Source: a virus | Lineage: Duplodnaviria > Caudoviricetes | DNA: 60,394 nucleotides | Reading direction: 5' to 3' (one strand) | Virus record (IMG/VR): IMGVR_UViG_3300037478_000635 | Location: 1 to 60,394 of that record | Part shown: positions 1 through 60,394 of the stretch, in pieces | How the letters are laid out: each line of letters begins with the position of its first letter | Position numbering within the stretch: position 1 is the first letter of the stretch | Notes under the pieces: generated by a model | Seen by the model: the letters and a program-made list of their open reading frames with translations, nothing else | What the model was told of the DNA's origin: nothing | The model's database searches: none | Made by a program: the position numbers and the translations under genes

Positions 1-1
1 C

Positions 2-154
2 GCGCTGGCCGACCACCACCTGCGTATGGTGCGCGACGCCCTGATCGAAGTCATCGACGCGAACCCGGACCTGACTGGCAAGGACGGCGACGTCAGGACG
101 GTGGACCGCTTCAGCTTTCAGGCGCCCGGGCCGGGCGACCCGCAAACGAACTAG
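2..154 (+). CDS. 3' end of a gene truncated by the window edge
   Basis: Open frame from base 2 (ALADHHLRMVRDALIEVIDANPDL...) ends at TAG 152-154, directly followed by the GGAGG RBS of the next gene. Confidence 0.6.
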   Translation, partial: ALADHHLRMVRDALIEVIDANPDLTGKDGDVRTVDRFSFQAPGPGDPQTN

Positions 155-164
155 GAGGATCGAG

Positions 165-491
165 ATGGGCGAGTCACAGTTCAATCCGCGCGCGCAGGAC
201 TACCAGGGCCCGAATGTCGTGCTCGATGCGCGCCGGCGGCCGCTGGCGGAAGGCGACGAAGTCATCCTCAGCCTCCGCGGCCCCGTCTACTTCCGCGTCG
301 CGCAGATCACGCCCGCGCTGGGGCTGAACGCGCCGCCTGGGGCCATGCTCGTGCACGTCGGCGCGATGCTGACCTTCACGGCGATGCGCGGCGCGGTGAA
401 CGCTGAGTTCATCCGCGTGCAGACGGCCGAGGAAGCCGGCCCCACGGCGTTCAAGCTGCTCGACGCCCAGCCGGAGGAGCCGGCGCCATGA
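165..491 (+). CDS. hypothetical phage protein
   Basis: AGGAGG RBS, ATG start, ATGA overlap with the next gene. Confidence 0.75.
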   Translation: MGESQFNPRAQDYQGPNVVLDARRRPLAEGDEVILSLRGPVYFRVAQITPALGLNAPPGAMLVHVGAMLTFTAMRGAVNAEFIRVQTAEEAGPTAFKLLDAQPEEPAP

Positions 492-1303
492 CACGCCTCG
501 TCATCGTCACGGCGACGACCGATCTCCGTCGAGCGGACGCATGCCTCAATAGCTGGCTCGTCAGAGCCGCCGAGCCCACGCCGATCGTGCTCGTCGAGAA
601 CGGGGATGCGAACACCGGCTACCTCGGGACGGTTCCCGCCTTTCGTCGTGGCGTCGATCAGGCGCTGGCCGAGTATCCGACGGTCGACGTGATCGCCTGC
701 TTCCACGATGATCTCGAGATCCACGAGGTCGGCTGGGATCAGAAGGTCCTGCGCCACTTCACGCATGAGCCGGCCTGCGGCCTGGCCGGCTTCGGCGGCG
801 CGATTGGGCTGGGCAGCGCGCGGCTCTACCACGACCCCTACGACCCGATGCAGCTGGCGCGAGTGGGCTTCCGGAGCAACCTGATCGACGCCGAGGCGCA
901 CGGGATGCGGAGCCTGCTCACCGAGCGGGTGGCGTGCTTGGATGGGTTCAGCCAGATCGGGCGGCGGGAATTCTGGCTCGGGCAGGTGATCAAGGATCCG
1001 GGAGATACCGACCCGAACCCTCAGACGTTTTCACGGCCCTGGACTGCCCTCGAGCGCCTCGGCGTCATCCACCATTTCTACGACGGCATGCTCGGCTGTC
1101 TCGCGCGGCGCTACGGCTGGGACACCTGGTACCTGCCCGTTGCCTGCCGCCACTACGGGGGACGCACGGCGGTCGGCGACCCCGGATACCAGCACTGGAT
1201 CAACGACAAGACGCAGTCACCGGAGGGGGACCATGAAGTCTGGAAAGCGGCGCACCGCCTCGGCTACGAAGAATTCCGCGACTGCCTCCCACTGCGCGTC
1301 TAG
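488..1303 (+). CDS. GT-A fold glycosyltransferase (GT2-like)
   Basis: N-terminal strand LVIVTAT, IVLVEN, DxD-like FHDDLEI, ACLDGF, HHFYD acceptor-side motif, C-terminal RHYGG. Confidence 0.75.
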   Translation: MTRLVIVTATTDLRRADACLNSWLVRAAEPTPIVLVENGDANTGYLGTVPAFRRGVDQALAEYPTVDVIACFHDDLEIHEVGWDQKVLRHFTHEPACGLAGFGGAIGLGSARLYHDPYDPMQLARVGFRSNLIDAEAHGMRSLLTERVACLDGFSQIGRREFWLGQVIKDPGDTDPNPQTFSRPWTALERLGVIHHFYDGMLGCLARRYGWDTWYLPVACRHYGGRTAVGDPGYQHWINDKTQSPEGDHEVWKAAHRLGYEEFRDCLPLRV

Positions 1304-1459
1304 CCGCTGGACGATGGTCGGCGGCCGGCGCACCTGGCAGGACGGCCCGCCCGAAGACTGGCAGCGCGAGTTCGACGGCTATGCGCGCTGGCTCGCGCCC
1401 TACGGAGTGAACACCCTCGGGTACGCAGTGAGGATAGCGACGAAGAAGGAAGCACGCGC

Positions 1460-1762
1460 ATGACAACCCACCGTAAAACCGGATCGATCGCGCGCCTCTT
1501 CCCGGACCGCGTCTACGGCTTCATCCACTGTCCGGAGGATCAGCGCGACTACTTCTTTCACTCGGCGCAGCTCGACGGCGTGACCTTCCACCAGCTCGTG
1601 CCCGGCGACGAGATGAGCTTCATCGTCGCCGAGGGGATCAAGGGGACCGAGGCGCAGGACGTGCAGCTCGCGCGCCACAACGAGGTCACGGGCCGCGAGA
1701 CGCGCGAGCAGGTCGGGCTGCCGACGCTCCGGCCGAAGCCGGTGAAGCGGGGGCAGGAATGA
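1460..1762 (+). CDS. cold-shock domain (CSD) protein
   Basis: RNP1-like VYGFI, RNP2-like DYFFHSAQL, and LVPGDEMSFIVAEGIKGTEAQDV match the CspA pattern. Confidence 0.85.
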   Translation: MTTHRKTGSIARLFPDRVYGFIHCPEDQRDYFFHSAQLDGVTFHQLVPGDEMSFIVAEGIKGTEAQDVQLARHNEVTGRETREQVGLPTLRPKPVKRGQE

Positions 1763-3285
1763 CGACGAAAGTCGCGCTCCCTCCGGGCGATCTCCACCTG
1801 GCCCGCGATCCCGTCGGCCAACGAACAGCCACACACGAGGTATGTACAAGTACTGTACTCAGAGAGGGCGGCGAGCCGGTGGCCTCGATCGCCCCGGTGG
1901 AGGCCGAGGCGCCGATCGAGGCCGAGGCCGAGGCGCCAGCGCCGGCAGGGGCGGCGGCACGGCTCTGGGGGGCGGCGGCGCCGATGTTCACCTATCTCGC
2001 GGGCGCGGCCGGCTCGGGCAAGACGTTCGCGGTGCGCGCCTGGGCGGCTGACGAGGCCGGCCTCGTGCTTTGCGCCACGACCGGGATCGCCGCGATCAAC
2101 CTCGGGGGGACGACCATCAACGCGCTGCTGGGCTACTTCGACACCAAGAGCCTGCAGGACAGCTACACCAACGGCTTCCTCACCGCCAAGCTCGGCAAGC
2201 TGCTCAAGGCGGGCGTGCGCCGCCTGGTCGTCGACGAGGTCAGCATGCTCGACGGCGACCAGCTCACCTACCTGACAAGAGCGATCGAGGAGGTGAACAA
2301 CCGCGGCTACGCGATCGCGATGTCGCAGGACTGGGACGAGGTGCCAGACAGCGCGGCGCTCGGCCTGACCCTGGTCGGCGACTTCTGTCAGCTGCCGCCG
2401 GTCAAGGCGCCGTTTGCATTCGAGTCGAGCGAGTGGGGCCGCTTCGCCGAAGGCGGTCACACGATCACCCTCACCGAGATCCGCCGGCAGGCCGACCCGG
2501 CTTTCATCGCCGCCCTGCGGGCCGCGCGCCGCGGCGACGGGGCCGGCACGCTCGCCTATTTCGGCGGCCGGCTGCACACCGAGACCGACGACGCCTTCGA
2601 GGGGCCGACGCTGCTGGCCAAGAACGAGGCGGTCGATCGCTACAACTGGATCCGGCTGAACCGGCTGCCGGGGCGAGACGTCTCCTTCGTCTCGAGCCGC
2701 GCCGGCAAGCAGCGCAGCGAGTGGGGGAACCCCGATAAGCCGCCGGCGACCTGGGGCATCCCCGAGCGGCTGCCCCTGAAGATCGGGGCGCTGGTGATGA
2801 TCCTGGCGAACCAGCGCCAGCTCGACGGCCTGGGCTTCGAGTATGTGAATGGCGATCTCGGCGAGCTGGTCGACGCCGACGCGGCGGCCAAGGTCGCGCA
2901 GGTGCGGCTGCAGCGCACCGGCGCCATCGTCGAGGTGAGCTACGTCCGGCGCGAGGTCCTCGTCCCGCTCGATAGCGCGCGCCGGCGGGAGCTGCGGGAT
3001 AAGGGCGAGGCCGACAAGATCGCAGAGGGCGGCAAGTGGGAGATCGCCGGGTGGATCAGCTACCTGCCGATCCGCCTGGCGTACGCGAGTACGGTGCATC
3101 GGTCGCAGGGCCTCTCGCTCGATCGCGTGCAGGTCAACATCCGCGACGCCTTCTTCAAAACCCCGGGGATGCTCTACGTCGCGCTGAGTCGCGCCCGGAC
3201 GGCGGAGGGGCTGCGCCTGGTGGGGAGTGCGGCGGCGCTCATCGAGCGGTGCACGACGGATCCGCGGTTGTCGCGGTGGCTCTGA
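1759..3285 (+). CDS. SF1B helicase (Pif1/RecD/Dda-like)
   Basis: Walker A GAAGSGKT, ATTGIAA, DEVSM, GDFCQLPPV, TEIRRQ, TVHRSQGLSLD, YVALSRAR. Confidence 0.92.
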   Translation: MTTKVALPPGDLHLARDPVGQRTATHEVCTSTVLREGGEPVASIAPVEAEAPIEAEAEAPAPAGAAARLWGAAAPMFTYLAGAAGSGKTFAVRAWAADEAGLVLCATTGIAAINLGGTTINALLGYFDTKSLQDSYTNGFLTAKLGKLLKAGVRRLVVDEVSMLDGDQLTYLTRAIEEVNNRGYAIAMSQDWDEVPDSAALGLTLVGDFCQLPPVKAPFAFESSEWGRFAEGGHTITLTEIRRQADPAFIAALRAARRGDGAGTLAYFGGRLHTETDDAFEGPTLLAKNEAVDRYNWIRLNRLPGRDVSFVSSRAGKQRSEWGNPDKPPATWGIPERLPLKIGALVMILANQRQLDGLGFEYVNGDLGELVDADAAAKVAQVRLQRTGAIVEVSYVRREVLVPLDSARRRELRDKGEADKIAEGGKWEIAGWISYLPIRLAYASTVHRSQGLSLDRVQVNIRDAFFKTPGMLYVALSRARTAEGLRLVGSAAALIERCTTDPRLSRWL

Positions 3286-3313
3286 GGGAGCGGCCGCAGC
3301 TCAGGAGGTAACT

Positions 3314-3829
3314 ATGCATTTCGTCAGAGATGAATTGCGGGCCAACTTTCTCAATCTCGGGCAGGTGGCGTATTGCACCCTTCACACAGCGCACAAGCGC
3401 GAGGCGGCGCGCGTGTTCGCCTGCCACGCCGCCGACGGAGAAGTCATCGGGCACGTCATCGGGCAGCAGCTGCAAGACATCGCCGACGGCCAGAGGTACC
3501 TCCCGGAAACGACCGGAACCAAACTCATCTGGTTCATCTACTACGGAGAAGGAGGCGGGACCGACCAGCTCGACGTGCTGACCTTGCCGGTCATCGGGTG
3601 GAAGGTGTGCGGGGGTGAGATCGCCCCCCTGACGGTGGAAGGCGTCATCGACGGTAACTGGGACGGTGGGAACACCGCCTACTGCCTCGAAGTCGCGACA
3701 GGCGTCTGGGTCTTCCCGGGGGAGTGTACCTGCGAGAGTCTCGACCAGGCCAAGCAGACGGCCCTAGCGAGATTCCGAAATGCTGACGAGCTGGCTGACC
3801 GCGTAGCGCAGGAGGCGCCTCAGCCATGA
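3314..3829 (+). CDS. hypothetical protein
   Basis: AGGAGG RBS before ATG 3314; start revised from the ORF track. Confidence 0.7.
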   Translation: MHFVRDELRANFLNLGQVAYCTLHTAHKREAARVFACHAADGEVIGHVIGQQLQDIADGQRYLPETTGTKLIWFIYYGEGGGTDQLDVLTLPVIGWKVCGGEIAPLTVEGVIDGNWDGGNTAYCLEVATGVWVFPGECTCESLDQAKQTALARFRNADELADRVAQEAPQP

Positions 3830-3863
3830 TCCGCCGCTCGACGGGGATCCGGCGGCTGCAGGC

Positions 3864-4130
3864 GTGGCTATGAAGCTGCCAGCCAGCGCGAAGTACCGGG
3901 CCGACTGGCACCTGTATTCAGCCGACGCCGAGGGGCACACCTGGCAGGACGACTCGATCCAGATCATCCTCCTGCAGGAGATCCGCGACGAGCTGCAGCG
4001 GCTCAACGCCCTGCTCTCCTGCCCCAACTTCGTGCAGATCCCGCAGGTGCTGCGGGCGATCCGGGCGAACACGGCGAGGCCCAGGCGGCGGCGATCGCCC
4101 GCGAAGAAGCAGAAGGAGCCCCAGCCATGA
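3864..4130 (+). CDS. hypothetical protein with basic C-terminus
   Basis: Good codon usage, coiled segment LLQEIRDELQRLNALL, overlaps the next start. Confidence 0.6.
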   Translation: MAMKLPASAKYRADWHLYSADAEGHTWQDDSIQIILLQEIRDELQRLNALLSCPNFVQIPQVLRAIRANTARPRRRRSPAKKQKEPQP

Positions 4131-4305
4131 TCCGCTGCCCACGCCTGCTCGTCCGTCGGATGCTCCGCTGCACCCTCGCCGTCGTCGCCACGCCGGTGCT
4201 CATCCCGATCGACCTCGGCTGGGTGATGCAGGAGGAGTGGGGGCAGCCAGGGACGGCCTTCCCACAGCTGCTCGTGCCGAAGCTCTGGGGCTGGGCGACC
4301 CGCTG

Positions 4306-4644
4306 ATGCCCCGCCGCCCCGACTACCGCTCGCTGCTCACCTGCGAACTGTCGCAGGCCGAGCGCGACGTGCTCGACGAGCTGAAGCGGCTCGCCGGGGT
4401 AGGGAGCGATGCGAACCTGGCGCGGATCGCGCTCTGGTCGTTGGGCGATCACCTCGGGGCCGAGCTGCCGGACGGGGTGTTCGACCTGCGGCTGGGATCA
4501 GGGGCGTGGGCGCGCAACCCCCGGGTGCGGCAGGACGCGGCCTGCCCGCCGCTGCCGCTACCGGCGCCGATCTGGCGGGCGAAGCCGAAGCGGCCGGCGG
4601 CCGATCACCCGTGGCGCGGGGCGGAACCGCGAGGCGGGCGATGA
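4306..4644 (+). CDS. possible ribbon-helix-helix DNA-binding protein
   Basis: TGATG coupling at 4304-4308; LTCELSQAERDVLDELKRLAGVGSDANLARIAL resembles the RHH strand-helix-helix pattern. Confidence 0.45.
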   Translation: MPRRPDYRSLLTCELSQAERDVLDELKRLAGVGSDANLARIALWSLGDHLGAELPDGVFDLRLGSGAWARNPRVRQDAACPPLPLPAPIWRAKPKRPAADHPWRGAEPRGGR

Positions 4645-4860
4645 GCCTCAATGCCGACTGGTTTGTAGGGGAAGCGAGGATGCGATGACGTCATTGGCTC
4701 GATATCGTTGCCTCTTGCGGTCCATGCGAGACGAGCTGTGTCTTGCTGAACGGAACTACGGGGTGGTGCTGGACAACAAGCGGCATCGGGATCTCATCGA
4801 CCAGAATCGTGGCCGCGTCGCCGTTCTCAAGAAGTTGTTGGCTGAGGCGCGGAGGACGCG

Positions 4861-5196
4861 ATGACCGTCACCGACGAGCAGATCCAGCGGGTGCAGCGGC
4901 TGGAAATGGAACTTAGGCGCTTAGCGCTTGTTGGCCCAGAGGTATTGGCCCGTCGGGCAAAGGACGCCGACGCCTTGCGCGCCGTCCTGGACGAGCGGCA
5001 GGAGCGGGAGGAAGGGCCGTGCGAGACGTGTCGATTCGCGAGTTGCGTGGAAGAGGTCGACCTGTTCTGCACGCAGCCTGACCTAATCGAAGCGTCAGGC
5101 GCCATTGCGCGTAGTTCTCCTGGGCTCATCGTCCCTCGGACCATCAACGGCCAGCCCTTCGGCTGTCGCGGGCATGAGCCGAAGGAGGCCCAGTGA
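4861..5196 (+). CDS. hypothetical protein with Cys cluster
   Basis: GGAGG RBS; CETCRF...C...C...GC. Confidence 0.6.
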   Translation: MTVTDEQIQRVQRLEMELRRLALVGPEVLARRAKDADALRAVLDERQEREEGPCETCRFASCVEEVDLFCTQPDLIEASGAIARSSPGLIVPRTINGQPFGCRGHEPKEAQ

Positions 5197-5645
5197 CTCG
5201 ATACACGGCCGAGGAGATGCGCGAACGCGCTGACTGGATTGCCTCGACGCGTGTCCGCCTTCCTGACACTTTGCCAGGTACGGCCAAGATGCTACGCCAA
5301 GCCGCCTCGGACGCCGAGCAGGTGGAAACGATCCGGCGTGCGTGCGTCTGTTCTGAACCCGATCCAGTGATGCAGGCCGACGGCAAGTTCTACTGCTATG
5401 CCTGCAGCTATCAAACCGGGGCGCGTCCTCGATTTCTGGAGCCGGAAACGTGGCTGCGCGAGCTGAACATCCTGCGTGATCAGGTGAAGGAGCAGGCGCG
5501 GGAGATCTCGGCGACGGTGAAGGCCAAGGACGCCCGCCTCGCGGTCCTCAAAGAGGCGCTGCGCGAGTGCCACCAGGAGATCCAGTCGCTCAAGGATAGG
5601 GAGATTCAAGTAGCACAAGATCAGGGGCTGCACGATGGTGAGTGA
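5193..5645 (+). CDS. hypothetical protein, Zn-ribbon plus coiled coil
   Basis: GGAGG RBS, GTG start; CVC...CYAC followed by a heptad-rich tail. Confidence 0.6.
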   Translation: MTRYTAEEMRERADWIASTRVRLPDTLPGTAKMLRQAASDAEQVETIRRACVCSEPDPVMQADGKFYCYACSYQTGARPRFLEPETWLRELNILRDQVKEQAREISATVKAKDARLAVLKEALRECHQEIQSLKDREIQVAQDQGLHDGE

Positions 5646-6528
5646 CATCCTCTGCACCTGCCCCGGCCGACACGGCGATATTCTCTGGACGCTCCCCGCG
5701 ATCCGCGCGCTCCACGAGGCCACCGGCGCCACGATCGATCTCCTCGTCGCCGGCAAGTACGCCGCCGTCTGCCCGCTCCTCGAGCGGCAGCCCTACCTGC
5801 GCGAGTGCGTCGCGATGCCCGAGTGGACGGTCGAGGAGACCGCGCCGATGACGCCGCGCCTGCCCCCGGGGATCCCAGTCGGCTACGACGCGGTCTATCA
5901 CCTCGGGTACGCCGGCTGGCCGGATCGCCCGCTGCCCGATCAGCACCTGTGGACGCTGCAGCAGCAGATCCCGGATCTGGATCTGGTCGAGCAGATCGCG
6001 GAGCGCTATCGACTAGATCGGCCGTGGATTACTCCGCCGAGCCCGCCGATCCCCCCTACCCACTGGTACACCAATCGGCTGGCGATCGGCTTCACCGATG
6101 AGTGGATTGAGTTGAAGGCGGGCCTGGTCTTCGCCCTCCTCGCACGAGTAGAGCGGGGGCGCCCCTACAAGCCGTCGCTGTACTTTGGCGCAGGGAGCCG
6201 GTGGATGGAATGGGAGCGCACGCTTGCCCCGTTCCTCTATGGCCTTTGCACCCCTCGGACGTGGCTCGAGACCGCGCAGTGGGTGGCGGAGTCGGCCGTC
6301 TTCCTCGGCTGCTGCTCGGCGCTCCACGTCCTCGCCTGCGGCCTCGGTACGCCCGTGGTGCTGGTCGAGCCGAACGAGGCGCGCCACCACCCGATCTTCT
6401 ACCCCTATGGCACCGACGGCCCGCAGGTCACCCTCGTGAAGGGGAATGACGGCCGGCCGAGCTTCGACGCGCGGCATACCAGCGCCGTCATCGAGCAGAA
6501 GCTAGCAGAGGTGCGGGATGCGCGGTGA
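5635..6528 (+). CDS. GT-B glycosyltransferase, GT9 (heptosyltransferase)-like
   Basis: GRHGDILWTLPAIRALHEA..ATIDLLV..Y..V.PLLERQPYL at the N-terminus and FLGCCSALHVLACGLGTPVVLV at the C-terminus are GT9 signatures. Confidence 0.8.
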   Translation: MVSDILCTCPGRHGDILWTLPAIRALHEATGATIDLLVAGKYAAVCPLLERQPYLRECVAMPEWTVEETAPMTPRLPPGIPVGYDAVYHLGYAGWPDRPLPDQHLWTLQQQIPDLDLVEQIAERYRLDRPWITPPSPPIPPTHWYTNRLAIGFTDEWIELKAGLVFALLARVERGRPYKPSLYFGAGSRWMEWERTLAPFLYGLCTPRTWLETAQWVAESAVFLGCCSALHVLACGLGTPVVLVEPNEARHHPIFYPYGTDGPQVTLVKGNDGRPSFDARHTSAVIEQKLAEVRDAR

Positions 6529-6706
6529 GCCGCTCAAGCTGTGCGTGCAGGCGCACCCGCCGTTCTGGTACCCCGGCGAGCGCTGCCCCTTCTGCGCCGC
6601 GCTCGCGGCCGTCCACGACCTCGCCTCGCGCGTGCAGGCGCTGCAGGACGAGCTGCAGCAGGCGCGCACGCCGGCGCGACGAGAGGGAGGAGTGCCCCAT
6701 GCGTGA
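6518..6706 (+). CDS. small Cys/His protein
   Basis: GAGG RBS; CVQAH...CPFC then coiled coil. Confidence 0.5.
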   Translation: MRGEPLKLCVQAHPPFWYPGERCPFCAALAAVHDLASRVQALQDELQQARTPARREGGVPHA

Positions 6707-6866
6707 CTACGCCCACCCGCAGGTCGGCGATCGCGTCGTCGTCTACGGCGTGTCGTGCGTCGTCTTCCGTGTCCGCCCGTGGGCCGTCGATGTCGAGGCG
6801 ACCGACGGCTCGGGGCGCTGCTGGCGGGTCAGCGGATGTCCGCTCCGGGTGAAGGAGGCGAGCTGA
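6699..6866 (+). CDS. small SH3/KOW-like hypothetical protein
   Basis: GGAGGAG RBS; PQVGDRVVVYG all-beta pattern. Confidence 0.5.
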   Translation: MRDYAHPQVGDRVVVYGVSCVVFRVRPWAVDVEATDGSGRCWRVSGCPLRVKEAS

Positions 6867-7261
6867 TGCGACTGCTAAATTACGGCGCCGGCGAGATCAC
6901 CGACCGGCTGACCATCCTCAGCCTGAAGATCCTGCACGGCGGCGCGGAGGAGCGGACCAAGCATTTCCGCGATGAGCGGGCGGCGCTGCTGACCAAGCTG
7001 CGCGGGCGCGAGTCGGTGGGCGGCTGGCTGGACCAGGCGCTGATGCTCGGGGCGGTCAACGGGGCGCTGTGGCAGGCGGAGGATGAGCTGCGGGGCTACC
7101 GGCTTGACTACCTCGGCACGATCGTCTCGCGCGATGCGATCTTCGAGGACGCGGCGAAGTGCGCCTTCCGCATCCAGGAACTGAACGATCAGCGCGCCGC
7201 CCTCCTCCAGCAGATCAACGCGCTGACCGGCGAGACCGCTGGACCGGAGAAGCTGACATGA
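6866..7261 (+). CDS. DUF6165/DUF4254-like all-alpha protein
   Basis: GEITDRLTILSLK, NGALWQAEDELR, NDQRAALLQQINALTG match the family pattern as I recall it. Confidence 0.65.
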   Translation: MRLLNYGAGEITDRLTILSLKILHGGAEERTKHFRDERAALLTKLRGRESVGGWLDQALMLGAVNGALWQAEDELRGYRLDYLGTIVSRDAIFEDAAKCAFRIQELNDQRAALLQQINALTGETAGPEKLT

Positions 7262-7773
7262 CTGAAGTCTGGAAGCCGATCCTAGAGTGGCCACGCTACG
7301 AAGCTTCATCACTCGGGCGCATCCGTCACGCGAGGACACAGCGCGTGCGGGCGCTGCACTGGAACATGAGGTTTCGGGGGTGGCAGCTTAGTCTGGAACA
7401 GTACGTGGGCCGTGGGGTCTACAGGCGTCGAACATTCTTCGTCCATCAGTTGGTTGGACTGGCATTTCTCGGCCCCTGTCCACCCGCTCACGAAGTGAAT
7501 CACAAGGACAACGATCAGCAGCATAACGCAGCGGATAATCTTGAGTACCTGACACACAGGGGCAACATGGAGTACGCCGCTCGGCAGGGGCGCATGGCAC
7601 GAGGCGAGCGAGCACCTACACACAAGCTGACGGAGCAGCAGGTTCGGCAGATCCGGGCGCTATACCGCAAAGGCGTGCGTGGCTGCGGAGCACCAGCACT
7701 TGGCAAGCGCTTCGGCGTGGCCGCACAGAGCATTGACGCCATCATTCAACGGCGACATTGGAGCTGGCTGTGA
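7258..7773 (+). CDS. NUMOD4-HNH homing endonuclease
   Basis: EVWKPI..WPRYEASSLGRIR (NUMOD4), VHQLVGLAFLG...VNHKDNDQQHNAADNLEYLT (HNH), C-terminal HTH. Confidence 0.9.
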   Translation: MTEVWKPILEWPRYEASSLGRIRHARTQRVRALHWNMRFRGWQLSLEQYVGRGVYRRRTFFVHQLVGLAFLGPCPPAHEVNHKDNDQQHNAADNLEYLTHRGNMEYAARQGRMARGERAPTHKLTEQQVRQIRALYRKGVRGCGAPALGKRFGVAAQSIDAIIQRRHWSWL

Positions 7774-8720
7774 GGGTCAAACTCGTCACGACGTGGGACA
7801 TGCCCTGCGGAATCAGTGAGCATTCCTACTATCTAGTCAAGGCAGTACAAGCCGCCGATCCTTCGATCATCCACGATCCCGTCACGGATCTGCACCCGCG
7901 TGCCGTCCTCAACGACCCAGCCTCCTTCGATCTGCTCGTCTTGAACTATCACGCTGGACTACTCAGTCAGTGGCAACCTCCGCACATTCAGGCGATGCAG
8001 CAGCGCGGAACCCCGGTGCTGTGCATCTTGCACGACACCGGCGTCCCCAACAGCGACCAGGCGAAGGCGATCGCCGCAGCCGCCGACGCCACCATCGTCC
8101 ACGAGCCGGCGTCCGACCTGCCGGGCACAATCTACTACTGGCGGATGGGCGTGCCGGGCCCTCAGCTGCCACGGGCGGAGGCGGTCGCGCCGATGCGCGT
8201 TGCAGCCGCCCGTCATCGCTGCCTCGGGACGATCGGCTTCCCGTTCCCGTGGAAGCACTACGATCAGCTCGCGCGGCTCACCGCCGAGCTCGGGTGGGCG
8301 CTGCTCCTGATCGCCCCCGGCGCCTCGGCCGCGCAGATCGCCGAGTGGCAGCACCTCAATCCGCTCACGGTCGTCCGCCCCGACTTTGTGCCCCGCGACG
8401 AAGCGATCGGGCTGCTCAGCGCCTGCGACGCGACCGCCTTCGCCTACATCTGCCACAACACGGGGCAGAGCGCGGCGATCCTCCAGGGCATCGCGGCGCG
8501 CCGGCCCGTCTTCGCCTTCCACACCTGCCGGCAGTTCCGCGCGCTCTTCCACGACTCGCTCGGACGGACCGCCATCACCTGGAGCGAGACCTTCGAGGAG
8601 CTGGGCGCGCAGCTGGCGCGCGGCGGCCCGTCGATGATCGTCTCGGCACTGGCTGAGCAGGAGAGCTGGACGGGCGTCGGGCGGCGGTACGCCGACCTCT
8701 ACCGGGGGCTGGCGCGATGA
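7770..8720 (+). CDS. GT-B glycosyltransferase (GT4-like)
   Basis: VTTW..PCGISEHSYYL, ILHD, GTIGFPFPWKHYD, LSACDA, SAAILQGIAARRPV, SWTGVGRRYADLY. Confidence 0.75.
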   Translation: MRVKLVTTWDMPCGISEHSYYLVKAVQAADPSIIHDPVTDLHPRAVLNDPASFDLLVLNYHAGLLSQWQPPHIQAMQQRGTPVLCILHDTGVPNSDQAKAIAAAADATIVHEPASDLPGTIYYWRMGVPGPQLPRAEAVAPMRVAAARHRCLGTIGFPFPWKHYDQLARLTAELGWALLLIAPGASAAQIAEWQHLNPLTVVRPDFVPRDEAIGLLSACDATAFAYICHNTGQSAAILQGIAARRPVFAFHTCRQFRALFHDSLGRTAITWSETFEELGAQLARGGPSMIVSALAEQESWTGVGRRYADLYRGLAR

Positions 8721-9466
8721 GGCCGGACGGGATCGCGCGCTGGGTCTTCCTCCATCATCGCGGCGCGAGCCTCTTCCTCCGTGAGTGGATTCGCCAGCAG
8801 GCTGAGGCGGCCGGCTGGACGGTGAGCCCGACGCTCGCGATGGCGACGCGGCCGCTGACCGCGAGAGAGATCCTGGAGTACAGCTGGAGCTACGATCTGG
8901 TGATCGACGGGCAGGCGCGTCCCGAGACACCGGCGCGCCTCACGCAACCCTGCCCGAGCTGGCGGGGCGTGCATGTCCCACGCGATCCGCGCGCGCTCCT
9001 TCGCTCGGCCTACTACTCGCACCGCCATAGCCATCCGCTCGCTCTCCTCCCGGAACTCGGCCCCCATCGCGTGAAACTGGCCGGGCTTCCACTGGCCGAG
9101 GGGCTGCTCGCCGACCTCGACTTCTACGTCACCAAGCAAGCGATCGAGGCGATCTGTACCTGGCCCTACAACCACCCGGCGGTGCTCGATCTGCCGTTCG
9201 AGCGGATCTTCGGCGCAGGGCCGCTGGCGGGGAGCCTGCTCCTCGCCGCGCTGAAGTGGCTGGGCCTGCCGACTGCGGCAACGCTCATCGTGCCCGAGGC
9301 GACCTGGGAGGCGGTCAGCGGGCGCCCACCGGGCGTTGAGGACATCCGCGCGCACTGCACGGGCCTCACCGCCGCCCTGCCGGCGCGTGTCGAGGCGGAA
9401 CTCCGTCGCCGCTGGGGACCGGATCTGCATCGCCTCGGGTACCTGCGCGACGAGGAGGGGCCGTGA
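8717..9466 (+). CDS. PAPS-dependent sulfotransferase-like protein
   Basis: 5'-PSB-like loop FLHHRGASLFL, 3'-PB motif HVPRDPRALLRSAYYS, LDLPFERI, LKWLGL; the C-terminal RKG lid looks degenerate. Confidence 0.65.
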   Translation: MRPDGIARWVFLHHRGASLFLREWIRQQAEAAGWTVSPTLAMATRPLTAREILEYSWSYDLVIDGQARPETPARLTQPCPSWRGVHVPRDPRALLRSAYYSHRHSHPLALLPELGPHRVKLAGLPLAEGLLADLDFYVTKQAIEAICTWPYNHPAVLDLPFERIFGAGPLAGSLLLAALKWLGLPTAATLIVPEATWEAVSGRPPGVEDIRAHCTGLTAALPARVEAELRRRWGPDLHRLGYLRDEEGP

Positions 9467-10089
9467 CGCTCCCGCTGAGCAAGACGCTCGACCCGGCTGA
9501 CTTCGATCAGCTCAGGGAGGAGCTGGCGATCGTCGATCGCTGCTTCACGGATGAGCGCGAGCAGCATCCGATGCGGCGCTGGGAGTACGCGCTGGCGCTG
9601 CGGGCCTACCACCAGTGGGGGCGACGGGCGCGTGTCCTCCTCGATGTCGGCGGCGGGGGGAGCCCCTTCTACATGATGGTGCCAGGCAAGGAGGTCACCA
9701 TCATCGATCCAGAGTACGGACTCTCGCTCGCGCAGTATCTGACGGAGCCCTACGAACGCCGCCTCGCCGACGCTGTCTTCTGCCTCTCGGTCCTCGAGCA
9801 CGTCGACGACCTCGACGAGTTCGTCTACCACCTGAGCTGCCTGGTGGCGCCAGGCGGGCTGCTGTTCCTGACGATGGACTACTGCGACAGCGCCGGCGCA
9901 GCGCCGGTCGACACGTACCACTTCCATTGGATGCGGCGGCGGATCTTCAACTTTCCGTCCTTGATACCGCTGGCGGATAGCTTCCTCTATCGGGACTGCT
10001 TGTGCTTCGGCGACCACGACTTCACTGCGCACGGCCCCCAGGTCTACGACTACACATTTTGTTCTCTCGCCCTGCGGAAGCGCCTGTGA
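9463..10089 (+). CDS. class I SAM-dependent methyltransferase (small-molecule/sugar type)
   Basis: Motif I LLDVGGGGS, DAVFCLSVLEHV, LVAPGGLLFLT. Confidence 0.85.
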   Translation: MTLPLSKTLDPADFDQLREELAIVDRCFTDEREQHPMRRWEYALALRAYHQWGRRARVLLDVGGGGSPFYMMVPGKEVTIIDPEYGLSLAQYLTEPYERRLADAVFCLSVLEHVDDLDEFVYHLSCLVAPGGLLFLTMDYCDSAGAAPVDTYHFHWMRRRIFNFPSLIPLADSFLYRDCLCFGDHDFTAHGPQVYDYTFCSLALRKRL

Positions 10090-10283
10090 CCAACCGCGAC
10101 TTCCAGCAGGCGCGCGCCGACCAGCTCCAGCGGGTGCTCATCGCCCTGATTCGACGCGACGGGCCGATCACGCTCGCCCAGGGCGCCATCGCCGCGATCG
10201 GCGTCCCGGTGCCTGATCTGATGACGACGACCGATCCGGCCACCGGCGCGATCACGATCGCCGTCCGGGAGCCTGCGCGATGA
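10086..10283 (+). CDS. small hypothetical protein
   Basis: GTGA and ATGA coupling on both sides. Confidence 0.55.
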   Translation: MTNRDFQQARADQLQRVLIALIRRDGPITLAQGAIAAIGVPVPDLMTTTDPATGAITIAVREPAR

Positions 10284-10852
10284 CCCCCGTCACGATCGGG
10301 CTCGATCGCCCGCTGACGCGCGCCGCCGATCTCACCGACTATCCCGCCTGTCTCAGCGTGGCGCGCTGGCAGCAGCGGCTGGGGCAGGAGGCGTACGATC
10401 GCTGGGCGCCGGCGGCCCCGCACGCGCCGCCCGCCGTCTTCTGCTTCAACTGGGGCGCCGCGGCCTTCCGGGCGCCCGGGCGGGATCCGATCTACCGATC
10501 GCACGGCGATCCGCTCCCACGCGAGGCCGACGCGCTCGGGGCCGTCTACGCGCTCTCGGTCCTCGATCGCCTCGACGCGCCGGTGCGCTTCCTCCGGGCG
10601 TACGCGCGCCACCTCGTGCCCGGCGGCCTGCTCGTCTGCACCTTCGCCCTGTGGAATGCGACCGGCGAGGACTGCGCGCTGGGGCACGAGCTGCGCCGGC
10701 GCATCTACGATCAGCACACCTGGAAGCGCCTCGTCACCGACGCCAAGAGCCTGGGGTTCGCCCCCCTCGGCGGCGTCGACTTCCGCTACCACGGCGACCT
10801 GCTCGGCGACCACACGCTGGCCTCGCTGGTGGTGATCAGGGAGACACGATGA
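10280..10852 (+). CDS. methyltransferase paralog with degenerate SAM motif I
   Basis: AVYALSVLDRL, LVPGGLLVCTF, RRRIY, DFRYHG..DHTLASL align with 9463..10089, but there is no DxGxG. Confidence 0.7.
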   Translation: MTPVTIGLDRPLTRAADLTDYPACLSVARWQQRLGQEAYDRWAPAAPHAPPAVFCFNWGAAAFRAPGRDPIYRSHGDPLPREADALGAVYALSVLDRLDAPVRFLRAYARHLVPGGLLVCTFALWNATGEDCALGHELRRRIYDQHTWKRLVTDAKSLGFAPLGGVDFRYHGDLLGDHTLASLVVIRETR

Positions 10853-12087
10853 TCACGGAACGCCCCTGCCGGGCCTGCGGAGGCGCCCTCGAGTCGGTGC
10901 TCGATCTCGGCCCGCTGCGCCTCTCCGCCTTCCCGACCGCCGCCGACGCCGCCGTCGCCACGCCGTCGTCCGTCCCGCTCGATCTCTGTCAGTGCGGCGC
11001 CTGCCGGCTCGTGCAGCTGCGCCACACGGTCGATCCCGATCAGCTCTTCCGCCAGTACTGGTACCGCTCCGGGATCAACGAGACCATGCGCGCCGAGCTG
11101 GCTGATGTCGTCGCGGCCGGGATTCAGGCGGTCGGCGGCCTCCAGGCGGGAGACGTCGTGCTCGATGTGGGCGCCAACGACGGGACGCTGCTGGCCGAGT
11201 ACCGCCGGCAGGCGCCCGAGGTCCGGGTCCGCCGCATCGCCTACGAGCCGGCGGACAACCTGCGCGACGTCCTCACGGCGCACTGCGAGCAGCTCGTGCC
11301 GACCTACTACCCGGCGCAGGCGGCCCACTGGCGCGGCGACGTGCGGATCCTCACGTCGATCGCCTGCTTCTACGATCTCGACGACCCCCACGCCTTCATC
11401 GCCGCCGTCGCCGACACGCTCACCCACGACGGCGTCTGGATCGTGCAGTTCCAGGATCTCTGGCAGATGCTGCGCGCGACCGCCTTCGACAACCTTGTGC
11501 ACGAACACCTGGTCTACTACGCGCTCGCCAGCTTCGAGCGGCTGATCGAGGCGCACGGCCTGCGGGTGGTGTCGGCGAGCCGGCGCGCCATCAACGGCGG
11601 GAGCTACCGCCTGATCGTCCGGCGATCGGCCTACGACGCGACCGACGGCTCGGTCGTGGCGCTGCGGCTGCTCGAGCAGGGCTGCGAGCACTGGGAGACC
11701 CTGCACCGCTTCGCCTGGCGGGTGGGCGAGGCGCGGCGGGAGATCCGCGCGGCGCTCGGGGCGGCGTACCGGGCCGGCCAGGCGATCGATCTCTACGGGG
11801 CCTCGACCAAGGGGAACACGCTCTTGCAGTACTGCGGCATCGGGCCGGAGTGGATCCGTCAGGCGTGGGAGCGGTCGGAGGAGAAGGTCGGTCGCCAGAC
11901 GATCACCGGCATTCCGATCACGAGCGAGGACGCGGGGCGTGAGGCGCCGCCGGATCTGCTGCTCTGCGGGATCTGGCAGTTCCGCGATGCGGTGCTCGCG
12001 CGGGAAGCCGACTATCTACGGCAGGGCGGGCGGATGCTCTTCCCGCTGCCGGTCGTCGACCTGGTTGGAGACAGAGGAGAGGACTAG
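10849..12087 (+). CDS. NDP-hexose C-methyltransferase (Zn-binding N-terminus, Methyltransf_13/14 type)
   Basis: CRAC...CGACRLVQL, YWYRSG, VLDVGANDG, FDNLVHEHLVYY, NGGS, YGASTKGNTLLQYCG, GIPI. Confidence 0.9.
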   Translation: MITERPCRACGGALESVLDLGPLRLSAFPTAADAAVATPSSVPLDLCQCGACRLVQLRHTVDPDQLFRQYWYRSGINETMRAELADVVAAGIQAVGGLQAGDVVLDVGANDGTLLAEYRRQAPEVRVRRIAYEPADNLRDVLTAHCEQLVPTYYPAQAAHWRGDVRILTSIACFYDLDDPHAFIAAVADTLTHDGVWIVQFQDLWQMLRATAFDNLVHEHLVYYALASFERLIEAHGLRVVSASRRAINGGSYRLIVRRSAYDATDGSVVALRLLEQGCEHWETLHRFAWRVGEARREIRAALGAAYRAGQAIDLYGASTKGNTLLQYCGIGPEWIRQAWERSEEKVGRQTITGIPITSEDAGREAPPDLLLCGIWQFRDAVLAREADYLRQGGRMLFPLPVVDLVGDRGED

Positions 12088-12090
12088 CCG

Positions 12091-12288
12091 ATGTTCATCA
12101 CCGATCGCGCCCGCCCGCTGGAGTGCTGCCGGATCTGCGGCGGCCTCATCGTGGCCTGCCCGCCGGACGCGCCAACGGAGATCTACTGCACGGGCTGCTA
12201 CCGCAGCTACGACGAGCGCGCCGCCGCGCACGGAATCACGCTGGCGCCGTCGGCGGGCGGCGGGGTGGAAGGAGGCACGCGATGCTGA
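12091..12288 (+). CDS. small Zn-ribbon protein
   Basis: GGAGAGG RBS; CRIC...CTGC. Confidence 0.6.
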   Translation: MFITDRARPLECCRICGGLIVACPPDAPTEIYCTGCYRSYDERAAAHGITLAPSAGGGVEGGTRC

Positions 12289-12438
12289 TGATCGAGATTG
12301 GCGAGACCCTGGGGCTCGTGCTGCTGGTGGCGATCGCCGCCAGGCTGGTCGTCGCCTGGTGGAACTACGCGGGGAGGCGGCGGCTGTGACCAAACGTCAC
12401 GATCTCGCCGTCCTCCATTCCTCCGCAGGGAGCGCCTG

Positions 12439-12933
12439 ATGCCTGATCACTCCAAGCACGCCGCCCTCGGGGACAAGCCCGACTGGTGGACCTCCGACGA
12501 GTGGGAGACGCCCCCCACCTTCGTCGCGGCGCTCGAGGCCGAATTCGGTCCCTTCGATCTCGATCCCTGCGCGCGCCTTGAGACGGCGAAGGCAGCGTAC
12601 TACTACACGAAGGCGGACGATGGGCTGGCGCAGGCCTGGGCGCGGAGTGCCCGCGTGCATGTCTTCGTCAACCCGCCGTACAGCGATCCTGGTCCGTGGG
12701 TCGCGAAGGCGATCGAGGAGGCGAAGCGCGGCGCGGTGACGCGCCTCCTCTTACCGGCGGCAACCGACGTCGGCTGGTTCCACGAGCTGGTACTACCCTC
12801 GGCGAACGTGCGCTTCCTCCGGGGGCGACTGCGGTTCCACGGATGGGCGGGAACCCCAATCGGCTCGCCCACCGCCGGCAGCCTCCTCGTGTCGATCCCG
12901 CGTGTGGCGGGTGATCGGAGCTTTCAGCTATGA
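12439..12933 (+). CDS. phage DNA N6-adenine methyltransferase (short Dam family)
   Basis: DEWETPP, FDLDPCA, DDGLAQAW, catalytic VFVNPPYS, RFLRGRLRF. Confidence 0.9.
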   Translation: MPDHSKHAALGDKPDWWTSDEWETPPTFVAALEAEFGPFDLDPCARLETAKAAYYYTKADDGLAQAWARSARVHVFVNPPYSDPGPWVAKAIEEAKRGAVTRLLLPAATDVGWFHELVLPSANVRFLRGRLRFHGWAGTPIGSPTAGSLLVSIPRVAGDRSFQL

Positions 12934-13805
12934 GCCCTGCGTACACCTGGACCGTGATGCCCATCCTCGCCAACCGCGATCTCACCATGAGCGCGATCGC
13001 CTCCTGCCTCGCGCAGACCGTGCCGGTCCGCCTCCTCCTCATCAACCAGGGGGTCGAGGATCCCTTCCGCGACGAGCTGGAGCGGCTGGCGGAGGCGTAC
13101 CCCGAGCAGATCCTCCTCTGGAGCCATCAGCCGCCGCTGCCGAGCCTGGCGGCGACGTGGAACCGGGCGCTGCGGTTCGTGTGGGCGACGGGCGGCGACC
13201 GTGCGCTGGTCGTCAACAATGACGTGGAGCTGCACCGAGAGACAGTCTACGGGCTCACCTCCGTGTTCGGGCACACGCAGGCGCTCTTCGTCTCGGCGGT
13301 GGGGGTGACGGCGGAGCAGTTCAATCCAGCCGCCCCGCTGGATACAGCATGGTTCACCGCGCCAGATGCCGAGGGATGGTGGCATCCAGTGGCACCGGGC
13401 GGCCCCGACTTCTCCTGCTTCCTCATCAGCCGCGCCTGCCACGAGCGCTTCGCCTTCGACGAGGCGTTCACGCCCGCCTTTTGCGAGGATCTCGATATGC
13501 ACAGGCGCCTGATGCTCGCCGGCGAGGGCTGTCGGATCTTCTCGATCAATCTCCCCTTCCTCCATCACAGCTCACAGACACTCAAGTCGGTGGACGCCGG
13601 CAAGCGGGCGCGGCTCGAGCAGGGGATTGCGGCTGGGAGCCGGGCGTACTACGAGAAGAAGTGGGGTGGGCCGGTGAATCAGGAGATCTTCTGGCTCCCG
13701 TTCAATGAAGGAGAAGAGCGCGTCTTGCCGGACGGCGCCCCGTGGCCACCGACGACGCCCGCGCTCCAGGCGTGGGTGCAGGCGCAAGAGGCCGCCGATG
13801 GGTAA
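12930..13805 (+). CDS. GT-A glycosyltransferase (GT2)
   Basis: VMPIL, LLLINQG, SLAATWNRAL, VVNNDVE, FDEAF.PAFCEDLDM, HHSSQT. Confidence 0.85.
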   Translation: MSPAYTWTVMPILANRDLTMSAIASCLAQTVPVRLLLINQGVEDPFRDELERLAEAYPEQILLWSHQPPLPSLAATWNRALRFVWATGGDRALVVNNDVELHRETVYGLTSVFGHTQALFVSAVGVTAEQFNPAAPLDTAWFTAPDAEGWWHPVAPGGPDFSCFLISRACHERFAFDEAFTPAFCEDLDMHRRLMLAGEGCRIFSINLPFLHHSSQTLKSVDAGKRARLEQGIAAGSRAYYEKKWGGPVNQEIFWLPFNEGEERVLPDGAPWPPTTPALQAWVQAQEAADG

Positions 13806-14061
13806 GTCGCTCGACGATCTCCCCCTCGACGACTCTCCACTCGACGACGGCGCCTGGTCGGACTTCTGCGCGGAGATCGATCGCCTGATCATGAGCGACG
13901 ACTACGCCTGGGCGCTCGACACGCTCGAGGGGATCCGCGAGACGGTCAGCCGGTACCAGCACGTGACCGAGGGGCAGCGGCGGGCGATCGCGAACATCCG
14001 GGACGCGCGGAAGGGCGGCGAGAAGAAATGGGGACGGCGGTACGAAGGGTGGCGGCGCTGA
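13798..14061 (+). CDS. hypothetical protein
   Basis: GAGG RBS, coupled to both neighbours. Confidence 0.6.
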   Translation: MGKSLDDLPLDDSPLDDGAWSDFCAEIDRLIMSDDYAWALDTLEGIRETVSRYQHVTEGQRRAIANIRDARKGGEKKWGRRYEGWRR

Positions 14062-14363
14062 TGCCCGCCCGCGTGATCCACTGCCGTGAGGCTGCCCGGT
14101 ACAGCAATGACGAGTACGTCTACTGCGGGCGACCGAGCAAGTGGGGCAATCCCTTTGGGCCAGTCGGCGCTGGGATCCGTGTGCCAAGTCGCGCAGAAGC
14201 CATCCGACGGTACCGAGAGTGGTTCCTCGCCCCCGAGCAGGCCCAATTCCGCCGTGACGCGGTGCGTGAGTTGGCCGACAAGATACTCGGCTGCTGGTGC
14301 GCCCCGAAGCCCTGTCACGTCGACATCATCGCGGAGTTCGTCAACCGTGCCATTGCTCAGTAA
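14061..14363 (+). CDS. DUF4326 family protein
   Basis: VYCGRPSKWGNPF, REWF, LGCWCAPKPCHVDII. Confidence 0.8.
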   Translation: MPARVIHCREAARYSNDEYVYCGRPSKWGNPFGPVGAGIRVPSRAEAIRRYREWFLAPEQAQFRRDAVRELADKILGCWCAPKPCHVDIIAEFVNRAIAQ

Positions 14364-15150
14364 GCCCAACGCTGCCCCGTTCCGGTACTGGGGCGCCAAG
14401 GTACGGATGGCCCCCTGGATCATCGATCGCCTGCCGCCGCACACGCACTTCGTCGAGAGCTGCGCGGGATCTGCTGCCGTCCTTGCATTGAAGCCTCCAG
14501 TTGAGTACGAGACGGTGAACGACATCTATGAGGAGGTCGTAAACTTCTTCCGCGTCTTGCAAGATCCGCAACTCGCTGTGGCGTTGATCGATCGTGTAGC
14601 CTTCACCTCCTACGCCTATGCTGAGTTCCAGCGCGCAGCCGTCTCGACGCTAGATCCGCTCGATCGGGCTTGGGGCTTCTTCGTACGCATGCAGATGGCC
14701 GTCGTACCTGGACGAAGCGGCTGGTCCTACGGGGTAGCTGGACTAGCTGGGAAGAAGGCGAACAAGCCTGGCCGCTGGGCGACAATGCCCACGCACCTAC
14801 AGGCGGTCGCTACTCGCTTCGAGCGTGTGCAGATTACGGCATGGCCCATCGAGGAACTGCTAGCCAGGATCGACGCCCCAGGTGTCCTCCACTTCGTCGA
14901 TCCTCCGTACCTTTACGAGTCGCGCCCGTCTTCACACTCTACCTATGTCTGTGACGAGTTCGATCATCCGGCATTCGTCGCGGCTGTCGCACAGACAAAG
15001 CACGCGGAGATCTGGGTGTCGCACTATCAGCACCCTTTCTATGATCAAGGCCCGTGGGAGATCGTCGGTGATTTCGTGAGCCACCGGAACATCGCGAACG
15101 GTCGAACACGATCAGAAGCTGTCGAACGCCTCTATAGGTTCAGGCGCTGA
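14347..15150 (+). CDS. D12-class DNA adenine methyltransferase (Dam-like)
   Basis: PFRYWGAK, FVESCAGSAAV, ETVNDI, catalytic FVDPPY; GTG start at 14347. Confidence 0.88.
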   Translation: MPLLSKPNAAPFRYWGAKVRMAPWIIDRLPPHTHFVESCAGSAAVLALKPPVEYETVNDIYEEVVNFFRVLQDPQLAVALIDRVAFTSYAYAEFQRAAVSTLDPLDRAWGFFVRMQMAVVPGRSGWSYGVAGLAGKKANKPGRWATMPTHLQAVATRFERVQITAWPIEELLARIDAPGVLHFVDPPYLYESRPSSHSTYVCDEFDHPAFVAAVAQTKHAEIWVSHYQHPFYDQGPWEIVGDFVSHRNIANGRTRSEAVERLYRFRR

Positions 15151-18100
15151 TGCCCCTCCTCTCGAAGCCCCCCGGCTGCTCCGGCTGCGCGCTCGAGCAC
15201 CGCGGCTCCGGCTTCGCCCCCGCCGACGGCCCGCGCGGCGCCTGGCTGCTCCTGGTCGGGGAGGCCCTCGGCAAGGTCGAGGCGCTCACTGGCCGCCCGT
15301 TCATGGGCGATGCGGGCGGGATGCTCAGTCGCCTGCTGACCCTGCTCGGCTGGTCGCGCGACGCGATCCGCATCCACAACGCGATCTCCTGCCAGCCCCC
15401 CGGCGACTGGTTCGACGAGCGCGCCCCCTGGTACCACGCCGCGCTGGCCCACTGCCCATACCTGGCCCAGACCCTCGACGAAGGCCCCGAGGTCGTCGTC
15501 ACGATGGGCGGCACGGCGCTGCGCCGCGTGATGGGCTTCCAGCATCACAAGAAGATCCGGGTGCAGGACTTCCACGGCGCGATCCTGCGCGACCCGACCA
15601 ACCGCTTCTGGGTCGTGCCGACGTTCCATCCGTCGTTTCTGCAGCGGGGCGCGCACAACCTGATCGGCACGGTCCTCTGGGACCTGCACCAGGCGGAGGC
15701 GGCGCGCCACGGCAAGCCCGCCGACGCCGGGCAGCTCGTGATCGATCCGCCGGTCGAGTGGTTCGCCGCCTGGGTCGACCAGGTCGTCGCCGCGCGCACG
15801 CAGGATCCGGGCGCCTACCCCCTCACCTCCGACGTCGAGACGCCCGACAAGGCCGGCGGCAAGGACGAAGGCGAGATCACCGCCGAGGATCGGTCGTTCC
15901 AGATCCTCCGCCAGAACTTCGCCTGCCACCCCGACGAAGGCGTGACCGTGCCGCACGTCGAGCCCTACACGACGCACACCCGCCGGCTCTACGCCTCGCC
16001 AGGCGCCATCTGGCAATGGAATCGAGAATATGATCATGCGCGACTCGTCGCCGCCGGGCAGCTTCGCGAAGCCGACTCGCCGCGCGTCGTCGATCTGATG
16101 TGGCTCGCGCACTTCCTCCAGAGCGATCTCCCCCTCGGCCTCGGCTTCTGGGCGCCGTTCTACTCAGGACATGGTCCGTGGAAGCACCTCGCCGACAGCC
16201 AGCCGACGCGCTACGGCGCGATCGACGGCCTGCAGAACCACCGGATCGGCTTCGGGATCCTCACCGATTTGCAGAAGCTCGGCATCTACGCGCAGGCGCT
16301 GCGGCACACGCACCAGCTCCACACGACCTGCCTGCGGCCGGCGCAGCTGGTCGGGGTGAAGATCGACCGGCAGCGGCTCGTCGTCTTCAAGGGCGAGCTG
16401 GCGGACAAGGCGAGAGAGAAGCTGCAGGCGATCCAGGCGATCGTCCCCGAGGCGCTCCAGCCGCTGACGCCGAAGGGCGGGCTGACGAAGAAGCCGCTCG
16501 CGGGGACGCAGCACGCGAAAGCGAGTCGCCTCACCCGGACAGGGAAGCCGCGCAAGGGGAAGCCGACCGCGGAGATCAAGCAGGAGCTGTATGCCCAAGC
16601 ACAGATCGTCGAGAAGATCGTCCTCAAGGAAGTCCTCGTCTGCAGAACGTGCGGCATTGTGGACGTTCAGAGACGCCATCGTTGTGCTCCACCGCAGATG
16701 GCTGCGATCGGTCGGGTCGAAGCCAGACGAAGAGGACGCGATCAGCAGTTGGATCCTGGATCAGAGTCGCCTACCCCCCCGAACATTGAACTCGCCCCGG
16801 CCTCCGTCACGCGCTACTTCTGGCAGGAGCCCTTCAACCCCGACTCCCCGCCGCAGGTCCTCGCCTACATCAAAGCGCGCCGCCACACGCCCGGCCGCGC
16901 GAAGAAAACCGGCGCGGACTCGACCGACCGCGAAACGCTGAAGCGGCTGAGCAAGACGGGCGACCCGTTCTACGCCACCGTCCTCGACTACCGCGCCATC
17001 AACAAGGTGAAGGGGACCTATGTCGAGGGGACCGAGCGCCGGCTCGACGCCGAGGATCGGCTGCACCCCCAGCCGACCTTCCGGCCGTCGACGCAGCGTT
17101 TGAGCTACGTCAACCCGAACATCACGAATGTCGTCGCCGACAAGGACGAGCAGCGGAACCTCGCGGCCGGCTTCCGCCGGTGCGTCGTCGCCACGCCTGG
17201 CTGCCAGTTGATCGAGATCGACTTCAGTGCGATCGAGGCCAAGGAGACGGGCTGGTGCGCCCGCGATCCCTTCCTCATCCGTCTCGCCGGCCTCGGCATC
17301 CACTCGTACCTGATTGCGCTCCGGGTGAAGGACGCGCCGGACCTGTCGGCCGACGACGCGACGATCCGCGCGCACCTGAAGGCGATCAAGCAGCAGGCCG
17401 GCACGCTCCTCTACGACCAGGTCAAGCACACCGTCTACGGCGTCTTCTACGGCCAGACGCCGTACGGCCTGGCCGCAACCTGGCCCGATCTCTATCCGTC
17501 GGTGAAGCTCGCCGAAGAGCACGTCGACTTCATGTTCTCGGTCCTGCCCGCGGTGCGGACCTTCCAGCACGCGGTACTCGACACCGCCGCGCACGAGCAC
17601 CAGCTCGGCGGCGCCCAGCCCTACGCCTTCACCCCGGAGGGCGGCCCCTCGCCGCGGGTGCACGGCCACCCCTACCAGTACCGCCACTGGTTCTGGTCGA
17701 TCTACACCTATCGGCGCCTGAACGCCACGCAGTACTTCCGGGCGCAGGCCAAGGCGCAGCAGCAGGGGAAGGCGGCGCCGGTGGCCGAGATCCACGGGCA
17801 GTACTTCCGCATCGCGCACGGGCCAGACGCCAACCGCGCGATCGCCTTCTACCCGCAGTCGATTGCGTCCGGCGTCCTGAAGGAGGCGCTGCTGCGGCTG
17901 TTTGCCGCCCCCGACCATCCGCACTACCTCGGCGACGCCTACTTTGGCCAGACCCCGCTGCGCGCCCCGATTCACGACTCGCTGTTCCTCGAGGTGCCCT
18001 TCCGCCAGGTCGATCGGGTGCTCGAGACGGTCGCCGCCGAGATGCAGGCGCCGATCCTGCAGCAGCCCAACCTGCCGGAGTGGGGGATGGGCGCGCATCT

Positions 18101-18263
18101 GCAAATCGGCGTCGCGGCCAAGGTCGGGGCCGACTGGCAGGCGATGGAGGATCGGCCGGTGCGGTTCGGGGCGAGCCCGCTCGCGCAGGCGATCGAGCGG
18201 CTCGGTACGCCGGCCGAGGCGAGTGATGAAGAGGAGTGGGAGGAGCTGGGGCGGGTCGTATGA
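15150..18263 (+). CDS. polA: family A DNA polymerase with N-terminal UDG family 4 domain and 3'-5' exonuclease
   Basis: UDG: CSGC, VGEALG, GRPFMG, FHPSF. Exo I/II/III: SDVET, WNREYD, RYGAID. Pol: TQRLSYVNPN, motif A IDFSAIEA, motif B KHTVYGVFYG, motif C IHDSL. Confidence 0.93.
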   Translation: MPLLSKPPGCSGCALEHRGSGFAPADGPRGAWLLLVGEALGKVEALTGRPFMGDAGGMLSRLLTLLGWSRDAIRIHNAISCQPPGDWFDERAPWYHAALAHCPYLAQTLDEGPEVVVTMGGTALRRVMGFQHHKKIRVQDFHGAILRDPTNRFWVVPTFHPSFLQRGAHNLIGTVLWDLHQAEAARHGKPADAGQLVIDPPVEWFAAWVDQVVAARTQDPGAYPLTSDVETPDKAGGKDEGEITAEDRSFQILRQNFACHPDEGVTVPHVEPYTTHTRRLYASPGAIWQWNREYDHARLVAAGQLREADSPRVVDLMWLAHFLQSDLPLGLGFWAPFYSGHGPWKHLADSQPTRYGAIDGLQNHRIGFGILTDLQKLGIYAQALRHTHQLHTTCLRPAQLVGVKIDRQRLVVFKGELADKAREKLQAIQAIVPEALQPLTPKGGLTKKPLAGTQHAKASRLTRTGKPRKGKPTAEIKQELYAQAQIVEKIVLKEVLVCRTCGIVDVQRRHRCAPPQMAAIGRVEARRRGRDQQLDPGSESPTPPNIELAPASVTRYFWQEPFNPDSPPQVLAYIKARRHTPGRAKKTGADSTDRETLKRLSKTGDPFYATVLDYRAINKVKGTYVEGTERRLDAEDRLHPQPTFRPSTQRLSYVNPNITNVVADKDEQRNLAAGFRRCVVATPGCQLIEIDFSAIEAKETGWCARDPFLIRLAGLGIHSYLIALRVKDAPDLSADDATIRAHLKAIKQQAGTLLYDQVKHTVYGVFYGQTPYGLAATWPDLYPSVKLAEEHVDFMFSVLPAVRTFQHAVLDTAAHEHQLGGAQPYAFTPEGGPSPRVHGHPYQYRHWFWSIYTYRRLNATQYFRAQAKAQQQGKAAPVAEIHGQYFRIAHGPDANRAIAFYPQSIASGVLKEALLRLFAAPDHPHYLGDAYFGQTPLRAPIHDSLFLEVPFRQVDRVLETVAAEMQAPILQQPNLPEWGMGAHLQIGVAAKVGADWQAMEDRPVRFGASPLAQAIERLGTPAEASDEEEWEELGRVV

Positions 18264-18613
18264 CGCCACCGACGCTGCCGAAGCTGGTCTACGTCGCTGG
18301 GCCGTATCGCGGTCCGGATGCGTGGGCGATTGAGCAGAACATCCGCCGTGCAGAGACGCTCGCCCTTGAGATCTGGCGACTTGGTGCTGCGGCGGTTTGC
18401 CCACACGCGAACACCCGTTACTTCCAAGGCGCGGCGCCGGACGACGTCTGGCTGCTCGGCGACCTGGCGATCCTCGCTCGCTGTGACGCGCTGATCCTGA
18501 CGCGGTGCTGGCGGCAGTCGAGCGGCGCGCGAGCCGAGCGAGCGTTCGCACTGGAGCGTGGGATTCCGGTGTTTACGCGCCTGCCTGATCTGGCGCGGTG
18601 GCTGGTCGTCTAG
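18260..18613 (+). CDS. nucleoside 2-deoxyribosyltransferase-like protein (DUF4406/DUF1937 type)
   Basis: VYVAGPY, CPHAN, LARCDALI, WRQSSGARAERAFA..GIPVF. Confidence 0.75.
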   Translation: MTPPTLPKLVYVAGPYRGPDAWAIEQNIRRAETLALEIWRLGAAAVCPHANTRYFQGAAPDDVWLLGDLAILARCDALILTRCWRQSSGARAERAFALERGIPVFTRLPDLARWLVV

Positions 18614-18628
18614 CCTGATCTATATCGA

Positions 18629-21091
18629 TCACTGTGGCCGGGGCGCGCCCACCGCCCCCGGCCCGCCGCCCCGCCCAGTCTGCGGCGGGATCGCGGCCTG
18701 CGCCCCGGCCCCCGCCGCTGCCGATCGCGGGGGGCGGGCGTCGAGCAGCCCCGCCGATCGCAGCAGATCGGCGATCGCCAGCCCCGTCGGATTCGGCCCC
18801 GTCATCAGCCGCACCAGCCGCTGCGTATTCGCCGGCGAGTAGGCGGCCCACTCGATCAGGTCCTTCTCGCGCGGCCCGCGGATCAGGCGCAGCCAGGAGA
18901 GGCCGCCCCAGATCTGCGTCGGCCCGAGGACGAAGGCGCGGATGCCGTGCGCCGCCAGCTCCTCGAGCGAGGGTTGCCGGCCGGCGATGGTGGACGTACC
19001 GAAACGCAGCTCGTCGGCGGTCGGCTTGCGCGCGCCGGTGATCGCCGCCCGAGCGCCGCGGACGTCACGGGCCGCCTGCCGCGTGGCCCCCCGTGCCGAC
19101 TGCTGCGCCGCTTTGTAGGCGCTGGCGATCGTCTGCAGGTTCCGGAGCACCGTCTGCCCGGCCGAGTCGCCGTAGAAGATGTCGGCGAACTCGCGTTCGG
19201 CCGGGCCAGTGAGCTTGCCGAGCGCTGTGTCGAGGCCCTCGACGCCATCCTTCAGGAGCTGCTGATGGGTCCACGCCGACCGCACCAGATCCCAGGCACG
19301 CTGCCCTTGTGCGGGCTGCCCGCCCTCAGCCGACTGCTGGACGAGGAGATCGCGCAGCATCCGCACCGCCGTCGGCTTGTTCGGCTTGATCATCTTGATC
19401 AGTTCTTCGGGGGCCGTCTGTGCCACCTTACGCAGCCGCGCGGCGTACTCCTTCGTGTAGAGCGGGACGATGGCCTGGTAGGCGGCCGTCGCTCGGTTGT
19501 ACGGCTCGTGGCCGGCCAGGGCGCCGCGCAGCCCGCCGGCGACCTTCTGCGTCATCGACTCGACCTGTCGCTTGGTGGCCTTGTCGTAGGTACCGCGCAG
19601 CGCGTCCTGCAGCTCGACCTTCCAGAGGTGCGCGTCGTGGAAGGGGACGATGTCGTCGGCGTTGAGGATCCGGCGGAGCACGCCCATCGCCGGGTGCTTC
19701 AGGAGTTCGCGCTGCGCCGCCTGCTGGGCCGCCTCGAGCTCAGCGGCGTTTCCGCCGGCAGCCCGCAAGATGGCGGCGGCTTCGGCGCTCCCGGACGCGG
19801 CCTGCTGCTCGAGGATCTGCCGGCTGCCGACGCCGATCCCCGGCGCCTCCTGGGCAGCCGCCTCAATCGGCTCCTCGACGATCCGCCGCGGGAAGGTCGT
19901 CTCCGGCTTGGCGATCCGGTCGACGATCTGCTGCGCCTCGGCCTTCAGCGGGCTGACGTCGACCGCGGGGCCCGCGCGCGCGGCCTCGTCGACTTGCCGA
20001 CCGACGATCGTCCGGGCCTCCGCCGCCGGCCCCTGGAGGACGTCGACGGCCGCGCGCCCGGCGGCGGAGGCGGACGGGGGCTGGCCGACGCGCTGGCCGA
20101 GGTCGATGGCGGTCTGCTCGACGGTCTCTCGGCCGGAGATGCGGATATCGCTCAGTGTTTCGGTCGCCGCGTTGAGTACCGACCGCAGCCGGTCCATCGT
20201 GGCCTGCCGGGCCGAACGCAGCCCCTCGTGCGCCGCTCGGCCGACGGGGCTCGTCAGCAGCCGCCGACCGATCGCCTTGACCGGCCAGACGAGCCCCTGC
20301 CCGGCCACCTCGTAGAGGCCCTGCTGCGCGCCGGCGGTGACGATCGCGGTGCCGCTCGGCGGCTTGGTCCCAATCAGCTGCTCGCCGGTCTCCGCCAGCA
20401 TGCCGCCGCCGGCGCCACCGGCCACGGCGCCGAGCAGAGAGAGGGTGCTGGGTCCGAGGATCGCGGTCGAGGGCGGGAAGGCGATCATCGCGCCCGCGCC
20501 GGCGGCTGCCCCGGCCGCGCCTGCCAAATTCCGCCGGCCTTCCGTCGTGCGCGGGTCGAGCGACTCGGCCACCGCCCCGGCGGCCCGGCGCAGGAAACCC
20601 GGCGCCTCCGCTGGCGGGGCGGGAGGCGGCGGGGCGGCACCGCCAGGTGGCTGGGGCCGGATGATGAGCGGCGGCTCGCCAGGCAGCGTCTCGAAGCTCC
20701 CCAGGGCGGCTGTTGGCGGCCCGAGATACTTCTCCAGCTTAGCCAGCACGCTCGGCACGTAGGTCGTGTTCTCGACGACCCCGCCGTACTCGGCGAGCAC
20801 CTTCGCCGGATCCCCCTGGTGCCGATCGAGGAGTTCGCGCAGATAGCGGACGCCGCCCTGGATGTTCTGGACGGGATCGCGCGGATCGATGCCGCGCGCC
20901 TTCGCGGTCGAGGGGAGGAACTGGAAGACGCCGACGGCGCCGCCCGACTCGCCCTCGACAACCTTCGGGTTGATTGCGCCCGGGTTGAAGCCCGACTCCT
21001 GCTCAGCCACGGCGAGGGCCAGCTCAGGCGGAATGCCCGCCTTCTCGGCCTCCTCACGAATGAGATCCTGAACCCTGATCTGCTGCGGCAT
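18629..21091 (-). CDS. ejection/internal virion protein with N-terminal soluble lytic transglycosylase domain
   Basis: LAVAEQESGFNP (catalytic ES), GVFQFLPSTA, DPVQNIQGGVRYL, then long Ala/Gly helical region; last gene of the structural operon. Confidence 0.85.
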   Translation of the reverse strand: MPQQIRVQDLIREEAEKAGIPPELALAVAEQESGFNPGAINPKVVEGESGGAVGVFQFLPSTAKARGIDPRDPVQNIQGGVRYLRELLDRHQGDPAKVLAEYGGVVENTTYVPSVLAKLEKYLGPPTAALGSFETLPGEPPLIIRPQPPGGAAPPPPAPPAEAPGFLRRAAGAVAESLDPRTTEGRRNLAGAAGAAAGAGAMIAFPPSTAILGPSTLSLLGAVAGGAGGGMLAETGEQLIGTKPPSGTAIVTAGAQQGLYEVAGQGLVWPVKAIGRRLLTSPVGRAAHEGLRSARQATMDRLRSVLNAATETLSDIRISGRETVEQTAIDLGQRVGQPPSASAAGRAAVDVLQGPAAEARTIVGRQVDEAARAGPAVDVSPLKAEAQQIVDRIAKPETTFPRRIVEEPIEAAAQEAPGIGVGSRQILEQQAASGSAEAAAILRAAGGNAAELEAAQQAAQRELLKHPAMGVLRRILNADDIVPFHDAHLWKVELQDALRGTYDKATKRQVESMTQKVAGGLRGALAGHEPYNRATAAYQAIVPLYTKEYAARLRKVAQTAPEELIKMIKPNKPTAVRMLRDLLVQQSAEGGQPAQGQRAWDLVRSAWTHQQLLKDGVEGLDTALGKLTGPAEREFADIFYGDSAGQTVLRNLQTIASAYKAAQQSARGATRQAARDVRGARAAITGARKPTADELRFGTSTIAGRQPSLEELAAHGIRAFVLGPTQIWGGLSWLRLIRGPREKDLIEWAAYSPANTQRLVRLMTGPNPTGLAIADLLRSAGLLDARPPRSAAAGAGAQAAIPPQTGRGGGPGAVGAPRPQ

Positions 21092-21098
21092 GGGCAGG

Positions 21099-22811
21099 CT
21101 ACCGCTCGATGATCCAGTTGCCGCTCGCGTCCTGGAAGAAGCGGGGCGCCGTCCCGGGTGCGGCGGGCGTCGTCGTGCTGGTCGTGTCGGGTGTGTCGGT
21201 GATCCCTGCCAGCGGATTCGGCCCGAAGATCTGCTCGGGCGGGATGGCGTAGAGCGGATTGGTCGCGGTCGTGAGCAGCCGCTGGCGGACGTTCTCCAGG
21301 CCCGACTGCATGTTCTCGTCGGTGTAGAAGGTCTCCGCCGTCTTGGCGATCTCCGCGAGGACCTCCTGAGGCACGCCGACGCCGCCGCTCACCCACTGGC
21401 CGGTGTCCGCGTCGACGAGGCCGATGTACTGCGCGTACTTGCCCCGCAGCCAGTTGACGAGGGAGAGCCCCTGGGTCGACCGGGCGTACTCGGACTCGCG
21501 CACGACCGACGTCGGATCCAGCATCTTCTGGAAGGTGACGAGGACGGCCTGGCTGGCGCCGATTGGATCGGCCGTATAGCGCGCGAGGCCGTTCTGCATC
21601 AGGCCGTACTGTCGGCGCAGCTCCTGCGGCTGCGCGGTGGCCTTCGTCCAGATGGCGGCGAGATCCTGGGTCGCCTGGAAGCGCTGCTGCGTGTTGAGCG
21701 GCACCTGCGCCAGGGCGTCCCCGCGCGACGAGACAATCGCGGCGGCGCGTCCGACTTCCAGTTCCTGCGCCCGCGCATTCACGCGCTGCATCGCCTCCGG
21801 CCCCTCCGCGCGCGCCGCAGCCGCCGAGGCATACCCGAGCTCGCCCGCGGCGCGCTCCGCCCACGTCCCGAGCGAGGTCGACCCGGTCGTCGTCGAGCGC
21901 CGGAAGCCACGCGCGCGCTCGCCCGTCTGGCTGTCGAAGTGCTGCCCCGACTGCGGATCGAAGACGACCGATCCCGACTGCCAGGTGCCGTCGGGCTGGA
22001 GGATCTCGCCGAAGATCGATCGATCGGCGGCGCCCCCGCGCGCGAGCCGTTGGTACTTCTCCAGAATCGCTGCCCGCGCTTCCTCCGGGGAGGCGCCCGC
22101 CGCGACGAGGCCGGCGACTTCGCCCTCCACGTCGCCCTGGGCCTGCGCGCGGCGCTGGCCGAACATCGCCTGCTCCGGCGACTGGAAGATCTCCCGCGGG
22201 CGCTGCACGCGCCGGGACGGCGGGGCGGCCGTCCTGGTCTGCGTCGTCGAGGGAGGGAGCGCCGTGTAGGGCGGCGGGGGCGTGCCGCCCGTAGGAGGCG
22301 CCTGGGCCGCCGCCGCCGCCGGCTGGGCTCCCACGCTCCTCGACCCAGCCGGAGACGCGCTCGCGGTCACGGGCGGCACCGTCGACGCCAGCGGTGGCGC
22401 ACCCGGCTCGGTCGGGCTCATCGTCGGCTGCGCGGCGGCGCCCACGGCTGGCGGCGGCGTGCCGATCTGCGCGCGCGGCACGGACACCGGCCCGATTGGC
22501 AGGCCCGGCCCCGCCGACTCCCCGACGTCGACCATCGGCGAGAGCGCACGGATCTGCTCCAGGAAGGGGCTCGACTCGGTCTCGTACTCGCCCAGGATGC
22601 CGCGCAGCCCGCCACGCCGCTTCGGGCCCGCGACCGAGGCGAGGAGCCCGGCGGTGGCGCGCTGGCGCGTATCGGGATCGGGCGAGCTGAGGAGGGCTTC
22701 CAGGATCTTCGCCTCGCGATCCTGGCGCCCCTCGGTCAGGCGCAGCTGCTCCGCCTCATACTCGCGCTTGCGCCCGAGGAAGCCGCCGAGGAGTCCTTCG
22801 ATGTAGCCGAT
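21099..22811 (-). CDS. putative ejection (DNA transfer) protein; probable non-canonical ATC start
   Basis: Frame of the 478-aa ORF stays open 92 codons upstream (IGYIEGLLGGFLGRKREYEAEQ...), with GGAGGG 7 nt before ATC 22811; Pro/Ala/Thr-rich middle. Confidence 0.65.
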   Translation of the reverse strand: MGYIEGLLGGFLGRKREYEAEQLRLTEGRQDREAKILEALLSSPDPDTRQRATAGLLASVAGPKRRGGLRGILGEYETESSPFLEQIRALSPMVDVGESAGPGLPIGPVSVPRAQIGTPPPAVGAAAQPTMSPTEPGAPPLASTVPPVTASASPAGSRSVGAQPAAAAAQAPPTGGTPPPPYTALPPSTTQTRTAAPPSRRVQRPREIFQSPEQAMFGQRRAQAQGDVEGEVAGLVAAGASPEEARAAILEKYQRLARGGAADRSIFGEILQPDGTWQSGSVVFDPQSGQHFDSQTGERARGFRRSTTTGSTSLGTWAERAAGELGYASAAAARAEGPEAMQRVNARAQELEVGRAAAIVSSRGDALAQVPLNTQQRFQATQDLAAIWTKATAQPQELRRQYGLMQNGLARYTADPIGASQAVLVTFQKMLDPTSVVRESEYARSTQGLSLVNWLRGKYAQYIGLVDADTGQWVSGGVGVPQEVLAEIAKTAETFYTDENMQSGLENVRQRLLTTATNPLYAIPPEQIFGPNPLAGITDTPDTTSTTTPAAPGTAPRFFQDASGNWIIER

Positions 22812-22827
22812 GGCGTCACCCTCCGAT

Positions 22828-23544
22828 CTACGCTGGCCCGCCCCAGCTCGGCGCCGGGCGCGCCTGGCCGCCGCCTCCGCCGCCGCGACCGCCCGTGACC
22901 AGCTTGAGGAGGTCGAAGATCACCCCACCGAAGCCGTCCCCGAACTCCTTGCCTTCGCCCCGCGCGTACTGCCGATTGTGCGCGCCCTGCCCGAGCAGAT
23001 TGGCGAAGATACCGCCGCCAGCGGCCGTCGCCCCCACGCCCTGGCCGGCGATCCCGGCGCCCTGTCCGATCTGCGTCTGCCCAATCCCGGTCAGCGCCTG
23101 CGCCGCGCCGGGCTGCACGCCGGTGATCAGGCTCGACATTTGGCCGGCGCGCTGGCGCGAGAGCTCCGAGGTCGCCACATCGCGCGCCGCTCCCCGGACG
23201 CCGCTGCGCTCGAGCCCGCGCTCGGCGCCGCGGTAGATGTCGCTGATGGCCCCGCGTGGCGCCGACACGGCCTGGCTGGCGAGCGCCCGGTTGCCCCCGA
23301 GGAGCTTCTGGTAGTAGCTGGTCGGCTGCGCGAGCGTCTGGGCGCCCTGGCCGACCATCCCGGTGCCGGTCCCGAAGAGGCCGGCGCCTTGCGTCAGCAG
23401 GTTGCCGCCAGCCTGTTGGCCGCCGGCGAGCGCCTGCGCTTCTTCCGGCGACCGCTGCTGCGCGGCGGCGGTGGCCTTCTTCCCGCCGAAGATCCCGCCG
23501 ATTGCGCCGGCAATGGCCGGAATGAAGGGAACCACCGCGCCCAT
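22828..23544 (-). CDS. Gly/Ala/Gln-rich ejection/pilot protein
   Basis: MGAVVPFIPAIAGAIGGIFGGKK N-terminus and its position are typical of podovirus core proteins. Confidence 0.7.
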   Translation of the reverse strand: MGAVVPFIPAIAGAIGGIFGGKKATAAAQQRSPEEAQALAGGQQAGGNLLTQGAGLFGTGTGMVGQGAQTLAQPTSYYQKLLGGNRALASQAVSAPRGAISDIYRGAERGLERSGVRGAARDVATSELSRQRAGQMSSLITGVQPGAAQALTGIGQTQIGQGAGIAGQGVGATAAGGGIFANLLGQGAHNRQYARGEGKEFGDGFGGVIFDLLKLVTGGRGGGGGGQARPAPSWGGPA

Positions 23545-23547
23545 CGA

Positions 23548-23958
23548 TCAGCTCCTCGTGAAGAAGTAGAGGGCCCCGGGTGCCCGCGTGAAGCCGAAGC
23601 GCTCGAGCATCGCTTCCAGGTCCGGCCGGCCCGTCGGAACGGTCGTGTGCACCTGCTGAATGTCGTGATCGACCATCACCTGCACCCCGCCGGTGATCAG
23701 CTCGCGGAAGACGGCCGGGTTGCCCTGATCCGGCCCCGCGACCCAGAACATGTCCCAGTGGACGGCGTCAAACAGGCTGCACATCGCCACGACCTGGCCG
23801 TCCCGCTCCACGACGACTATCCGCCAGTACGCGGGGTTGGGCAAGCCCCCGGAGGCAAAGGGTTCCAGGTGGGCCACGCGGCCCCATTCCTCAGGGGGGA
23901 GGATGCGGCAGGTCAGGGAATGACCGGAGGTACGACTGGGGAGGGGCACAGGGTCCAT
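23548..23958 (-). CDS. GNAT-fold protein between tail and ejection genes
   Basis: IVVVERDGQVVAM, DQGNPAVFRELI, AMLERFGF; same position as T7 gp13/P22 gp14-like genes. Confidence 0.6.
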   Translation of the reverse strand: MDPVPLPSRTSGHSLTCRILPPEEWGRVAHLEPFASGGLPNPAYWRIVVVERDGQVVAMCSLFDAVHWDMFWVAGPDQGNPAVFRELITGGVQVMVDHDIQQVHTTVPTGRPDLEAMLERFGFTRAPGALYFFTRS

Positions 23959-23966
23959 GGTGACCG

Positions 23967-25478
23967 CTAGTCGGGGATCCCGGCATCGTCGACCAGATTG
24001 GCCGGCGCGGTTTCGAGCATCTGCGTCCTGAGCGCCTGCTCGAAATTGTCGAAGTCGAAGAAGACGTCATAGGCGCGCAGCGTGCTCTCGACCACGACGG
24101 TGAGCTTGTCCTTGCTGATCGCGCCCGAGGGGTTCTGCTGCCGCCCGGCGGTGAAGCCGGCCAGCCGCAGGTGCCAGATCATCCGGCGCAGGAGCTCCAC
24201 CGCGTTGGCCTCGCGCTCGTCGAGGGTCGCTGTCGGGTTCTTCAGCGCGGAGAATTCGTTGCCAGTCCCGCAGACGATCTGGCCGGCGCGCACCGCCGTG
24301 AGCAGGCCGCCGGTGTCGTGGCCCGTCGCGCCGGCCGCCGCGCAGCCCTCCTGCCCCGATCCGCTGTCGCCCCCGTCGGGCGGGGTGGGCGTCGGCCCGG
24401 TACCCTCGCCGACGATGGTGGTGCCGCCCTCGGTCGGCGCCTGTGAGGCGACCAGCGCCTGCTTGGCCGTGCGGTCGACGCCGGCGATATTGGCCTCGAG
24501 CGTCTGGTTGGTGGCGCGCAGCTCGTCGATCGTCGTCTGCGCCGTCTGGAGCTGCTCGGTCACGTCCCAGACCCGATCCCAGAGCAGGCGCGTCGACTGC
24601 AGCGCCGGCCAGTCCTTGATCTCGTCGACGTGCGGGTAGACGCGCCGGGGCTTGGGCGACGGCGGCTTGACAAACGGCGCCCCCGGGGAGGCCGTGGCCG
24701 GTGTGGTGCCCCCCGGGGGCGGAGGCGGCCCTGGGCCGGCCCCGAGCAGGACGCGATAGGGCCCCAGGTCGACGGCGAGCTGCGCGCCGATCGGCGTGCG
24801 GGCCGCGACGGCGATCTGCACATCGGTCGTCCCATCCGGATAGCTCGCGAGTGGCACCAGCGCGAGCTGCACCTCGAAGGCTTCCTCCGGGATCGGGGTC
24901 AGCGCCAGCGCACGATCGGTGAAGACGACCGCCGCCCCATTCTGGTTCTGCCACTGCCCGGCGACCACCGGGGTGCGCTCCATCCACCGGGCCAACTGCC
25001 ACGGGCCGACGGCGCGGCTGAACTGATCGTCGGTGCGGATCGGCACGCCGCCGATCATGTCGATGAAGCCCTGCGAGGTCAGCGCCATCCCGAGGGTGAC
25101 GAAGCCGCCGACCGGGCCGAGATCGTAGGTCGTGCCGGTGCGCTGGATCGCGAGGAGGAACTGCCCGCCGAAATGCTCCATCGCGATCGGCGCGCCCCAG
25201 GTCACGCCCAGATCGGTCACCGTCGAGGCGGTGAAGTGATAGGCGTGCCCGGTCGTATTCCCCATCGCCACCGCCTCGACGACGGTCGCCGACGCCGCGC
25301 AGCGCACCCACTGGAGGCTGCCTTCACCGGCGGCCGCGGGCGAGGTCCAGATCACCGTGCCGTCGAGCTGGGCGATCTCGACCGTCTCGCCCACGTCGTA
25401 GGCGAGGACCGGCGCCCCTTGGAAGACGGCGACGCCGGCGTAGACGCTGCCGGCCTTGATCAGCCGCGAGACGCTCAC
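23967..25478 (-). CDS. multidomain virion/tail-associated protein
   Basis: Beta-rich N-domain, Pro linker, coiled coil, globular C-domain; follows the nozzle gene. Confidence 0.6.
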   Translation of the reverse strand: MSVSRLIKAGSVYAGVAVFQGAPVLAYDVGETVEIAQLDGTVIWTSPAAAGEGSLQWVRCAASATVVEAVAMGNTTGHAYHFTASTVTDLGVTWGAPIAMEHFGGQFLLAIQRTGTTYDLGPVGGFVTLGMALTSQGFIDMIGGVPIRTDDQFSRAVGPWQLARWMERTPVVAGQWQNQNGAAVVFTDRALALTPIPEEAFEVQLALVPLASYPDGTTDVQIAVAARTPIGAQLAVDLGPYRVLLGAGPGPPPPPGGTTPATASPGAPFVKPPSPKPRRVYPHVDEIKDWPALQSTRLLWDRVWDVTEQLQTAQTTIDELRATNQTLEANIAGVDRTAKQALVASQAPTEGGTTIVGEGTGPTPTPPDGGDSGSGQEGCAAAGATGHDTGGLLTAVRAGQIVCGTGNEFSALKNPTATLDEREANAVELLRRMIWHLRLAGFTAGRQQNPSGAISKDKLTVVVESTLRAYDVFFDFDNFEQALRTQMLETAPANLVDDAGIPD

Positions 25479-28400
25479 GTGGCCGCCTGCCCCCCGGGCT
25501 GCTGTGCGGCGGCGACGGCACTGGTCATCGGCCGCGTCGGATCGAGATCGTCACTGCCGAAGGGCCGTACGAGCTGCGGCGTGGGGGTGCCCCAGGGCTG
25601 GATCACGACAGTTGTCTCCTCGCGGTAGAGCCAGAACGGCTCGTCGCTCGTCAGGAGGTACTTCACCAGCACGCCCTTGCCGGCCTGGAAGCTCTGGAAG
25701 TGGCTGACCTTCTCGCCGCCGGTGGCGGGGATCGTATAGGCCGTCGTCGTCCGCTTCGCCACCGATCCGGGCCGCGGCTGATTGTGCTGCACGATCAGGG
25801 TGAGCGTCACCGGCTGGGCCGACTTGAGCACCAGGTGCGCGTAGAGCGGCACGAACCAGCCGGGCAGCCCGTGGTTCTGCTCCTGCGTCTCCCAGCGGTC
25901 GAGCTGGAACGGCTCCTCGTCGAAGATCGGCTGGGCGCTGTAGAGCCGCCCCGGCTGGCCATCGACCGGGAACATCCGCCAGACGCGCCCGAGCACCTGC
26001 GCGGCCAGCGCCCGCTGGACGACCCGCCGGCCGCTGGCGTTGACCGTCAGCGTCTCGGCCGTCGTCCCGTCGACTTCGATTTGCACCTGCTTGTTCTGCC
26101 CGAAGGTGTCGCACTCGAAGATGACGGCCTTCAGCCACTTGTCGGCGCGCGTGCCGAAGATCGAGAAGTTCTGGTTCCAGTTGGCCTGCTCAGACGGCTC
26201 GGCCTCGAGGTGCCAGCGGTGCGAGTAGAGCAGCCCCGGGTGATCGTCGATCGCCAGGAAGCGGAAGACGTGCCCGCGCCCCCAGGGGAGGGTCAGGTGC
26301 ACGACGCGCCGCCCGGCGGCGACCACCGGCCAGTAGGGGAGGCCCGCGAGGGTGTTGTCGAGCCGCACGCCATCGACGTACACCTCGATCCGCTTCTCCT
26401 GCCCGCCGGTGTCGCAGTAGAGATCGAGCCCGGTGTAGTACTGATCCCAGGCGTTCTCGAAGTGGATGTCCCACTTCGCGATCCGGGGCGGCTCGGCCTG
26501 CCAGATCCAGTCGGCGCGGTAGAGGAGCCAGAACTCGCAGATCTCCGAGTCGGGGCGCACGCGCACCATCCGCGCGGGGACCGACGGCCACGAGAAGCTG
26601 ACTTTGTGCCGGCCGTCCGCCTCGACCGTCAGCGTGTCGACGATCGTCCGCTGGCCCTCGTAGTCGCGCTCGATGATGACCGACTTGGCGACCCCGCCGG
26701 TGTCGCAGTCGAAGGTGACGCCGCTCAGCCAGACTTCATCGGAGGCGCCGAGGTCGTCCCAGTTGGTGACCCGCCGGTTGGTGATGTCCGGCTGGAGCGT
26801 GACCGCCACGCCGGTCTGATAGAGCACGGGCTTGCCCGAGGCGGTCGCACCCCGCAGCTCCAGGCTCAGCGAATGCGCCTTCTGCGGCCCCTCACCGAAG
26901 GCGTCGAGGATGTAGCGCTGCCGGCCGGTCTCCTCGCTGATCGTCTGCGTCAGGTTGGTGACCGTCTCCTCGTTCAGGAAGTACTGCGTGGTGATCGTCT
27001 CGCCGGCGCGATCGAGATCGACGAAGGCGTCCCCGAAGAGCTTTTCGACGCGCGTGCCGCCGGAGACGGCGCCGGTGCGAATCGTCCAGGCAATCGCGAG
27101 CCCGTCGTCGCTGTCCCCCTCGAAGGTGTAGGTCGCGCCCTGGTTCAGCCCGCCGATGAGCAGCAGGTCCTCGTCCTCGCCCTGCAGCAGCGTCTGCGCC
27201 CGCCCGAAGGTGTAATGCCGCCAGAAGCGCTGGAGCAGCGAGTAGACGAGGACCTGCCGATCGCCGGCGGTGTCCTGGTAGGAGAAGTACAGCTTGTTCT
27301 CCCAGACGGTGAGGCGCAGGGCGAGGGTCGCCGCCTTGTCGATCGGGAGGAGGCCGTACTTCGCCACCCCGTCGAAGAGCGGCTGAATCTCCCGCGAGAT
27401 CCACTCTTCCGGGCCGCCCGTCGTCACGAAGATCCCGTCCTCGGCGACGAAGTAGAGCCCGCCGGGGCCGACGACCATCGCCCAGCGCCCGAGCAGGCCG
27501 CGCTTGCAGAGCGTGGGCGCTGAGGTGACCGTCCCGGCGATGCCGGTGAGGTTCGGGTAGAGCGCATAGAGGCGCTGGCGGCTGAAGACGAAGGCTTGCT
27601 GGCCGAGGAGGCCGCCGTGCATCAGCACCTCGGAGGGCGGGCAGACCTCCGTGTTGCCCGACGCGCTCCAATGGTCGGGCGCATCCGGCAGGCAGTAGTA
27701 GACGTGGCCGGGCCGGTACGGATCGCCGCAGCCGAAGAGCATCCCCTCGAGCGGCCCCCAGAGCACGGGGAGGGGCTGGGCCAGGACCGTGGTCCCGGCG
27801 TCGTCGACGGTGGGCACCGGCTCGAAGTGATCGATCGGGAGCGTGCCGGCGGCCGAGATCCCGTCGTCGGACTCGGTGGCCGTGAAGGCGCCCCCATCGG
27901 CGGCATTCTCCCCCTCGAAGTACCAGTCGTCGACCAGGCTCCCGCCCCGGCGATAGAACCGCTGCCGCACGGCGGCGTCGCCGAAGGGCTCCGGAAGGAC
28001 GGTCACCTGCCGGCGGAGGCTGTCGAGCCACGCGCTCTCGCTCATCTCCGGCGAGCCGTTGCCCTCGGCGCCGGTGCGGGGGTCGTAGTGGGTGTAGCGC
28101 CAGTCGTACTGCTGCGCGCCCGGCTCGACCGTATCCAGACCGAAGCCGCCCGTCAGGTAGAGCGACCCGACCGAGATGGCGTTGATCTGGTCCTCCGCCG
28201 TGAAGCTGGTGCGGACGTAGAGGACGATCCCGGTGATCGTCGCCCAGTCGCGGCCGGCGGTGTTGCCGACCCGTTGGAAGTCGCCGCGCCGCAGACTCAG
28301 CCCGATCGACCCCAGCTCGAACCACTGGTGGGCGCCCGTGCCGATTTGCAGGGACCGTGCACGCTGCGGATCGGCGACGGCCCGATCGATCTCCCACGAC

Positions 28401-29464
28401 AGCCGATCGTCGGCGATCCGGCGATCGATCAGGTCGCGGTCGCGCACCCCGTGGATGCGCGCGGTTTCTGCGGCCTCGATCTGGGTCTGCGTCGTCTGGA
28501 TGAACTGCACGAAGTCGGACTGCCGGAGCCCCTTGACGTAGGCGTCGGTGTTCTCGGTGACCGCCGTCCCCGGAAGGATCGCCGGATCGAACGTCGCCGA
28601 GCAGACCAGATAGAGGCGCACTTCCCGGATGCGTGCGGGATCGGCCGTCTTGATCCAGAAGTGGAGGATGTCGTCATCGGCGGCCGGACGGGTCCCGCCG
28701 CCGCCGCCCACCGGCGAGAGCTGCGACAGATCGCGCGTAAGAGGACAGCCCCACCAGGCGTAGTACGACCCGACGCTGGCGTTGCCGATCTGCGTCGTGA
28801 AGCCGACGGCCGGATCCCCGGCGGGCGTCGTCGAATCGTCGGCCGTCGTCGGCACGCCGCTCGGGTTCCCCTCCTCGTCCGCGCCCGCCGCGCCAGTCCA
28901 GTTGGCGGCGGCGGTGGCGTCACTCGCGTCGAAGTTGGCAATCGCCGTGCGGTACTCCGTGCCGAGGCTCGCGCCCGCGGCCTCCGTGGGCGCCGGCAGG
29001 CCGATGGGCAGATCGAGGCCGTCGGCGCGGACCTTCCGCATCCGGCTGCGATCGGCCACGAACATCCACGGGGCGCCAGAGAGCGGCGGGCGATGGGGCA
29101 AGAGCGTCAGCGGATCGCCGGAATAGCCGCTGTCGATCTCGGTGAGCGCGCCGCTCGCGCCGCGATACAGGCTGGTGTCGATGCCCCAGATCCGCGTCTC
29201 GGTGCCCGCCTGCTCGTCGCGCAGCTTGCGCACCGAATGGTGGACGGTGCCCCCGGTCGCCACGCTCGTCTGGCCCGGGCGCACGGCCGCCTCGCCCGTG
29301 TTCTCGTGATCGAGGTTGGTGTGCCGCGCCCAGCCGTCGAGCGCGTCGAGCGCGTCGCGCAGGTTCAGCCCCTTCGCGCCGAACCGCACGATCTGATTTT
29401 CAAACGGCGCCTCGAAGGCCGATCCCGTCACCGGGTTGGCGCGGCGCGACTGCTGCTCAGGCAC
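25475..29464 (-). CDS. tail nozzle/tubular protein B-like protein
   Basis: GLNLRD...N start, beta-propeller-like motifs (VYYCLPDAPDHW, LYFVAEDGIF, ISREIQPLF, LVYSLLQRFW), repeated C-terminal beta domains. Confidence 0.7.
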   Translation of the reverse strand: MPEQQSRRANPVTGSAFEAPFENQIVRFGAKGLNLRDALDALDGWARHTNLDHENTGEAAVRPGQTSVATGGTVHHSVRKLRDEQAGTETRIWGIDTSLYRGASGALTEIDSGYSGDPLTLLPHRPPLSGAPWMFVADRSRMRKVRADGLDLPIGLPAPTEAAGASLGTEYRTAIANFDASDATAAANWTGAAGADEEGNPSGVPTTADDSTTPAGDPAVGFTTQIGNASVGSYYAWWGCPLTRDLSQLSPVGGGGGTRPAADDDILHFWIKTADPARIREVRLYLVCSATFDPAILPGTAVTENTDAYVKGLRQSDFVQFIQTTQTQIEAAETARIHGVRDRDLIDRRIADDRLSWEIDRAVADPQRARSLQIGTGAHQWFELGSIGLSLRRGDFQRVGNTAGRDWATITGIVLYVRTSFTAEDQINAISVGSLYLTGGFGLDTVEPGAQQYDWRYTHYDPRTGAEGNGSPEMSESAWLDSLRRQVTVLPEPFGDAAVRQRFYRRGGSLVDDWYFEGENAADGGAFTATESDDGISAAGTLPIDHFEPVPTVDDAGTTVLAQPLPVLWGPLEGMLFGCGDPYRPGHVYYCLPDAPDHWSASGNTEVCPPSEVLMHGGLLGQQAFVFSRQRLYALYPNLTGIAGTVTSAPTLCKRGLLGRWAMVVGPGGLYFVAEDGIFVTTGGPEEWISREIQPLFDGVAKYGLLPIDKAATLALRLTVWENKLYFSYQDTAGDRQVLVYSLLQRFWRHYTFGRAQTLLQGEDEDLLLIGGLNQGATYTFEGDSDDGLAIAWTIRTGAVSGGTRVEKLFGDAFVDLDRAGETITTQYFLNEETVTNLTQTISEETGRQRYILDAFGEGPQKAHSLSLELRGATASGKPVLYQTGVAVTLQPDITNRRVTNWDDLGASDEVWLSGVTFDCDTGGVAKSVIIERDYEGQRTIVDTLTVEADGRHKVSFSWPSVPARMVRVRPDSEICEFWLLYRADWIWQAEPPRIAKWDIHFENAWDQYYTGLDLYCDTGGQEKRIEVYVDGVRLDNTLAGLPYWPVVAAGRRVVHLTLPWGRGHVFRFLAIDDHPGLLYSHRWHLEAEPSEQANWNQNFSIFGTRADKWLKAVIFECDTFGQNKQVQIEVDGTTAETLTVNASGRRVVQRALAAQVLGRVWRMFPVDGQPGRLYSAQPIFDEEPFQLDRWETQEQNHGLPGWFVPLYAHLVLKSAQPVTLTLIVQHNQPRPGSVAKRTTTAYTIPATGGEKVSHFQSFQAGKGVLVKYLLTSDEPFWLYREETTVVIQPWGTPTPQLVRPFGSDDLDPTRPMTSAVAAAQQPGGQAAT

Positions 29465-29669
29465 GGGCGGCCTCCCGGATCGTGTCCGACGCCTCGAAGT
29501 ACTCGCGGGCGTCGTAGCTGTGATGGACGATGCGGCTGCCGTCGGGGCCGTCCTCGAGGATCGCCGGCCGGCAGAGGCACTGGCGCAGCGGCAGGTGCGC
29601 GTAGCTGTCGGCGATCGGCAGGATGTGCACGTCGTCGCCGACAGACCGCCGCTCCCAGGCCGGCGTCAT
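29457..29669 (-). CDS. small His/Cys protein
   Basis: GGAGG RBS; VHILP..D...H....CLCRP....VHHSYDARE. Confidence 0.6.
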   Translation of the reverse strand: MTPAWERRSVGDDVHILPIADSYAHLPLRQCLCRPAILEDGPDGSRIVHHSYDAREYFEASDTIREAARA

Positions 29670-30298
29670 GCCCAGCCTCCGAGGATCGTCTTGGTGAGCA
29701 GGACGGTCAGCTGGTACCGGCGCGCGCAGTAGGCGGCACGCTCGGGGTCGAGCAGCCGCCCGACCTTCCGCAGGAGCGGCTCGAGCGTGCCGTACTTCAC
29801 GCCGGAGAGGAACTCCTCCGGGATCGCGAGCGTCGCGCCCGCCCCGTGGACGTCGGCCGACCGCGCGACGTAGATCAGCTCGAGCGTGCCGTCCGCGTCC
29901 GGCCGCGGGATCAGCTGCAGCGTCAGCGTCTCGGCCTCGAAGTCGCTGTAGGCGAGCGGCGTCCCCGCCGTCGTCTCCCAGCTCGGCAGGGCGTGGTCGC
30001 CCTCGAAGCGATCGGCGGGCCCCAGCGGCGTGCGCACGCCCCCGGCGCTGCGCCAGACGCCCGTGGCGGTCGCCAGATGGTCGGCGGGCAGCGTCACCAC
30101 ACCGGCGTCGGCGGCGAGACTGGCCAGCTCCGTGCGCGTGACGATCGCGTGCGTGTCGCGCAGCCACCCCCAGATCACCCGGTTGACGTGGCCGAGGACC
30201 TCGGCGCGCGTCCAGACTTCGGAGGGCCAGGACTGCCCGCCGTCGGGGGGCTCGAACAGCGCATACTGCAGCTCGGAGAGCAGGGCTTGATCGATCAT
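29666..30298 (-). CDS. head-tail adaptor/ring protein-like
   Basis: WTRAEVLGHVN, WETTAGTP, LQLIPRPD, IPEEF...VKYG helical-beta-helical layout. Confidence 0.65.
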   Translation of the reverse strand: MIDQALLSELQYALFEPPDGGQSWPSEVWTRAEVLGHVNRVIWGWLRDTHAIVTRTELASLAADAGVVTLPADHLATATGVWRSAGGVRTPLGPADRFEGDHALPSWETTAGTPLAYSDFEAETLTLQLIPRPDADGTLELIYVARSADVHGAGATLAIPEEFLSGVKYGTLEPLLRKVGRLLDPERAAYCARRYQLTVLLTKTILGGWA

Positions 30299-31020
30299 GA
30301 GGTCTGGGCCTCTCCCAGTCCATCGATCTGCGTCGGGACGTCCTTGGTCGGCTGCATGTCGCGGCGTCGATCGAGCCCGGCGAAGCGCCGATAGGCTTGG
30401 CTGACCTTCAGTAGGCTGTTCTCCTGGGCCGCCAGCCGCAGGAACGTCTGGAAGGCCGGGAGCGTCGCCCGCCAGCGCGGCCCGCCTTCCTTGAAGGCCG
30501 CGACGTGCAGCGCGTAGTCGAGCAGCGGATCATGGATCTCCTCGCCGAGATCGACCGTGTCAGCGGCCTCGACGAGGACCGGGGTCGCGGCGATCCCCTG
30601 CACGATCAGGTTATTCGATCCGCCCCCCGCCGTCGCCGGCCAGATCGCGATGCGCTGCAGCGAGATCGGCGCCCAGAGGGTCGGCGTCGTCGGCACGGCC
30701 CCACCCGAGGCCGTCGTCTCGCTGCGCCAGGTCGGGCGACCGAGATCGAGCTCCAGCACGGAGGTCGGGAAGAGCGGGGCGCCGGTCACGAGCTTCACGC
30801 GCGTCCCGTAGATCAAGCTGGCCGCGAGCGCGTACTCGACGGTCCCGGCGCCGGTCGAGATCGTCTGGTCCGCCCGCCACCGGCCGACGAGCAGGTTCCA
30901 GTCACGCAGCGCCTCGTTGATCGCCAGCCGCGCTTCCTCCGCCGTCCAGAAGACGGCCCCGTCCCAGCGATCCTGCATCAGGATCGTCATGTCGGCGAGC
31001 GTGACGGTCGTGTAGGCCAT
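30295..31020 (-). CDS. head-tail adaptor/ring protein-like (paralog)
   Basis: WTAEEARLAINEAL, GTVEYAL, IAIWPA, LLDYALHVAAFKEG. Confidence 0.65.
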   Translation of the reverse strand: MAYTTVTLADMTILMQDRWDGAVFWTAEEARLAINEALRDWNLLVGRWRADQTISTGAGTVEYALAASLIYGTRVKLVTGAPLFPTSVLELDLGRPTWRSETTASGGAVPTTPTLWAPISLQRIAIWPATAGGGSNNLIVQGIAATPVLVEAADTVDLGEEIHDPLLDYALHVAAFKEGGPRWRATLPAFQTFLRLAAQENSLLKVSQAYRRFAGLDRRRDMQPTKDVPTQIDGLGEAQTS

Positions 31021-31451
31021 CAGGATCCCTCACCGATCACCGGCACAGGGCAGCTGGGCCCGCCGGCCGGATCGTCGCCGGGGGCCGGGCAGGGCTGAGG
31101 GAGCGGCGGCACGAAGACGAAGCAGCCGAACGGGTAGGCGATCTCGACGGCGATCTGCGACACGCGCGTCCACCGGATCGCGACGGCGTACTGAAACGCC
31201 GCCTCGACGGGCAGCTGCGAGGTGCGCGTGAGGACCGAGGCGTACTGCGTCGCATGCTCGACCGGGATCTGGCTGACCCGGACCGGCTGGCCGCTGGCGT
31301 CGATGATCGGCGCAAACGCCTGCACCGGTGCATAGATCGTCTGGCGGTGCGGGACGCGATCCGGGTAGGTCGGCAGCCACGTGGCGATTGGCGGCGCCGG
31401 CAGCGTCTCGTGCGCGGGCGGGGCGGCGCGCGATTGATACTGGAAGATCAC
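31020..31451 (-). CDS. structural protein with three RxSQxxVE repeats
   Basis: VRVSQIPVE, TRTSQLPVE, TRVSQIAVE; also WLPTYPDRVPH. Confidence 0.6.
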   Translation of the reverse strand: MIFQYQSRAAPPAHETLPAPPIATWLPTYPDRVPHRQTIYAPVQAFAPIIDASGQPVRVSQIPVEHATQYASVLTRTSQLPVEAAFQYAVAIRWTRVSQIAVEIAYPFGCFVFVPPLPQPCPAPGDDPAGGPSCPVPVIGEGS

Positions 31452-31461
31452 GCATCGGCCC

Positions 31462-32514
31462 TCAGAGCGCGAGGCGCACGCCGAACTCCGCGTTGTTGAC
31501 GTCTGGAATCGTCCACGCCAGCCCGGTGCCCGGGTTGGTCTCGAAGAGTTCCAGCAGGTAGAGGTAGCTGGCGAAGCTCGGCGGCTGGCTCGCGCCCGAG
31601 TAGGTCGTGCCGGCGTGGCGAATCAGCGGCGCAACCTCGCGGAAGCCCGAGTCGGTTTTCCGCGCGTAGAGGCCGATCTGCACGCCGAAGATCGTCCCCG
31701 AGGGGAGCCCCGTGTTCTCGTAGAGTTCGGTGTCGTGCTCGCCCGCCGTCGCCGTATGGATGTAGGAGGTATCGCCGTCGGGGCTGTCGCCGTCATCGAC
31801 CGCCTCCCAGTGCGAGGGCTTGCCCACCAGCGCCCAGTCCTGATGAAAGCCGGCGGCGGTCGGCCGGAGGTACTCCACCCGCGTGTCGCCGAGAAAGGCG
31901 TTGTTGGGCGCGCCACCCGCGTCGTCGAGCACGTAGAGATCGTCGACGAGGTAGTTGATGTTGGCCGAGCAGAGCAGGATGATGCCGCTGGGCGTCGTCG
32001 ACGTCCCCGCCGCATTCGCTACCGTGTCGATGCCCGTGAGGGTGACGATCTCCACGCCATTCACCCGGAACTGGATCTCGCCGACCGTGTTGCTGAGCAC
32101 CCAGCGCAGCTCGAGGTAGTACCAGTTGCCGACCCGAACGGTGTCCGGGGCCGTCGTCGCGAGCGTGACCGGGGTGAGATCCTGCCGCTGGATGCGGATG
32201 GCGCCATCGAGCAGCCGCGCCAGCGACAGCGTCACGAAGCCGGCCCCCGCCGTGAGCACCTGGAAGAACGTCCCGGCGGAGGTGGTCTGCTCGGTGACCT
32301 GGAACGCGAACCCGGCGATGCCCATCGATCCCGCAAATGGGAGGCCCTTGACCAGCGAGATGCCCGCGCCGCCGCCGACGCGCAGGGCGTTGGTGTCGCA
32401 GCGCCCCACGTCCTCGACAATCGTGTGCGCGCCCGGGGTGCTCAGCGTCGACCACTTCGAGGTGATCTGCGCTGTCTGGTAGTGATCGAAGCTGTCGATG
32501 AACCTCAGCGCCAT
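31462..32514 (-). CDS. LamG/concanavalin-like virion fibre protein
   Basis: FIDSFDHY, WYYLEL, IQFRVNG, VDDLYVLD beta-sandwich pattern. Confidence 0.7.
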   Translation of the reverse strand: MALRFIDSFDHYQTAQITSKWSTLSTPGAHTIVEDVGRCDTNALRVGGGAGISLVKGLPFAGSMGIAGFAFQVTEQTTSAGTFFQVLTAGAGFVTLSLARLLDGAIRIQRQDLTPVTLATTAPDTVRVGNWYYLELRWVLSNTVGEIQFRVNGVEIVTLTGIDTVANAAGTSTTPSGIILLCSANINYLVDDLYVLDDAGGAPNNAFLGDTRVEYLRPTAAGFHQDWALVGKPSHWEAVDDGDSPDGDTSYIHTATAGEHDTELYENTGLPSGTIFGVQIGLYARKTDSGFREVAPLIRHAGTTYSGASQPPSFASYLYLLELFETNPGTGLAWTIPDVNNAEFGVRLAL

Positions 32515-32517
32515 GGC

Positions 32518-32892
32518 TCAGCTCACCCGATGGAGGTTGCGCACCAGGAGCACGACCTCGTGCTTGCCCGCGCCGCTCGGCCATGTCCACTCGAAGAGCG
32601 CGAGGTGGCGCTCGAACGGGATGTCTTCGACCAGCGTCGTGTCCGCGACCTGCACCGTCCAGGTGAGCAGGCCCGCCGCGCTCACCGTGACGTTGTTCAT
32701 GTTCAGGACGTTCTGGGCGTTCCGGCTGTTGACGATGCCGTCGGTGCCGTCCTGCTTGATCACGTAGAGGGTGAGGGCGAGGGTCGAGAGGGTCGCGCCC
32801 GGCAAGGGCGTCACCCCGTCGTTGCCGACGATCGTGGCGGTGTAGCGCCCGGTCTCCTGCTCGTCGATGGGGAAGGTCTGCGGATCAGGCAT
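32518..32892 (-). CDS. BppU-N/Ig-like structural protein
   Basis: All-beta; GLLTWTVQVADT...FEWTWPSG. Confidence 0.55.
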   Translation of the reverse strand: MPDPQTFPIDEQETGRYTATIVGNDGVTPLPGATLSTLALTLYVIKQDGTDGIVNSRNAQNVLNMNNVTVSAAGLLTWTVQVADTTLVEDIPFERHLALFEWTWPSGAGKHEVVLLVRNLHRVS

Positions 32893-33482
32893 CAGCAGAG
32901 ATCCTCATCGATGAGGGCGGGGCTGCCAAGCCCCTCGTTGAGCAGGCGCGGGTGGGTGAGCGTGGCGGCGGTGAGCGTGGGCGAGGTGAGCGTGTCGGCG
33001 GCGAGATCGGTGCAGACGACCGCGGCGGCGGGAATCGACGGATCGACTGTCCAGAGCAGGCCCCCGGTCCAGACGGGCGGCGGGCGGTGCGGCACGCGGT
33101 CGGGGAAGCGCGCCTGCCAGCCCAGCCGCTGCGCGGTCACGACGAACTGGCCGAGCGGTGCGGCAGACGACGTCGGGTGCGCGCCCAGCGGCGTCCGGCG
33201 GGTCGGCACCTGCGGAGGCGCCCAGCCCTGCCAGACGAGCGGATGCACGCCGCCCACGGCCCACGCGCCGGCCGAGGCGCCGGTCTGCTCGCGCGTCGTC
33301 GTCAGGTGCGGCACGCGATCGGGGAACGTCGGGAAGTAGGTCAGCGACGCGAGATCGTCCGGCACCGGGAAGATGGCTGGGGTGTGCGGTGGCTGGCTGG
33401 CGAGGACGGGCGCGGGCGTCCGGCGCGGAGGCGGCGGGCGATCCGGGTAGGACGGGAGCCAGTCGTCGGGGGGGAAGCTCAT
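32892..33482 (-). CDS. Pro-rich structural protein with PDRVPH repeats
   Basis: WLPSYPDRP, YFPTFPDRVPH, WQARFPDRVPH; coupled to both neighbours. Confidence 0.6.
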   Translation of the reverse strand: MSFPPDDWLPSYPDRPPPPRRTPAPVLASQPPHTPAIFPVPDDLASLTYFPTFPDRVPHLTTTREQTGASAGAWAVGGVHPLVWQGWAPPQVPTRRTPLGAHPTSSAAPLGQFVVTAQRLGWQARFPDRVPHRPPPVWTGGLLWTVDPSIPAAAVVCTDLAADTLTSPTLTAATLTHPRLLNEGLGSPALIDEDLC

Positions 33483-34531
33483 AGCTCACCGTAGGGGACG
33501 ACGATCCGACGGCGGTGTGGGAGATCACTCCACGCCGCGAAGAAGTCAGGCACGTCGAGGTCAACGAACTCATCCGCCCCGATGTCCCAGGCATCCCCCT
33601 CCGCATCACGATCGCGGCCGTCGATGTCGATGTTCACGCCCGCTGGCGAGGTGCCGAGATCTGTTCCCGCGTCGATGCAGACGGAGCCGGCCTTGAGGTG
33701 CAAGTCCTCGCTGCCCACGACGGTGGAGACGTACTGATCGGCCGTGACGATCTCGGTCAGGCTGCCCGTGCCGCTGGCGGTGGTGTCGGAGGAGGCGTTG
33801 TGAGACCGTTGATTATTTGCCGCAGTATTGAAATCAACGAGCGACCCCGACGACGTTCCGCCAGTTGCCGTCGCTGCGACGTTTTTCGTGACCGACGTGA
33901 AACCATTGTCTGTGCGGACTGCGACCGCTTCCCCTGAGCCGTTGTCGCTTGTCACGCCGTGAACAGTGACGTTCAGCAACTTGGCGGTCCCTGCATTATC
34001 AGAACTAATGCCGTACGCTGCACCAGTGCCTGTGTGGCTGTTGACGAGGCCGTAGCAGATGCAATTGAGAATGTCGCACGGCTTGTCTTGGCGAAACCCG
34101 ACGATGAATGTTTTGTTGGCGGCAATCCCGTGGACTAGCAATCGGCGCAGCGTATGTGTGCCGGTACCCGATCCGAACACGATTTGCGTCGTATCTTTGT
34201 CGCCTGCGTCGAGTTCGAGGCCGTCCACGGTTGCTGGCACTTGCACCGCGAGAACGGTCGTCGTCGCCGCGCTCCGGACGATCCGCGCCCCTGTTCCCGC
34301 CGTGCCGTCGTGCCGCTCGCCCTCGGCCACCGTAAGCGTCACCGATGCCAGCCCGACCGTGCCGCCGCCGTTGATCGTCACCGACTCGTCGAACACTGAG
34401 TCGTCGTAGCACTCGCCTACCGCGTCGTCTCCAGACGAGTAGACGGCACCGTTGTCAAGATCGGCTTCATGGGCGGTGATGGTGGAGTAGTCCCTGGTTG
34501 CCGTGCCGATCGATTTAGTGATCGTCGGCAC
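33479..34531 (-). CDS. right-handed beta-helix (pectin-lyase-like) virion protein, candidate receptor-binding protein
   Basis: DYSTI, Asn/Thr ladders (ILNCICY, LLNVTV, TKNVAA), DLHLKAGSVCIDAG...DIDG..R...WDIGADE tail. Confidence 0.72.
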   Translation of the reverse strand: MPTITKSIGTATRDYSTITAHEADLDNGAVYSSGDDAVGECYDDSVFDESVTINGGGTVGLASVTLTVAEGERHDGTAGTGARIVRSAATTTVLAVQVPATVDGLELDAGDKDTTQIVFGSGTGTHTLRRLLVHGIAANKTFIVGFRQDKPCDILNCICYGLVNSHTGTGAAYGISSDNAGTAKLLNVTVHGVTSDNGSGEAVAVRTDNGFTSVTKNVAATATGGTSSGSLVDFNTAANNQRSHNASSDTTASGTGSLTEIVTADQYVSTVVGSEDLHLKAGSVCIDAGTDLGTSPAGVNIDIDGRDRDAEGDAWDIGADEFVDLDVPDFFAAWSDLPHRRRIVVPYGEL

Positions 34532-35319
34532 TAGCGCACCAGATCCTTCGTGACAACACGATCCTTCGTCACGACTACATCAGCTAGAAGATGCTCCATC
34601 CGCGCTCGATCATCGAAGTCCTGCTGAGAGTCGCGCACACGCGACATGTCGGTAGCGGACAGGCCCAGCAACGAGAGATCGACGCGCCGCTGGCGTCGTT
34701 GCACCGTGACGATGTTCTCGGGATCACTGGTGTCGAGTTCGGGCGCGATCAACGTCTCGGCCGTCGCGTCATCAAACTCAACTACCTGGATCGGCAGATG
34801 CGAGCGAATGTCGAGCCGCCCCATCGGCCACTGTTGGAACTCGGCCTCCGTTTCCAGGCGTGCTGTCTTGGCTTCAATGGCCTGCCAGACGAGGGAGAGC
34901 TTCGCATCGCTGCGATCCGTCTTTCCGCCGTACCACTGCTCGCTGCCAGGCGTGCCGAAGAGGCCATGCCGAGAATGACGCTTCCTTCGGCGCACGAACA
35001 GATCCACGTCCATCTGCTGGCGCTGACCGTCCACCTCGACAGGCACCGCGCCGGACCGCACCCGCGCACCCGTGGCAATCTCGACCCGCTCGATCTCTGT
35101 TCGGCTCACGCGCTCGAAGCGATACTGGCAGCACGCCTCACGGAGATCCCGCGCCAGCGCGTCCACTGGCCGGAGCCCATCGCGCGTGAACCCGGCCAAG
35201 CCCAGGTGGCACAGATGCTCGGCATGCACGCAGCGAATCCGGCGGCGGTTGAACGCGCCCAGGATGTCCCCATCGGCGTAGCCGTTCGAGGCCCCGACTT
35301 TCAGCAGGAGATCAGCCAT
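34531..35319 (-). CDS. hypothetical protein
   Basis: Long ORF coupled to both neighbours; less GC3-biased than flanks. Confidence 0.65.
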   Translation of the reverse strand: MADLLLKVGASNGYADGDILGAFNRRRIRCVHAEHLCHLGLAGFTRDGLRPVDALARDLREACCQYRFERVSRTEIERVEIATGARVRSGAVPVEVDGQRQQMDVDLFVRRRKRHSRHGLFGTPGSEQWYGGKTDRSDAKLSLVWQAIEAKTARLETEAEFQQWPMGRLDIRSHLPIQVVEFDDATAETLIAPELDTSDPENIVTVQRRQRRVDLSLLGLSATDMSRVRDSQQDFDDRARMEHLLADVVVTKDRVVTKDLVR

Positions 35320-35611
35320 TTACGCCGCCCCCGGGCTCCCGCCGCTCGGCCGCCTCAATCCGCCGCTCCCACGGCGTGCACCGCCCCTGATCGTGACAGG
35401 CGAGACAGACCGGCCGCATGCACACACGGCAGAAGGCGCCGGCTTCCTCGCGCCACCGCCAGCTCGCCCGGTCGAAGATCAGGTAGACGGTCGCGGCGCT
35501 ACCTGGCTTGGTGAAGATCACCTGCTGGCAGTGGCCGCAGGACGCGGTGTCACGCTCAACGGTCGGGCGGTCGGGATCGACGATGGTCGCGTAGCCGGAC
35601 GGGTTACGCAC
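35312..35611 (-). CDS. Cys-rich Zn-finger protein
   Basis: CGHC...CRVC...CLAC...C. Confidence 0.65.
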   Translation of the reverse strand: MRNPSGYATIVDPDRPTVERDTASCGHCQQVIFTKPGSAATVYLIFDRASWRWREEAGAFCRVCMRPVCLACHDQGRCTPWERRIEAAERREPGGGVNG

Positions 35612-35810
35612 CGGCGGTCTCCGCGCCGCCGAGGGGCAGCAGGAGCGCGGTCGCCGCCCCGCCGTCGCCGCGCGTCACACGAATCGCGTGGACGATGGCG
35701 GCCTGGCCGTCGGGCGCGTGGACCTCCAGCATGGCGGTCTCGCGGCGGGACAGCGGCGAGTCGTACTGATAGACGACCGGCCGCTCGAAGCTGACCCGGT
35801 AGCGCGGCAT
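35604..35810 (-). CDS. small hypothetical protein
   Basis: GAGG RBS; overlaps the next gene. Confidence 0.55.
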   Translation of the reverse strand: MPRYRVSFERPVVYQYDSPLSRRETAMLEVHAPDGQAAIVHAIRVTRGDGGAATALLLPLGGAETAGA

Positions 35811-35816
35811 CGCGCC

Positions 35817-36266
35817 TCACCGCTCGGTGATGTGAACCTGCGAGGTGACGACCACCGCCGAGCTCGTCAGGGTCTGGATGCCGAGCCCGTTCGACGCGGT
35901 CGCCGGCGAGACGAGCCGCCCGCCTTCGGTCGCGATCCAGCGGAAGGTCGCGCGCTGGTTGAGCGGGATCTGGAGCAGGATCGCCGCCGCCGTGTAGGTC
36001 GGCTCGACGGTGTGATTCTCGCCCGCGTCGGCCTCGGTCGCCGCGTCGGCCGGATCGAGCGGCTGCGGGACGACGGCGGTCGAGGTGCCGGCGGCCGTGC
36101 AGCGCTGGATCGTGTAGAGGAACGGGTTGTCGGCCGCCGCCGCCTCGGAGCCGAGGATCAGATCGTACCACTCGATGCGGCGCGGGCGCGTGGCGTCGGC
36201 GGTGATCGAGCCGACCGACAGGGTGGCCGAGGCGGTGCGTCGCAGGTCAACGGCGAAATTTGCCAC
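35817..36266 (-). CDS. all-beta virion protein (putative)
   Basis: GAGGAG RBS, GTG start; Ala/Thr-rich beta pattern. Confidence 0.65.
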   Translation of the reverse strand: MANFAVDLRRTASATLSVGSITADATRPRRIEWYDLILGSEAAAADNPFLYTIQRCTAAGTSTAVVPQPLDPADAATEADAGENHTVEPTYTAAAILLQIPLNQRATFRWIATEGGRLVSPATASNGLGIQTLTSSAVVVTSQVHITER

Positions 36267-36277
36267 AGGAGGTCTCC

Positions 36278-36592
36278 TCAGTAAGGAATCGCGAGCACAT
36301 GCAGGGTCGCCCCGGCGCCCGCGACGTAGAGATCCGACAGCTTGAGCGGCCCGGTCTCGAACGGCCCGAGGACGACCGGCGTGAGCGCGGTCGAGTCGAC
36401 CAGCGCCCCGTAGTCGGTGCTGTCCACCTCCGCGTCGTCGCCCACGAAGGCGTCCGCGCCGGTGGCCGAGAGCAGAAGCTGGCGGTACGGGAGATCGTTG
36501 GCGGCGTTGACGACGCCCACGCCGTCGCCGTAGACGTCGGAGAGCCGCTGGGCGGCGGCCGCGAGCGTGAGCTGGAAGTGTCTGGCCGCCAT
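36278..36592 (-). CDS. small all-beta virion protein (putative)
   Basis: In-operon ORF with beta-sandwich pattern. Confidence 0.6.
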   Translation of the reverse strand: MAARHFQLTLAAAAQRLSDVYGDGVGVVNAANDLPYRQLLLSATGADAFVGDDAEVDSTDYGALVDSTALTPVVLGPFETGPLKLSDLYVAGAGATLHVLAIPY

Positions 36593-36595
36593 GCC

Positions 36596-36880
36596 CTACC
36601 GCTTGTCGATCGTCCCAGGGTTGCGATCCTCGAGCGACGGCGGATCCGGCGGCGTCTCGCTCGGCTGGAACCGGTTGGGCTGCGCCGGCAGGCCCGAGAC
36701 CGAGTTGGGCGTCTCCTGGCCGTCGAGCGACGGATCGATCGGCTTGTCGAACGGCGTCTGCAGCGCCGAGGATCCGCTCGTGTCGGTGAGCGGATCGGTG
36801 CCGCGGCTGGTCGCGAGATCGCCCCCGAGATCGGTCGTGTTCGGGTAGACGGGCTGGGTGAACGGCGTCTTCAAGGACAT
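36596..36880 (-). CDS. Pro/Ser/Thr/Asp-rich disordered protein
   Basis: AAGGAGG RBS before ATG 36880 (MSLKTPFTQPVYP...); start revised. Confidence 0.65.
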   Translation of the reverse strand: MSLKTPFTQPVYPNTTDLGGDLATSRGTDPLTDTSGSSALQTPFDKPIDPSLDGQETPNSVSGLPAQPNRFQPSETPPDPPSLEDRNPGTIDKR

Positions 36881-36890
36881 GCGGCCTCCT

Positions 36891-37835
36891 TCAATAGAGA
36901 TCGGCGACGGACGCATCCGACGCCCGGAGTGACTGATCGTTGTAGGCGAGATCGGCCAGCGGCCACCGCTCCCAGTGGACCGTCGCCAGATCGTCGGGCG
37001 CCTGGTCGTCGTCGCGCAGCGCGAGGCGCTGGACCCCCTCGTAGAACTCGATCTTCTTCGCGCGGGCGAGCGCCAGGTCGAAGTACGGATTCTGCCGATC
37101 GCCGGTCCCCGGCCACTGGGCCGCCTGCCAGAGCGCGCCGGTGACCAGCACGTCGGCGGCCTCGCTGAGCACCCCGGTGAAGGTCGTCGTGTCGTCGAGC
37201 GAGCTCCCCAGCTTGTTGTAGTGCGCCGGGTAGCTGCGCGCTGCGGTCGGGCGCGGCCAGTACTCGTACTGCGGCCGACCGAGCGTCGACGTGGCGCGCG
37301 AGGGAAAGATCGCCGAGAGCAGGCGCGGGCCGCTATCGGACGCCTGGCGCGTCGGATCGAAGACGTTGAGCTGATCTTCGGTGATCCACCAGGCGAGCCG
37401 GCGCTGATTGTACGGGTCGGCGATGATCCGGAAGCTCTCGAAGTCGGCGGGCAGCACCGCGTAGCCGTCGAAGATGGTGGCGGCAGCCGTCGCGTCGTCC
37501 TCGCCGTATGCGCGATCGAGCACGATCGTGTTCGCATCGGTGAACGTCTGGATCGTGTAGACCGGGTAACTCGTCACCCGGAACTGCCGGCCCGCGTCGG
37601 CGGCGAGGAAGAGGCCGGCGGCGGTCACCGTCGCCGAGCCCTGCGTCACCGTCACCGCCGCGAGCGACCGAGCGGCGGCGATCGTCAGCCGCAGCTCGCC
37701 GCGCAGGAAGGCCCAGTGGCGCAACCGCGCGAGCGGCTTCCAGGCGGCGTTGACCCACTCGCGGACGAGGAAGGTCGGCGCGGCGGGCACATAGAGCCGC
37801 ACCGTCCTCCACACGTCGCCGTAGGTTTGCGCCAC
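36891..37835 (-). CDS. head-tail adaptor/ring protein with inserted beta domain
   Basis: EWVNAAW...WAFL, VTVTQGSATVT insert, LPADF, EYWPRP, helical C-terminus. Confidence 0.65.
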   Translation of the reverse strand: MAQTYGDVWRTVRLYVPAAPTFLVREWVNAAWKPLARLRHWAFLRGELRLTIAAARSLAAVTVTQGSATVTAAGLFLAADAGRQFRVTSYPVYTIQTFTDANTIVLDRAYGEDDATAAATIFDGYAVLPADFESFRIIADPYNQRRLAWWITEDQLNVFDPTRQASDSGPRLLSAIFPSRATSTLGRPQYEYWPRPTAARSYPAHYNKLGSSLDDTTTFTGVLSEAADVLVTGALWQAAQWPGTGDRQNPYFDLALARAKKIEFYEGVQRLALRDDDQAPDDLATVHWERWPLADLAYNDQSLRASDASVADLY

Positions 37836-37853
37836 CTGGTCACCACCCTGGAG

Positions 37854-38168
37854 CTAGTAGCCGATCGCCTCGAAGCGCGCGGCGAAGGCCGACAGGTCGG
37901 TCCCGTTGGCGACCTCCGCGCCGGTCGTCGGGTCGTAGACGCTGAGCGTCCCGGCCGCGACGTTGTAGACGGCCAGGTGGACGTTGGTGCCATCCGAGAG
38001 CGGCTCGAAGAGCACCACCTCCACCTTGCCGAGGCCGAGCTCGGGCGCGGCGAGCGGCTCGCCGCCCGCCGTGTAGGACGCCGGCCCGACCGCACGGCCG
38101 ATCTTCCGGATCCGCGCGTGCGAGCTGTCGTGGTAGTTGCCGATGGTGCGATCGACGGTGACGGCCAT
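37854..38168 (-). CDS. small virion (head-associated) protein
   Basis: GGAGG RBS; SYTAGGE...EVANGTDLS...FEAIG. Confidence 0.6.
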   Translation of the reverse strand: MAVTVDRTIGNYHDSSHARIRKIGRAVGPASYTAGGEPLAAPELGLGKVEVVLFEPLSDGTNVHLAVYNVAAGTLSVYDPTTGAEVANGTDLSAFAARFEAIGY

Positions 38169-38179
38169 CAGTCAGCCTC

Positions 38180-38749
38180 CTACGTGGTCTCGGGCACGTC
38201 GAGATCGACGAGTGCCGTCGCCGCCGGGGCGTCCGCCGTGAGCGGCGCCGCCACGCGACCCATCAGCGTGTAGGTCGGCGCGGTGCCGGCCGCCTCGCGC
38301 TGCACCTTGCCGTCGGTCGCCGAGGGGATGACGCCGTCGCCCGCCGCGAGCGCCCCCATCGACGCATCGACGAACTTGACGACCTTGGGCCCGCCGATCT
38401 GCACGCACATGTAGTCGCCTGCGGCGGTCCAGGCGCGGCAGAACACGCCGGCGACGTCGTTGCGCGAGCTGGCGTCGGCGTCGGTCGTCACCAGGTACTG
38501 GGCCCGGTCGGCCCACCAGGCGGTGGCCCCCCCGTAGGGCGCGACGGCCATGGTCGAGTCCGACTTGACGAGCTGGTACCGCTTCGACCGGCCCGCCGAC
38601 GCCGTCTCGACGCCGGGGGCCTGCCGCTGCGGGTTGAGGATCGTGAAGCGCGCGCCGAGCAGGCCCGGCGCGTGCAGGACGGGCGTGCTCTCGGTTTCCG
38701 GATCGCCGGACTGGAGATAGACCGGCGGCATTTCCCATCGTGATGGCAT
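38180..38749 (-). CDS. capsid decoration/cement protein (putative)
   Basis: Directly after the MCP; YQLVK, AGVF, GDYMCVQIGG beta-tulip-like pattern. Confidence 0.6.
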   Translation of the reverse strand: MPSRWEMPPVYLQSGDPETESTPVLHAPGLLGARFTILNPQRQAPGVETASAGRSKRYQLVKSDSTMAVAPYGGATAWWADRAQYLVTTDADASSRNDVAGVFCRAWTAAGDYMCVQIGGPKVVKFVDASMGALAAGDGVIPSATDGKVQREAAGTAPTYTLMGRVAAPLTADAPAATALVDLDVPETT

Positions 38750-38777
38750 GGACGTGTCCTCCTCGGTGTCGCTCGGC

Positions 38778-39824
38778 CTAGGCCGTGAAGCCGTGCAGGA
38801 TCCGCGACAGCCGGAGCGCCCGCAAGGTGAGGTTGCCCGCGAACAGGATCTGCCCGCTGACCTGGTTGTCTTCGCGCGCGCCCTTGAAGCCGGTGAAGCC
38901 GAAGGCGAACTTCGACGACTGGGCGATGTAGAGCCGGATGTAGGCGTCGTCGCCCTGCGGGCCGAAGTTGAGCCACGCGAAGGTTTCGCCGTCGGCGTGG
39001 TAGTTGCCGAGATCGGGATCGTTCACGCCGTCCTGGCCAGGCGCGTACTGCGACATGAGGATCGTCGCCTTGTCGAACTTCAGGCCCGGCCAGTTGATCT
39101 CCGGCTGGGTCGTATCGATGACCTGGTGCGGCAGGAAGTTCTCGGAGATGAAGCCCATCATCCGGTTGGTGGTGATCCCGACGGTTGGCGCCTCGTTGCC
39201 GATGATGCAGGAGAAGTAGCTGTGGCGCAGGACCCGGTACAGCACGTTCGTGTTGCTGGCGCTGATCAGGCCCGTCGGCGGGGTGAGCGCCGGCGCGACG
39301 TCGGCGCGCGTCTGGCCGCCGTAGGACGGGAAGACGTTGCCGGCCCAGCCGGCGTTGATCCCGTCGTTGAGACCCTCCTCGAGCCCGTTGATCTCGGCCG
39401 AGCGGTCATCACCCGGCAGCGCCTGCCCGTGATGGAAGGCGGCGATCTCGAGGATCGCCGACATGGTCAGGGCCGCCTGCTGCATGTCGGTGCGGATGAC
39501 GCTGAAGGCCGCGCGGGGCCCGGCCATTTCGACCTCGAGATCCTCGAGGAACTCGGTGACGTTGACCTGGTAGTAGCGCGGCGTGAAGAGCAGGCCCGTG
39601 CGGGTCTGCCGGCGGGTGACGTTGAACGCCGCGCCCTTCCTGTACGCGCCGCCCTGCATCGGCTTGTACATGAAGTTTTCCTGGATCTGCGGGCCGATCC
39701 ACTTCCGGGTGAACCGCGCCTTCGCCATCGCAATGACGGGGCCGGCCTTGAAGTAGCCGTCCACCACGCCGGGCATGATCTCCTTCGTCGTGGTGGTGTT
39801 GACATCGTCGAGTTGAATCGCCAT
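38778..39824 (-). CDS. major capsid protein
   Basis: 348 aa, strong RBS, highly biased codons, follows the scaffold; HK97-like layout (INGL, YGG..R, ITT, GQILFAGNL...SRILHG). Confidence 0.85.
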   Translation of the reverse strand: MAIQLDDVNTTTTKEIMPGVVDGYFKAGPVIAMAKARFTRKWIGPQIQENFMYKPMQGGAYRKGAAFNVTRRQTRTGLLFTPRYYQVNVTEFLEDLEVEMAGPRAAFSVIRTDMQQAALTMSAILEIAAFHHGQALPGDDRSAEINGLEEGLNDGINAGWAGNVFPSYGGQTRADVAPALTPPTGLISASNTNVLYRVLRHSYFSCIIGNEAPTVGITTNRMMGFISENFLPHQVIDTTQPEINWPGLKFDKATILMSQYAPGQDGVNDPDLGNYHADGETFAWLNFGPQGDDAYIRLYIAQSSKFAFGFTGFKGAREDNQVSGQILFAGNLTLRALRLSRILHGFTA

Positions 39825-39857
39825 CGCGTGCTCTCTCCTCTGCGGGCGGCCGAATAG

Positions 39858-40637
39858 CTAGCCCCGCTGCTGCTGCAGCCGCTCGTACTCGGCGACGGCC
39901 GAGTCGAGCGTATGCGCCGCGGGGCCATCCTTCGTCGCCAGCACATCGAGGACCGAGGGGGCCTCGTGGCGGAGCGGGAAGGGCTGCGTGCCCAGCTTCT
40001 TCCGCTCTTCCCCCAGGCGCTTCTCGACCTCGTCGTTGAATTTCTTTTCTTCGGCTTCGTTGAGCTTCTGCGCGACGCGCTCGCCGTACTTCTCGGTGTA
40101 GGCGTCCTGCAGGCTGAACACGCGCCCCGGCTGCCCGACGATCGGCTTGCCGAGCTTCGGGTGGCTGACGATCTCCACCGGATCGAGCGGCTCGCCGAAC
40201 ATGTGCTGATGCTTGGCCGTGATGCCGGCCAGCCACGCGCTGACGCGGACGAACTCCGGGCCCTGCTCGCTCAGCACGTCTTCGATGAGCTTGCGCGGAT
40301 CGGCGGGCGGCGGCGGATCCTTGGGCGGGACGTGTGGCGCGGTCTGCAGCCGATCGTATTCAGGCTTGATCGCCACGTAGTCCTCCAGGGCCGCCTTGTT
40401 CTCGTCGTACCACGTGTTCAGGTTGCCGAGCTTCTCGGTCAGCTCGGTTTCCTTCGTCTTGAGCTCGTTCATGGCCTTCGAGTAGTCCGGGCGGGCCAGC
40501 GCCCCGTCGCCGACGATGACGACGGCGTCTTTCGCCTCCGGCTTCTCGAACAGTTCCTTGGCCTGTGCCTGCAGCTCCGCCGGGAGCTTGCTGATCACGC
40601 CGGCGAGGAACGCTTGTCCTGACTCGAACGCACCCAT
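39858..40637 (-). CDS. scaffolding protein
   Basis: Charged coiled coil with DYSK motif, immediately upstream of the MCP; GGAGGAGG RBS. Confidence 0.75.
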   Translation of the reverse strand: MGAFESGQAFLAGVISKLPAELQAQAKELFEKPEAKDAVVIVGDGALARPDYSKAMNELKTKETELTEKLGNLNTWYDENKAALEDYVAIKPEYDRLQTAPHVPPKDPPPPADPRKLIEDVLSEQGPEFVRVSAWLAGITAKHQHMFGEPLDPVEIVSHPKLGKPIVGQPGRVFSLQDAYTEKYGERVAQKLNEAEEKKFNDEVEKRLGEERKKLGTQPFPLRHEAPSVLDVLATKDGPAAHTLDSAVAEYERLQQQRG

Positions 40638-40786
40638 GGAGTCCTCCTCCGAGGCCGGGCCGGCAGGCAGCGCCTCCTGCGTTGGCAGGGCGGGCGCGCC
40701 CGACGAGCCCTCTCGTCGATGGTTGGCGTCGTCGTCGTCGTCGTCGAAGGGAAGCGCGCGCGGCGCGCTCGCTGGCTAGACCGCGG

Positions 40787-41167
40787 CTAGACCGCGCCGG
40801 GCCCGGCGATGCCCCGGTCGATGCCGCCGCCTGGAAAGGCCGGGCCCGACGCGGTCGGACTCACCGGCCCGGCGCCCGCCGTCATGACGCCGGCGAGGTA
40901 CCGTTGCAGCAAGTCCTTGATGAGCGCGAGTTCGGCCCCTTTGTCCGGGGTCACCTGCGCGAAACTGTCGAGGGTCTGCCCGATGGTCTGCGCCGCCTGC
41001 ATCAGGCCGGTGAGGATCTCGGGCGGGAGCTGGTCGCTGGGGACCTGCGGCGGCCCCCCGGCCAGGCCCGTCATCGAGAAGGGGCCACCCGCCTCGCCCA
41101 TCGGCGTGGGGGAGGGCGGCGGCGCGTCGAGCGGCGAAGCGCCCACCGAGGCGGAGAGGGGCGGCAT
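40787..41167 (-). CDS. Pro/Gly-rich hypothetical protein
   Basis: In-operon ORF between portal and scaffold. Confidence 0.65.
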   Translation of the reverse strand: MPPLSASVGASPLDAPPPSPTPMGEAGGPFSMTGLAGGPPQVPSDQLPPEILTGLMQAAQTIGQTLDSFAQVTPDKGAELALIKDLLQRYLAGVMTAGAGPVSPTASGPAFPGGGIDRGIAGPGAV

Positions 41168-41170
41168 CGA

Positions 41171-41371
41171 TCAGCGCCCCTTACTCGGGGATCGCTGGCC
41201 GACCATCCCCTTGTCGCGCAGAAACTTGAAATTGCTGATCGCCTTGTCGATCCCCTTGCGGACGGGACTGGCCGTCTGCGCCTTGCGCGCGCGCGGCAGA
41301 TCGACATCCTTCCCGTAGTTCTTCGCCCGGGGCGGCTGACCGGCGAGGCGACGAAGGAAATTCCCTGGCAC
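41171..41371 (-). CDS. small basic protein
   Basis: Lys/Arg-rich 66 aa; TTGACA upstream. Confidence 0.5.
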   Translation of the reverse strand: MPGNFLRRLAGQPPRAKNYGKDVDLPRARKAQTASPVRKGIDKAISNFKFLRDKGMVGQRSPSKGR

Positions 41372-41381
41372 TGCGTAAGAG

Positions 41382-41408
41382 ATTCTGTGGTGCGCGGGAG
41401 ACTGTCAA
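41382..41408 (-). promoter_or_regulatory. possible sigma70-like promoter for head genes
   Basis: TTGACA (41408-41403) and CAGAAT (41387-41382); the 15-nt spacer is suboptimal. Confidence 0.3.
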
Positions 41409-41439
41409 GCCCCTGTACGGTCAGGAGGAGCCGCGGGCG

Positions 41440-43584
41440 CTACTTGTCTGACTCGGTGATCGTCGTCCGCCCGCCCGGCTCGTCGTTCTTCGTCTCCTGC
41501 CGCGGCGGCGCCTGTCCAGAGGCTTTGCGCCCCGCCGGGTTCTGCGTCTGGCCGATGCCGAGCATCGCCTGCGCCTGCAGTCGCTCGGTGACCGTGACCG
41601 GGACCCGCAGCTCGAGGACCTGCCCGCTGGCGAGGTCGAGGACGAAGGTGCGGCCGGTCGTCTCGTCGGTAAACGGCGGCGGCCCCATGCCGGTGAGCAG
41701 GCCCTGGGCCATGCCGGGCTGCGTGAGCTGGCCGAGCAGGCCCTGGAGCACCGTCGGCGGCGGCGGCTCGATCGGGGGGAGGGGGATGGCGGGTGGCGCC
41801 CCGACGTTGGGGGTCTCGAGCGTCTCGTGCAGCGACCAGAAGTCGTAGTAGCCCTGCCGGGCGAGCTGGACCCGCATCATCTTGCGCTCGGTCGCGTCGA
41901 TGGCCAGGACCGAGTTGGGCGCGACCACGAAGATGAACTGCTTGTGGAAGAACTGGGCGCGCTGATCCCGGGTGGTGTGGTCGGCGTCGAGCTCGGGCGT
42001 GTAGCCCTGGTCGCCGGGCCGGAGCGCGGGGACCATGTTGCCGGGATCGAAATCGAAGTCGTTGAGCAGGGCCCCGCCGCCCCCGAGCACCTGCACGCGC
42101 TTGGCGGTCGAGAGGAACTGGAAGTAGTTGACCTTGATCATCTCCGAGAGGTCGCGCAGGAAGGCTTCGACCTGCCGGGCTTCGGAGCGGATCTCGGGCG
42201 TGAGCGCCTCGTAGTACTTCTGAATCGTGTCGGCCGAGGGGAGCTGGCGCAGCTGCAGCAGGGCCGAGAGGTTCGCCGTGCCGGCCAGATCGGAGAACTT
42301 CTGCGTCAGCTTCTCCCAGAGATCCACCGCCATGCTGAGGACCTGCGGGCTGGGCCCGTCCTCCTTCTTCCACGGCTCGCCAAAACCGGGCATCGTCTTC
42401 ACCCGCTTGCCGGGCCGGCGCGGATCCATCAGCCGCATGGTCGCTTCCGAGACGGCGTTCCGGTTGTAGGTGATGTCGGGATCGACCCATTGCCGGATGC
42501 CGAGCCGCACGTCGTGCATGGTGTCGTTGAGCGCATCCTGGATCGGGAGGAGATCGTTGAAGAGGGGGATCCCGAGAAACTGCCAGGGGACCGACCAGAG
42601 GCGCAGCCGGGCGAAGGGAAACAGCCCGTGCCAGTAGGTGTTCGCGTTGTCGTAGAGGATCGCGTCGTCGGTGGCGACGATGAGCCGCCCCCGTGGATAG
42701 AGCGGTTGGCCCGGCTGAGCGACATACGCCCAGTTGGTCCCGGGCGTCCCCATCGGGATCGGCGACGTCGTCAGGTTGCGCGTGCGGTCGCGGAAGTACG
42801 CCCGGTAGAGGACGGCCATGCCGCGCTGTTGGCGGCGGGCGGCGGCGGCCGTGCCCGCGCTGATCTGATCGAGCGGATCGGCGGGCGAGATCAGGCGCGC
42901 CAGGCCGCTGCGGAACCGGCCCATGATCGTTCCGAGGGTCGAATCGGTGCTGCTCCTGATGAGGTACGCCCGGTCGCGGTACATGCCCCGCAAGACGTTG
43001 ACGGAGTGCTCCTCGCGGAAGCAGACCCCCTCCCACATCTGGGGCGAGCGGCCGTAGCTGGGGCGCAGCGGCAGGGTGTCGCGCGGGTCGCGGGCGCTGA
43101 GCTGGTGCGCGCCCCCGAGGGGCACGTGCGGATCCCAGTCGATGACGAGGTCGCCGGTGCCCCCCGCCAGCGCGTACTTCACACAGTCGCCCAGATCGAG
43201 GTCCATCATCGTCGTGACCCACTCGGCCAGGAGGTACTGGTTGAGCAGGTCGGCCTGGACGCGGAACTCGGGATTGGTGCGCCAGCCCACGACGGGCTTC
43301 AGATCGGTGATCGCGCTCACATGCGCCTGCATGGCCTTGCGCGTCTCGTTGATCGTGATCTGCGGGAGGTACTTCAGGCGGCGATGCTCGGGCGAGAGCT
43401 GCTCGCCGACGATGTACTGCTGGGCGCGGCCGATGTTCTCGTAGGACGGGTCGGATCGGTTGATGAGGTCGCCTTCCTGCGTCCACTCCTTCAGCCAGCC
43501 GAGGACCTTCGGATCGCCGCGCTGGAGCGAGTCGGCGGAGGTGGCGGGGAGGTCGAGGACGCCGCTGCCTGAGTACTCTGCCAC
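41440..43584 (-). CDS. portal protein (P22/podovirus-like)
   Basis: 715 aa after the terminase; INE, ALAGGTG, FPFARL, PWQFLGIPLFNDLLPIQDALN; Pro/Gln-rich tail; GTG start. Confidence 0.85.
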   Translation of the reverse strand: MAEYSGSGVLDLPATSADSLQRGDPKVLGWLKEWTQEGDLINRSDPSYENIGRAQQYIVGEQLSPEHRRLKYLPQITINETRKAMQAHVSAITDLKPVVGWRTNPEFRVQADLLNQYLLAEWVTTMMDLDLGDCVKYALAGGTGDLVIDWDPHVPLGGAHQLSARDPRDTLPLRPSYGRSPQMWEGVCFREEHSVNVLRGMYRDRAYLIRSSTDSTLGTIMGRFRSGLARLISPADPLDQISAGTAAAARRQQRGMAVLYRAYFRDRTRNLTTSPIPMGTPGTNWAYVAQPGQPLYPRGRLIVATDDAILYDNANTYWHGLFPFARLRLWSVPWQFLGIPLFNDLLPIQDALNDTMHDVRLGIRQWVDPDITYNRNAVSEATMRLMDPRRPGKRVKTMPGFGEPWKKEDGPSPQVLSMAVDLWEKLTQKFSDLAGTANLSALLQLRQLPSADTIQKYYEALTPEIRSEARQVEAFLRDLSEMIKVNYFQFLSTAKRVQVLGGGGALLNDFDFDPGNMVPALRPGDQGYTPELDADHTTRDQRAQFFHKQFIFVVAPNSVLAIDATERKMMRVQLARQGYYDFWSLHETLETPNVGAPPAIPLPPIEPPPPTVLQGLLGQLTQPGMAQGLLTGMGPPPFTDETTGRTFVLDLASGQVLELRVPVTVTERLQAQAMLGIGQTQNPAGRKASGQAPPRQETKNDEPGGRTTITESDK

Positions 43585-43588
43585 GGCC

Positions 43589-44086
43589 CTATTCCTTCCC
43601 ACTCATCGGCAAGGCCGAGGCATTCGCCTCGCTCACCCCTGGACCGAAGCCGGCCTCCGGCTCGGTTGCCGACCTGCGCAAGGTCGATCCGAAGCGCCGG
43701 GCGGCCGCCGGCGTCGGCGCTTCGCCGCCAGCGTGGTCCGGGTGCAGCGTGTGCTGGTCGCGATTGCTGGCGTCCTGTGCGTACCGGCGGAACACCATCG
43801 GCTGCCCCACGCCGTCGCGGTACATCTGCTCGCTCTCGCGCTCGACCCGGCGGAGCTTGCGAAGCGAGTCGATGTGGACCGGGCGGCCGCGGCCGTCGGT
43901 GGTGTCGAACGATCGAAACGCGGCGCCCTTCACGTCCCCGTAGTGCATACCCGGCGCCGCCGGGATCCAGGTCATCGGCCGGCCGCAGTGATCGGGCGCG
44001 CCGGCGGGGCCACCGAGGGCGACGGGGACGTAGACGTTGGGTACGACCGTCGAGCAGCGGGGGCAGTAGTAGTCGTGTAGCGGCAC
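43589..44086 (-). CDS. FmdB-like Zn-ribbon protein
   Basis: MPLHDYYCPRC...HCGRPM. Confidence 0.65.
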   Translation of the reverse strand: MPLHDYYCPRCSTVVPNVYVPVALGGPAGAPDHCGRPMTWIPAAPGMHYGDVKGAAFRSFDTTDGRGRPVHIDSLRKLRRVERESEQMYRDGVGQPMVFRRYAQDASNRDQHTLHPDHAGGEAPTPAAARRFGSTLRRSATEPEAGFGPGVSEANASALPMSGKE

Positions 44087-44290
44087 TTACGCCTCGTCCG
44101 CCTTCGTCTCCAGATCACGCCGTCGCCTGAGCTGATCCGCCCCCGGGCCGCGCTGATACACCCGGCCCTTGAAGGGGCCGCTCGCCACGCGGACGATCTC
44201 CGGCTCGACTTCCACCAGATGCTCGCGTGGCACGCCTGCGGCGAGCCCGGCGTCGAATGAGGGATACAAGTCGCCTGTCCGTGTGTCCAT
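44087..44290 (-). CDS. small hypothetical protein
   Basis: GGAG RBS; MDTRTGDLYPS. Confidence 0.55.
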   Translation of the reverse strand: MDTRTGDLYPSFDAGLAAGVPREHLVEVEPEIVRVASGPFKGRVYQRGPGADQLRRRRDLETKADEA

Positions 44291-44292
44291 GG

Positions 44293-44718
44293 TTAGCTCC
44301 GCCAGAACAGATCTTCGCGGATCCGGTCGATCACCGCCTGCAGCTCCTGCTGGACGGTGCGGCCGCGCTTGCTCGCCCGGTACTTGATCTCGTCGAGCTG
44401 CCCGGGGGTGAAGTCGATCGCGATGCCGCCGATCTCGATGTGCGCGAGCCGCTCGATCGCCCGCGCGAGATCCTCGGGGGTGCGGGTCGAGCCGACGCCG
44501 GTGGTCTGCTCGATCCGCGCGCAGACGGCGGCGGGCAGGGTGCGATCGCCGGGATCGACCGCCTCGTAGCGGGCCGCGAGCTCGGGAGGCCCGACCACCT
44601 CGAGGACGGACGATCCGCGCGTAATCAGCCACTCGCCAGCGCGTGCGGTCGCCTGACGGCCATCGGGCAGCTGCACGCGCTGATCGGCGCGGAGCTCGAC
44701 GGCGGTCAGCAGGGGCAT
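44293..44718 (-). CDS. hypothetical protein
   Basis: MPLLTAVELR...; C-terminal FTPGQLDEIKYRASKRGRTV may bind DNA. Confidence 0.6.
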   Translation of the reverse strand: MPLLTAVELRADQRVQLPDGRQATARAGEWLITRGSSVLEVVGPPELAARYEAVDPGDRTLPAAVCARIEQTTGVGSTRTPEDLARAIERLAHIEIGGIAIDFTPGQLDEIKYRASKRGRTVQQELQAVIDRIREDLFWRS

Positions 44719-44752
44719 GCGCGGGCGTACGGCGCGCCGGACGAGCCCCGCG

Positions 44753-47047
44753 TCAGACTTTGTGCCGCTCGTCGCTGAACGTGAAGTGGAGAGGCGCGGC
44801 GCCGCTGTGGTCATCGGCGAACTCATCATCGTCCTCCTGAGCGCGATCGGCTTCCTCGGCCGTCGCGTCGGAATTGCGCCAGTCGCGCGCGGCGAGCCCC
44901 ACATCGACCTGCTGGGCACGGAGGGCGGTGCGTCGACGGCGCCGTTCGGCGATCGGTTCCTGTTCGCCACCCGCGAGCTGCCATGCGACATAGTAGCCGA
45001 TTGCGCTGCTGAGGATACAGTCGTCGTGCTGCTTAGGGGCGGCCTCGGCATCCGCGAGTCGCCCAGTCGGCGTGATGAAGTGCCGCAACTCGCTGCGGGT
45101 AACCGAACTATTGAGGATGAAGTCGGGGAGGCCACTCACTGAGTCGATCGTCGTGATGGCGTCCCGGAAACTGGTAATGAGAAATGGCCTCGTTCGTGAG
45201 GTCGTGGCCCAGCCAATCCTAGTTGAGTAGCGCCGGTCGGGCGCGGCGGCATCGGCGTACTCCCAGACGTGGAGATGACTGTAGCCGAGGTGGAGCTGGA
45301 GGGCGGACTGCGTCGCTAGTCCTACGCCGTTCACCTCGATAGCCGCGAGGGCCTCGACACCGTCCTCGTCCACGTAGAAGCGGCCGATGGCGTCACAAAT
45401 AAAGGCCAGCTGCTGAGTATCGACGACGTTGCTGATGTACTGCGCGACCTCCTCAGCTGTCTCCTCGACCGTCGGTTGCCGCACAACCGTCACGACCGAA
45501 TAATCCTTCCGCACACCCTCAGCGACATCGACGCTCATGATGTACCGGCGACGGCCGCGCGCACGCGGGTACTCCCAAATCGCGAGCACCGAATGGCGAA
45601 GGGAGGGAAGCGCGGCCAGTTCGGCGGCGGTGAGGCGGCGGAACCCGTAGCCGGGCGGCACCGGGAAGGCGTCGGCAGCGAGCGGTGAAGCGGCCAACGG
45701 GATACGTGGCGTAAGTGGCGGCTCAGCACGCCGAGATCGGACAGGCTGCGGCAGATCCTCAGGAGGCAACCGGCGCAGTTCGGCGATCTCGCGCGCCGGC
45801 TCGACTGTCCAGACATCCAGGAGAGGGCGGCGACTACCGGCGGCGTCGATCGCTTCGAGCTGCTCAAGCGTGAAGATCGGACTCCCAGCGTACTGAAAAC
45901 ACTCCACATCGTCGCTACAGTACTCGCGTAGGAACTTGCCGAGTTCGCCCTTCTTCGCGTAGTAGGTGCGCGTGCGCTCGTACCAGTAGAGCTGATCGCG
46001 GCTGAGAGTGGTCGCCCGGCCCAGCCATTTCGGGGCGTCCTGCTCGCACTTCGCCGCGTGCTCGAGCGTCTGGGTCGCCGGCGTCCAGTCGAGGGGCGCC
46101 GGGAGGCTGTACTTGGTCGGTTCGGCGTACCACGGGATGAACACGTTGATGAAGCGTCCATCGCCCTCGGCGGCCGTCTGCCAGTGTTGGTGCCACCAAT
46201 CGCCGGCGAACTCGGCGGTGGATTCGAGGAGGCAGAGGGAGGCGGGTGAGATCGGGATCGTGGGAAAGAGGGCCGAGTCGAGCTGCGCGGGATTCTCAAA
46301 CGTCGCCATCTCTGAGATATGTACGACCGAGTAGGTCTGGCCACGCCCAATCGATCCCTTGCTGCCTTCCAGGCCAGTCACCGACTGCAAGGCACCACGA
46401 GTTGACTTGCCCCACGCCGTCTTCACCGAACTCTGGTTGCTGTAGAGCATCTCGCGGTCCTTGTTGAAGGTCAGGCGCGCGAGGCGCAGGAACCACGGGA
46501 GCTGCTGGTAGATCCGGTCGATCATACGGAAGAGGTAGCCAGCTTGTGATTCGACATCGGCCCCACTGAGCGCCCGGACGTAGGGCTGGGTTAGTACGCG
46601 ATGCGCGACTAGCGATTCAGCGAGGGTGGAGACGCCGAGCTGGCGACTTTTCAGCACGTTGAGGAAGAGCCCATCGGGGTAGCCGGTCTCGTGGTGGCGC
46701 CATTCGAGATCGCCGAGCGCGCGCAGTACGAAGGCTTGCGACTCCCAGAGGGGAAAGAGGGGGCGCAGCCCGTGGCCCTCTTGATCGATCCAGACGAAGC
46801 GTTCGGCCCAGTACCGATAGTCGACCAGCGTCCGCAGGCGGGTAGCGGCGACGAAGGTCTGCTCCTCGGGCGTGAGCGCGCGGAGCAGATCGCCTCTCTC
46901 GCCCACCGCGTCGAGCAGCTGGGCGGTCAGCCCCGCCGAGTCCGCCAGGGCGTAGGCGGGAATCTCGCCTGTGGGGAACTGCGCCCGGACGCCGGGGAGC
47001 TGGAGGAGCCGGTCCAGCCGCTGCGCGACCATGTGATCGGAATACAT
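44753..47047 (-). CDS. terL: terminase large subunit
   Basis: Walker A LKSRQLGVST, Walker B VHISEMA, motif III LESTA, nuclease SVDVAEG..DYS, IEVNG.G, HDDCILS. Confidence 0.92.
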   Translation of the reverse strand: MYSDHMVAQRLDRLLQLPGVRAQFPTGEIPAYALADSAGLTAQLLDAVGERGDLLRALTPEEQTFVAATRLRTLVDYRYWAERFVWIDQEGHGLRPLFPLWESQAFVLRALGDLEWRHHETGYPDGLFLNVLKSRQLGVSTLAESLVAHRVLTQPYVRALSGADVESQAGYLFRMIDRIYQQLPWFLRLARLTFNKDREMLYSNQSSVKTAWGKSTRGALQSVTGLEGSKGSIGRGQTYSVVHISEMATFENPAQLDSALFPTIPISPASLCLLESTAEFAGDWWHQHWQTAAEGDGRFINVFIPWYAEPTKYSLPAPLDWTPATQTLEHAAKCEQDAPKWLGRATTLSRDQLYWYERTRTYYAKKGELGKFLREYCSDDVECFQYAGSPIFTLEQLEAIDAAGSRRPLLDVWTVEPAREIAELRRLPPEDLPQPVRSRRAEPPLTPRIPLAASPLAADAFPVPPGYGFRRLTAAELAALPSLRHSVLAIWEYPRARGRRRYIMSVDVAEGVRKDYSVVTVVRQPTVEETAEEVAQYISNVVDTQQLAFICDAIGRFYVDEDGVEALAAIEVNGVGLATQSALQLHLGYSHLHVWEYADAAAPDRRYSTRIGWATTSRTRPFLITSFRDAITTIDSVSGLPDFILNSSVTRSELRHFITPTGRLADAEAAPKQHDDCILSSAIGYYVAWQLAGGEQEPIAERRRRRTALRAQQVDVGLAARDWRNSDATAEEADRAQEDDDEFADDHSGAAPLHFTFSDERHKV

Positions 47048-47062
47048 CGCCTCGGGGGCCGG

Positions 47063-47815
47063 CTACGGGACGGGCGCCTCGTCGCGCTCCTCGGCAGCAG
47101 GCGGGACGACCTGCCCCTCCACGGCGGCGGGTGGGGGCGAAAAGATCTCACGCACCGAGTGCTGGAGCTGCTCGAGTGTCCCGGGCGCGGTCAGCGGCGA
47201 GGCGCTGGGGGGCGGGGCGATCAGATTCTGCTGCAGGTTGATGCCCCCCGATCGCTGCAGGAGCTGCCCGAGCTCGAGGGCGACCTTCTGACGATCGAGA
47301 TCGGGCAGGCGCGTCACCTGCCCCCGCCCGCCGCAAGAGGCGCACGGCCCAGGCGCCGGATTCGGCTGCGCCTTGGTGGGCGCGGGGGTGACCTGGCCAC
47401 GGCCCGCACAGTCCTCGCAGGAGACCTCATGCGGCTGGCTGCGGCGCATCACGTCGTCGACGACCCCGAGGAGCTGGTCGGCGACCAGGTGGGTCGCCTG
47501 CAGGTGCGCCTTGACGATCAGCGCCTTCTGGTAGGCGGCGAACAGCTCCGCGATCGTCAGGTGGGCATGGTGGCAGATCCACCGCAGGCTCTTGCCCCCG
47601 TACCGGGGATCGATCAGCAGCGTCGTGATCCGCGCGACGTCGGGCGCCGACTCGGCGACCAGCAGCGTGTCGAGCAGCTGCTGCCGGCCGCCCAAGGCGA
47701 CGGTGAAGGCGTCGATCGCCGCGTCGGACAGCGTGGCTTCCTGGGGGGAGAGATCGGTCTCGGGGCGGCGGGCGGCCGCCGGGAGGAGGCCGGAGGAGGC
47801 GGCGGCGCGCGCCAT
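47063..47815 (-). CDS. candidate terminase small subunit with DnaJ-type Zn finger
   Basis: Directly upstream of terL; HTH-like SLRWICHHAHLTIAELF; CEDCAGRG and CASCGGRG. Confidence 0.55.
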   Translation of the reverse strand: MARAAASSGLLPAAARRPETDLSPQEATLSDAAIDAFTVALGGRQQLLDTLLVAESAPDVARITTLLIDPRYGGKSLRWICHHAHLTIAELFAAYQKALIVKAHLQATHLVADQLLGVVDDVMRRSQPHEVSCEDCAGRGQVTPAPTKAQPNPAPGPCASCGGRGQVTRLPDLDRQKVALELGQLLQRSGGINLQQNLIAPPPSASPLTAPGTLEQLQHSVREIFSPPPAAVEGQVVPPAAEERDEAPVP

Positions 47816-48177
47816 CAGCGGTCCCGCTCCGAGCGCTGGCGCGCGACCTCGCGATCCCGCGCCGTCAGGCGGGTGTGCAGGTCCATCGTCTTCTCGTCGG
47901 CGAGATAGCTCAGGATCTCGTCCTCGGTCGGCTGATGGCCGGTGTCGCGGCGGATCCGCTCGAGGTACTGCTGCGCGAGGTACTGATCGAGGGAATCGAC
48001 GAAGTCGACGCCGGTCTCGCCCCGGACGACGTCACGATCGACCACCGGGGGGAGCGGGGCGAAGCGATCGGCGAGGCGGGCGAGCAGCGCATTCTGGCGC
48101 TCGAGCTGATCGCCGACGCGGCCCAGATCGCGCGCGAACCGGCGGAGCAGCCAGAGCCCGGTCAGCCGCTTGAACAT
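47815..48177 (-). CDS. hypothetical protein, probably leaderless
   Basis: MFKRLTGLWLLRR...; no SD, TACCCT 6 nt upstream. Confidence 0.6.
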   Translation of the reverse strand: MFKRLTGLWLLRRFARDLGRVGDQLERQNALLARLADRFAPLPPVVDRDVVRGETGVDFVDSLDQYLAQQYLERIRRDTGHQPTEDEILSYLADEKTMDLHTRLTARDREVARQRSERDR

Positions 48178-48183
48178 GCGGCT

Positions 48184-48213
48184 AGGGTAGCGACCCGGGC
48201 GTGGCGCGCGCAA
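48184..48213 (-). promoter_or_regulatory. putative promoter for the packaging operon
   Basis: TTGCGC-18 nt-TACCCT, 6 nt before ATG 48177. Confidence 0.45.
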
Positions 48214-48325
48214 GTCCCCGATCAGGCCGCTGGCCGTGGACGGCACGTCTGGCACCCGCCCGGGCGCGGCTTGTTCGCTCAGGTGAGCGGGCGGCCGCAG
48301 CGGGGGCAGGGGCGAGGCAGGGCCG

Positions 48326-48571
48326 TCACCAGCTCCAGGTCCCGCGCGCCCCGGCCGTGACCGGGCCGGCCCATTCGCGCGCCGCGTAGGCGCTCACGCT
48401 GCCGCGCGCGCCGAGGCGCCAGCCAAAGCTGCCCTCGACGCCACGTAGGGTGATCCCGCCGGTGATCTGGCGGGGCTTCCCCGGCGGGATCTTCGCGAGC
48501 GTGTCGGCGAGCGCCTTGTCGAGCGCCGCTGAGAACGGTTGCGGCATCGGCGGCGCCGGCGTCGGACTCAC
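48326..48571 (-). CDS. small hypothetical protein with beta-strand C-terminus
   Basis: GTGA coupling; alternating pattern ending ARGTWSW. Confidence 0.55.
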   Translation of the reverse strand: MSPTPAPPMPQPFSAALDKALADTLAKIPPGKPRQITGGITLRGVEGSFGWRLGARGSVSAYAAREWAGPVTAGARGTWSW

Positions 48572-49242
48572 TTCACCGGCTCCAGCGCCCGGAGCAAAGG
48601 GCCGTCAGCGCTCGCGGTGCTTCCGAGACCCAGATCGGGCAGGGCGGCGTGGATCTTATCGCTGGCCTGCTGCCCCGTCAGCCCAGGCGCCTTCTCGTGC
48701 AAGTCAGCGAGGGCCATGTCGAACTTGTCCGCGGCGGTGCTGGTCGGCTGTCCGGCCGACCGGCGGGCGTTGACGATCTCCTCGGCCTTCAGCACGGCCT
48801 GCTTCACCCAGAACTGGAGCTGGCGCTCCTGGTCCTCTTTGAGCGAGAGGCCGACCTTCTGCAAGAGGCGCCGGGCGAGGAGCACGACGAAGCCGGCCGC
48901 GACGACGGCGAGCGCGTCGAACGCCGTGTCGAGCAGGGCGGGAAGCAGCGTCGAGAACAGTGTGTCCATGTGCGTCTCCTGTGAAAACGGGAACCAACTC
49001 GCGGGCGCCCAGAGGCCACCCCAGAAATGCAGCATCAGCAGCACGAGCAGCGCCGACCCGAGCGCCGCGAGCGGCGGCCAGGCGGCCGTCAGCCGCCAGA
49101 CGAGCTGCGAGAGCGTCGGCCGCCGCGAGGCGATCGCCCAGAGTTCGTAGCCCACGAGCCAGACCAGCGCGACAACCCAGGGCCAGTAGGTCTTCACGAG
49201 CAGCACGCCCAGATCGCGAGGCCGAGCACGATCACGATCCAC
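48568..49242 (-). CDS. holin-like membrane protein, with an internal start at 48969
   Basis: Two N-terminal TM segments, then AGGAG+ATG and an LL-H-holin-like part (TM, VKQAVLKAEE, DKFDMA); true start may be GTG 49197. Confidence 0.55.
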   Translation of the reverse strand: MDRDRARPRDLGVLLVKTYWPWVVALVWLVGYELWAIASRRPTLSQLVWRLTAAWPPLAALGSALLVLLMLHFWGGLWAPASWFPFSQETHMDTLFSTLLPALLDTAFDALAVVAAGFVVLLARRLLQKVGLSLKEDQERQLQFWVKQAVLKAEEIVNARRSAGQPTSTAADKFDMALADLHEKAPGLTGQQASDKIHAALPDLGLGSTASADGPLLRALEPVK

Positions 49243-49303
49243 ACTCCACAGGGCTGCGGCCGATGCACCATCCAGCCGGCGTGACTGGATGACAAGTGGG
49301 GGC

Positions 49304-49507
49304 TCATCGGGGCTTGTCCCTTATGTTGCGTTGACGACCCTGCTCGTCGATCCATCCGCCGCACAGCGTGGTGAATATCTCAAGGTCGGCCTTGCGGTAG
49401 ATCGCCGCGACGGCCACCGCCAGGACGTCGTCCTCGGTCTTGATACGGATCTCCCCGCGCACGACCAGCGACCCGTCTTCGTTGGAGATGTTGGGCTCGT
49501 GCGTCAT
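49304..49507 (-). CDS. small hypothetical protein
   Basis: GGAG RBS, ATG 49507. Confidence 0.45.
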   Translation of the reverse strand: MTHEPNISNEDGSLVVRGEIRIKTEDDVLAVAVAAIYRKADLEIFTTLCGGWIDEQGRQRNIRDKPR

Positions 49508-49512
49508 TGTCT

Positions 49513-49779
49513 TCAGCTCCGCGTCCCATCCCATACAACCTCGAACTCACGCCCATCAATCGTTCGCACTGGCCGAGTATGAGGTGCCATCGCCTGCACG
49601 CTACGGAGAGACGCGAGTTGTTGCGCCTCAGCCTCCACCCTCGCTCGCTCTAGCTCGAGGCGTGGTCGCTGATCGGTCTGGCATGTCGCACACAAGCCTG
49701 TTCGTCCCTGCGCCCATCGTTCACCGCATCCACTGCACGCCTTCCCGTACGGGATCGGCCTGCGCTGCTTCCAACCCAT
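49513..49779 (-). CDS. small Zn-finger protein
   Basis: GAGGAGG RBS; CSGC...CATC. Confidence 0.6.
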   Translation of the reverse strand: MGWKQRRPIPYGKACSGCGERWAQGRTGLCATCQTDQRPRLELERARVEAEAQQLASLRSVQAMAPHTRPVRTIDGREFEVVWDGTRS

Positions 49780-49807
49780 ACGCCCTCCTCGCCGAACAGC
49801 CCGAGAG

Positions 49808-49990
49808 CTACCGCCTCCCCAATCCGCCCTTGCGCCCGTCGTACCGCTGCTGCCGCTTGAGCACCCAGGCGAGCAGATCCGCGAGGACGGCGCGCGGTTT
49901 GCGTGTAGCGCGCAGCTCGCGGCGCAGCTTGTCGCGGATCGCGCGTCGCTCCAATCGCGCACCTTTCGACTTCTGAGGACTCGCTGCCAT
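49808..49990 (-). CDS. small basic protein
   Basis: AAAGGAG RBS; Arg/Lys-rich. Confidence 0.55.
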   Translation of the reverse strand: MAASPQKSKGARLERRAIRDKLRRELRATRKPRAVLADLLAWVLKRQQRYDGRKGGLGRR

Positions 49991-50071
49991 GGGTGCTCCT
50001 TTCAGCGCCGGCTCTCGATGACCATGACGTGCGGCCCCGCGTTGCTGATGTTGGGTGAATGGGTCATTGCC

Positions 50072-51220
50072 TCATGTGCGTGACAGGAACACGAGCGAGT
50101 CCTGCGGTCCGTGCGCCGATTCGATTCGCCAGCCCGGCGCGGCCTCGGGCCGCCAATCGTGATTCGGCTTCACAGCGACACAGCAGGCGCGGTTGCCGAG
50201 GATGATCCCGTAGATCCGCGACGTCTGCTCAGGGAAGAACGCCACGTCGAACGAGAGTGGGCACGACGACAGACCGCCGCGCGTGTACTGTCCGGTTTGC
50301 CACTCCGGTCCGATCTGCGACCACGCCAGCGTCACGGCGTCCGCGCACTGCTGGATGGCCCCGTGCGGATCCGGGATGTAGCTCCGGTTGCCGGAGTCCG
50401 CGTGGAACGTCGAGCCCGCCCCGAAGATCGCACAGACGGCGTGGTGCCAGAAGTGCTCCGCCGGGTCCGCGCTGCGCGATCCCGGCTTCGTTACCTCCGC
50501 GGCCCCCATCGGTTCGTCGCTGACGGCCGGGCCGCCGAAGAAGTCGCCCTGCTCCATCAGATCCTTCGCCTTGCGCGACCACGCCTCCCGATCACGTGGA
50601 AGATGCGTCGTGAGGTAGTCGAGCTTCAGGCCGGTGTAGCGCCATTCGCCGTTGACCCGCGCGAACGTGTATTCGCCGGATGCCATGAGACAGGGACGCG
50701 GATCGTCTGCGCTGAAGATGTCGCGCGGATTTACCCCGTTCTTCCACGGCTCATTGCTCGCCTCGCACGCCACGTTGTCGTAGTGCCCGATGGTGTCGAG
50801 CACGCGCCGCAGATGTCGGCGCTGATCGGCATGGTCCGACATCACGTGTTGCGCGTCCGCGAACACGACGAACTCGACGCGCAGGCCGCCGTCGCGCATG
50901 CGCTCGATGAAACGCGGCAGCGCGTCCCAGTAGCCCGGCGTCTCAGGCCCGAAGGCCCAGCCATCCGTCCAGGCGACCATGCCCAACACGCGCGCGACAT
51001 TCACACCCTGCCGGCGCATCCACTCGATCTGCGGAGTGACGTCCTCTCCACGGAGGAAGCGGTTGAACAGCATGAACTGCGTCGATCCGTGCCACGACCA
51101 GAGCGCGCCGTTCTCCTCGCGAAACGTCCGACCGTCCACGCGGATTCGTCCGAGTGTGGGCCGCGGTTCGGGCTCGCCGTAGATCGTCGCGACCGGGATG
51201 GAGTCGAGCAGGCGCGTCAT
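50072..51220 (-). CDS. GH-A clan (GH5-like) TIM-barrel glycoside hydrolase
   Basis: IRVDGRTF, GVNVARVL, acid/base CEASNEP, YLTTH, nucleophile-like VSDEP, STFH. Confidence 0.7.
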   Translation of the reverse strand: MTRLLDSIPVATIYGEPEPRPTLGRIRVDGRTFREENGALWSWHGSTQFMLFNRFLRGEDVTPQIEWMRRQGVNVARVLGMVAWTDGWAFGPETPGYWDALPRFIERMRDGGLRVEFVVFADAQHVMSDHADQRRHLRRVLDTIGHYDNVACEASNEPWKNGVNPRDIFSADDPRPCLMASGEYTFARVNGEWRYTGLKLDYLTTHLPRDREAWSRKAKDLMEQGDFFGGPAVSDEPMGAAEVTKPGSRSADPAEHFWHHAVCAIFGAGSTFHADSGNRSYIPDPHGAIQQCADAVTLAWSQIGPEWQTGQYTRGGLSSCPLSFDVAFFPEQTSRIYGIILGNRACCVAVKPNHDWRPEAAPGWRIESAHGPQDSLVFLSRT

Positions 51221-53286
51221 TGACGCACGAGCGTCAGCGGCGCTGACGTGAACTGCCGACCGTCCCTCGTGTGGGCGACGTAGGCCACGATGCGCCCGTC
51301 CGGCATCCGCACGACGTCTGGCCGCTCGTGGGAGCCGCGCTGGTCCGGCGGCCGCGTCTCGAACTGGCGATCCAGATCGACGCTCTCACCGTCGATCTCG
51401 CCCGAGCCCCACCGGTCGGCGAAGTTGACGATCACGTTCGCATCCACGAAGCGCAGCGTGAACTTGTCGTCCGGCTTGGTCACCTCGACACGCTCATGCG
51501 CGCCGACGCTGCTGCGATCGAAGTAGATGCGGTCCGGTTCGCTTGGATCGACGCGGCCGAACATGCCGCCAGGGCCGAGCACGCCGACAATTTCAGGGTC
51601 CATGTCTGTCACCTCGTGTGCTGATGGAAACGGATCGGAGGAGTCCGGCGGGAGTGGCGCCGGGTCAGGTGCTGGTTCGGGCTCGTCCGACGGCGGATCG
51701 TCCGGCGGGTCTTCTGGCGCCGGCGTGTCAGCGTCGTCCTTGGCCGGCAGCTCCGGCGCCCCCTTCGCAACGGCCGACGCGACAATGCGCTCGCCGAGCG
51801 CGCGCATGTCCGGGTCTTCGATCGGCCCCCCCGGACCGGACCGCTCGAACGGGAACGCCCACGCGACCATCAGCCGCCCTCTCGACTCGTCTGACCAGTC
51901 GTAGAGCCGCGTCGCGATGGCCAGCACGGTCTCTTTTCTCCAGTGGTCCTGCTGCGTATAGCACGGCAGGATGACGCCGTACGCTCCCTCCCAGTGCTCA
52001 CGCAGGGTGGCCACCTTGTCGTTGAGCCGGCCCATGGCCTCCTCCGGCCCTTCACCGGGCGCCGGATAGCACTCCGCGATCGGAATCCCCCAGGACGGCA
52101 TCAGCGTCAGGATGCTCGTCGGGTAGTCGGCACTGATGTTCCAGCCATCGTCGTACCAGGTGGGCCGGATCCCCGTCTCCTCGCAGTCCTTCAGGTAGCC
52201 GCGAAAGATGGGCGAGGCGGCGTAATCGAAGTGCGGCCCCGCGCCCTCGATGCCGCCAATCCGGCCGAGCAGCGTGGGCGGTTGTGAAATCGCGATGTCC
52301 TCGCCGCCGGCAAACACCGGCCGGCTGGGATCCGCCATCTGCCGCCAGTCCTGCCCGTCGCCCTCGCCCGCCATCGGCGTCAGGAATTGACAGTTGCCCG
52401 GCGCAGACTTGTCGGACGGCACCCAGGAGAACCCGGCGTAGCAGGGATACCGCAAGGCCCGCAGCGTCGGCAGTTCGGGACGCACAGGCGCCGGCAGCGG
52501 CCGGTAGGGCGGGAACTCGTCGTACACCACCGCGTTTTTCCGCGTCCACGAGCAGGCGAACCAGCCGGCCGCGTCGTGCGCCAGTTGCGGGTCCTCCGGA
52601 CCGATGTCCTCGTCGAACAGAAGGAACGGATCGCCGCCCGACAGCGCGATCCCCGCCCCCACCTCGCCGTGCTGCCCAATCACCACGCCCGCGATCTCCG
52701 TCGTCACCGTCAGCGACAGGCCGCGGATCGTGCGGGTCCGCGTCTCGCCCGCCCACTGCACCCTGTCCTCGGACCCATCGATCGCCAGGCCGGCCTCGAG
52801 GTGCTGCACTCCGGCCGACGTCGTGCCGTCGCCCCCGGGCCAGACCGGCACCGTGACGGTCTCGAAGCCGTCTGCGGAGGGGCCCGCGGACGATCCGATC
52901 CGAATCCGGCGATACGTCCCCGGACTGTCCTGCGCGATCACGACGAACGCCTCGCCGTTCCAGCCAACCGCCGGCCGCGTGTGGCACGGGTGCCCCCACG
53001 ACCAGCGCACGGGGCCCCCGAGCGGCTTCACACCGATGAGCAGCCCGTACGCTTGCGCCTGGGCCTGCGCGACCAGGCAGATCCGTCCGTCCGGCGCGCA
53101 CGCGACGTCCAGCATGCGGGGCGCCGAGGGCGCCGTCTCTTGCCAGGCCATCACGCGCACCGGCTGTGGATTCATCTCGGCGGTGATCGTCCGCAGCATC
53201 GGCTGCGCGCGGTCCACGTAGACCCAGAGACGCCCGGCGGGATGCGCCGCCACCCGGCACCAATAGCCGTCACGACGGATGGTCAT
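51217..53286 (-). CDS. multidomain protein: beta-propeller-like N-domain, central alpha/beta domain, Pro/Asp linker, small beta C-domain
   Basis: GGAGG RBS before ATG 53286; PAPEDPPDDPPSDEPEPAPDPAP linker; internal RBS+ATG at 51603. Confidence 0.65.
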   Translation of the reverse strand: MTIRRDGYWCRVAAHPAGRLWVYVDRAQPMLRTITAEMNPQPVRVMAWQETAPSAPRMLDVACAPDGRICLVAQAQAQAYGLLIGVKPLGGPVRWSWGHPCHTRPAVGWNGEAFVVIAQDSPGTYRRIRIGSSAGPSADGFETVTVPVWPGGDGTTSAGVQHLEAGLAIDGSEDRVQWAGETRTRTIRGLSLTVTTEIAGVVIGQHGEVGAGIALSGGDPFLLFDEDIGPEDPQLAHDAAGWFACSWTRKNAVVYDEFPPYRPLPAPVRPELPTLRALRYPCYAGFSWVPSDKSAPGNCQFLTPMAGEGDGQDWRQMADPSRPVFAGGEDIAISQPPTLLGRIGGIEGAGPHFDYAASPIFRGYLKDCEETGIRPTWYDDGWNISADYPTSILTLMPSWGIPIAECYPAPGEGPEEAMGRLNDKVATLREHWEGAYGVILPCYTQQDHWRKETVLAIATRLYDWSDESRGRLMVAWAFPFERSGPGGPIEDPDMRALGERIVASAVAKGAPELPAKDDADTPAPEDPPDDPPSDEPEPAPDPAPLPPDSSDPFPSAHEVTDMDPEIVGVLGPGGMFGRVDPSEPDRIYFDRSSVGAHERVEVTKPDDKFTLRFVDANVIVNFADRWGSGEIDGESVDLDRQFETRPPDQRGSHERPDVVRMPDGRIVAYVAHTRDGRQFTSAPLTLVRQ

Positions 53287-53435
53287 GCCCGCCTCCGATC
53301 CAGGTGTGCCGCGCCCGCCGCCCAGAAGCGCGCGGCACCCACGCACACGATCACGATCGCGGCCGCCACGAGCACGTCAATCACGCTGGGCCTTCCCCCG
53401 CGCGCCCCCGTGCGCGTCGTGCAGCGTCGCGCGGT

Positions 53436-53633
53436 TCATTGCAGCCTCAGCACCGGGCCTCCAGACAGCAGGCCGAAGGCTTGGAGCAGCCACACCACCA
53501 CAAGGATCACCAGCACGACGTGAATCACCGCGACGATGGGCTGCGGGAGGCCGAACGCGGCCGCGATGACGCGCACGGCCAAGAACAACAGGCCGATGAG
53601 AATCAACGCGACGAGCAAACTGAGAATGGACAT
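53436..53633 (-). CDS. two-TM small membrane protein (Thivi_2564-like)
   Basis: AAGGAG RBS; two hydrophobic helices split by LPQP. Confidence 0.7.
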   Translation of the reverse strand: MSILSLLVALILIGLLFLAVRVIAAAFGLPQPIVAVIHVVLVILVVVWLLQAFGLLSGGPVLRLQ

Positions 53634-53647
53634 GTCAGCTCCTTGTG

Positions 53648-53977
53648 TCAGCGCAACCAGTTCACGACCCACAGCGCGATCGTCACGAGCAGGCTCACCG
53701 CCGCGCTGAGCACGACGAGTCGCCCGTCGAGATTCGCCTTCGCGCGCTGCAGCTCCTGGACGGTTTCGGCCACGGCCTTGAGCTCATCGCGCGTCGCCAT
53801 GCGATTGGCCTGATCCCGGAGCGCCTCGCGGAACTCATTCATCGAGTCGAGTCGCACGGACATGCCGCGCTCAGCTTTTCGCACCGCCTCCTCGGACGCC
53901 GCGAATCGCTGCTCGTAGCGCCGATCGGCTTCGCGCATCATCGCTTCGAGATGTTCCCGCAACGCCACTTCGGACAT
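53648..53977 (-). CDS. coiled-coil protein with C-terminal TM (lysis-region membrane protein)
   Basis: GGAGGG RBS; heptads then LVVLSAAVSLLVTIALWVV. Confidence 0.7.
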   Translation of the reverse strand: MSEVALREHLEAMMREADRRYEQRFAASEEAVRKAERGMSVRLDSMNEFREALRDQANRMATRDELKAVAETVQELQRAKANLDGRLVVLSAAVSLLVTIALWVVNWLR

Positions 53978-54056
53978 CGCCCCTCCGTCCTCACCTCGCG
54001 GAGTGTGACGAGGCCGGCCCGGCCGGACAAGCCCCCTTTGGTCGCCGAAGGCGCGC

Positions 54057-54269
54057 TTATCCGCGATCAGCGGGCGTGCGGTCGAGCAGGTCGTGGAGGT
54101 CGTGGCGCAGCTCGTCGCCGTGCGTGTCGATCGTGTGCGTCTGATCGACGAGCAGGCGCCCGAGGACGGTGAGCGCGCGGTGGATCTGCACGAGCGTGAT
54201 GGCGATCCAGACGAGCAGCCCGAGCAGCCCGAGGAGGCTGACGAGGAGGGCGAGGCCGAGCAGGAGCAT
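54057..54269 (-). CDS. small membrane protein, probably leaderless; first late-strand gene
   Basis: Long Leu-rich TM; no SD; TACCCT 8 nt upstream. Confidence 0.55.
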   Translation of the reverse strand: MLLLGLALLVSLLGLLGLLVWIAITLVQIHRALTVLGRLLVDQTHTIDTHGDELRHDLHDLLDRTPADRG

Positions 54270-54277
54270 CGCCGGGT

Positions 54278-54307
54278 AGGGTAGCGCCGCGGCGGGGCGA
54301 GCGGGAA
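54278..54307 (-). promoter_or_regulatory. putative late-strand promoter
   Basis: TTCCCG-18 nt-TACCCT with an A/T-rich UP-like tract upstream. Confidence 0.4.
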
Positions 54308-54560
54308 AAAATTTCGCGAAAAAGTTTGCTGAGTCAGGGCTCGCTCTGAGCCTCTCCCCCCGGGGGCACCCTCGCGGACAATGCATGAGGCGTACCGACT
54401 GTGCGTCTGCACGATGCGCGCCGGCCATTGTCCGCGCTCAGCTGCTAGCAGGTAGCGACGCGCATCGCGGCCAGGGCGCTCGCCTACGCCCCAGCAGCGC
54501 GCCACCCTCAGCCGACAGGAGACAGGTCGCGCAGCCCGGCCGGAGCTCGTCAGCGCGCAG

Positions 54561-54668
54561 CCTGAGCAGCCAGACGCCCGGCCCTCGCGTTCGCTCTCGA
54601 GAGCGCGCGCAGCCAGCCGCCTGAGCAGCCAGCAGCCAGCAGCCTGAGCAGCCAGCAGCCAGCAGCCC
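54561..54668. repeat. tandem short repeats: 23-bp unit CCTGAGCAGCCAGCAGCCAGCAG x2 built from AGCAGCC heptamers
   Basis: Exact copies at 54620-54642 and 54643-54665; partial copy at 54561-54573. Confidence 0.9.
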
Positions 54669-54697
54669 TTGACAGCCGCGCGCCGCTCAGCTACTAT
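54669..54697 (+). promoter_or_regulatory. sigma70-type early promoter
   Basis: TTGACA (54669-54674), 17-nt spacer, TACTAT (54692-54697), at the strand switch. Confidence 0.85.
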
Positions 54698-54719
54698 GGC
54701 ATCTTGACAGGTTGACAGC

Positions 54720-54857
54720 ATGACATACACCCTCACTCGATTGGCGATCGCAGCAGCAGCGGCGGCGATGGTGGCGCGTGGGCTCCACGCCGCCATCCTG
54801 CCTGCCTTCGCTGATGTCGCCGCGCGGCTCGATCGCATCGCGCGGGCGATCGAGTAG
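54720..54857 (+). CDS. 45-aa first early peptide (hydrophobic/amphipathic)
   Basis: ATG just downstream of the promoter; MTYTLTRLAIAAAAAAMVARGLHAAILPAFADVAARLDRIARAIE; below the ORF-track cutoff. Confidence 0.5.
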   Translation: MTYTLTRLAIAAAAAAMVARGLHAAILPAFADVAARLDRIARAIE

Positions 54858-54914
54858 GAGCTGAGGAACAGGGGGCGACGCAGCAGCAGCAGTAGGGGAA
54901 GAGGGGAGACCGAC

Positions 54915-55112
54915 ATGAAACACGCCTATCAAGCGGCCTGCGAGTGCGCACGCTGCAACCGGGAGCGAGTACGACGCGAGCGACAGGCGCGCACCGTACC
55001 CGAAGTCATGAACGACTGGACGCGCAGCTGGAACCGTCGTCGCGCGCGCGTCGCTCATGAGTACTGGGACGCCTACGAAAGTGGGCGGCCCATGAGCAGT
55101 GACGACTACTAG
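54915..55112 (+). CDS. small early protein
   Basis: GGGGAG RBS; H...CECARC. Confidence 0.65.
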   Translation: MKHAYQAACECARCNRERVRRERQARTVPEVMNDWTRSWNRRRARVAHEYWDAYESGRPMSSDDY

Positions 55113-55121
55113 GAGGGACCG

Positions 55122-55472
55122 ATGACTGTGAGATTCACCGACAACGCGAAGGGTTCGCCGGCCGGCAAGCTGGCGGATGCCGAACTCCACTTCGACGACG
55201 GGCCGCTCGACGGGCTGAAGCTGATCGGCTTCATGGTCTGGGCGCGCCGCACCGGCGGCCGGAGCGTCACCTTCCCGGCGCGGCAGTACTCCGTGAACGG
55301 CGAGCGGCGATCCTTCGCGCTCCTCCGGCCGATCGTCGACGCGGCCGGCCAGGACCGGATCCGGGATCTGATTCTCGCCGCCTACGCCGAGCACGAGGCA
55401 CAGCTGGCCGACGACCAAGATCCTCCCGCGCGCTGGGCGCACAGGTGCGAGCAGGCACGTAAGACGCGGTAG
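55122..55472 (+). CDS. SpoVG-like nucleic-acid-binding protein
   Basis: LADAELHF..LKLIGFMVW...SVTFPAR...LLRPI...IRDLILAAY matches the SpoVG fold pattern. Confidence 0.65.
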   Translation: MTVRFTDNAKGSPAGKLADAELHFDDGPLDGLKLIGFMVWARRTGGRSVTFPARQYSVNGERRSFALLRPIVDAAGQDRIRDLILAAYAEHEAQLADDQDPPARWAHRCEQARKTR

Positions 55473-55477
55473 CAGGA

Positions 55478-55552
55478 AACGCAGACGGCAGCGGGGCAGG
55501 GGAGACCCAGCCCTGCTGGAATGCGGCGCGCCCGGTCCGAAGCCCTGGGCAC
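55478..55552 (+). ncRNA. twister self-cleaving ribozyme, circularly permuted (type P5-like), copy 1
   Basis: P2' CGCA, L1 GACGG, P1 CAGC/GCTG capped by a GAGA hairpin, G^AA, P2 TGCG, GC, P4 closing loop GTCCGAAGCC; pseudoknots CCG:CGG and GC:GC; predicted cut 55519/55520. Confidence 0.85.
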
Positions 55553-55582
55553 CCTCGCATCGACCCTGGGAGGGGTCCTCCG

Positions 55583-56758
55583 ATGAACCTACACACCGCC
55601 GCGACCGAATACGCCAACCGCCCCGCAGACGAACGCTACGCCAGTCCCTCCGCCATGCTCGAGGCCGCCCAGCACGATCGGCAGCACTCGAGGGAGGTCA
55701 GCTACCAGACGCGGGATCTCACCGTCGTTCCGACCGTCGTCACGGCCGCCGGCGCGCCACTGCAGGCGCAGCCCGGGCAAGCGACCGCGATCGCGACGTC
55801 CCTCAGCCTGCAGAGTCCGCGCGGGCAAGCCAGCTTCACCCATTGGAGTTTCGGCCAGCTCGCCCGCATGGTGGGCGCGCCGGCCAGCTACCTTCGCGAG
55901 CTGCCGGCGGGCATCGCGGCCGAGGCGATCAACTACGGCCTACACGAATCGACGGAGCATGCGACCGATGCCAAGCTGCTCGTGAGAGCGAACGGCGAGC
56001 AGCCCGTGATTCGGGCGTGTACCTCCGAGACCTACGGCCGGGTCTGGGATGCCGACCTGTACGGCGCGGTCCTGCAGACGCTCGGCCAGGATGATTGGCA
56101 GACGCCGCCTACCTGGACCGGCGAGCCGGCCGGCGCCTACCGCGGCGATCGGGATAGTTTCCTGATCCTCGTCGACGGCGGAAGCATCGTCACTGATCCG
56201 AGTCTGCGCGCAACCGACGGGCCGAGCAGCCCGCTCGCGAGCGGCGGCGATCCGACAGGGCTCTATCGCGGCGTCATGCTGCGTAACAGCGAAGTCGGCG
56301 CCAGCAGCATCGCAATCGACCTGATCCTCTTCCGCTTCATTTGCGGCAATCACCTGATCTGGGGCGGCCAGTACCAGCAGCGGTTCCGCCGACGTCACAC
56401 CGGGGCCCATGCGGGCCGCGATGCGCTGCGCACGATCTACCAGGCGGCCCGGCAGTGGGCCCAGACACCCGCCAGCGCCGACGAGCGGATCATTCTCGAT
56501 CTGACATCGCGCGAGCTGGCGCACACCCGCGACGCCGTGATCGATGAGCTGCGCGCGCTCGGCGCGACGCGCGAGCAGGCCACGGCGGCCTACGACACCT
56601 GCGAGCAGACCGAGCGGGTCAGCCCGCGATCGTACTGGGGGGCCGCGCAAGGGCTCACGCGCATCAGTCAGGCGAGCGGGTACCAGGATCAGCGGTTCGA
56701 GCTCGACCAGGTCGCCGCGGCCGTGCTCGCGCGCGGCCGGAACCTGGTGACGGTGTAG
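55583..56758 (+). CDS. DUF932-like protein
   Basis: THWSFGQLA..GAPA.YL, IRACTSETYGR, LRNSEVGASSI, RFICGNHLI. Confidence 0.7.
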   Translation: MNLHTAATEYANRPADERYASPSAMLEAAQHDRQHSREVSYQTRDLTVVPTVVTAAGAPLQAQPGQATAIATSLSLQSPRGQASFTHWSFGQLARMVGAPASYLRELPAGIAAEAINYGLHESTEHATDAKLLVRANGEQPVIRACTSETYGRVWDADLYGAVLQTLGQDDWQTPPTWTGEPAGAYRGDRDSFLILVDGGSIVTDPSLRATDGPSSPLASGGDPTGLYRGVMLRNSEVGASSIAIDLILFRFICGNHLIWGGQYQQRFRRRHTGAHAGRDALRTIYQAARQWAQTPASADERIILDLTSRELAHTRDAVIDELRALGATREQATAAYDTCEQTERVSPRSYWGAAQGLTRISQASGYQDQRFELDQVAAAVLARGRNLVTV

Positions 56759-56760
56759 TC

Positions 56761-57006
56761 ATGCGGTATGGCCAACTCCCGGCGCCTCGCCCCGACGTCA
56801 GACGAAAGGACGGCTCGACGCTGCTCAGCCGGCAACCGTTTCTCTACTGCTCGGTCTGCGGAGGCCAGTACTCCTCCGATCCGTCCGACTACTTCATGGT
56901 CAACCCGGCGACCGAGATCCGGTGCTGCCGCCGGCTCATGCGGCTCGTAGACGAGCGTATCGAATACGTCGACGTGCCGATCACGGCGGCGACGCCTCCC
57001 GCCTGA
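56761..57006 (+). CDS. small Zn-ribbon protein
   Basis: CSVCG...YSS.PSDYF...CC. Confidence 0.6.
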   Translation: MRYGQLPAPRPDVRRKDGSTLLSRQPFLYCSVCGGQYSSDPSDYFMVNPATEIRCCRRLMRLVDERIEYVDVPITAATPPA

Positions 57007-57009
57007 GCG

Positions 57010-57086
57010 AACGCAGACGGCAGCCGGCTGAGCCCTCGCGGGGCAGCCGGCTGGAATGCGGCAGGGCCCGTCCGAAGCCGGGCCCC
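57010..57086 (+). ncRNA. twister self-cleaving ribozyme, circularly permuted (type P5-like), copy 2
   Basis: Same core as copy 1 with different but still paired P1 extension and P4 (GGGCCC/GGGCCC); predicted cut 57054/57055. Confidence 0.85.
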
Positions 57087-57107
57087 AGTCCCCAGGAGAG
57101 GACCAGC

Positions 57108-57497
57108 ATGACGACGCCGACGACGTACCCGCGTTTGCCTGACCCGCCGGCCCGCGGCCCCGAAGAGCCGATCGCCCACTATGGCGCGCGCCTCTTCACG
57201 TGGCTGCTCGCCTCGGACGTGACCGCGACCTGCAGCGATGTCGACCTGGAACGCGCGCTCACGGCGTCGACCGCGGCGATCGCTCAACCCGACCTGTCCC
57301 CGATCGCCCTGGCGCGGATCGTGGACATGCGGCGACGCCTGACCAGCGCCCTGGCGCATCGGCGCGGCGCGCCCGCAGGGCCTCCGGCGAGCGTAGCGCC
57401 CCCGCAGCGCGAGCTGTCCGGCGGACGGCCGGCCGCCCTCGTCCGGCCCCCGGCCTCGCAGCCGCCGGGCGGCGCACTGGCCGAGCTGGAGTTCTGA
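57108..57497 (+). CDS. hypothetical early protein
   Basis: AGGAGAGG RBS, ATG 57108. Confidence 0.65.
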   Translation: MTTPTTYPRLPDPPARGPEEPIAHYGARLFTWLLASDVTATCSDVDLERALTASTAAIAQPDLSPIALARIVDMRRRLTSALAHRRGAPAGPPASVAPPQRELSGGRPAALVRPPASQPPGGALAELEF

Positions 57498-57506
57498 GGG
57501 GGCGTT

Positions 57507-57959
57507 ATGCGACGACGCCGCCGGACCCTCACCCTACGGAGCGCACGCGCCGGCCATGCCGTGATCGAGTGGCAGACGCCGGCCCGCACGCCCTATCGGT
57601 ACCACGTCACGGTGTACCTCGCCGCCTGTTATGGCGATGCGGGCGCGCTCTACCTCGGCGCGGCGCCGTCGCTCGCCCAGGCCCGCGCGGCCGTCCGGGC
57701 GCACTGGCAGCAGCGGGAAGGCTTAGGGGCCCACGACACGCGGGCGCGCCACGGCTCGGCCTGTTATTGCCCGGCGTGTTGCGCCAGCGCCGAGACCTGG
57801 TTCGCGTGGCGGTCGCCCGGCGGCGGCCACCGATCGGGGACGGGGGCGCGGTACTGGACGCTGAGCGAGGCGCTGACCGAGCGCAAGCAGGCACAGGGGG
57901 ATGGGCGGACGGAGCTGTGGTTCGAGGCGCCGGCGCATCGCAAGTTGATCGTTTTGTGA
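57507..57959 (+). CDS. hypothetical early protein
   Basis: GAGGGGG RBS; H...CYCPAC. Confidence 0.6.
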   Translation: MRRRRRTLTLRSARAGHAVIEWQTPARTPYRYHVTVYLAACYGDAGALYLGAAPSLAQARAAVRAHWQQREGLGAHDTRARHGSACYCPACCASAETWFAWRSPGGGHRSGTGARYWTLSEALTERKQAQGDGRTELWFEAPAHRKLIVL

Positions 57960-57973
57960 GAGGGAGGGTAGTT

Positions 57974-58177
57974 ATGGCGACACGACGACGACGGCCGCAC
58001 GCGACCACGCCAACACACGAAGTGGTGGACTTCGGCCCCGGGCCGATCGATGAGACCCAAGATTATCCCTACGCAGGGAGCGAAGCCGAGTGCTTCGCTT
58101 GGCTGGACGCCCACCAAGTCACGATCGATGGACGCGATCGGTTCGCGATGCAGGTGATTCCGGACGACGACGAGTAA
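57974..58177 (+). CDS. small acidic early protein
   Basis: GGGAGG RBS; YAGSEAECFAWL. Confidence 0.6.
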   Translation: MATRRRRPHATTPTHEVVDFGPGPIDETQDYPYAGSEAECFAWLDAHQVTIDGRDRFAMQVIPDDDE

Positions 58178-58536
58178 TGCGCGCGCTCCTGCTCACCGTC
58201 GCGGTCATGGGCGTCCTGGCGCCGGGGCGCGCGGCGGCCCAAGAGGTACGCTGGCTGTACCCGAGTCTCCTCGCGGCGCAGGCGAGCGACGTCCACTCGA
58301 CGCGCCTGGCGCTCACCCGGCAGACCGGCCGGGAGATCAACCCGCTCCTGGTCGACTGCGCCCACTCGACGCCCTGTCTCATCGGCGTGAAGGCTGTGGG
58401 AACCGGGGCGATCCTCCTCATCGTGGAGCGGGTGCGGAAGAAGCACAAGCGCGCGGCCTTCTGGGCCACGGCCGCGATCGTGGCGGTAACCGCCGGTGCC
58501 GCGTGGCACAACTACCGCGTGGCCCGTCCACGCTGA
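58177..58536 (+). CDS. exported/membrane protein
   Basis: Signal-peptide-like start ending AAAQ; D..ST...REINPLL; two TM-like segments. Confidence 0.65.
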   Translation: MRALLLTVAVMGVLAPGRAAAQEVRWLYPSLLAAQASDVHSTRLALTRQTGREINPLLVDCAHSTPCLIGVKAVGTGAILLIVERVRKKHKRAAFWATAAIVAVTAGAAWHNYRVARPR

Positions 58537-58547
58537 GGAGACTCCCC

Positions 58548-58784
58548 ATGATCTACATCCGCATCGGCTCACACCGGGCGCGGCAGTACGCCTTCGACGC
58601 AATCGGCCGCAAACCGCAGGGGTATTGGTCGTGGCAGCGTCGGAGCACGGGCGGGTTTTATGCCGTCACCGAGGCGGAGTACGCCGCGATCCGCGCGGCG
58701 GCGGCCGGCTGCCGCTGGGCCACGAGTACCACGCGGCTCCGCGGCCCGTACGACGACCTGATGGAAACCATTTCGCATTTCTGA
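58548..58784 (+). CDS. small early protein
   Basis: GAGGAG RBS. Confidence 0.6.
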   Translation: MIYIRIGSHRARQYAFDAIGRKPQGYWSWQRRSTGGFYAVTEAEYAAIRAAAAGCRWATSTTRLRGPYDDLMETISHF

Positions 58785-58794
58785 GGAGACGACC

Positions 58795-59502
58795 ATGCTC
58801 ATTCACCGCAATGTCCTGAACGCCGCGCTCGCCGGCATCGACCGCGAGCCCGACACCCGTTATCCGACCACCAGCATCGAGATCCGCCCTGATGGCCACG
58901 TCGCCAGTACCGACGGCCACGTGGCGCTGGTGGCCGTCGGCACCGAGGCGCCCCCCGATGCCGACTTCCCCTCGCGCGGGATCCCCGAGCTGACCGATCT
59001 GCCGACGGCGATCGTCGTCCTGGGCGAGACGGTTCGCGGCCTGCTCGGCGCGATGCTGAGGCGATCGATGATCCCGGTCCTGGAGTACCTGCGCACAGGC
59101 CGTAACGGCGATGAGAGCGCAGTCCTCGCCGTGACCGACCTGCAGGCCCCGCGTGTGGCGCACATAGATCTGAGGGCTATGGCGACGTTCCCCAACATCG
59201 GGCGCACGATCCCGAAGGCGGACGCGGCCTACATCCGCGTGCCGCTGAGCGTCGAGGTGCTGGAGAAGATCTGTCGGGCGACGAAGGCGGCGTATGCCGG
59301 GCGGCCGGTCCGTAGTCGCTCCGGCAAGCTGCTGGCTCCCATCGTCACGCTGTGCATCCCGACGGATCCGGCGGCGCAGTGGACGACGACGGACGCCGGA
59401 GGGGGCAAGCAGCCGAACGGCGTCCTGGCGACTGCGCTGCGGCTTGAGATCACCGCCCCAACGGTGGAGATCGAAGGCGCGGCGATGCCGGTGCGGCTCT
59501 AG
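58795..59502 (+). CDS. DNA sliding-clamp (beta subunit)-like protein, partial
   Basis: DTRYP, VASTDGHVAL, TFPNIGRTIP, C-terminal AAMPVRL echo DnaN domains 2-3. Confidence 0.6.
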   Translation: MLIHRNVLNAALAGIDREPDTRYPTTSIEIRPDGHVASTDGHVALVAVGTEAPPDADFPSRGIPELTDLPTAIVVLGETVRGLLGAMLRRSMIPVLEYLRTGRNGDESAVLAVTDLQAPRVAHIDLRAMATFPNIGRTIPKADAAYIRVPLSVEVLEKICRATKAAYAGRPVRSRSGKLLAPIVTLCIPTDPAAQWTTTDAGGGKQPNGVLATALRLEITAPTVEIEGAAMPVRL

Positions 59503-59582
59503 ACTCTGAGAGCAAGGCGGGCGCGCCGGACTCGGGCCGCTGGCCGGCGCGCCTCGGCCCATCAGTGGCGGGGGAGACGACC

Positions 59583-59768
59583 ATGACCATGACGATCAAC
59601 GCTGAGGACGCCCGGACCCCACATGACCCGCGCTTGACCGCCTACGAAGCGGGTCGCTGGTATGCCATCCATGGACAGACGCTACCTGCGGGCGCGTCCC
59701 GCGACTGCCAGCGCGGCTATTGGGCAGAGATCCTGGCCAAGGGCACGCCGGACCATCCGGAGGGCTGA
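59583..59768 (+). CDS. small early protein
   Basis: GGGGAG RBS. Confidence 0.5.
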   Translation: MTMTINAEDARTPHDPRLTAYEAGRWYAIHGQTLPAGASRDCQRGYWAEILAKGTPDHPEG

Positions 59769-59770
59769 TC

Positions 59771-60295
59771 GTGCCCCACGAATCCACCGCCCCCGCCGGC
59801 ACCCGGTTCTTCGCTCGCCTCGATCGCTTCCACTGCGAGTGCCCGAGCTGCGCCTGCCTCATCGTCGCGGCGAAGGACCCGAACCAGACGCCCGCGCGGC
59901 TCCGGCGGATGGGCGCCCGTCTGACCACGTACAACCCGCTGACCTCGACCCTCTACTGCCCCCGCTGCCGGCGCAGCTTCGGCGTCGGGCTGCTGCTCTG
60001 GCCCATCCAGCGGGGCGGCCGGAAGCACCAGATCCCCGCCGACCACCAGCCCACCCGCCGGCAGCTGCGCGACCTGGCGCAGTACGCCTATGGCATCTGG
60101 GCCGACGAGGTGAAGAAGCAGGGGGACGCGCTCAACGTCGCGGTCGACCAGGCGTGCACCTGCCCGCAGGAGGAGGGCGGCTGGGCGCCCCGGTGCCCCG
60201 TCCACGGCTGGGAGCGGCATCTCGAGCGGCAGCGGGCCTTATGGGGAGATGAGGGGGGTGGAGGGGCTGGCGGGGAGGGGGAGGAGTCTGGTTAG
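59771..60295 (+). CDS. Cys-rich Zn-finger protein
   Basis: CPSC, CPRC, CTC...CPVHG. Confidence 0.65.
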   Translation: MPHESTAPAGTRFFARLDRFHCECPSCACLIVAAKDPNQTPARLRRMGARLTTYNPLTSTLYCPRCRRSFGVGLLLWPIQRGGRKHQIPADHQPTRRQLRDLAQYAYGIWADEVKKQGDALNVAVDQACTCPQEEGGWAPRCPVHGWERHLERQRALWGDEGGGGAGGEGEESG

Positions 60296-60314
60296 GGGAT
60301 CGCGCGTACGCGAG

Positions 60315-60390
60315 GCCACTTTTGGCACTTTCGCCGCTATCTCCTACTGTACACAGGGCTTAGCAAAGTGCGAGATAGTGCAAAGTGCAA
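60315..60390. repeat. imperfect inverted repeat with CACTTT/AAAGTG units (origin-like)
   Basis: CACTTT x2 then AAAGTGC x2, plus CTATCTC/GAGATAG arms; lower GC than flanks. Confidence 0.55.
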
Positions 60391-60394
60391 GCCT

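What the first reader, a model, noticed from the sequence alone, without database searches (positions are those of the whole stretch)
488..13805. Phage-encoded pathway for a complex methylated, possibly sulfated glycan
Seen: two GT-A enzymes (488, 12930), two GT-B enzymes (5635 GT9-like, 7770 GT4-like), a sulfotransferase-like gene, two SAM methyltransferase paralogs and an NDP-hexose C-methyltransferase. Those from 5635-12087 are translationally coupled, and none has a signal peptide or TM segment. Established: T4 glucosylates hmC DNA, some mycobacteriophages glycosylate virion proteins, and GtrABC-type serotype conversion needs membrane proteins, which are absent here. Inference: the set builds a multi-sugar, branched-methyl, O-methylated and perhaps sulfated glycan in the cytoplasm, on virion proteins or on DNA. 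No base-hydroxylating gene (TET/JBP, dCMP or dUMP hydroxymethylase) is visible, which favours a protein target, but the genome is incomplete.
Basis: partly seen in the sequence, partly recalled or inferred. Interest (0 to 1): 0.82.

Follow-up and report, generated by a model that had tools for sequence, protein, structure and literature searches.

The report
Accessory glycan-building gene module in phage
An uncultured soil-type phage carries an optional set of sugar-transferring and sugar-methylating enzymes that probably decorates one of its own particle proteins with an unusual branched sugar chain; related phages do without the whole set.

Summary
The window is a phage record, 87% complete. 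It encodes two GT2-like GT-A enzymes (488, 12930), a GT9-like GT-B (5635), a GT4-like GT-B (7770), a sulfotransferase-fold protein (8717), two paralogous SAM methyltransferases, and a clear NDP-hexose 3-C-methyltransferase (10849-12087; E 1.4e-51 to a solved mycarose C-methyltransferase).

New here: the five core genes form an all-or-none accessory module. They co-occur in 14 related viral loci, including phages of 39% and 49% GC that add NDP-sugar 4,6-dehydratases. All five are missing together from 16 of 17 further relatives with near-identical capsid genes.

No ThyA-type hydroxymethylase, TET/JBP or C5-methylase was found in complete relatives, so a DNA target is unlikely.

The roughly 185-residue protein encoded just after the capsid gene (38180-38749) has a Ser/Thr-richer allele wherever the module is present. 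This makes it a candidate acceptor, but the link rests on only two independent contrasts.

- The sulfotransferase is unique to this phage and lacks a near-invariant family motif.
- The SAM methyltransferase family persists in relatives that lack the module.
- The capsid protein shows no acceptor tail.

The target remains unproven.

The parts
165..491 (+). Small conserved protein (108 aa), 4-nt overlap with GT-A #1. Possible module member.
   Evidence: Homologs in 7 of 14 related loci. Lost from 4 of 5 module-less genomes; kept in G031 beside a GT4. No family hit.
488..1303 (+). GT-A glycosyltransferase #1 (GT2-like)
   Evidence: Homologs in 14 of 14 loci. 11 of 15 orthologs hit Glyco_tranf_2_5 and 4 of 15 hit Glycos_transf_2. 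Invariant H73, D75, D152-G153. Present in 1 of 17 further relatives.
5635..6528 (+). GT-B glycosyltransferase, GT9-like fold
   Evidence: 184 metagenomic homologs; none of the 120 listed carries a Pfam domain. AF2 pLDDT 91.9. Foldseek top matches are GT9 enzymes, 5.8e-9 to 5.8e-7. BFVD matches include phage RfaF, Aah/TibC and GT9 entries.
6525..6866 (+). ORF of 113 aa with no relatives; doubtful gene that fills the coupled chain
   Evidence: No homolog in 14 loci. No family hit.
6866..7261 (+). DUF4254-like helical protein (131 aa); conserved partner gene directly after the GT9-like gene
   Evidence: Pfam DUF4254 at 3.2e-5, below cut-off. Atlas score 0.92 to a mostly viral DUF4254 cluster. Present in 11 of 14 loci; alignment A6. 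Absent from all 5 module-less genomes.
7258..7773 (+). HNH homing endonuclease inserted in the cluster; not a pathway enzyme
   Evidence: Pfam HNH_3 5.8e-11 and NUMOD4. PHROG 59 at 6e-32. Absent at this place in all 14 loci.
7770..8720 (+). GT-B glycosyltransferase, GT4-like fold
   Evidence: 180 homologs. AF2 pLDDT 94.7. Foldseek GT4 matches at TM 0.63-0.76. 8, 6 and 3 of 45 family members hit GT4-type Pfam models. Present in 1 of 17 further relatives.
8717..9466 (+). Sulfotransferase-fold protein; accessory, unique to this phage; activity doubtful
   Evidence: Atlas feature score 0.97, structure TM 0.83 to Sulfotransfer_1 clusters. 0 of 14 loci. 2 close homologs and 451 distant ones. Six-residue deletion in the HYRxGxxGDW motif.
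9463..10089 (+). Class-I SAM methyltransferase, paralog 1
   Evidence: Methyltransf_23 2.1e-6, Methyltransf_11 9.3e-5. Present in 8 of 14 loci. A homolog persists in 4 of 5 module-less genomes.
10280..10852 (+). Class-I SAM methyltransferase, paralog 2
   Evidence: Methyltransf_11 at 0.005. 31% identity, E 3e-9, to paralog 1. Present in 7 of 14 loci.
10849..12087 (+). NDP-hexose 3-C-methyltransferase
   Evidence: Methyltransf_14 1.2e-29, Methyltransf_13 1e-11, Methyltransf_23 2.3e-10. Matches PDB 4rv9 at 1.4e-51 and TcaB9 near 1e-35 over the full length, with the four N-terminal Cys aligned. Present in 11 of 14 loci and 1 of 17 further relatives.
12930..13805 (+). GT-A glycosyltransferase #2 (GT2-like)
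   Evidence: PHROG 29879 at 1.3e-12. 4 of 11 orthologs hit Glycos_transf_2. Conserved NNDV, PDFSCF and CEDxDxHRR blocks. Homolog of S-CBS4 gp015 in that phage's head-gene module.
38180..38749 (-). 189-aa protein encoded right after the major capsid gene; its allele type co-varies with the module. Candidate glycan acceptor (inference).
   Evidence: Within-group identity 0.57 and 0.53 against 0.40 between groups; 20 of 225 columns are disjoint. 13 other core proteins give a within-minus-between difference of -0.01 to 0.03. All 22 typed records with MCP identity of 79% or more follow the rule, but these give only 2 independent contrasts. No family hit.

Best explanation
The genes are one optional, horizontally mobile glycan-synthesis module of an uncultured phage lineage with genomes near 70 kb and high GC.

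Shown:
- The enzymes lack membrane anchors by a crude hydropathy test.
- The fold or family of each enzyme.
- The C-methyltransferase family assignment.
- The all-or-none inheritance of the module.

Inferred:
- The C-methyltransferase takes an NDP-4-keto-6-deoxyhexose made by the host. Distant relatives carry their own 4,6-dehydratase for this step. The enzyme adds a 3-C-methyl branch.
- Four glycosyltransferases in the window assemble a short hetero-oligosaccharide containing that sugar: two GT2-like, one GT4-like and one GT9-like. Relatives show a fifth, a GT4, just beyond the truncated 5' end.
- The acceptor belongs to the phage, most likely a particle protein. The best candidate is the roughly 185-residue protein encoded directly after the capsid gene, on Ser/Thr positions specific to its module-linked allele.
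- The glycan is dispensable for assembly and probably shields or alters the particle surface.
- The SAM methyltransferases may or may not act on the glycan.
- The sulfotransferase-fold protein is a private, possibly inactive addition.
For: Fold and family of each enzyme.

One module:
- GT-A1, GT-B9, GT-B4, C-MT and GT-A2 co-occur in related loci at 14, 14, 13, 11 and 10 of 14. The misses are mostly loci that end early.
- Each is present in the same 1 of 17 further capsid relatives and absent from the same 16. Nine of those 16 are at least 93% complete.
- The genes are lost en bloc although the retained helicase lies between them.

Sugar chemistry:
- In L013, an NDP-sugar 4,6-dehydratase (7.9e-98) lies immediately upstream of the C-MT.
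- L014 and L015 also carry SDR or dehydratase genes beside it.
- In the metagenome-assembled cyanophage DSL-LC02 the order is GMD, C-MT homolog (2e-41), GDP-fucose synthase, then seven glycosyltransferases and an FkbM methyltransferase.

Phage-intrinsic acceptor:
- The core recurs in phages of 39%, 49% and 60-70% GC. A pathway tied to one host's envelope would not be expected to travel so widely (inference).

Particle protein:
- Homologs of the relatives' GT4 and of GT-A2 sit as a pair with a SAM methyltransferase between the portal and the head protease/capsid genes of Synechococcus phage S-CBS4.
- Cluster O mycobacteriophages keep an O-methyltransferase and three glycosyltransferases in the same place (PMC4351075, passages read).
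- In L013 the module is flanked by a tail-collar gene and a PA14-domain gene.
- The post-capsid protein's allele tracks the module in 22 of 22 closely related records, and it is the only outlier among 14 core proteins.

Against DNA:
- 0 of 13 records have ThyA-family or C5-methylase genes; 7 of these are 100% complete.
- A Pfam scan of 73 of the 80 called ORFs of the complete relative G006 found no base-modifying enzyme.
Against: - No glycan has been observed, and the phage is uncultured.
- The capsid protein has no C-terminal Ser/Thr tail, and 0 of 357 columns separate module-plus from module-minus records. The acceptor pattern reported for mycobacteriophages is therefore not met for the capsid.
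- The allele-module link rests on only two phylogenetically independent contrasts; the sign test cannot reach significance.
- Three distant module-less records carry a third allele that scores slightly nearer the plus type.
- The post-capsid protein has no known family or fold, so 'decoration protein' is a guess from position.
- In this lineage the module lies among replication genes, not structural genes.
- No 4,6-dehydratase or 4-ketoreductase is present in the window.
- The GT9-like fold's best matches are LPS core enzymes.
Confidence: 0.45

Rival explanations
1. The module remodels a host envelope glycoconjugate (LPS core or O-antigen, wall polymer, capsule). It acts at the cytoplasmic face on a lipid-linked acceptor that the host then exports. 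The purpose would be to block superinfection or to stop progeny from binding debris.
For: - The GT9-like enzyme's closest solved folds are the LPS heptosyltransferases WaaF and WaaC.
- GT4 and GT2 enzymes typically act on lipid-linked sugars without transmembrane segments (recalled).
- TarP, a prophage-encoded GT-A, modifies wall teichoic acid (text of Pyle et al.).
- Tyrosine-recombinase genes lie in or near the cluster in 4 relatives, L002-L005, which hints at temperate habits.
- Cyanophage sugar gene sets such as the GMD and fucose-synthase genes have been read as host-metabolism genes (PMC10611076, passages).
Against: - The same core occurs in phages of 39-70% GC, whose hosts should differ in envelope chemistry.
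- No flippase, polymerase or any membrane protein is found in the module.
- No integrase hit among the window ORFs scanned or among the 73 ORFs scanned in the complete relative G006.
- This reading does not explain why a capsid-adjacent protein's allele follows the module.
Confidence: 0.2
2. The module hypermodifies the phage's DNA with an oligosaccharide, as an anti-restriction device. It would use an acceptor base made by an enzyme not yet recognisable.
For: - The module lies in the replication block between helicase, Dam, a D12 methylase and a UDG-PolA fusion.
- Phage gene clusters are known to put mono- to trisaccharides, including heptose, on 5hmC using GT-A and GT-B enzymes related to LPS and teichoic-acid enzymes (Pyle et al., bioRxiv 10.1101/2023.12.21.572611; abstract and two Results sections read).
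- Several conserved neighbours have no assigned function (f1, f8, f11).
- Being dispensable fits an anti-restriction accessory.
Against: - 0 of 13 lineage records have a ThyA-family or C5-methylase gene.
- Tet_JBP was also not found, although its control was silent.
- The unassigned neighbours f1, f8 and f11 are kept in module-less genomes, so they are not the module's base-activating step.
- In G014 a ThyA homolog exists but lies more than 50 kb from the cluster.
- T4 beta-glucosyltransferase is not among the 50 listed PDB or the 50 listed BFVD matches of the GT9-like model. It is also not among the listed matches of the GT4-like model.
- A C-branched deoxysugar on DNA has no precedent that I know of (recalled).
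Confidence: 0.1
3. The module makes a free or small-molecule-linked glycan in the infected cell. Examples would be a polymethylated cytoplasmic polysaccharide or a glycosylated metabolite that serves phage replication or counter-defence.
For: - All enzymes are soluble.
- Structural matches include small-molecule and cytoplasmic-polysaccharide enzymes: SenB, BshA, MshA, AviGT4 and the methylmannose-polysaccharide mannosyltransferase 7qsg.
- The C-MT's nearest solved relatives come from antibiotic deoxysugar pathways.
- No acceptor tail on the capsid protein.
Against: - There are no aglycone-forming genes in the window or in G006.
- This reading does not explain the allele co-variation.
- It does not explain the placement of homologs in structural modules.
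Confidence: 0.12

Closest known systems
Virion glycosylation genes of actinobacteriophages (Cluster O Corndog gp35-38; Freeman et al. 2023 as cited by others)
   Same: - A phage-encoded set of soluble glycosyltransferases plus a methyltransferase.
- Thought to put methylated glycans on particle proteins.
- Not essential gene content of the lineage.
- Homologs of two of this family's glycosyltransferases occupy the same portal-to-protease position in cyanophage S-CBS4.
   Different: - No sequence match of the window's GT-A1, GT-B9 or GT-B4 to any record of the phage collection.
- The module is larger: five glycosyltransferases.
- It includes a sugar 3-C-methyltransferase.
- It lies in the replication block.
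- The capsid protein has no C-terminal acceptor tail.
- I could not read Freeman et al.. Its content is known to me only from citing passages and recall.
Phage DNA sugar-hypermodification gene clusters (Pyle, Lund, O'Toole, Saleh; bioRxiv 2023.12.21.572611)
   Same: - Phage GT-A and GT-B enzymes related to LPS and teichoic-acid enzymes.
- Mono- to trisaccharides, including heptose.
- Often beside polymerase, helicase and methylase genes.
   Different: Those clusters depend on C5-methyltransferase plus 5mYOX, or on a ThyS homolog. None is found here or in complete relatives. That paper itself notes that about 65% of GT-bearing contigs lack such a partner and are less likely to act on DNA.
Sugar gene sets of cyanophages (metagenome-assembled Synechococcus phage DSL-LC02, OR032571; S-CBS4 gp014-016)
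   Same: - DSL-LC02 has a 4,6-dehydratase, a C-MT homolog (2e-41) and a reductase, then a run of glycosyltransferases and an FkbM methyltransferase in one operon-like block.
- Its GT4 matches the window's GT4-like protein at 4.7e-6.
   Different: - DSL-LC02 makes its own activated sugar precursor.
- No match there to GT-A1, GT-A2 or the GT9-like enzyme.
- The published note treats the genes as separate auxiliary genes and does not discuss the C-methyltransferase (PMC10611076, passages).
Bacterial deoxysugar 3-C-methyltransferases (PDB 4rv9 D-mycarose 3-C-methyltransferase; TcaB9 3ndi)
   Same: Full-length homology, the same three-domain layout, and the zinc-site cysteines aligned.
   Different: Those enzymes serve antibiotic pathways in actinomycetes. 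Here the gene sits in a phage with glycosyltransferases and no aglycone genes. The substrate nucleotide and sugar are not known.
Glycan machinery of giant viruses (chloroviruses, mimiviruses)
   Same: Virus-encoded cytoplasmic glycosyltransferases and methyltransferases that glycosylate capsid or fibril proteins independently of host secretory machinery (abstract seen in the search listing for PMC9614988). Giant-virus glycosyltransferases are the top BFVD fold matches of the GT9-like model.
   Different: The hosts are eukaryotes and the enzymes are unrelated at sequence level. I know of no C-methyltransferase reported there (recalled, not searched).

Membership tests
CAZy GT9 (heptosyltransferase-type GT-B), for 5635-6528 | GT-B two-Rossmann fold closest to GT9 structures | tested here: met
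   AF2 pLDDT 91.9. The top 10 Foldseek PDB matches are all GT9: 3tov, 1psw, 2gt1/2h1h/2h1f/6dfe, 4rap.
CAZy GT9 (heptosyltransferase-type GT-B), for 5635-6528 | Sequence membership (Pfam Glyco_transf_9 or an equivalent profile) | tested here: not met
   0 Pfam, PHROG or NCBIfam families. None of the 120 listed homologs carries a Pfam domain. A family profile against PDB gives only TibC at E 0.49. File it as GT9-like fold, not as a GT9 member.
CAZy GT9 (heptosyltransferase-type GT-B), for 5635-6528 | ADP-heptose donor | not testable with these tools
   No heptose-nucleotide gene in the window. One relative ORF gave a weak PHROG 'phosphoheptose isomerase' hit at 4e-5.
CAZy GT4 (retaining GT-B), for 7770-8720 | GT-B fold closest to GT4 structures | tested here: met
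   AF2 pLDDT 94.7. Matches to HepE, BA1558, PimB', PimA, BshA and MshA at E 1e-9 to 3e-8, TM 0.63-0.76.
CAZy GT4 (retaining GT-B), for 7770-8720 | Sequence membership (Pfam Glyco_transf_4 / Glycos_transf_1 group) | tested here: inconclusive
   The window protein has 0 families. Among 45 family members, 8, 6 and 3 hit Glyco_trans_1_4, Glyco_transf_4 and Glyco_trans_4_4, with best E 7e-6.
GT2-type GT-A, for 488-1303 and 12930-13805 | Pfam GT2-group match above cut-off | tested here: inconclusive
   Window proteins: 17.4 bits against a cut-off of 27, and no hit. Orthologs pass: L013 copy 53.7 bits against 23.3; 4 of 15 and 4 of 11 members hit Glycos_transf_2.
GT2-type GT-A, for 488-1303 and 12930-13805 | Acidic DxD-type motif after a beta-strand | tested here: met
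   Invariant H73 and D75 within the 'HDD' block in A2. An invariant D98 lies in the 'NNDV' block, and E186-D187 in 'CEDxD', in A3. The reading of these as the metal/donor site is recalled, not modelled.
NDP-hexose 3-C-methyltransferase (TcaB9/MtmC type), for 10849-12087 | Zn-ribbon + SAM methyltransferase + C-terminal domain, full-length homology to characterised enzymes | tested here: met
   Methyltransf_13, _23 and _14 are all above cut-off. PDB 4rv9 at 1.4e-51 over residues 1-400; TcaB9 at 1e-35; the Cys pairs align.
NDP-hexose 3-C-methyltransferase (TcaB9/MtmC type), for 10849-12087 | Supply of an NDP-4-keto-6-deoxyhexose substrate | tested here: inconclusive
   No dehydratase in the window. 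One lies adjacent in L013 (7.9e-98), in L015, and as an SDR in L014, and in DSL-LC02. The window phage would need the host's enzyme.
PAPS-dependent sulfotransferase (Sulfotransfer_1 type), for 8717-9466 | Sulfotransferase fold | tested here: met
   The Atlas's own model aligns at TM 0.80-0.83 with clusters that are 100% PF00685; feature score 0.97.
PAPS-dependent sulfotransferase (Sulfotransfer_1 type), for 8717-9466 | Complete set of conserved family motifs | tested here: not met
   The N-terminal HH(K/R)xAS and the RDPRxxxxSxY blocks are kept. The near-invariant C-terminal HYRxGxxGDW block is cut by a six-residue in-frame deletion, while the nearest homolog (56% identity) keeps it. Reading these blocks as PAPS contacts is recalled. 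There is no Pfam hit.
Phage virion glycosylation system (actinophage type) | Glycans on C-terminal tails of capsid / tail-tube subunits | tested here: not met
   The capsid protein ends '...LSRILHGFTA', with the same length and the same kind of end in 9 plus and 9 minus records, and 0 of 357 discriminating columns. The feature itself is taken from a citing passage.
Phage virion glycosylation system (actinophage type) | Glycan physically present on particles | not testable with these tools
   The phage is uncultured and no proteomic data are available.
Phage DNA sugar-hypermodification cluster | Glycosyltransferase together with 5mYOX/TET plus C5-methylase, or a ThyA-type hydroxymethylase | tested here: not met
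   PF00303 and PF00145: 0 of 13 records, with positive controls. PF12851: 0 of 13, but the control was silent. Pfam scan of 73 ORFs of G006.

The most novel reading that the evidence does not exclude
The oligosaccharide, with its 3-C-methyl-branched sugar, is attached to the phage's DNA through an acceptor chemistry that needs no hydroxymethyl-pyrimidine, TET or C5-methylase step. That would be a new class of DNA hypermodification. The capsid-adjacent protein's allele would then follow the module because it must handle or package the bulkier DNA.
Probability: 0.07. Interest if true: 0.92.

Novelty: new variant of a known kind. Interest (0 to 1): 0.62.

Why it matters
Phage-made glycans are known in a handful of cases: glucosylated T4 DNA, recently found DNA glycans, and glycosylated mycobacteriophage particles.

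This module would add three things:
- a much larger enzyme set;
- the first branched-chain (C-methyl) sugar step in a phage glycan pathway that I could find (searches found no such report);
- a mobile cassette shared by phages of very different GC content.

Nature has also supplied controls. Sister phages with about 80% identical capsid genes lack the whole module. One capsid-adjacent protein changes allele with it. That gives a concrete, testable acceptor hypothesis.

If confirmed, it bears on how phages shield their particles from host or environmental recognition, and it offers soluble enzymes for glyco-engineering.

Tried and rejected
- Megablast of the region, and tblastn of GT-A1, GT-B9, GT-B4 and the post-capsid protein against the phage collection, gave no match.
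- A single-protein scan of IMG/VR with the C-MT found no relative. The profile of the GT9-like family was needed.
- A scan of GTDB genomes with that profile found none, so there is no host or prophage lead.
- Cluster look-up of 10 NCBI-sourced homologs gave no names.
- Single-sequence PDB searches of the five uncharacterised enzymes gave nothing useful. One hit was a chance IMPDH-like stretch. Family-profile PDB searches gave only marginal glycosyltransferase hits.
- Complex prediction of the GT9-like family with the DUF4254-like family returned no verdict (score 0.04).
- The search for Ser/Thr-rich C-terminal tails on structural proteins found none on the capsid protein. Only a short TDTPDTTSTTTP stretch appears in the 478-aa protein at 21099-22535.
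- The sigma-70 promoter and terminator scan of 1-15200 gave 0 sites.
- The idea that unknown neighbours f1, f8 and f11 supply a base-modifying step was rejected, because module-less genomes keep them.
- The idea that module-less relatives carry a DNA-modification set in its place was rejected: no C5-methylase or ThyA gene.
- A first family clustering suggested further 'plus-specific' structural ORFs. The tblastn matrix showed these are missing from some module-plus genomes or present in some module-less ones.
- Literature searches for DUF4254, phage sulfotransferase, phage C-methyltransferase and S-CBS4 glycosyltransferase found nothing relevant.
- Freeman et al. 2023 is not held.

Full report
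**What the window is.** The 60,394-base window is a whole IMG/VR virus record, linear and estimated 87% complete, with about 69% GC.
- The plus-strand block 1-18263 holds replication genes: a cold-shock-domain protein, a Dda-like helicase, an HNH endonuclease, a Dam methylase, a D12 methylase, and a PolA with an N-terminal UDG-superfamily domain.
- The minus-strand block from 18.6 to 54 kb holds particle genes: an SLT-domain tail protein, two SU10-adaptor paralogs, the major head protein at 38778-39824, and the large terminase.
- No record of the phage collection (INPHARED) is close. Megablast finds nothing, and PolA finds only distant partial matches.

**Checking each gene of the finding.** Because of the high GC, genes were called by third-position GC.
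- *C-methyltransferase.* This is the only enzyme Pfam recognises strongly in the window itself: Methyltransf_14 1.2e-29, Methyltransf_13 1e-11, Methyltransf_23 2.3e-10. It aligns over its full length with the solved D-mycarose 3-C-methyltransferase 4rv9 (1.4e-51) and with TcaB9 (about 1e-35), with the N-terminal cysteine pairs in register. Its start is ATG 10849, overlapping the upstream stop.
- *SAM methyltransferases* (9463-10089, 10280-10852). They give weak class-I hits and are paralogs (31% identity, E 3e-9).
- *GT-A at 488.* It is sub-threshold by itself, but 11 of 15 orthologs hit Glyco_tranf_2_5 and 4 of 15 hit Glycos_transf_2.
- *GT-A at 12930.* It hits PHROG 29879, and 4 of 11 orthologs hit Glycos_transf_2.
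- *Protein at 5635.* It has no family hit. It belongs to a family of 184 metagenomic proteins; none of the 120 listed carries a Pfam domain. Its AF2 model (pLDDT 91.9) matches GT9 structures best. In the viral structure library it matches uncultured-phage RfaF, Aah/TibC and GT9 entries and giant-virus glycosyltransferases.
- *Protein at 7770.* It belongs to a family of 180. Its model has pLDDT 94.7 and matches GT4 enzymes at TM 0.63-0.76.
- *Protein at 8717.* By the ESM Atlas it has a sulfotransferase fold.
- *Gene overlaps.* The chain from 5635 to 12087 is linked by overlaps of 1 to 4 nt, except for one 190-nt gap.
- *Membrane segments.* Crude hydropathy shows no membrane segment or leader.

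**The genes are one module.** A profile of the GT9-like family retrieved 14 viral loci. tblastn of the window's proteins against those loci gave these counts out of 14:

| Gene | Loci with a homolog |
|---|---|
| GT-A1 | 14 |
| GT-B4 | 13 |
| DUF4254-like | 11 |
| C-MT | 11 |
| GT-A2 | 10 |
| Methyltransferase paralog 1 | 8 |
| Methyltransferase paralog 2 | 7 |
| Sulfotransferase-like | 0 |

- The loci lacking C-MT and GT-A2 are mostly those that end a few kb after the GT9-like match.
- Just upstream of the gene equivalent to window 165-491, relatives carry a 386-aa GT4 (Glycos_transf_1 1.6e-10; PHROG 2170 2e-24).
- The window's two ends map about 12 kb apart in the complete relative G006, across exactly that region. 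The window phage therefore probably has a fifth glycosyltransferase that the record lacks.

**The reverse test.** The capsid protein retrieved 75 loci of 66-99% identity. In 17 further records of at least 46 kb, GT-B9, C-MT, GT-A1, GT-A2 and GT-B4 were each present in the same single record (G015). All five were absent from the same 16, of which nine are at least 93% complete.
- A protein-by-genome matrix shows the loss is en bloc although the retained helicase lies between the lost genes.
- Four complete module-less genomes have no GT2 or GT1/4 Pfam match at all. The more distant G031 keeps one of each.
- The module is therefore optional, and it is inherited or lost as a unit.

**What the pathway makes.** Two much more distant phages carry the same core with clearer chemistry.
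- L013 (39% GC) has, in order: GT2, GT4, the GT-A1 homolog, an NDP-sugar 4,6-dehydratase (7.9e-98), C-MT, a GT4-like protein, the GT9-like homolog, an FkbM methyltransferase and a rhamnosyl-O-methyltransferase-like protein.
- L015 (49% GC) adds a Polysacc_synt_2 dehydratase, further GT2 genes, a PIG-L deacetylase fusion and an 898-residue GT4-GT2-GT2 fusion.
- L014 has an SDR epimerase/dehydratase beside the C-MT, and five high-GC relatives have FkbM methyltransferases in the cluster.
- The metagenome-assembled cyanophage DSL-LC02 has GMD, a C-MT homolog (2e-41), GDP-fucose synthase, seven glycosyltransferases and an FkbM methyltransferase in a row. The paper describing it mentions the GMD and fucose synthase as auxiliary genes and does not discuss the methyltransferase (PMC10611076, passages read).
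- Inference: a 4-keto-6-deoxy sugar nucleotide is C-methylated and then built, with other sugars, into an oligosaccharide. In the window phage the dehydratase and reductase must come from the host.

- *Sulfation.* The sulfotransferase-fold gene is private to this phage. It has two close homologs among 5.8 billion clusters and 451 distant ones. In an alignment of 34 relatives it keeps the N-terminal and central conserved blocks but has a six-residue in-frame deletion inside the near-invariant C-terminal HYRxGxxGDW block. Its 56%-identical neighbour keeps that block. By my recollection that block contacts PAPS, so activity is doubtful.
- *O-methylation.* A homolog of the class-I SAM methyltransferase is kept by 4 of 5 module-less genomes, so it is not bound to the glycan.

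**Target: DNA is unlikely.**
- ThyA-family and C5-methylase profiles found nothing in the window or in 12 relatives, seven of them complete, with positive controls.
- Tet_JBP found nothing, but its control was silent too.
- A Pfam scan of 73 of the 80 called ORFs of the complete G006 found no base-modifying enzyme.
- The unassigned neighbours f1, f8 and f11 stay in module-less genomes.
- One distant record has a ThyA homolog more than 50 kb from its cluster.
- Known phage DNA-glycan clusters depend on such partners (Pyle et al., abstract and two Results sections read).

**Target: leads towards a particle protein.**
- Homologs of the relatives' GT4 (9e-8; the L013 copy 7e-31) and of GT-A2 (1e-12) form an adjacent pair with a SAM methyltransferase between the portal and the head protease/capsid genes of Synechococcus phage S-CBS4. 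Cluster O mycobacteriophages keep an O-methyltransferase and three glycosyltransferases in the same place (PMC4351075, passages).
- In L013 a tail-collar gene and a PA14-domain gene flank the module.
- The spread of the core over 39-70% GC argues for an acceptor the phage brings with it (inference).
- The capsid protein itself shows nothing. It has no Ser/Thr tail, and 0 of 357 columns separate nine module-plus from nine module-minus records.

**The post-capsid protein.** Among 14 core proteins compared between seven plus and five minus genomes, one stands out: the roughly 185-residue protein encoded right after the capsid gene (window 38180-38749).
- Within-group identity is 0.57 and 0.53 against 0.40 between groups. 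That is a difference of 0.15, or 0.24 without the two most distant genomes. The other 13 proteins give -0.01 to 0.03, and at most 0.06.
- 20 of 225 columns are disjoint between the groups.
- The plus allele has Ser/Thr where the minus allele has an alanine run (TDSTMTV against VDAAAAAA), and most plus alleles end in PETT.
- Typing by blastx extended this. All 8 typed module-plus loci carry the plus allele, four of them independent of the references; the window and G006 also carry it. Seven of nine complete and six of seven incomplete module-less records carry the minus allele.
- The three exceptions are the distant sub-lineage (capsid identity 66-70%), which has a third allele.

**Limits of that lead.**
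- On the capsid tree the module-less records are nearly one clade, and only two independent contrasts exist. Both go the expected way. One is G004, a plus record nested in a well-supported minus clade. A sign test cannot be significant with two.
- I therefore rate a particle-protein acceptor as the best single explanation at 0.45, with this protein as the candidate.
- The rivals are host-envelope remodelling (0.20), a free or small-molecule glycan (0.12) and DNA (0.10).

**Comparison with what is known.** Phage-encoded glycan sets are an established kind: actinophage virion glycosylation, phage DNA glycans, cyanophage sugar gene sets and giant-virus machinery. Several features appear to be undescribed:
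- the conserved combination of a sugar 3-C-methyltransferase with GT2-, GT4- and GT9-like enzymes;
- its all-or-none behaviour in a lineage of about 70-kb genomes;
- its linkage to a capsid-adjacent allele.

Searches found no report. The held library lacks most subscription journals, and bioRxiv supplements were not consulted. I file it as a new variant of a known kind.

Noticed in passing
window 15150-18263 (+): The DNA polymerase A carries an N-terminal uracil-DNA-glycosylase-superfamily domain (UDG 1.1e-18, residues 26-168). The same fusion occurs in the complete relative G006.
   Followed up: partly
window 7258-7773 (+); L004:6363-6851; L002-L005: Selfish elements pepper the module. An HNH endonuclease sits between the DUF4254-like and GT4-like genes here. 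Another HNH lies at a different spot in L004. Tyrosine-recombinase genes lie in or near the cluster in four relatives. S-CBS4 also has an HNH next to its glycosyltransferase pair.
   Followed up: partly
window 1 and 60394 (record ends): The record's last gene (59720-60295) and its second gene (165-491) map about 12 kb apart in complete relative G006. The missing stretch holds a GT4, an AAA_25 ATPase and three conserved unknowns (f1, f8, f11).
   Followed up: yes
window 29666-30298 and 30295-31020 (-): Two tandem paralogs of the SU10 adaptor protein family (2.4e-11 and 2.2e-13). This suggests a podovirus-like neck of the SU10 (kuravirus) type.
   Followed up: no
window 23548-23958 (-): A 136-aa ORF inside the particle-gene block has a weak PHROG acetyltransferase match (8.4e-6). 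Homologs occur in both module-plus and module-minus genomes.
   Followed up: partly
window 12091-12288 (+): A 65-aa Cys-rich ORF (CCRICGG...C) lies between the C-methyltransferase and Dam genes. It has high third-position GC and was not searched.
   Followed up: no
L002:14006-14470; L011:19032-19655: Circularly permuted YpsA (SLOG) genes sit inside or beside the module in two relatives (3.5e-28, 2.2e-24). A phosphatase-like gene (PHROG 335, 3.6e-14) lies between C-MT and GT-A2 in several relatives but not in the window.
   Followed up: no
G031 (L113-L116), about 11.0 and 18.3 kb: The distant module-less relative keeps a reduced set (a GT4, the small 165-type gene and one GT2) and has a third allele of the post-capsid protein. 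It may represent a simpler or ancestral glycan system.
   Followed up: partly
window 3227-5645 (+): A run of about five ORFs between the helicase and the GT9-like gene has no homolog in any of the 14 related loci and no family hit. This is a hypervariable slot of the replication block.
   Followed up: partly

Follow-up and report, generated by a model that had tools for sequence, protein, structure and literature searches.

Two type-P5 twister ribozymes in the intercistronic gaps of a phage operon with a DUF932 gene

Genes and ribozymes at the locus

We analyzed a phage record of 60,394 nt that is 87% complete (the window); the phage itself is uncultured. The features described here all lie on the + strand. 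A promoter-like TTGACA-17-TACTAT (54669..54697; 10/12 matches in a consensus scan) could start the rightward operon; with one such site observed and 0.5 expected in shuffles, it is weak evidence. The first gene considered (55122..55472, 116 aa, GC3 0.88) belongs to no family and stops 7 nt before the Rfam match of ribozyme copy 1. Its homologues share 74% identity in locus L006 and 69% in L050, and in L050 a twister lies directly 3′ of the homologue, as in the window. Beyond copy 1 comes a DUF932 gene (55583..56758, 391 aa, GC3 0.86), assigned by Pfam PF06067 (E 7.7e-9; 36.1 bits against a cut-off of 23) and phrog_1362 (E 2e-28) and preceded by the Shine-Dalgarno sequence GGGAGGGG at 55568-55575. 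For its protein, no PADLOC or NCBIfam family and no PDB relative by sequence was found, and an AlphaFold2 model (pLDDT 77) gave no Foldseek PDB match at E ≤ 0.001. Two nucleotides after the DUF932 stop, the translation shows a Cys-rich ORF of 81 aa with a CxxC...CC pattern (56761..57006, GC3 0.83). A further gene (57108..57497, 129 aa, GC3 0.88), with the Shine-Dalgarno sequence AGGAGAGG at 57094-57101 ahead of it, follows copy 2.

The twister class was described by Roth et al. 2014, as summarized in the excerpted review PMC6765202. The Rfam scan placed two matches to its type-P5 form (Twister-P5, RF02684) in the gaps on either side of the DUF932 block: copy 1 at 55480-55547 (38.7 bits, E 1.5e-4) and copy 2 at 57012-57082 (47.8 bits, E 6.9e-7). 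Both exceed the gathering cut-off of 37.6 bits, copy 1 marginally, by 1.1 bits. Neither at the gathering threshold nor at E ≤ 1 did Rfam match anything else in the 60,394 nt of the window, and R1, a model built in this analysis, found the same two copies only (54.8 bits for copy 2 and 49.4 bits for copy 1). As whole elements, copy 1 is placed at 55478..55547 and copy 2 at 57010..57082. The N^AA sites put the predicted cuts at 55519/55520 and 57054/57055, and the RNA between them is therefore 1535 nt long.

Covariance-model alignment and sequence place helices P1, P2, and P4 in the P5-open permutation in both copies. The core segments CGCAGACGGCAGC, GCUGGAAUGCGGC, and GUCCGAAGCC are the same in each, as is P2 (CGCA/UGCG). 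P1 spans 8 bp in both, perfect in copy 2 and with one G-U in copy 1; its positions 5-8 are GGGG/CCCU in the first copy and CGGC/GCCG in the second, with pairing kept. P4 has also diverged yet still pairs: copy 2 has 6 bp there, whereas copy 1 has 5 bp and a bulged U, and the model's middle pair in copy 1 is C-U. The pseudoknots T1 (CGG:CCG) and T2 (GC:GC) join L4 to the L1/L2 strands in both. An earlier interpretation made from the letters alone (the sequence-only reading) had already named the twister class, the P5 permutation, both pseudoknots, an invariant core with differing yet paired helices, the two cut positions, and the 1535-nt RNA, and had proposed a covariance-model search; all of these agree with what we found. 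It had also placed a ribosome-binding site, a DUF932 gene, and a Zn-ribbon gene inside the 1535 nt. The ribosome-binding site, the DUF932 gene, and the small ORF are indeed there, but "Zn-ribbon" is only a guess: searches of Pfam, PHROGs, NCBIfam, and PADLOC gave no family match for the 81-aa ORF, and tblastn likewise found no relative of it in the compared loci.

For comparison, we assembled 88 distinct Twister-P5 sequences from phage contigs; 57 sequences, including both window copies, could be parsed. The window copies match every invariant or at least 90% conserved column of alignment A1 (AA after the cut, GA before T1, and GU..AAGC in L4). They share with RF02684 the core, P1/P2/P4, T1/T2, and the N^AA site, and they differ from it in the bulged P4 of copy 1, in a T1 middle pair that is C:G in both copies against a consensus G:C, and in the G immediately 5′ of the cut, at position −1. 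At that position, the remaining 55 parsable sequences carry U (39) or C (16) and never G, so the activity of both copies could be reduced. The window copies are nevertheless two genuine type-P5 twister ribozymes, and both are predicted to self-cleave.

Placement and recurrence among phages

Across the 88-sequence alignment, 93.6% of cells are paired compared with 68.6% in shuffles, and double changes occur in 17/17 pairs. T1 is paired in 98.1% and T2 in 82.2%, and all pairs covary; at the variable T1 pair, the two bases complement each other in 57/57 parsable sequences, with C:G in both window copies. Two further structural candidates were dropped on a single flank-duplex test with 86 ribozymes, in which the 5′ 25 nt and the 3′ 40 nt gave −11.91 kcal/mol and permuted partners −11.57 ± 0.19 kcal/mol: a P5 stem contributed by the flanks, and a general sequestration of the Shine-Dalgarno sequence.

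The position of the elements relative to genes is stereotyped. A same-strand ORF ends beside the ribozyme in 77/88 cases, with a median gap of 1 nt and 67/77 within ±5 nt, by ORF heuristics that are crude in GC-rich DNA (the gap at window copy 1 was scored as 17 nt in a wrong frame and is truly 7 nt). A downstream ORF is present in 80/88, 74 of these 80 with a Shine-Dalgarno-like motif, and the distance from cut to start codon has a median of 56 nt (IQR 50-72; 88 distinct ribozymes). In the window, the gap between stop codon and ribozyme is 7 nt for copy 1 and 5 nt for copy 2, and the next start codon lies 63 and 53 nt beyond the respective cuts. The elements also come in arrays. Two to seven twisters occur in 20 of 36 pattern-derived phage loci, on a single strand in every case; five complete phage genomes each have, within 4-6.5 kb of a single strand, 6-9 matches at E ≤ 0.001, of which 5-8 exceed the Rfam cut-off; and a Vicinamibacterales MAG has 16 twisters in 8 kb, with one ORF filling 11 of the 15 inter-ribozyme segments. 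The order stop codon, ribozyme, start codon is thus general among phage Twister-P5 elements beyond this window, and the design, widespread in phages, reaches 16 twister-separated cistrons and has the window pair as its smallest version. In kind, the finding at this particular locus is ordinary; the identity of the ribozymes, their placement, and their recurrence are the results that this analysis establishes.

The recurrence extends to gene content. Among the 23 longest twister-abutting ORFs, 8 encode DUF932 and 3 encode ArdC. In the survey around DUF932 genes that the sequence-only reading had suggested, a same-strand twister lies 1-6 nt after the DUF932 stop codon in 8 of 80 loci, and 3 of these 8 are flanked on both sides, with a further twister ending 29 nt ahead of the DUF932 start codon. 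The remaining 72 have no same-strand twister, among them all 18 closest relatives (41-56% identity), and the twister is therefore dispensable for DUF932 genes. No ribozyme of any kind passed the Rfam gathering threshold in 20 of these 72 loci, taken first in list order. At E ≤ 1, the first 16 DUF932 loci yielded twisters in L011 and L009 and a subthreshold Hammerhead_II in L014 (31.7 vs. 37 bits). A DUF932 relative is present in six cultured-phage records; the three of these six that we scanned had no twister at E ≤ 0.01, with one 14.9-bit match at E 0.04, and the same three had no Hammerhead_II match, a weak blank, since control genomes likewise gave none.

One reading of these repeats is that elements of ∼70 nt spread as DNA or act as recombination joints, with RNA cleavage incidental; it takes in the "mobile cassette" that the sequence-only reading had offered. 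Copies within a genome do share idiosyncrasies (G at −1 and the C:G pair of T1 in the window; a CGCG P2 in L082, L094, and L104), which implies that they arose from one another through duplications within a lineage. Near DUF932, gene order also varies, the homologue of the 55122 gene lying downstream of DUF932 in L006. However, every array copy is on the coding strand, and the helices diverge through compensatory changes while the pseudoknots covary, so selection acts on the RNA fold. Homologues of the 57108..57497 gene, moreover, come after DUF932 in five relatives that lack the ribozyme (L003, L005, L006, L007, and L008); the two-gene block is therefore not a ribozyme-bounded mobile unit, contrary to the cassette proposal, and metagenome DNA contigs from four runs, two of them probably of the source sample, contained no excised ribozyme-bounded form; the runs listed for this sequence comprised no RNA run. 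We consider both the selfish spread and the cassette that it subsumes quite improbable.

Fates of the cleaved transcript

Self-cleavage between cistrons probably divides the operon RNA into separate linear mRNAs with hairpin-capped ends. Under this reading, two P5 twisters would have been built into the intercistronic gaps of one phage operon, most likely part of an early or anti-restriction-like module, and each would cut at G^AA while the polycistronic RNA is transcribed. The upstream message would end a few dozen nucleotides past its stop codon, in a stable P1 hairpin with a 2′,3′-cyclic phosphate. The downstream message would start with a 5′-OH followed by the P4 hairpin and would have its own Shine-Dalgarno sequence 25-35 nt past the ribozyme. 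Because cleavage would leave a P1 hairpin at one new end and P4 with a Shine-Dalgarno sequence at the other, the message for DUF932 and the small ORF, like each of its neighbors, would become a linear mRNA of its own, protected by hairpins at its ends and provided with a standard leader that does not depend on context. In predicted folds, the P1 hairpin does form the end of the 5′ products (z −4.2 and −1.9) and the P4 hairpin the beginning of the leaders. Family membership, stereotyped placement, arrays, these predicted ends, gene association, and literature all count toward this reading and make it the probable one; the marginal copy 1 with its bulged P4, the G at −1, and the 72 of 80 DUF932 loci without a twister count against it. 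That the RNA is cut in vivo is an inference, and so are the consequences for stability and translation. RNase-independent processing of the operon had been a secondary alternative in the sequence-only reading, and it is the one that the population data favor.

Cleavage could instead lower or gate expression, by opening an entry for decay, by uncoupling the DUF932 block from upstream translation, or by depending on ribosome traffic. Since the ribozyme starts at or beside the stop codon, P2 and T1 would be unfolded by a ribosome that terminates there. The median stop-to-ribozyme gap of 1 nt fits such gating, as do L082, L094, and L104, in which P2 starts inside the stop codon, its first base being the last base of UAG; cleavage by the glmS ribozyme can trigger decay (PMC6765202, section 13 of the excerpted review). 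On the other hand, stable hairpins are predicted to cap both new ends, a comparable arrangement in engineered RiboJ contexts raises expression according to the available text of PMC6993053, and arrays that flank every cistron suit general processing more than gene-specific repression. We therefore regard lowered or gated expression as unlikely.

A circular mRNA had been the headline of the sequence-only reading. The 1535-nt RNA would be freed by cleavage, and 57054 would be joined to 55520 either by host RtcB or by the rebuilt ribozyme acting in reverse; the circle would be an exonuclease-resistant message for DUF932 and the small ORF. The geometry for one released RNA is present in the form of two same-strand twisters with paired predicted cuts. 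As that reading had stated from knowledge of the class, 5′-OH and 2′,3′-cyclic phosphate ends are the right chemistry for RtcB (PMC8782182, in the portion available), and RtcB is common in cells (10/14 control genomes). The two halves left in the window are also fully compatible (P2 4/4, T1 3/3) and could thus dock, and the 57054-55520 junction would rebuild a complete twister, with copy 2 contributing its 5′ half and copy 1 its 3′ half, just as had been foreseen. This completeness is also an objection, because a junction that recreates a whole ribozyme with perfect P2 and T1 should be cleaved again. In the engineered Tornado system, permutation gets rid of the ribozymes but keeps a ligation stem, and re-cleavage is avoided by discarding most of each ribozyme. 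In contrast, the ends of the window RNA would keep half-ribozymes, have no ligation stem, and meet at a junction expected to self-cleave. In Tornado (PMC11263348), twister and RtcB yield circles, and the RNA lies between two twisters with RtcB-ligatable ends, as in the window.

Further results weigh against closure. None of the 11 phage records with twisters encodes RtcB (PF01139), although 7 of the 11 are at least 90% complete; a host RtcB could serve as ligase. The 1535-nt RNA has no end-joining helix (duplex −61.3 vs. a null of −58.5 ± 9.8, at the 41st percentile of 400 natural controls), and family-wide flank pairing is absent (−11.9 vs. −11.6 ± 0.2 kcal/mol). Adjacent copies in other arrays form a compatible chimera in just 14 of 27 pairs, so reconstitution of the ribozyme is no conserved property. 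For hammerhead-flanked prophage genes, circular or spliced products were sought and none was detected, according to the available text of Perreault 2011 (PMC3088659; data not shown there). The circular-mRNA idea is thus weakly disfavored: we hold the joining of 57054 to 55520 to be very improbable and a circular DUF932 message to be just as much so, and we give less credence still to the wider version, in which the DUF932 segment and each array cistron would be closed through P2/T1 docking by RtcB or the reverse reaction. Were circles to form, anti-restriction-type genes of phages would have a message that is proof against exonucleases and held in a cleavage-ligation equilibrium, and bacterial viruses would have their first natural circular mRNA made by a ribozyme.

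Relation to known processing systems

The RNase III sites of phage T7 are intercistronic cuts that turn a long early phage transcript into hairpin-ended mRNAs, a process that needs the host enzyme and leaves 5′-phosphate and 3′-OH. If the window RNA is processed into linear mRNAs, the two systems would be alike in producing hairpin-ended messages through intercistronic cuts, but the twister is protein-free and leaves 5′-OH and 2′,3′-cyclic phosphate. The T7 sites R1.1 and R0.5 are mentioned in PMC6993053, whose available text also describes RiboJ, a ribozyme plus hairpin upstream of a ribosome-binding site that insulates and stabilizes transcripts. RiboJ insulators, for which that paper cites Lou 2012 and Clifton 2018, have in common with the window the order ribozyme, hairpin, ribosome-binding site and a context-independent 5′ end. 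They are engineered, hammerhead-based, and placed after promoters, whereas the window elements are natural, twister-based, and set between cistrons right after stop codons. If the insulator interpretation is right, phages arrived at the idea behind RiboJ well ahead of synthetic biologists, and such short elements could find new uses.

The review PMC6765202 calls the part that self-cleaving ribozymes play in the biology of bacteria and phages "largely elusive" and suggests operon processing for twisters too (section 13). Our surveys suggest that Twister-P5 elements fit, almost to the nucleotide, into the space that separates a stop codon from the ribosome-binding site after it, that their arrays keep to one strand and are confined to a single genome module, and that their recurrence beside DUF932 and ArdC echoes the hammerhead-ardA link reported in 2011. 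The open literature searched had no paper with both "twister ribozyme" and "DUF932" and no relevant paper pairing twister with ArdC, though the gene lists of Roth 2014 and Weinberg 2015 may include either; placement precision, one-strand arrays, and the DUF932/ArdC recurrence were not spelled out there and may be in those two papers or in supplements. The window is a clean example, and placement, arrays, and gene recurrence could make the question of the ribozymes' role testable.

Two natural systems bear comparison. In prophages, genes such as ardA are flanked by hammerheads, which cleave both in vitro and in E. coli and have been proposed to process operons (PMC3088659, in the portion available). 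As here, ribozymes of the same operon flank single genes or short blocks there, circles were considered there too, and the neighbors recall anti-restriction functions, with ardA in the prophages and ArdC and DUF932 beside the twisters; the ribozyme class differs, and cleavage was demonstrated there and is predicted here. In retrozymes and viroid-like circular RNAs, as the excerpts of PMC5680766 and PMC7761336 describe them, paired ribozymes free a unit-length RNA and ligation rebuilds the ribozyme, which resembles the window. Those RNAs are small, mostly noncoding, replicating or retrotransposing, and eukaryotic, whereas the window segment is a protein-coding part of a dsDNA phage operon.

Two Twister-P5 ribozymes in the window

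We found two plus-strand matches to Twister-P5 (RF02684) in the window, copy 1 at 55480-55547 (38.7 bits) and copy 2 at 57012-57082 (47.8 bits). The sequence-only reading had described two twister copies with a common core and proposed a search with the Rfam twister models; the search bore this out, with both copies exceeding the gathering score of 37.6 bits and the core visible in the sequence. The score of copy 1 is marginal because its P4 helix needs a bulged U. No other Rfam match was obtained over the whole window, even when the threshold was relaxed to E≤1. The N^AA sites place the predicted cuts at 55519/55520 and 57054/57055, giving an inter-cut segment of 1535 nt.

We collected Twister-P5 sequences from the window, from relatives of its DUF932 gene, and from a core-pattern scan of IMG/VR (98 hits, 88 distinct), aligned the distinct sequences with MAFFT, and used this alignment to test the twister fold together with its two pseudoknots. 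Paired cells amounted to 93.6%, compared with 68.6% in shuffles and 29-42% when partners were slid. All 17 pairs of the fold showed double changes, and pairing in pseudoknot T1 reached 98.1%. The variable T1 pair, which the search pattern left unconstrained, was complementary in 57/57 parsable sequences (G:C 36, U:A 13, C:G 6, A:U 2); the remaining 31/88, which differ from the searched form in T1 or L4, were not parsed by the regular expression. Both window copies have C:G here, a compensatory change relative to the consensus. The base 5′ of the cut (position -1; 55519 and 57054) is G in both window copies and U (39) or C (16) in the other 55 parsable sequences. By all computational criteria, the two window copies are genuine members of the family.

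Arrays and placement between genes

The window pair is a small instance of a common arrangement. Between two and seven twisters, on a single strand every time, occur in 20/36 pattern-derived phage loci, and one DUF932 relative (L011) carries five. At E≤0.001, five complete phage genomes have 6-9 matches apiece (of which 5-8 exceed the Rfam cut-off), on one strand and packed into 4-6.5 kb of 46-57 kb. On a Vicinamibacterales MAG chromosome (L165), 16 same-strand Twister-P5 lie in 8 kb (1135-7796), and a single ORF occupies the whole segment in 11 of the 15 inter-ribozyme segments. This array, the densest found in this analysis, also includes one back-to-back pair 62 nt apart without an ORF between. 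Neighbor spacing has a median of 552 nt over 78 adjacent pairs; the window spacing of 1532 nt falls in the upper tail (at least 1500 nt in 10/78).

The ribozymes sit tightly between genes. In the window, the Rfam match begins 7 nt (copy 1) or 5 nt (copy 2) after a stop codon, and the next start codon, preceded by a Shine-Dalgarno motif, follows the cut by 63 or 53 nt, respectively. Between the two cuts lie the Shine-Dalgarno motif GGGAGGGG, the DUF932 gene (55583-56758; Pfam E 7.7e-9, phrog_1362 E 2e-28), and, beginning 2 nt past its stop codon, a coding-like 81-amino acid CxxC...CC ORF (GC3 0.83) that matched no family. By a crude ORF heuristic, which misassigned the frame at window copy 1, a same-strand ORF ends beside 77/88 distinct ribozymes (median gap, 1 nt; within ±5 nt in 67/77), and a downstream ORF follows 80/88, with an SD-like motif at 74 of the 80 and a median cut-to-start distance of 56 nt (interquartile range 50-72). 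When folded, each predicted leader opens with a P4 hairpin, and the predicted 5′ products end in a P1 hairpin (z -4.2 and -1.9).

Fate of the RNA between the cuts

The function that we consider likeliest is intercistronic self-processing, which probably yields insulated, hairpin-capped linear mRNAs; RiboJ-type insulators are an engineered parallel (PMC6993053). Ribozymes flanking phage genes are already known in kind. As described by Perreault et al. 2011 (PMC3088659), prophages carry multiple hammerheads on either side of one gene or a short run of genes, with ardA surrounded by a triple arrangement; they cleave in vitro and in E. coli, and processing to gene-length mRNAs was proposed as their role. 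The authors report that they sought spliced or circular products and detected none. A 2019 review (PMC6765202) recounts that twister was recognized as a ribozyme because it shares neighboring genes with hammerheads, calls the reason for this gene association undetermined, and mentions polycistronic processing as a suggested explanation. The regularities in placement and arrays and the association with DUF932 and ArdC are possibly unreported before.

The sequence-only reading had favored a circular mRNA, made by joining 57054 to 55520, for which Tornado is an engineered parallel (PMC11263348). The two halves could dock there, and the chimeric ribozyme that it foresaw at the junction would indeed be complete (P2 4/4, T1 3/3), but a sealed junction of this kind should cut again. 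Among adjacent array pairs in which both members parse cleanly (71/98 hits parse), a compatible chimera arises in 14/27 and an incompatible one in 13/27, against a between-genome background of ∼0.26; with compatibility in just 14/27, it is not a maintained feature. Neither a helix bringing the ends of the inter-cut RNA together nor P5-like pairing of the flanks was found. RtcB is frequent in hosts (10/14 control genomes), but 0/11 twister-bearing phage records encode it. We regard circularization as unlikely.

The same reading had also raised a mobile cassette, which conserved gene order argues against. Homologs of the gene past twister 2 come after DUF932 in five relatives that lack the ribozymes (L003, L005, L006, L007, and L008), so the ribozymes bound no moving unit; rather, a conserved gene order has acquired or lost them. 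As for the gene ahead of twister 1, its homolog in L050 has a twister directly after it, and its homolog in L006 is located downstream of DUF932.

DUF932 loci and genomic setting

Taking up a suggested survey of DUF932 genes, we scanned the loci of the best 80 of 564 IMG/VR relatives with R1, a twister model built here. Same-strand twisters occurred in 8/80 loci, with one twister beginning 1-6 nt past the DUF932 stop codon in all eight, and in none of the other 72. The 18 closest relatives (41-56% identity) all lack one; L077 has one opposite-strand match. In three loci, a second twister, ending 29 nt ahead of the start codon, completes a bracket around DUF932 alone. The twisters directly 3′ of DUF932 in these loci (L082 1585-1636, L094 3577-3626, L104 3577-3628) are variants with T2 altered to CC:GG and with P2 as GUAG/CUAC, the first base of which doubles as the final base of the UAG stop codon; they score just 24-29 bits with R1, so standard scans may miss such variants. 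The remaining twisters of these phages have CGCG/CGCG as P2. The 23 longest ORFs adjoining twisters comprise eight DUF932, one sub-cut-off DUF932, three ArdC, three of other families, and eight of no family, counts that are not independent since some phages are related. In L141 (Mesorhizobium phage Cp1R7A-A1, 5041-16102), small genes around DUF932 are separated by regular gaps of ∼150-250 nt, with neither twister nor Hammerhead_II found in the region. A 107-kb viral contig (L100) carries a permuted tmRNA (RF04321, 84.5 bits) at 1527-1777, ∼700 nt upstream of its DUF932 gene.

The window is a single linear virus record of 60,394 bases (CheckV completeness 87%; ∼69% GC). Genes for the large terminase and major head protein lie on its minus strand, and it also encodes an SF1 helicase, an SLT lysozyme-like protein, and a 1037-amino acid fusion (15150-18263) of an N-terminal uracil-DNA-glycosylase-superfamily domain to a family-A DNA polymerase domain. 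A block of small rightward genes starts at ∼55.1 kb (GC3 0.80-0.89 in called frames). Between it and the leftward structural block, 53377-55112 (∼1.7 kb) shows a clear GC3 signal in no frame and is possibly a divergent control region; the sole sigma-70-like site found in 53-60.4 kb is at 54669-54697. Two long ORFs overlap in 59662-60295, and GC3 favors 59720-60295 (0.89) over 59662-60252 (0.57), so early family scans of this gene ran on the wrong frame.

Within the 116-amino acid gene before twister 1, summed contig depth over 55204-55337 was several-fold above the surroundings in 4/4 metagenome runs, with many variant letters; the pattern suggests a conserved segment that is widely shared. 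In one soil run (X4), a 151-nt contig (depth 2.8) joins 55656 to 56701 with zero mismatches and 6 nt of microhomology, removing 1044 nt within the DUF932 gene; either a deletion variant or chimeric assembly could account for it.
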